Source of the DNA: Chiloscyllium plagiosum
Lineage: Eukaryota
Reading direction: 5' to 3'
NCBI RefSeq assembly: GCF_004010195.1
Contig: NC_057752.1
Span: 3,755,618-3,775,617, forward strand
DNA length: 20,000 nucleotides
In this document: positions 1-20,000 of the stretch, one piece after another
Layout: every line of letters starts with the position of its first letter
Position numbering within the stretch: the stretch's first letter is position 1
The notes under the pieces: model-generated
Database searches by the model: none
Told to the model about the DNA's origin: nothing
Seen by the model: only the letters and a program-made list of their open reading frames with translations
Translations under genes and position numbers: made by a program

Positions 1-102
1 CTTCATTAACAATATGAAGGACAGACCTATTTGATGTTTGCACAATCTTAATTGTGGACAAAATGGCTGCCACAGTTCCCATAACAGCCACATCATTGCA
101 GA

Positions 103-255
103 GAGTGGTGCTGGAAAAGCACAGCAGGTCAGGCAGCATCTGAGGAGCAGGGAAATCGACGTTTTGGGCAAAAGACCTTCATCAGGAATGAGCTGCTGTG
201 CTTTTCCAGCACCACTCTAATCTTGACCTCTGATCTGCAGTCCTCACTTTCACCT
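103..255. mobile_element. Miniature fold-back Penelope-like element (PLE) terminus insertion
   Basis: Perfect 26-bp inverted repeat at 102-127/193-218. Homologous to the PLE 3' termini at 916-1080 and 19794-20000. Flanked by near-identical direct repeats acatcattgcaga (90-102) and acataattgcaga (256-268). Confidence 0.8.
158..185 (-). ncRNA. Degenerate minimal hammerhead ribozyme motif (PLE type)
   Basis: Reverse complement reads CTGATGA-A-GGTC-TTTT-GCCC-AAAA-C-GTC. The conserved GAAA is mutated to AAAA, so it is probably inactive. Confidence 0.55.
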
Positions 256-652
256 ACATAATTGCAGAAGTCTTTTGAGAACACAATGTGGTTTGAGGTA
301 CAACTTGCATCTATATAGAGCCTTATACTGCAAAGCCCGTTACACGCAATAGATTTTATGTTTGCCTGCAGCAACTGTTACACGGATGAAGAGGGGGGAG
401 GCCTACTCCCTCCACCTCACTCTCTCTGTAAACAGTGAGATCAATTGGGATCAATATGTGCCCGGAGGAAGTTAAACTGGATTCACTGCATTTTACCTGC
501 CTGCTTTCTGTCAGGCTCAATGATTCCAGCACACCAGACTGACATCTGGAAGTATTATCAGCATAATTACTACGACGCCTCAGATTGAAGCGCCTAGCAA
601 TATGCTGCCTTTAAATGATCAGGTCAGGCAGCATCCAGGGAACAGGAGAATC

Positions 653-680
653 AACGTTTCGGGCATAAGCCCTTCTTCAG
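653..680 (-). ncRNA. Minimal hammerhead ribozyme motif (PLE type)
   Basis: Reverse complement reads CTGAAGA-A-GGGC-TTAT-GCCC-GAAA-C-GTT: CUGAnGA and GAAA boxes, 4-bp helix II, palindromic ACGU helix III, GUU triplet. Confidence 0.7.
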
Positions 681-956
681 GAATGAGGAAAGTTTGTCCA
701 GCAGGCTAAGATAAAAGTTAGGGAGGAGGGACTTGGGGGAGGGGCGTCGGAAATGTGATAGGTGGAAAGAGGTCAAGGTGAGGGTGATAGGTCAGACTGG
801 GGTGGGGGCGGAGAGGTCGGGAAGAAGATTGCAGGTTAGGAAGGCGGTGCTGAATTCGATGGATTTGACTGAGACAAGGTGGGGGGAGGGGAAATGAGGA
901 AACTGGTGAAACCCGCTACCTTTTACCTTAGCCTGCTGGACACACTTTCCTCATTC

Positions 957-984
957 CTGAAGAAGGGCTTATGCCCGAAACATC
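957..984 (+). ncRNA. Minimal hammerhead ribozyme motif (PLE type)
   Basis: CTGAAGA-A-GGGC-TTAT-GCCC-GAAA-C-ATC. Core boxes are intact; the helix III G is changed to A. Confidence 0.65.
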
Positions 985-1310
985 GATTCTCCTGTTCCCT
1001 GGATGCTGCCTGACCTGCTGCGCTTTTCCAGCAACACATTTTCAGCTCTGATCTCCAGCATCTGCAGACCTCACTTTCTCCTGCCTTTAAATGATGTCCA
1101 GTAATCTGACCGAAACAACAAAAATACTAGCTTCTGAAACTAGCTTGCCATGGTCATGAAATGTTCGAAGTGTGGCACATGAGCAATTCCCTCTGATTAG
1201 GGATTTCATTTGGACAGCCACTTCCATGAATTGCAGGTTTCCCTCTCCATATCTTTTAGTTGTTGCCTCGTTACATATTTGGACATTTAGAAATTACGGT
1301 ATCCACTTCA

Positions 1311-1620
1311 GGGGTGGCACGGTGGCCCAGTGGTTAGCACTGCTGCCTCATACACCAGGGTCCCAGGTTTGATTCCAGCCTTGGGCGACTGTCTGTGTGG
1401 AGTTTGCGCATTCTCCCCGTGTCTGCGTGGGTTTCCTCCGGGTGCTCCGGTTCCCTTCCAAAGATGTGCAACGGTTCAGGTGAACTGGCTGTGCTCAATT
1501 GCCCGTAGTGCTAGGTGCACTAGTCAGAGGGAAATGGGTCTGGGTGGGTTACTCTTCGGAGGGTCAGTGTGGACTGGTTGGGCTGAAGGACCTGTTTCCA
1601 CACTGTAGGGAATCTAATCT
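1311..1620 (+). mobile_element. HE1-type tRNA-derived SINE (V-SINE), near full length
   Basis: A box TGGCCCAGTGG, B box GGTTTGATTCC, V-domain core GTGTGGAGTTTGC..TTCTCCCCGTGTCTGCGTGGGTTTCCTCCGGGTGCTCCGG, CR1-like tail ending (ATCTA)n. Five more copies occur in the window. Confidence 0.92.
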
Positions 1621-1859
1621 CCGAGAGACAGATGAAATCTTACATTTTCCACCTCCCATGTCAATGCGGCCACTAACCACGGGAATGAGCTGTAGTGATA
1701 GGCTTGAATACCTGATTTCAACATTCAACATTGATTTGTGTCACTTTCCTCATTAACGCCTACGTTGTCTTCACAGTGGGGCAACATGATTTGTTCCTTC
1801 GCCAAAACACTGAAGGTGTGAAGGACTTAATGACATAATCTTGCCTGACAGTCCTATGT

Positions 1860-1934
1860 TTTCCAGAGGGACTGCTCCATTCTCGGAGGTGCTGCCTTTT
1901 GAATGAAACTTAAATCAGACATCTTCCTACTCAG
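1860..1934 (+). mobile_element. Old DeuSINE-like fragment (appears to continue at about 2575-2598 and 2701-2845)
   Basis: agagggactgctccattctcggaggtgctgccttt resembles gagggagtgctgcactgtcagaggtgtcaccttt at 2943-2976. Confidence 0.5.
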
Positions 1935-2570
1935 GTCAAGAGTCAAGAGGAGCTTTATTTGCTATTTCTACCATATGCGACTGATACAGCAAAAACCAGA
2001 CAGCGTTCCTCCAGGACCAAGGTGCTACATGGACAGTGCAAACTACACGATCATACACAGGGCAGCATAAAGTGCAAAACACGCAAGACAGCACAGTAAT
2101 TCCTGACACTTCAAGACAACAGGCAGTGGTGTACAAATTAAAGTGTAATTAAAGAATGATAATTAATAAAACATTGTTCTAGCAGCAATTCGTAGTTGTG
2201 CAAAGAGTTTCAGATAGAATAGAGTCTGATCATACAGTGTTAAGGAGCCTGATGGTCCGGGGGAAGAAACTGTTGCATAGTGAGAGACCGAATGCTCTGG
2301 TATCTTCTGCCACATGGCAGGAGGGAATAGAGTTTGAGGGAGGGACGAGTGGGCTCTTCCATAATGCTCTTAGTCTTTTGGAGACAGCGTGTGGTGTAAA
2401 TGTCTGTAATGGAGGGAGGAGAGACCCCGATGATGCTCTCAGCTGCCCTCACTATCCAGCGTAGGGTCTTATGATCTGAGACGGTGCACTTCCCAAACCA
2501 GGCAGTGAAGCAGCAGCTCAGGGTACTCTCAATGAGCCCTCTGTAGAATGTGGTGAGGATGGGAGGGGTG
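1935..2570 (-). mobile_element. Rex1/Babar-clade LINE, 5'-truncated 3' end (post-RT C-terminal domain plus 3' UTR)
   Basis: ORF 2240..2590 encodes FYRGLIESTLSCCFTAWFGKC..LRWIVRAAESIIG..PSITDIYTTRC..LLPCGRRYQSI, typical of the Rex1 C-terminus. Ends with AATAAA followed by CTTGA-type repeats. Confidence 0.85.
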
Positions 2571-2845
2571 GGGGGTGACATTAAGCACATTCAGAGAGGA
2601 GCAATGGGGTGGTTCATCAAGCATACTGGTAGAGTCCCTACCTCTGAGCTAGGAGTCCCAATTTCAAGGCGTGTAACAACATCTCTGAATAGGCTGATCC
2701 TCAGAGAGATTCGAGGAGTTGTCCCAGTGTTCTGCTCAGCATTCCTACCTCAATTAACAATACCAAAAAAAAAAGTGACTGTTCATTCATCCCTTTAATA
2801 CGGGTTGAATCGATGGACAAAATGGCTGCTGCTTTCATCCACGTG

Positions 2846-3215
2846 AGTAAGCATTAGCTCAATGAATCAGAAGGTCCCGGGTTCAAGACCCTTTCTCAAG
2901 TCTTCGGCACATTAATCAAAGCTGACATTTCGGTATCGAACTGAGGGAGTGCTGCACTGTCAGAGGTGTCACCTTTCTGTTGTAATGTTCAAACAAGGTC
3001 CCATTTATCCTGTTGGGGGCCCGATTTGAAGAAGAGCGAAGCAATTCTCCACGATGTCTAGGCCCATATTTATGTCTCAACCAACACCTAACAGAGAACA
3101 TCTGATCATCTGGGGGATGCCACTGCATGCAAAGTGGCTGCCACATTCCCTACATTACAATAGTGGCCACAGTCCATTGGCTGTAAAATGTCCTGAGGTC
3201 ATGAAAGGTGATAGA
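2846..3215 (+). mobile_element. DeuSINE (SacSINE1/AmnSINE1-related Deu domain), decayed
   Basis: B-box-like GGTTCAAGACCC, then GAGGGAGTGCTGCACTGTCAGAGGTG, GAAGAAGAGC, TGGCTGCCACATTCCCTACATTACAA, CATTGGCTGTAAA and TCCTGAGGTCATGAAAGG, in the order recalled for the Deu domain and tail. Confidence 0.7.
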
Positions 3216-4094
3216 AGATGTGATGCACTTATGATGTTTGAGAGATGTGACTGGAAAATCTTTTTCATCATTTCAACCACAGATATTACTATTGGAAAGA
3301 GCAATTACTTGAAAACCTGCTTTTGAAGATTATTGACTAAGCCTCATACCATGCTGCGATGTGAGGTTGGAGATCTAATTGAGGTTCAGAGGTTATCCAG
3401 GGAGCAGGCATTGGTCTGCCTGGGAGTTACAACATCTGACTGGAACATGTCCCAAGCCAGCCCGATTTTTTATTTGTCAGTGCCAGCTGTCCCTCTATTG
3501 GAGGATGACGTCAACTTCGGGTTGCGGGTTCCTGTCGTGGGGTCTTCATTCACTGAGCAGGCTCCTTCTCAATCTGCAGATTTTTGGGCATGTGGGATCG
3601 GTCACCTCACAAGCGAGTGGGATCCAGAGAGCAGGGTTCTTTTCTTTCCTTCTCAGCCGCCATTCTGCCTCATACGGTATTTCGACACAAAGCAAGATGC
3701 AGTTTATTGGACAACTTGCCTCCATTTTGAACAACTGTCCTTCCATCCATTCCTGTCAATGCTGCTGATATTCCCTGTACTGGTGTCACTTGATGAGTTT
3801 CTGGTAATGATGAGATGTAAATGGCAGAAGTAATAGCGAGGATTCAAACAGCAAAGTCCATCAGTGAAAAACAAACACAAATGGTGGCATGAGGCCATTC
3901 CATTTCAAAAATTCATAAAAAATATCTTTATGTTCGTTTCTGTACAATGGCATATGAAGAAACAAACAAACATTGGAGTTTTACTCCATCCAACAAACAA
4001 ACCCTTGGCATTCCTGAATTGTGCGAGACTGTATTTCCATGCACTTGAGACACCAGGAGAGTCTGATAACTGAACGGAGCCTCAGTTAACTTCA

Positions 4095-4215
4095 GCAGAC
4101 AGTGGTCTTTCCCCACCATGCCTTGGCAGCAGCTGCCCCAGGCTTTACTACATCCCTCAGCGTGTCATCCTGGACCTTGGAACGTGCCAGTCTGTAACAC
4201 TCAGTCAAGGCCAAC
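4095..4215 (-). mobile_element. Tx1/L1-group LINE ORF2 C-terminal fragment
   Basis: Translation LTECYRLARSKVQDDTLRDVVKPGAAAAKAWWGKTTV resembles recalled Tx1-like ORF2 ends. Confidence 0.55.
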
Positions 4216-4304
4216 TGAGTAAAAATGTGCAAAAGGTGACAAAGATGTCCCTCAGCTCCTCTGCAAGCTATTGCTTCAGTGGCTGCAGGGGACAGTAGTT
4301 GGAG

Positions 4305-4578
4305 TAGATTAATTAGAGTAGATTCCCTACAGTATGGAAACAGATCCTTTGGTCCAACAAGCCCACACCGATCCTCCGAAGAGCAATCCACCCACCCATT
4401 CCCTACATTTACCCCTGACTAATCCACCTGACACTACGGGCAATTTAGCATGGCCAATTCACCTAACCTGCATATCTTTGGACTGTGGGAGGAAACCGGA
4501 GCACCCGGAGGAATCCCACGCAGACACAGGGAGAATGTGCAAACTCCACACAGACAGTTCCCCAAGGTGGGAATTGAA
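4305..4578 (-). mobile_element. HE1-type SINE, 5'-truncated at the B box
   Basis: Reverse-complement match to 1368-1620, including the V domain and (ATCTA)-like tail. Confidence 0.9.
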
Positions 4579-5289
4579 TACTCTTTATAGTGAGGGATTA
4601 CAGGTTACTCCTTTGAGCAGAATGTTGGTGAAGTGCCTCAATGGTAAACAATTATAAATTCTGTTCTAGACCATAAATTAACTAATGTAATTTGTAGGCT
4701 ATAATAACTAATAGATCGCAGCATCGCCTAATGGATGCAAAACACAATAACAGTGATTAGCTCAGACCTGGCATTATCTCTGCCAAATGATAGTTAAATC
4801 AAATTATCTTGGGTCAGTGTCCTTTTTCGAAGAAACATGAAGTTCCGGTCACATACCGAGCAGTTGTTGCTGTACTCCAGCTTCACTTCATTCTAAACAT
4901 CAGGTTTAAGTACAATAGTAATGACTGAGATGTTTGATTTAAGACATACTAGAACATGCTTCATTGCTTCCAAGTATGCTGCAATAGGAAGAGTAGAGAA
5001 GCTATTATACTTGAACTCTCTGAAACTCTCCCCAATTCTGAGAGTAACATCTAAATACATAGCTCATGGGCAATGGTTCATGAAAGAATTTGTTTCAGAA
5101 GCTTTTAGTCACAAGCACTGCAGGCAAAAATGATTGAAGACGATTGTTTTCTCAGCTTGGTAAACACCATCAATTATTCAATGTCCCACATATTAAATGG
5201 GACCTTTTTTAAAATACACACTGGAACACTGCACAATGTAGGTCTTAAAGTGATAAGTTAAACACAGTTAGATGTAATTTTTCAGTTGC

Positions 5290-5546
5290 ATCATTCCTCA
5301 GGCCATCTGTTGCTGAAACCCTCATCTGCTTTTTTGCTTCCTCTGACCTCAAATATTCCAATACTTTCCCATCATCAATATGCACAAAGTTATCCAAAAC
5401 CCTGTTGTTTACACCTTAACTCACATGAATTTTTATCCATGCATCACTTAAATGGCCACTGGCCTACACTTGGTCCTGGTACAGCAATGCCTCCATTTTA
5501 AAATTCTTAAATTTGTTTGCAAACCCCTGGCTCCTCCTTATCTCTG
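5290..5546 (+). mobile_element. Ancient L2-clade LINE ORF2 C-terminal fragment
   Basis: Frameshifted peptides AETLICFF.SSDLKYSN, IQN, QCLHFKIL and LAPPYL follow the L2 pattern AETLIHAF..SRLDY.N..IQN..FKIL..LAP.YL. Confidence 0.7.
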
Positions 5547-5840
5547 AAATCATAGAGTCATAGAGATGTACAGCATGGAAACAGACCCTTCAGTCCAACC
5601 CGTCCATGCCAACCAGATATCCCAACCCAATCTAGTCCCACCTGCCAGCACCCGGCCCATATCCCTTCAAACCCTTTCTATTCATATACCCATCCAAATG
5701 CCTTTTAAATGTTGCAATTGTACCAGCCTCCACCACATCCTCTGGCAGCTCATTCCATACACGTACCACCCTCTGTGTGAAAAAGTTGCCCCATAGGTCT
5801 CTTTTATATCTTTCTCCTCTCACCCTAAACCTATGCCCTC
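5547..5840 (-). mobile_element. CR1/HER1 LINE 3' end
   Basis: Encodes NFFTQRVVRVWNELPEDVVEAGTIATFKRHLDGYM, followed by a 3' UTR with (GACTCTAT)n tail. Reverse-complement match to 14985-15272. Confidence 0.92.
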
Positions 5841-6267
5841 AAGTTAATATCCTCCTCATTATTTTTTTCTGTTGCACAGGTCTCCAATTGGCGTGCACGA
5901 AACCTCTTGGATGCGCAGCTGAGAGAGAATATTGTCTGTAACCTGCCCCATCCTTCTCCCCTCCTGAAGCCCCTCCATACACTGTGTGCTGTCTGTTCAA
6001 TTTCACTGAGCACTGGCAGCTTGCCAATATTTTGTACAAGCCACCCAACCAGGGAAACAGTTTGTGATGGCACTGGCTGTTAGGGGTGTCTCTTCCAACA
6101 CCTGTCCAGCTTGCACCAGAGTGGAACATTGCCCCGAACTGCTCTTTCAAAGTCTTAACAGAGTCTGTTTTTGCAGCTCCTTCATTGGACTGTGACTTCT
6201 GCTCAGGATTGGACGTTTTATAACAAGCAAGGATGGAACATAAACATAAGATTAAGTCAACTTGCCT

Positions 6268-6383
6268 ATAGTCAGACAGCAGGGAAACAGACCCTTTAGT
6301 CAATCCCAAACTCAACTAGTCCCATCTGCCTGCTCCTGGCCCATATCCCTCCTAACCTTTCTTGTTCATGTCCTTATCCAAAT
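6268..6383 (-). mobile_element. CR1/HER1 LINE 3' tail fragment with internal deletion
   Basis: ggaaacagaccc..ctagtccca.ctgcc..ggcccatatccc is shared with 5577-5700. Confidence 0.75.
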
Positions 6384-6404
6384 TAACCAATAATAACCAC
6401 CACT

Positions 6405-6860
6405 GCACCCGGTACGGAGGAGGGAGGGCAGGTCTGAAGACCTCCTCGTGGGTCTGCTCCTGGGCCTGGCGAAACTGACCATAAACAGGTCCAGGCAGCG
6501 GGCCGTGGAGGGGGTCGTTAGGGCCGACTGCCTGCCCCTCTTCCGCGGTTACGTTAGAGCCCGGGTGTCCTTGGAGAAGGAGCACGCGGTCTCCACCAAC
6601 ACCCTGGAGTTGTTCAGGGAGAGGTGGGTGCCGCAGGGAGTGGAGTGCATTATTTCCCCCTCCAACTCTATGTTGGTTTAATCCCTGCCCTCCCCTTCAC
6701 TGTTTGATCACACAGCATTGCCCTTTGATGTGAAGGGGTGTTTCCTTTCTTCCTGGTGGTGGAAATTGAATAAAGATTTGTACACCTTGTGTCTTTCACT
6801 GGGTCTCACACCTGCACACACACACAACATGGGTACTGGGGAAAAATATATAAAAAAACA
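6405..6860 (+). mobile_element. Tx1-clade LINE 3' end (ORF2 C-terminus plus 3' UTR)
   Basis: GC/CpG-rich ORF LLVGLLLGLAKLTINRSRQRAVEGVVRADCLPLFRGYVRARVSLEKEHAVSTNTLELFRERW..VECI ends at 6681. AATAAA at 6769-6774, then an A-rich end. Confidence 0.75.
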
Positions 6861-7200
6861 GAAGTGTCAGATATCCTGTTCATTCTGACAGCTGGCTCTG
6901 AGAGACTCTCCACATGTAAATAAAGGGTGACTTGGTGACAGAAAAAAAAATAAACACTGCATAGCTGCCAAATCTCATTTGGCTTAAACAATCTAATTTG
7001 ACCTAAACTTTTAAAAGTAGATAAAACTGGATATACTTAATGGAATTAGTCTGATATCATTGATCATAATCTCTTTCTCAACAGTTGCCCAAGAGTGGCA
7101 ATATTACCAGTCTTTAAAGTCTGTGCTGTCTTTCCAAAGCACTGTTTGAGATTGTTAAGTGTTTAAATAAACATGCTTAAACAGCTGGGATAGTTTCAGC

Positions 7201-7266
7201 AGAGAGCCAGCACAGACAATGATAGGCCAAATGGCCTCCTTTTCCACTGTATCATTTTGTGATTCT
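7201..7266 (+). mobile_element. Short CR1-type 3' tail remnant
   Basis: cacagac..gataggccaaatggcctcct..ctgta..gattct stem-loop tail like those of the other CR1/HE1 ends. Confidence 0.55.
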
Positions 7267-7307
7267 TTAAAATCTGGAGCTACTTTCCATTCAGAATCTC
7301 AACCAAA

Positions 7308-7607
7308 AGATTAGATTAGATTCCCTACAGTGTGGAAACAGGCCCTTCGGCCCAACAAGTCCACATTGACCCTCCAAAGAGTAACCCACCCAGACCCATT
7401 TCCTTCTAGCTAATGCACCTAACACTATGGCAATTTAGAATGGCCAATTCACCTGACCTGCACATCTTTGGACTGTGGGAGGAAACCCACACAGGCACAA
7501 AGAGAATGTGTAAACTCTACACAGACAGTCACCCAAGGCTGGGATCAAACCTTAGGTCCCTTGCACTATGAGGCAGCAGTGCTAACCACTGAGCCACCAT
7601 GCCACCC
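7308..7607 (-). mobile_element. HE1-type SINE, near full length
   Basis: Reverse-complement match to 1311-1620. (TAGAT)n tail at 7308; head GGGTGGCATGGTGGCTCAGTGGTTAGC at 7607. Confidence 0.92.
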
Positions 7608-8132
7608 TTAACTTGCAGAATTTTTGATCCTTACAGAAGTTTCTCCTCTTATATTGGATTCTTTATTTGCTGAATAAAAGCCATTCACAATGAAATCATA
7701 TAAGACCAATTAGCCTGAAGCTCTCTTCCAGACAACATGCAGAAACATGAAAGGCTTGTCAAAGTTTGACTTGCTATGCTAATAAGACAATTAGCTCTTC
7801 ACTAGCATTACGAACATCATCAGCTGTGCAGTGTTCTGTTTTTTTTGTCCCTGATTTGAATTGGCAATATAAGTCAATTCTGCATGAGGAGCAGGTATTG
7901 TTCTCAAACAGCACCTTCAGTGTGATTGAACTGTAAAGCGAGTTATCCATCATAGGGACACTTCCTGGCAGAATAAAGAACTCAACCAAAATGTATAGGA
8001 AAATATTGCACATGACTTCAAGTGTACAGCATTCATATTGATAAAAGAAAAGATCACAGGTAAGATTGTGACCTTCATCTCTGTGGCCAGGGGAGGAAGG
8101 TCCAGATGATAGCTATTTAACTATTTAAACTG

Positions 8133-8526
8133 AAAAAAAAAACAAACTGTGGATGCTGGAGATAGATTAGATTACTTACAGTGTGGAAACAGGCCCTTCG
8201 GCCCAACAAATCCACACCGACCCATTCCCCTACACCTAACACTATGGGCAATTTCAGCACAGCCAATTCACCTGGCCTGCACATCTTTGGACTGTGGGAG
8301 GAAACCCACACAGACACGGGGAGAATGTGCAAACTTCAGTCAGTTGCCTGAGTCGGGAATTGAACCCGGGCCTCTGGCGCTGTGAGGCAGTAGTGCTGAC
8401 CACTGTGCCACCGTGCCACCCAACAAAACAAGAACAGAAAGTGCTAGAGAAACTCAGTAGGACTGACAGCACCTGTCGAGAGAGAAACAGAGTTAATGTT
8501 TCAGGTCTAGTGATCCTATGTCAGAG
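8133..8526 (-). mobile_element. PLE 3' terminus (second family) split by an HE1 SINE
   Basis: 8423-8526 is a reverse-complement homologue of 16622-16718, including a degenerate hammerhead-like motif. 8133-8162 (rc atctccagcatccacag) supplies the extreme 3' end seen at 1051-1067. Confidence 0.65.
8163..8421 (-). mobile_element. HE1-type SINE with internal deletions
   Basis: Intact tRNA-like head (rc GGGTGGCACGGTGGCACAGTGG..GGTTCAATTCCC), V domain and (TAGAT)n tail. Confidence 0.92.
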
Positions 8527-8644
8527 CCATTAAAACATCATGCTTGTGTTTCATACCAGAAGTGTATCTTGATTACTCTCAACTCTCCATTATTTTCCAC
8601 TTAGTAAAATTATTGTATGAAGGAGATCTTTCTCATTGCATATG

Positions 8645-10307
8645 GAGAACAGAGGGAGCTTTACTCTATATCTAACCCTGTGCTGTCCCTGTCCTGGTAG
8701 TGTTTGATGGGGAGACAGTGTAGAGAGAGCTTTACTCTATATCTAACCCTGTGCTGTGCCTGTCCTGGCAGTGTTTGATGGGGAGACAGTGTAGATGGAG
8801 CTTTACTCTGTATCAAACCCTGTGCTTTCCCTGTCCTGAGAGTGTTTGATGGGGACGGTGTAGAGGTAGCTTTACTCTATATCTAACCCCGTGCTGTCCC
8901 TGTCCTGGGAGTGTTTGATGGGGATAGTAAAGAGGGAGCTTTACTCTGTACCTAACCCTGTGCTGTCCCCGTCCCTGGCAGTGTTTGATGGGGGACAGTG
9001 TAAAGGGAGCTTTACTCTGTATCTAACCCCGTGTTCTACCTGTCCTGGGAGTGTTTGACAGGGACAGTGTCGAGGAAGCTTCACTCTGTATCTAACCCTG
9101 TGCTGTCCCTGTATCTAACCCCGTGCTTTCCCTGTCCTGTGAGTGTTTGATGGGGACGGTGTAGAGGTAGCTTTACTCTGTATCTAACCCTGTGCTGTCC
9201 CTGTCCTGTGAGTGTTTGATGGGGACGGTGTAGAGGCAGTTTACTCTGTATCTAACCCTGTGCTGTCCCTGTATCTAACCCTGTGCTTTCCCTGTATCTA
9301 ACCCCGTGCTTTCCCTGTCCTGAGAGTGTTTGATGGGGACGGTGTAGAGGAAGCTTTACTCTGTACCTAACCCTGTGCTGTCCCTGTATCTAGCCCCGTG
9401 CTTTCCCTGTCCTGAGAGTGTTTGATGGGGCCGGTGTAGAGGAAGCTTTACTCTGTACCTAACCCTGTGCTGTCCCTGTCCTGAGAGTGTTTGATGGGGA
9501 CGGTGTAGAGGAAGCTTTACTCTGTATCTAACCCTGTGCTGTCCCTGTCCTGAGAGTGTTTGATGGGTACGGTGTAGAGGAAGCTTTACTCTGTATCTAA
9601 CCCTGTGCTGTCCCTGTCCTGTGAGTGTTTGATGGGGACGGTGTAGAGGAAGCTTTACTCTGTATCTAACCCTGTGCTGTCCCTGTACCTAACCGTGTGC
9701 TTTCCCTGTATCTAACCCCGTGCTTTCCCTGTCCTGAGCGTGTTTGATGGGGACGGTGTAGAGGAAGCTTTACTCTGTACCTAACCCTGTGCTGCCCTGT
9801 CCTGAGAGTGTTTGATGGGGACGGTGTAGAGGAAGCTTTACTCTGTATCTAACTCTGTGCTGTCCCTGTATCTAACCCTGTGCTGTCCCTGTCCTGAGAG
9901 TGTTTGATGGGAACAACATAGACTGTCGGTTCAATTCCCATCACCGGCTGAGGCTACCATGAAGGACTCTCCTTCTCAACCTCTCTGGTCACCTGAGGTG
10001 TGGTTGCTCTCAGGTTAAACCACCACGAGCCATCTCTCTCTCATGACATAGCAGCCCTATGGTTTGGTAAAACTATGGCAACTTGACTTGGCCTAGGAGT
10101 GCGTTTGATGGGGGACAATAGAGAGAGCTTTACTCTGTATCTAACCCCGTGCTGTCCCCGTCCTGGGAATGTTTGATGGGGGATAGTGGAGAGGGAGCTT
10201 TACTCTGTATCTAACCCCGTGCTGTCACCGTCCTGGGAATGTTTGATGGGGGATAGTGGAGAGGGAGCTTTACTCTGTATCTAACCCCGTGCTGTCCCTG
10301 CTCCAGG
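8645..10307. repeat. Minisatellite, base unit ~69 bp (CTTTACTCTGTATCTAACCCYGTGCTGTCCCTGTCCTGRGAGTGTTTGATGGGGACRGTGTAGAGGRAG), about 19 units, interrupted at 9912-10092
   Basis: Unit starts at 8659, 8730, 8801, 8870, 8939, 9010, 9079, 9171, ~9240, 9354, 9446, 9515, 9584, 9653, 9768 and 9836, then 10128, 10198 and 10268. Confidence 0.97.
9925..10090 (+). mobile_element. 5'-truncated tRNA-derived SINE-like element (family unassigned) within the minisatellite
   Basis: B box GGTTCAATTCCC near 9928, several stem-loops, and a 3' (ACTTG)n tail at 10081-10090. Confidence 0.55.
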
Positions 10308-10309
10308 AA

Positions 10310-10600
10310 AATCTTCTGAAAATGCAAATACACTACATCCACTGAATCTACCTTATCAAAGCAGCATCAAAAACCCGTATAGGTTTTATAAAACATTATT
10401 TCCCCATCATAAACCCATGTTGACTTTATCCAATCTGTCAATTCTGTTCTCAATATTCAGTATTCAAATCATTTACAATAAATTCTAATCTCTTTCCTCC
10501 TGCTAATGTAAGGCGAACTGGTGCAGATCCTTATTCACCCAGCCCTGTTTTCTTTTATTAGCAATCCTTCAGTGTGCAGTCACCACTCAAGAACTGATAA
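10310..10600 (-). mobile_element. Highly decayed CR1 LINE RT fragment
   Basis: Reverse complement gives PVRLT..GK.LE, SQHGF and VDVVYL.FQK motifs in RT order. Confidence 0.6.
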
Positions 10601-11215
10601 CAATTTGAAGGGATGAAAACACGAGATTTCTGATATTGAGAAATCCTTATTCAATTTTGTCCGAGAGTTTTGAATGAGCAGTGACTCCCTTATTTCCTTG
10701 TATTTATTTGTCCTTATTAGTTAATCTCCCCTTATTGCTAGCAACCCCCACTCGATCCTCATCCCAAGATACAAGATGGCGCTGATTCTCGGCATGAAAG
10801 TCAGAGTGGTTACCTGGCAACAGCAGCTCACCATTTGCTTCTTCAGGCCTTCATTCAGCTCCGCCTTGACCTCCATTTCCCTGTCTGCTCCTCGGGCACC
10901 ACCCACTTTCACTCTTCATCCATGCAAATGGGAGCAGCACTAAACCAACAGCCTCATCACATCATCTTAGCTGCTGGCAGACCAACTCACGTACCACTTC
11001 AGCCCTTAAGGACTTCACTTTGGACACCAGGAGCAGATGTCCTGCAAGCTTCTTTCCAGTTCTCTTTGCACACAGGGACACATACACATGCATCTCATGC
11101 ATCACACACAGTGCATCTTCTGGCACTTTGCTCATCCACTTTACAATGACTTAGAGGCTGCCCGCATCTATCATTTGTTTCTTACCTCATTGGATCTTCA
11201 AGCGCAACTTCCAGT

Positions 11216-13455
11216 CAGCACTTCCTCCTCTGTAATATGGACATTTTTCAAGATGTCACCATCTATTTCCCTGCAATCTATACCTTCCATATCCTTTTCC
11301 ACAGTAAACACTGATGCAAAATACTTGTTTAGTATCTCCCCCATTTCCTGCGGCTCCACACAAAGGCCACCTTGCTGATCTTTGAGGGGCCCTATTCTCT
11401 CCCTAGTTACCCTTTTGTCCTTAATGTATTTGTAAAAACCATTTGGATTCTCCTTAACTCTATTTGCCAAAGCTCTCTCATGTCCCATTTTTGCCCTCCT
11501 GATTTCCCTCTTAAGAAAACTCTTACTGGCTTTATAAGGTTTCACCCAATCTATCCTTACATATGCTTCTTTTTTTTAACCAAGCCCTCAATTTCCTTCG
11601 TCATCCAGCATTCCTTATATTACCAGCCTTTCCTTTCACCCCAATGGGAATATACTGTCTCTGGATTCTTGTTATCGCATTTCTGAGTGCTTCCCATTTT
11701 CCAGCCGTCCCTTTACCTGCAAACATCTGCCCCCAGTCAGCTTTTGAAAGTTCTTGGCTTATACCATCAAAATTGGCCTTTCTCCAATTTAGAACTTCAA
11801 CTTTTAGATCTGGTCTATCCTTTTCCATCACTATTTTAAAACGAATAGAATTATGGTCGCTGGCCCCAAAGTGCTACCCCACTGACACCTTAGTCACCTG
11901 CCCTGCCTTATTTCCCAAGAGTAGGTCAAGTTTTGCACCTTCTCTAGTAGGTACATCCACATACTGAATCAGAAAATGTTCTTGGACACACTTAACAAAT
12001 TCCTCTCCATCTAAAGGTTTAGGGGTGACTTGATAGAGGTGTACAAGATGATTAGGGGTTTAGATAGGGTTGACCGTGAGAACCTTTTTCCACGTATGGA
12101 GTAAGGCGTTTGATAAGGTTCCCCATGGTAGGCTACTTCAAAAAATACGGAGGTATGGCATTGAGGGTGAGTTGGAGGTTTGGATTAGGAATTGGCTGGC
12201 TGGAAGAAGACAGAGGGTAGTAGTTGATGGTAAAGGTTCATCTTGGAGTGCAGTTACTAGTGGTGTTCCGCAAGGATCTGTTTTGGGACCATTGCTGTTT
12301 GTCATTTTTATAAATGACCTGGAGGAGGGGCTAGAAGGTTGGGTGAGCAAGTTTGCGATTAATACGAAAGTCGGAGGAGTTGTTGACAGTGAGGAAGATG
12401 TGGCAGGTTACAGCGGGATATAGATAAGCTGCAGAACTGGGCAGAAAGGTGGCAAATGGAGTTCAATGTAGCTAAGGTTGAGGTGATTCACTTTGGTAAG
12501 AGTAACAAAAAGATGGGATACTGGGCTAATGGTCGGATACTTGGTAGTGTGGATGAGCAGAAAGATCTTGGTGTCCATGTACACAAATCTTTGAAAGTTG
12601 CCACCCAGGTAAACAGTGCGGTGAGGAAGGCATATGGCGTACTGGCTTTTATTGGTAGAGGAATTGAGTTCCAGAGTCCTGAGGTCATGTTGCAGTTGTA
12701 TAAGACTCTAGTGCGGCGAACCTTTTTCCACAAATGGAGTCAGCTATTATGAGGGGGCATAGCTTTAAATTAAGGGGGAGTTGGTATAGGACAGATGTTA
12801 GGGGTAGGTTCTTTATTCAGCGAGTCGTGAGTTCATGGAATGCCCTGCCAGTAGCAGTGGTGGACTCTCCCTCTTTATGGGCATTGAAGCGGGCATTGGA
12901 TAGGCATATGGAGGATAGTGGGCTAGTGTAGGTTAGGTGGGCTTGGATCGGCGCAACATCGAGGGCCAAAGGGCCTGTACTGCGCTGTATTCTTATATGT
13001 TCTATGTTCTATAAACCCTTAACACTATGGCAGTCCCAGTCTATGTTTGGAAAGTTAAAATCCCCTACCATAACCACCCTATTATTCTTACAGATAACTG
13101 AGATCTCCTTACAAATTTGTTCCTCAATTTCCCACTGACTACTAGGGGGTCTCTAGTACAATCCCAATAAGGTGATCAGTTCCACCCAAATAACTTCCCT
13201 GGATGTATTTCTGGGAATACCCTCCCTTAGTACAGCTGTAATGCTCTCCCTTATCAAAAACACCACTCCCCCTCCTCTCTTGCCTCCCTTTCTATCCTTC
13301 CTGTAGCATTTGTATCCTGGAACATTAAGCTACCAATCCTGTCCATCCCTTAGCCACATTTCTGTAATTGCTATGATATCCCAGTCCCATGTTCCTAACC
13401 ATGCCCTGAGTTCATCTGTCTTCCCTGTTAGGCCTCTTGCATTGAAATAAATGTA
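11216..13455 (-). mobile_element. CR1/HER1 LINE ORF2 endonuclease/linker region, decayed and interrupted by a younger CR1 at 12016-13011
   Basis: Peptides VLNWRKANFDGISQELSKADW and LKREIRRAKMGHE..KENPNGFYKYIKDKR..IGPLKDQQG..EILNKYFASVFT. The host reads contiguously across ..ccatctaaa|cccttaacact.. once the insert is removed. Confidence 0.9.
12016..13011 (+). mobile_element. Nested, internally rearranged CR1 LINE (RT fragment plus 3' end)
   Basis: [28 protein letters not shown] and FFIQRVVSSWNALP peptides; (TATGTTC)n tail; taaa repeated at 12012-12015 and 13012-13015. Confidence 0.9.
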
Positions 13456-13697
13456 TTAGAGAAGTGAAGAGGAATTCTAAGATTTGTGGCCAATGAAAAA
13501 GGGAATTGCAAAGTCTTCTATCGGACTGAGATCAGATAAACCTCTTCTCTGAGTCTGCAGGCACCTGCCTTCATTGACTCATCACTCCAGTAAGGACTGG
13601 TCCCCTTTGACTTTCAGACATGGCTTTGTGTGCACTATTGCCACATAAGCCATTGGCACATGCTGCAGGTATGACCTCGACAGAGCCTGATGCAATA

Positions 13698-13930
13698 ACC
13701 CATTTCCCTCTGACTAATGCACCTAACACTATGACCAATTTAGCATGGTCAATCCACCTGACCTGCACATCTTTGGACTGTGGGAGGAAACCGGAACACC
13801 CGAAGGGAACCCACGCAGACACGAGGAGAATGTGCAAACTCCACACAGACAGTTGCCCAAGGCAAGAAACGAACCTGGGTCCCAGGCGCTGTGAGGCAGC
13901 GGTGCTAACCACTGAGCCACCGTGCCGCCC
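13698..13930 (-). mobile_element. HE1-type SINE, 3'-truncated
   Basis: Head rc GGGCGGCACGGTGGCTCAGTGGTTAGC..GGTTCGTTTC and V domain present; LINE-derived tail missing. Confidence 0.9.
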
Positions 13931-13933
13931 ATA

Positions 13934-15272
13934 AGTTGTTGGAGGGGATCCTGAGGGACAGGATGTACATGTATTTGGAAAGGCAAAGACTGATTAGGGA
14001 TAGCCAACATGGCTTTGTGCGTGGGAAATCATGTCTCACAAATCTGATTGAGTCTTTTGAAGAAGTAACAAAGAGGACTGATGAGGGCAGAGCAGTAGAC
14101 GTGATCTATATGGACTTCAATAAGGCGTTTGACAAGGTTCCCCATGGGAGACTGGTTAGCAAGGTTGGATCTCATGGAATACAGGGAGAACTAGCCATTT
14201 GGATACAGAACTGGCTCAAATGGAGAAGACAGAGGGTGTTGCTTTTCAGACTGGAGGCCTGTGACTAGTGGAGTGCCACAAGGATCGGTGCTGGGTCCAC
14301 TACTTTTCGGCATTTATATAAATGATTTGGATGTGAACACAGGAGGTATGGTTAGTAAGTTTGCAGATGACACCAAAATTGGAGGTGTAGTGGACAGCGA
14401 AGAAAGTTACCTCAGATTACAACAGGATCTGGACCAGATGGGCCAATGGGCTGAGGAGTGGCAGATGGAGTTTAATTTAGAAAAATGTGAGGTGCTGCAT
14501 TTTGGGAAAGCAAATCTTAGCAGGACTTATACACTTAATGATAAGGTCCTGGGGAGTGTTGATGAACAAAGAGACCTTGGAGTGCAGGTTCATAGCTCCT
14601 TGAAAGTAGAGTCACAGGTAAATAGGATAGTAAAGAAGGCGTTTGGTACGCTTTCCTTTATTGCTCGGAGTATTGAGTACAGGAGTTGGGAGGTCATGTT
14701 GTGGCTGTACAGGACATTGGTTAGGCCACTTTTGGAATATTGCGTACAATTCTGGTCTGCTTCCTATCCAAAGGATGTTGTGAAACTTGAAAGGGTTCAG
14801 AAAAGATTTACAAGAATGTTGCCAGGGTTGGAGGGTTTGAGCTGTAGGGAGAGGCTGGGGCTGTTTTCCCTGGAGCGTCGGAGGCTGAGGGGTGACCTTA
14901 TAGAGGTTTATAAAATCATGAGGAGCATGGATAGGATAAATAGAGAAAGTCTTCTCCCTGGGGTGGGAGAATCCTGAACTAGAGGTTTAGGGTGAGAGGG
15001 GAGAGATATAAAAGAGACCTAAGGGGCAACGTTTTCACGCAGAGGGTGGTACGTGTATGGAATGAGCTGCCAGAGGATGTGGTGGAGGCTGGTACAATTA
15101 CAGCATTTTAGAGGCATTTGGATGGGTATATGAATAGGAAGGGTTTGAAGGGATATGGGCCAGGAGCTGGCAGGTGGGACTAGATTGTGTTGGGATATCT
15201 GGTCAGCATGGATGGGTTGGACCGAAGGGTCTGTTTCTGTGCTGGACATCTGTACGACTCTCTGACTCTATG
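13934..15272 (+). mobile_element. CR1/HER1 LINE, 5'-truncated; reverse transcriptase remnant plus 3' UTR
   Basis: [48 protein letters not shown] and RRLRGDLIEVYK motifs, with a frameshift near 14240 and a premature stop at 14977. (GACTCT) tail. Confidence 0.95.
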
Positions 15273-16151
15273 TATTTTCAGCTCCCCTCTTGTCATGATC
15301 TAACCAAGAAAAGTGTATTAATAATCTTGCCCCACTGTTGTATACTTTGTGACAACTTTTGGACATGTATAAAAATCTCAATGAGACCACCAAAAGTCCA
15401 ATTTGACTGGCTGCTACCAAGAACAAAATTCATCTCCATAATCTGTTAAGAATTTTGTTGGTGAACAAACCCTGTGCCAAACCACTTTCCATGACTGTTT
15501 CCATTATACTTCATCTGCCCTTGTTGTTTCTCACCATGAATATGCCAAACTTGATCACATATCTCCAAAATGCAGTAGAAAGATATCCTTACCTTTGTGC
15601 TACATTTTCAAAACCGCTGCTACCATCTCGTTAAATTCTCAGGCTCAAGGAATACAACTAAGCATGGTGGTGTCTTTTGACATTTAATCACATTGTGATG
15701 TAATCGGTTCAATAAAGAATTTGTATGCTTTGTCCAGAACTCTGGCATTCATTAACAGTAGATTTAATTTTTGCAAGAAGGGATGAGCAAATTACTTTTG
15801 CAATTTCCAGTTAATCCAGACTCCTATCCGGAAAGGTCAATAGTGCTTCTTGAGCCACGGTGAAATACATGATATCCACAACGCAACACAATAATGTCTG
15901 GGGGATCCTGTGAGTTGCAAGTTTACCACGATACTGAACACAAATGATATATCATTCTCTTTGTCCAAATACAATGGTATGTCACAATGGATGACATCAG
16001 TGCCTGTGAAATGACGCAGATCTTGTAATTTCACCAGGGAGAACTACTCTCTTTAAGGAAGGAAACAAATTATAGTCCCTGAATGGAATGTACATAAAGC
16101 TTACATATTCTTTGCACCTATTTTTGACGACTTCTCCAGATTTCCAAATGA

Positions 16152-16718
16152 CACCTCCGTTCTGTCCATAAAAATGACCCGAAGCTTCCAGTTGCCTGCC
16201 AGTTCAGCACATCACCATGTTCCCGTGCCAACATTTCTGTCTCAGGCCTCCAGCAAGGCTCAACGCAAGCCTCAGCTTACATCCAGAACCTCATCTTCCA
16301 CTTGGGGCATTACGTCTTTCAGGACTCAATATCGAGTTTCATCATTTTGGGAGCATGACCGTCTACTCCCATGTGCTTGATTACCCACCCCTCACTCCAG
16401 ATCCTGTCATGAACGTGGGTGGCTTTCAGTCCAGCCAATTCATTTTCACTCACTCATCGCCCCCATTATCACCTATTGAGCTTCTCTGTTTTTTGATGGC
16501 TTCAATCTCTTTGACTCCCTGACTTCATTCGTTTCTCTTACTCTGGTCTATGACTCCACCTCTCCGCTCACTTCTTCCCCCCCACTTTGTAAATCCTTCT
16601 TTTTTCCGAACTGCTATCAGTTCTGTAAGAAGGGTCAGTGGACTCAAAATGTTAACTCTGCATTCTCTCCACAGATGTTGCCAGACCCATTGAGTTTCTC
16701 CAGCAATTTCTGTTTTTG
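16152..16718 (+). mobile_element. Penelope-like element 3' part: GIY-YIG endonuclease C-terminal remnant plus pLTR end
   Basis: Peptides HLRSVHKNDPKLPVACQFSTSPCSRANISVSGL, QNLIFHLG and SGLNIEF match vertebrate PLE endonuclease ends. A pyrimidine-rich UTR follows, with a degenerate hammerhead-like motif at 16623-16653. Confidence 0.85.
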
Positions 16719-16775
16719 GATATTTAGAGACACACCAGACACATCTATCAGTGGATTTCTGGGATTTATTCATTG

Positions 16776-16829
16776 TCAGAGCTGAAAATGTGTTGCTGGA
16801 AAAGTGCAGCAGGTCAGGCAGCATCCAAG
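16776..16829 (-). mobile_element. Short PLE terminus fragment
   Basis: Near-identical to 19825-19878. Confidence 0.8.
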
Positions 16830-17237
16830 TCACCCCAATCCTGCATTTCCACCTGATTAAGAAATCTATAAAAGGTATAACAACTCTGTGAACATTTTAC
16901 AGCTCTTTCATTCCTGTATCACTGCAGAACTCTGAACATTTCTTGTGAAGTCAGCTGGAAACGATCATCTCCTGAAAAGTTTTTTTTCAGAGCAGTAGCC
17001 ATTTGTCCAAAAAGAGAGTGATTACCATGAAACTGAACATCCATCAAAGTCAAAGTTTATCCACCTCCAAGATTTGTGTGCAATCTCATGGTTTAAAAGA
17101 CAATACAGTCTCTGGAGTTTCTAGACTGAATTTCTCAAACTTGATTATGTTTTCTTCTGTGGACTGACTGTCCACCCTCTTAAATTTATCAAATTTACCA
17201 CACCTCATAGGCCCAAGTTAGCCTTTTCGTAAACGTC

Positions 17238-17372
17238 CCTCATTCCTGATGAAGAGCTTTTGCCCGAAACGTCAATTCTCCTGCTCCTCAAATCCTGCCT
17301 GACCTGCTGAGATTTTCCAGTACCACACTATTTGACTCTGATACCCCAGCATCTGCAGTGCTCACTTTCTCC
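17238..17372 (+). mobile_element. Solo PLE terminus insertion
   Basis: Homologous to 949-1082. Flanked by the degenerate direct repeat ccttttcgtaaac (17222-17234) / cctcttcataaac (17371-17383). Confidence 0.8.
17246..17273 (+). ncRNA. Minimal hammerhead ribozyme motif (PLE type)
   Basis: CTGATGA-A-GAGC-TTTT-GCCC-GAAA-C-GTC: canonical CUGAUGA, GAAA and GUC, with one mismatch in helix II. Confidence 0.65.
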
Positions 17373-17655
17373 TCTTCATAAACTTAAATCGCAGTAAAAT
17401 CTCCAATCCTTCTTTGGTGTCGAAGTTTGTTACACCCAGTTCTGAAATTACTTTATTTCTAACTTTACTCCTTCCTGGTAAGGATAAAGCCAATGCCATG
17501 ACCTGGTTCTTCTTGGTTCGAGAACAGACCCAAGTTCACATCTCCACTTATTCTTCCATGCTCATATGGCTCCAATTCTGAAACACCAGGGGATTTCAGA
17601 ACTTCAGAACTCACTTACAGTGAGACCCTACCATTTCACTTCAAAACACTCAACA

Positions 17656-17962
17656 GCTGGTACGATGGCTCAATGGTTAGCACTGCTTCCTCATAGCAAT
17701 AGGGGCCTGGGTTCAATTCCACCCTCGGGTGACTGGCTGTGTGGAGGTTGCACATTCTCCCAGTGTCTGTGTAAGTTTCCTCCCACACACGTACAGGTTA
17801 GGATGGATTGGCCATGCTAAATTGTCCCTAGCGTCTAGGGATATGTAGGTTAGATTGATCATCCTTGGGAAATGCAGGGATGACTCAGGGTGGGATACTC
17901 TTCAAAGTTGGTGTGGACTTGTTAGGTCAAATGGCCCGTTTCCACACTGTCGGGATTCTATG
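17656..17962 (+). mobile_element. Older HE1-type SINE
   Basis: A box TGGCTCAATGG, B box GGTTCAATTCC, V domain, tail TTTCCACACTGT.GGGATTCTATGA. Confidence 0.88.
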
Positions 17963-18049
17963 AAAGCTACCGGGAGCTTTGATCCTGTCAGAAAAGGAAC
18001 TATCTTTTGCTTTCTTTATCTTCTCACCCAAAGAGTTCAAGATTAATCA

Positions 18050-19793
18050 GGGAGGTAATGGTCTAGTGATCCTATTGCTAGACTATTAATCCATTTGCTC
18101 AACTAATGTTCTGAGGACCTGGATTTGAATCCCGTCATGGTAGATAGTGGGAGTTTAATTCAATTTTTTTTTAAAATCTGGAATTAAGAATCTAAGACCA
18201 AGAAACCGCTGTCAATTGTTGGAAAAACCCACCTGGCTCACTAATGCCCTTCAGGGAAGCAAAACTGCCATCCTTACCTGGTCTGGCCTACATGTGACTC
18301 CAGACCCACAGCAATGTGGTTAACTCTCAACTGCCCTCTGAAATGGCCTAGCAAGCCACTCAGTCATATCATTCATTACAAACTCCCAAAGAAATGAAAC
18401 CAGATGGATCACCTGGCATTGATCTAGGCACTGGCAAAGACAGCGGCAGAAACAGCCCCGTTGATCTTGCCAACACCTGGGGACAAGTGCCAAAATTGTG
18501 AGAGCTGTCTCATAGACGAGTCAAGCAACAGCCTGGCATAGTCATACTCACGGAATCATACCTTACAGACAATATCACAGACACCACCATCACCATCCCT
18601 GGATGTGTCCTGTCCCACCGGCAGGACAGACCCAGCAGAGGTAGTGGCACAGTGGGATACAGTCAGAAGGGAGTTACCCTGGGAATCCTCAACATTGACT
18701 CCAGACCCCATGAAGCCTGATGGCTTCAGGTTAAAGATGGGCAAGGAAATCTACTGATAACCATGTACCATCCTCCCTCGGCTGATGAATCGGTACTCCT
18801 CCACGAACCACACTTGGAGGAAGGACTGAGTGTGGCAAAGGCACAAAATGTACTCTGGGTGGGGGGGGTTTCAATATCTACCCTGGGTCTGCAGCAGGTG
18901 GTGAAGGAACCAACAGGAGGGAAGAACATATTTCACCTCATCCTTAGCATTCTGCCAGCTACAGATACATTTGTCTATGACAATATTAGTCAGAGTGACC
19001 ACCGCAGAGTCCTTATGGCAACAAAGTCCCACCTTCACATTGAGAATAACCTCCATCCTGTTGTGTGGCACTATCACTGTGTGCAATGGGACAGACTTCA
19101 AACAGATCTAGCAACTCAAGACTGGGAATCTATGAGGCACTGCAGGCAATTAACAGCAGCAGAATTGTACTCCAATCTATAACCTCATGTCCTGGCATAT
19201 CCCCCACTCAACCATTACCGTCAAGCCAGGGGATCAACCCTGGTTCAATGGAAAGTGTGGGAGGGCATGCCAGGAGCAGCACCAGGTGTACCTGAGGTTG
19301 AGGTGTCAACCTGGTGAAGCTACCAAACAGGACTACTTGCAAGCCAAACAGCATAAGCAGCAAGTGATGGACAGAGCTAAGCAATCCCACAACCAACAGA
19401 TCAGATCTAAGCTCTGCAGTCCTGCCACATCCAGTCGTGAATGGTGGTGGACAATTAAACAACTCACTGGAGGAGGCGGCTCCACAAATATCCCCATCCT
19501 CAATGATGAAAGAGCCCAACACAGCAGTGCAAATGATAAGGCTGAGGCTTTCACAGCAATCTTCAGCCAGAAGTGCTGAGTGGATGATCCATCTCAGCCC
19601 CCTCCCGTGGTCCCCAACATCACAGATACCAGTCTTCAGCCAATCTGATTCACTCCACATGATACCAAGAAACAGTTGGAGACACTGGATACTGCAAGGG
19701 CTAAGGGCCCTGACAACATTCCAGCAAGTGTACTGAAGGCTTGTGCTCCCAACCTTGCCGCTCCCTTAGCCAAGCTGGTCCAGTTCAGTTACA
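18050..19793 (+). mobile_element. CR1-group non-LTR retrotransposon 5' part: tRNA-like head, AP endonuclease and start of RT (decayed)
   Basis: Peptides IVILTESYL, DRPSRGSG, YHPPS, QVVKEPT.GKNI, SDHRRVL, PWFN and GPDNIPASVLKACAPNLAAPLAKL, with multiple frameshifts and stops. Interrupted at 19794 by a PLE. Confidence 0.85.
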
Positions 19794-20000
19794 AGGAGAA
19801 AGTGAGGACTGCAGGTGCTGGAGATCAGAGCTGAAAATGTGTTGCTGGAAAAGCGCAGCAGGCCAGGCAGCATCCAAGGAACAGGAGAATCGACATTTCG
19901 GGCATAAGCCCTTCTTCAGGAATGAGGAAAGTGTGTCCAGCAGGCTAAGATAAAAGGTAGGGAGGAGGGACTTGGGGGAGGGGCGTTGGAAATGCGATAG
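19794..20000 (-). mobile_element. PLE 3' terminus inserted into the LINE; runs off the window edge
   Basis: Reverse-complement match to 916-1082 and direct match to 620-761. Confidence 0.88.
19892..19919 (-). ncRNA. Minimal hammerhead ribozyme motif (PLE type)
   Basis: Reverse complement reads CTGAAGA-A-GGGC-TTAT-GCCC-GAAA-T-GTC. Confidence 0.65.

What the first reader, a model, noticed from the sequence alone, without database searches (positions are those of the whole stretch)
158..19919. Seven minimal hammerhead-ribozyme-like motifs in 20 kb, carried by Penelope-like termini
Seen: five copies of CTGA(A/T)GA-A-[4-bp stem, 4-nt loop]-GAAA-C-GTC or close variants (158-185 -, 653-680 -, 957-984 +, 17246-17273 +, 19892-19919 -). 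Two more degenerate copies of a second family have a longer helix II (about 8494-8523 - and 16623-16653 +). Known: PLE pseudo-LTRs carry minimal type I hammerheads with a very short palindromic helix III that are thought to cleave as dimers. Inference: this genome may hold a very large population of small ribozyme-bearing non-autonomous retroelements. Helix I is weak here (only about 2 bp, UC/GA), so activity is uncertain.
Basis: partly seen in the sequence, partly recalled or inferred. Interest (0 to 1): 0.7.

Follow-up and report, generated by a model that had tools for sequence, protein, structure and literature searches.

The report
Decayed Penelope-element hammerhead stubs
The seven motifs are real but mostly mutated leftovers of a tiny, likely self-cutting RNA motif already described at the ends of Penelope-type jumping genes, so this is an ordinary case of a known feature in a likely shark genome.

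Summary
All seven motifs lie at the stated coordinates, but they belong to six insertions of two Penelope-like element (PLE) families, and they are damaged. None of 7 passes the published minimal-hammerhead descriptor; 3 of 7 pass if helix I may be 2 bp (shuffle mean 0.005). Each of the five family-1 copies carries its own CpG mutation. Across the family the catalytic G12 is mutated as often as its tolerant neighbour (10.4% vs 10.3%), which fits neutral decay. PLE identity is well supported: two arms run into GIY-YIG ORF ends, two insertions are head-to-head inverted with 13-nt target duplications, and copies end at two sites about 40 nt apart. These are truncated ends of autonomous PLEs, not a shown non-autonomous family. 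PLE minimal hammerheads are known (PMC4209133). Cleavage was not tested; no pile of RNA ends was seen. One lead: many copies begin just upstream of the core, at an initiator-like sequence, so they were likely copied from uncut RNA. The scan noted this kind of finding before (284 notes in at least 27 genomes), including in this genome.

The parts
103..192 (-). Family-1 PLE pLTR stub, left arm of an inverted insertion; begins 7 nt upstream of the core and ends at the short 3' end (family position about 1039)
158..185 (-). min-HHR relic: G12>A, one helix II mismatch
193..255 (+). Right arm of the same insertion (3' tail only, no hammerhead), ending at the long 3' end
90..102 (+). Target-site duplication, left copy (12 of 13 identical to 256-268)
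620..915 (-). Family-1 left arm: last codons of the PLE ORF, 3' UTR, hammerhead; ends at family position about 1017
653..680 (-). Best-preserved min-HHR (full core, 4-bp helix II, GUU triplet)
867..914 (-). Remnant similar to the C-terminal end of PLE protein P0055 (10 of 16 residues, E 4.4e-6 in a small local search)
916..1082 (+). Family-1 right arm with hammerhead and full tail, joined 5'-to-5' to the left arm
957..984 (+). min-HHR relic, CG>CA in the helix III palindrome; initiator-like YYANWYY at 951-957
607..619 (+). Target-site duplication, left copy (13 of 13 identical to 1083-1095; 15 of 15 with 2 nt of overlap)
8429..8523 (-). Old family-2 pLTR stub; motif 8494-8523 with broken box 1; no similarity to the 16623 copy upstream of the motif
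16152..16354 (+). Frameshifted C-terminal part of a PLE GIY-YIG endonuclease domain
16152..16718 (+). Family-2 5'-truncated PLE: ORF end, 3' UTR, hammerhead, 3' end at 16716-16718
16619..16657 (+). Family-2 min-HHR relic: 4-bp helix I, 5-bp helix II, extra T in box 1, G12>A; YYANWYY at 16617-16623
16776..16827 (-).
17237..17373 (+). Family-1 solo stub with motif 17246-17273; begins 8-10 nt upstream of the core; possible decayed target duplication (11 of 14)
19794..20000 (-). Family-1 copy with motif 19892-19919 and full tail; runs off the window

Best explanation
The seven motifs are damaged copies of the minimal hammerhead in the 3' terminal repeat (pLTR) of two Penelope-like retroelement families, likely left by truncated insertions that were copied from uncut element RNA and have likely decayed neutrally since. 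Shown here: the repeats, their two fixed 3' ends, the inverted arms, the target duplications, the ORF remnants and the CpG-biased changes. Inferred from the Anolis PLE work (PMC11167929): the GIY-YIG endonuclease nicks the target, reverse transcription starts inside the RNA at one of two sites about 40 nt apart, runs through the intact hammerhead and usually stops soon after; priming on the second strand gives the head-to-head arm. Inferred from PMC4209133 and PMC11167929: in an intact element the motif would cut after GUC/GUU only with help (a second copy pairing through the ACGU palindrome, or the PLE protein). Most genomic copies would no longer cut.
For: ORF link: 16152-16304 matches P0002 (62%, E 1.3e-13), whose longer relatives carry RVT_1 and GIY-YIG; 867-914 matches the end of P0055, an RT+GIY-YIG protein. 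Anatomy: two head-to-head insertions with 13/13 and 12/13 duplications; loose ends pile at 1081-1083 and 1037-1042 in three runs, like the 30-40 bp tail of PMC8557442 and PMC11167929. Motif: family majority at 982 is G (68-83%), giving GAAACGUC; the tool's loose-end consensus for family 2 shows an intact box 1 and G12. Families differ by compensatory changes (helix I pair 1 C-G vs U-A; an extra U-A pair in helix II). The same core in other DNA has paired helix I flanks (80, 81, 68, 47 of 90 vs 53, 55, 40, 33 shuffled) and 9 of 121 such loci match the PLE protein. Decay: 5 of 9 private changes fall on 6 of 40 CpG columns (P=0.006); G12>A equals C11.1>T in 3 of 3 runs with data.
Against: No full-length element or RT region is in the window and no genome was available. 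0 of 7 pass the published descriptor; predicted helix I pairing is at most 0.10 in monomers. The family-1 ORF link is short (16 residues). Pfam does not recognise P0002 or the window fragment directly, and P0055's domains score below the curated cut-offs. The left arm of the 620-1082 insertion ends at neither common 3' end. The shuffle control for helix I ignores relatedness. The read-based mutation rates are limited to reads at least 82% alike and, for contigs, are depth-weighted.
Confidence: 0.9

Rival explanations
1. The short copies are a separate non-autonomous family (SINE-like or retrozyme-like) that is transcribed, cut by its hammerhead, perhaps circularised, and mobilised in trans.
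For: Most copies are short: RNA-read depth at 940-946 is 18% of that at 961-967. Head-to-tail joints 1082>955 occur in 12 contigs of X1 and 1 of X15. A preprint reports tandem retrozymes in one chondrichthyan genome (10.64898/2026.07.22.740005).
Against: No tandem pair in the window; 12 contigs among 78,327 laid; 2 of 7 arms reach the ORF; 96% of laid RNA reads run on into unlike sequence and lie in both orientations, as expected for passengers in host transcripts; no pile of RNA ends.
Confidence: 0.07
2. Some genomic copies have been kept as working ribozymes in host transcripts.
For: 3,528 reads of an RNA run (X21) lie on the family-1 stretch; helix II folds with P>0.97 in three copies.
Against: Every family-1 copy has a CpG hit in the motif; G12 is not protected and is changed more often in RNA reads (23%) than in DNA contigs (10%); no end pile at 984/985.
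Confidence: 0.02
3. The motif is a chance likeness or a protein-binding/promoter element with no ribozyme ancestry.
For: No Rfam hit; weak helix I and III; an initiator-like sequence overlaps helix I.
Against: Both catalytic boxes, the unpaired base before G10.1, the G10.1-C11.1 pair and the CG palindrome match the consensus of PMC4209133 Fig. S3; compensatory changes between families; the Anolis PLE motif cleaves and is rescued by C3G/G8C.
Confidence: 0.01

Closest known systems
Minimal hammerheads (min-HHR) in pLTRs of metazoan PLEs (Cervera and De la Pena 2014, PMC4209133; main text parts 1-2 of 4 and supplementary file 2 read, file 1 not available)
   Same: CUGANGA + one unpaired base + G-C-closed helix II + GAAA-CG-UH, no helix III beyond the palindrome; mostly single, dispersed, truncated copies; several families per genome.
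   Different: No cartilaginous fish among the 56 motifs of Fig. S3; family 1 has a U.U at the third pair of helix I and so fails the paper's descriptor.
PAc Poseidon element of Anolis carolinensis (PMC11167929; passages and second half of main text read)
   Same: Two 3' ends a tail apart; both target strands extended; uncut RNA is the main insertion substrate; no RNA-seq ends at the cut site.
   Different: No ORF start could be placed in this pLTR; the related proteins carry a CX2-5CxxC linker (P0055), which PMC8557442 gives for Neptune/Nematis, not Poseidon.
EN+ PLE insertion anatomy (PMC3846280, PMC8557442; passages read)
   Same: Head-to-head inverted 5'-truncated pLTR, tail at one end only (103-255), short target duplication.
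   Different: Duplications are 13 nt here against 8-10 nt in Adineta; the insertions here hold almost no ORF.
Non-LTR retrozymes (bioRxiv 10.64898/2026.07.22.740005; parts 1 and 3 of 5 and passages read, supplements not seen)
   Same: Type I hammerhead in short PLE-related sequence.
   Different: Retrozymes are defined by tandem units each with a hammerhead; the window has solo and inverted copies only.

Membership tests
PLE min-HHR (PMC4209133) | Box 1 CUGANGA and box 2 GAAANNUH around a 3-7 bp helix II | tested here: met
   3 of 7 copies (653-, 957+, 19892-); family majorities intact; 4 of 7 copies fail
PLE min-HHR (PMC4209133) | Helix I of 3-7 bp | tested here: inconclusive
   Not met in family 1 (2 bp + U.U + A-U; 5-12% of reads have the pairing A at 987); met by the 16623 copy (4 bp), whose core is damaged; 0 of 7 pass the whole descriptor
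PLE min-HHR (PMC4209133) | Unpaired base between positions 9 and 10.1, G10.1-C11.1 pair, palindromic 15.2-16.2 | tested here: met
   Majority of five family-1 copies; exact in 653-
PLE min-HHR (PMC4209133) | Location in the terminal repeat downstream of an RT+GIY-YIG ORF | tested here: met
   About 270 nt after the GIY-YIG end in family 2; about 230 nt after a short ORF-end match in family 1
PLE min-HHR (PMC4209133) | Self-cleavage after position 17 (dimer or protein-assisted) | not testable with these tools
   No pile of RNA ends, but a poly(A) single-cell library is a poor test
EN+ Penelope-like elements | Single ORF with RT and C-terminal GIY-YIG | tested here: inconclusive
   Only the endonuclease end is in the window; its homologues carry both domains
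EN+ Penelope-like elements | Optional 30-40 nt 3' tail, inverted 5'-truncated copy, short target duplication | tested here: met
Neptune/Nematis clade | CX2-5CxxC linker between RT and EN | tested here: inconclusive
   Present in homologue P0055; that region is not in the window and no tree against named clades was built
Non-LTR retrozymes | Tandem head-to-tail units each with a complete hammerhead | tested here: not met
   None in the window; rare head-to-tail joints elsewhere (12 contigs)
Non-LTR retrozymes | Unit-length circular RNA | not testable with these tools
   Libraries at hand cannot show it

The most novel reading that the evidence does not exclude
In both families the element RNA starts at the first base of helix I (an initiator-like YYANWYY with its A four bases before the core), so the hammerhead is the very front of the transcript, and the many short stubs are complete DNA copies of that uncut front end, from the internal priming site back to the cap. 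The hammerhead would then act as a conditional trimmer of the RNA's first ~30 nt, or as a protein-binding fold, and not as the cutter that makes the insertion template.
Probability: 0.45. Interest if true: 0.45.

Novelty: new member of a known kind. Interest (0 to 1): 0.18.

Why it matters
As a discovery it is minor: minimal hammerheads in PLE ends have been known since 2014, and these copies are mostly decayed. The value is as material. The role of the PLE hammerhead is still open (PMC8557442 and PMC11167929 both say so), and very large young families let one map where copies begin and end relative to the cut site. That tests directly whether cut or uncut RNA is the template.

Tried and rejected
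Whole-genome count: no genome is held, so abundance rests on run data. Rfam: no hammerhead family at E<=10. RNA ends at the cut site: none listed; run X22 laid 0 reads and is no test; no RNA holder of the unique DNA was listed, which says nothing on expression. A small depth step near 985-987 in X21 is confounded by mismatches of the reference at 982 and 984 and was not counted as a cleavage footprint. ORF start in the pLTR tail: an open frame from 1003 was compared with 267 PLE-like proteins; only one weak, evidently chance hit. Shark relatives among the 121 metagenome loci: none beyond the core motif. A general 5' boundary at helix I in other animals: only 18 of 73 motifs in families of three or more had 12 nt or less of shared upstream sequence, so not supported there. 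Monomer folding does not favour the hammerhead fold (helix I P<=0.10; the 16623 copy folds otherwise). Pfam on the window fragment gave only a chance ACT hit. Literature: searches (0 papers) listed no paper describing shark PLE hammerheads or a 5' boundary at the motif; the library lacks most subscription papers, Repbase/Dfam could not be searched, and the preprint's supplements were not seen.
Full report
Observation. All seven stretches are at the stated coordinates. An exact scan for CTGANGA-stem-GAAACGTH finds 1 (653-680 -); with one mismatch it finds 3, against 0 in 30 shuffles. I coded the published descriptor (PMC4209133 Fig. S7). With helix I of 3 bp or more it finds 0 of 7. With 2 bp it finds 653-, 957+ and 19892-, against a mean of 0.005 in 200 shuffles, none reaching 3. 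The other four have a changed catalytic base, a broken box or a helix II mismatch. Rfam gave no hammerhead match. So the likeness is real and beyond chance, but the copies are damaged.

What carries them. Five motifs belong to one repeat family and two to another. Upstream of the family-2 motif at 16623, 16152-16354 is a frameshifted coding remnant. It matches protein P0002 at 62% over 53 residues. P0002's longer relatives carry reverse transcriptase and GIY-YIG domains, the PLE ORF layout. For family 1, the 5' end of the arm 620-915 matches the last residues of P0055 (10 of 16), an RT+GIY-YIG protein that its source names as from Chiloscyllium punctatum. This link is short. That the window is shark DNA is my inference from this match and from recalled repeat types. 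P0055 has a CX2-5CxxC linker, which PMC8557442 gives for Neptune and Nematis; I built no tree, so the clade is only a lead.

Insertion anatomy. 620-1082 is one insertion: two arms joined 5'-to-5' at 915/916 and flanked by a 13 of 13 duplication. 103-255 has the same build, with a 12 of 13 duplication; its left arm stops at the short 3' end and its right arm has the full tail. 17237-17373 is a solo stub with a possible decayed duplication (11 of 14). Laying public runs on 905-1095 put 78,327 contigs of DNA run X1, 8,444 of X15 and 3,528 reads of RNA run X21 on it; X22 laid none. Loose ends pile at 1081-1083 and at 1037-1042. Family 2 ends pile at 16716-16718, and many copies continue into a shared further stretch (16,310 contigs of X1, 16,594 of X11). 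Contig counts are not copy numbers, and X1 may be the source of the assembly. Two ends about 40 nt apart, head-to-head inversion and short duplications are the published PLE pattern (PMC3846280, PMC8557442, PMC11167929). Three of the 121 metagenome loci with the same core also hold head-to-head pairs.

The motif at family level. The majority base at 982 is G in 68-83%, so family 1 reads GAAACGUC. The tool's loose-end consensus for family 2 shows an intact box 1 and G12, and the extra T at 16626 is left out in other copies. Between families, helix I pair 1 changes C-G to U-A, pair 3 changes U.U to G-C, and helix II gains a U-A pair (read). In 90 distinct motifs from other DNA (122 rows from 119 of 121 loci; two loci lacked flank), helix I positions 1-4 pair in 80, 81, 68 and 47 cases, against 53, 55, 40 and 33 after shuffling; 0 of 2000 shuffles reached these values, but relatedness is not controlled. 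9 of the 121 loci match the PLE protein. Against activity as a monomer: predicted helix I pairing is at most 0.10, and only 5-12% of family-1 reads or contig depth carry the base that would close the U.U.

Decay. Each of the five family-1 copies has one CpG transition in the 40-nt motif, each at a different position. Five of nine private changes fall on six CpG columns (P=0.006; four of 13 changes were set aside as shared subfamily marks). The two arms of one insertion differ at 5 of 102 positions, two of them CpG changes in the motif. If genomic copies were kept for cutting, G12>A should be rarer than C11.1>T, which leaves a G.U pair. They are about equal: 10.4 vs 10.3% (X1), 4.8 vs 4.5% (X15), 23.4 vs 21.1% (X21). 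96% of laid RNA reads run on into unlike sequence, and no pile of ends was listed.

How it most likely works. Steps shown: ends, arms, duplications, ORF remnants, decay. Steps inferred from the Anolis element: nicking by the GIY-YIG domain, internal priming at two sites, extension on both strands, uncut RNA as template, protein-assisted cleavage. From PMC4209133: monomers did not cut and dimers cut weakly. The preprint found cleavage in 1 of 9 Xenopus dimers. I put 0.9 on truncated, decayed PLE ends with a known minimal hammerhead.

The one lead. Depth rises steeply just upstream of the core: X21 depth is 230 at 940-946 and 1,272 at 961-967. X1 loose ends are listed at 953 (293 contigs), and head-to-tail joints land at 951-955. 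Family-2 copies keep the few bases before the core and then diverge (668 contigs in X1, 643 in X11). Both families have YYANWYY with its A four bases before the core (the consensus is recalled). Three of seven window copies begin within about 10 nt of the core. D. virilis Penelope has an internal TATA-less promoter (PMC2377424, passages). Against: depth keeps rising to 1009; alignment clipping or subfamilies with other upstream sequence could give the same step; two of the window's starts are at -7 and -8 to -10, not -4; YYANWYY is degenerate; other animals' loci showed no such boundary (18 of 73). I noted the clustering before looking at earlier notes. The reading as a capped transcript start came from note e1-8159453, and many notes repeat it; these are not independent evidence.

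Verdict. A correct catch of a known kind. Sharks are absent from the 2014 alignment, and searches listed no dedicated paper, but one chondrichthyan genome is in the 2026 preprint. New member of a known kind; interest 0.18.

Noticed in passing
window 8651-9892 and 10103-10298: Minisatellite of 69-70 nt units with an internal 23-nt subunit that is itself duplicated; no hammerhead core in it.
   Followed up: partly
window 1311-1620 (-), 4312-4580, 7310-7608, 8161-8422, 13698-13931, 17658-17960: Several copies of one abundant ~300-nt repeat, likely a tRNA-derived shark SINE (label recalled, not tested).
   Followed up: no
window 13930-15265 (+), 12080-12990 (+), 5550-5832 (-): LINE reverse-transcriptase remnants (260-codon open stretch with a FADD motif); 5550-5832 is a 92% inverted copy of the 3' end at 14983-15265. 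The piece at about 11990-13010 seems nested in another LINE remnant.
   Followed up: partly
window 18400-19793: Degenerate LINE-like coding remnant whose end is cut by the family-1 PLE copy at 19794.
   Followed up: no
window 16776-16827 (-): Family-1 tail fragment without hammerhead, 57 nt after the end of the family-2 element and in opposite orientation.
   Followed up: partly
L040 1501-1581, L046 1501-1589, L114 301-381: Head-to-head hammerhead pairs only 25-31 nt apart with a palindromic junction in metagenome contigs.
   Followed up: partly
window 953-1082, run X1: Head-to-tail joints (1082>955, 12 contigs) suggest rare tandem units of about 130 nt elsewhere in the genome, which could allow dimer cleavage.
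   Followed up: no
window 6392-6961: GC-rich piece that an earlier scan note calls Tx1-like with an LTR segment; not checked.
   Followed up: no
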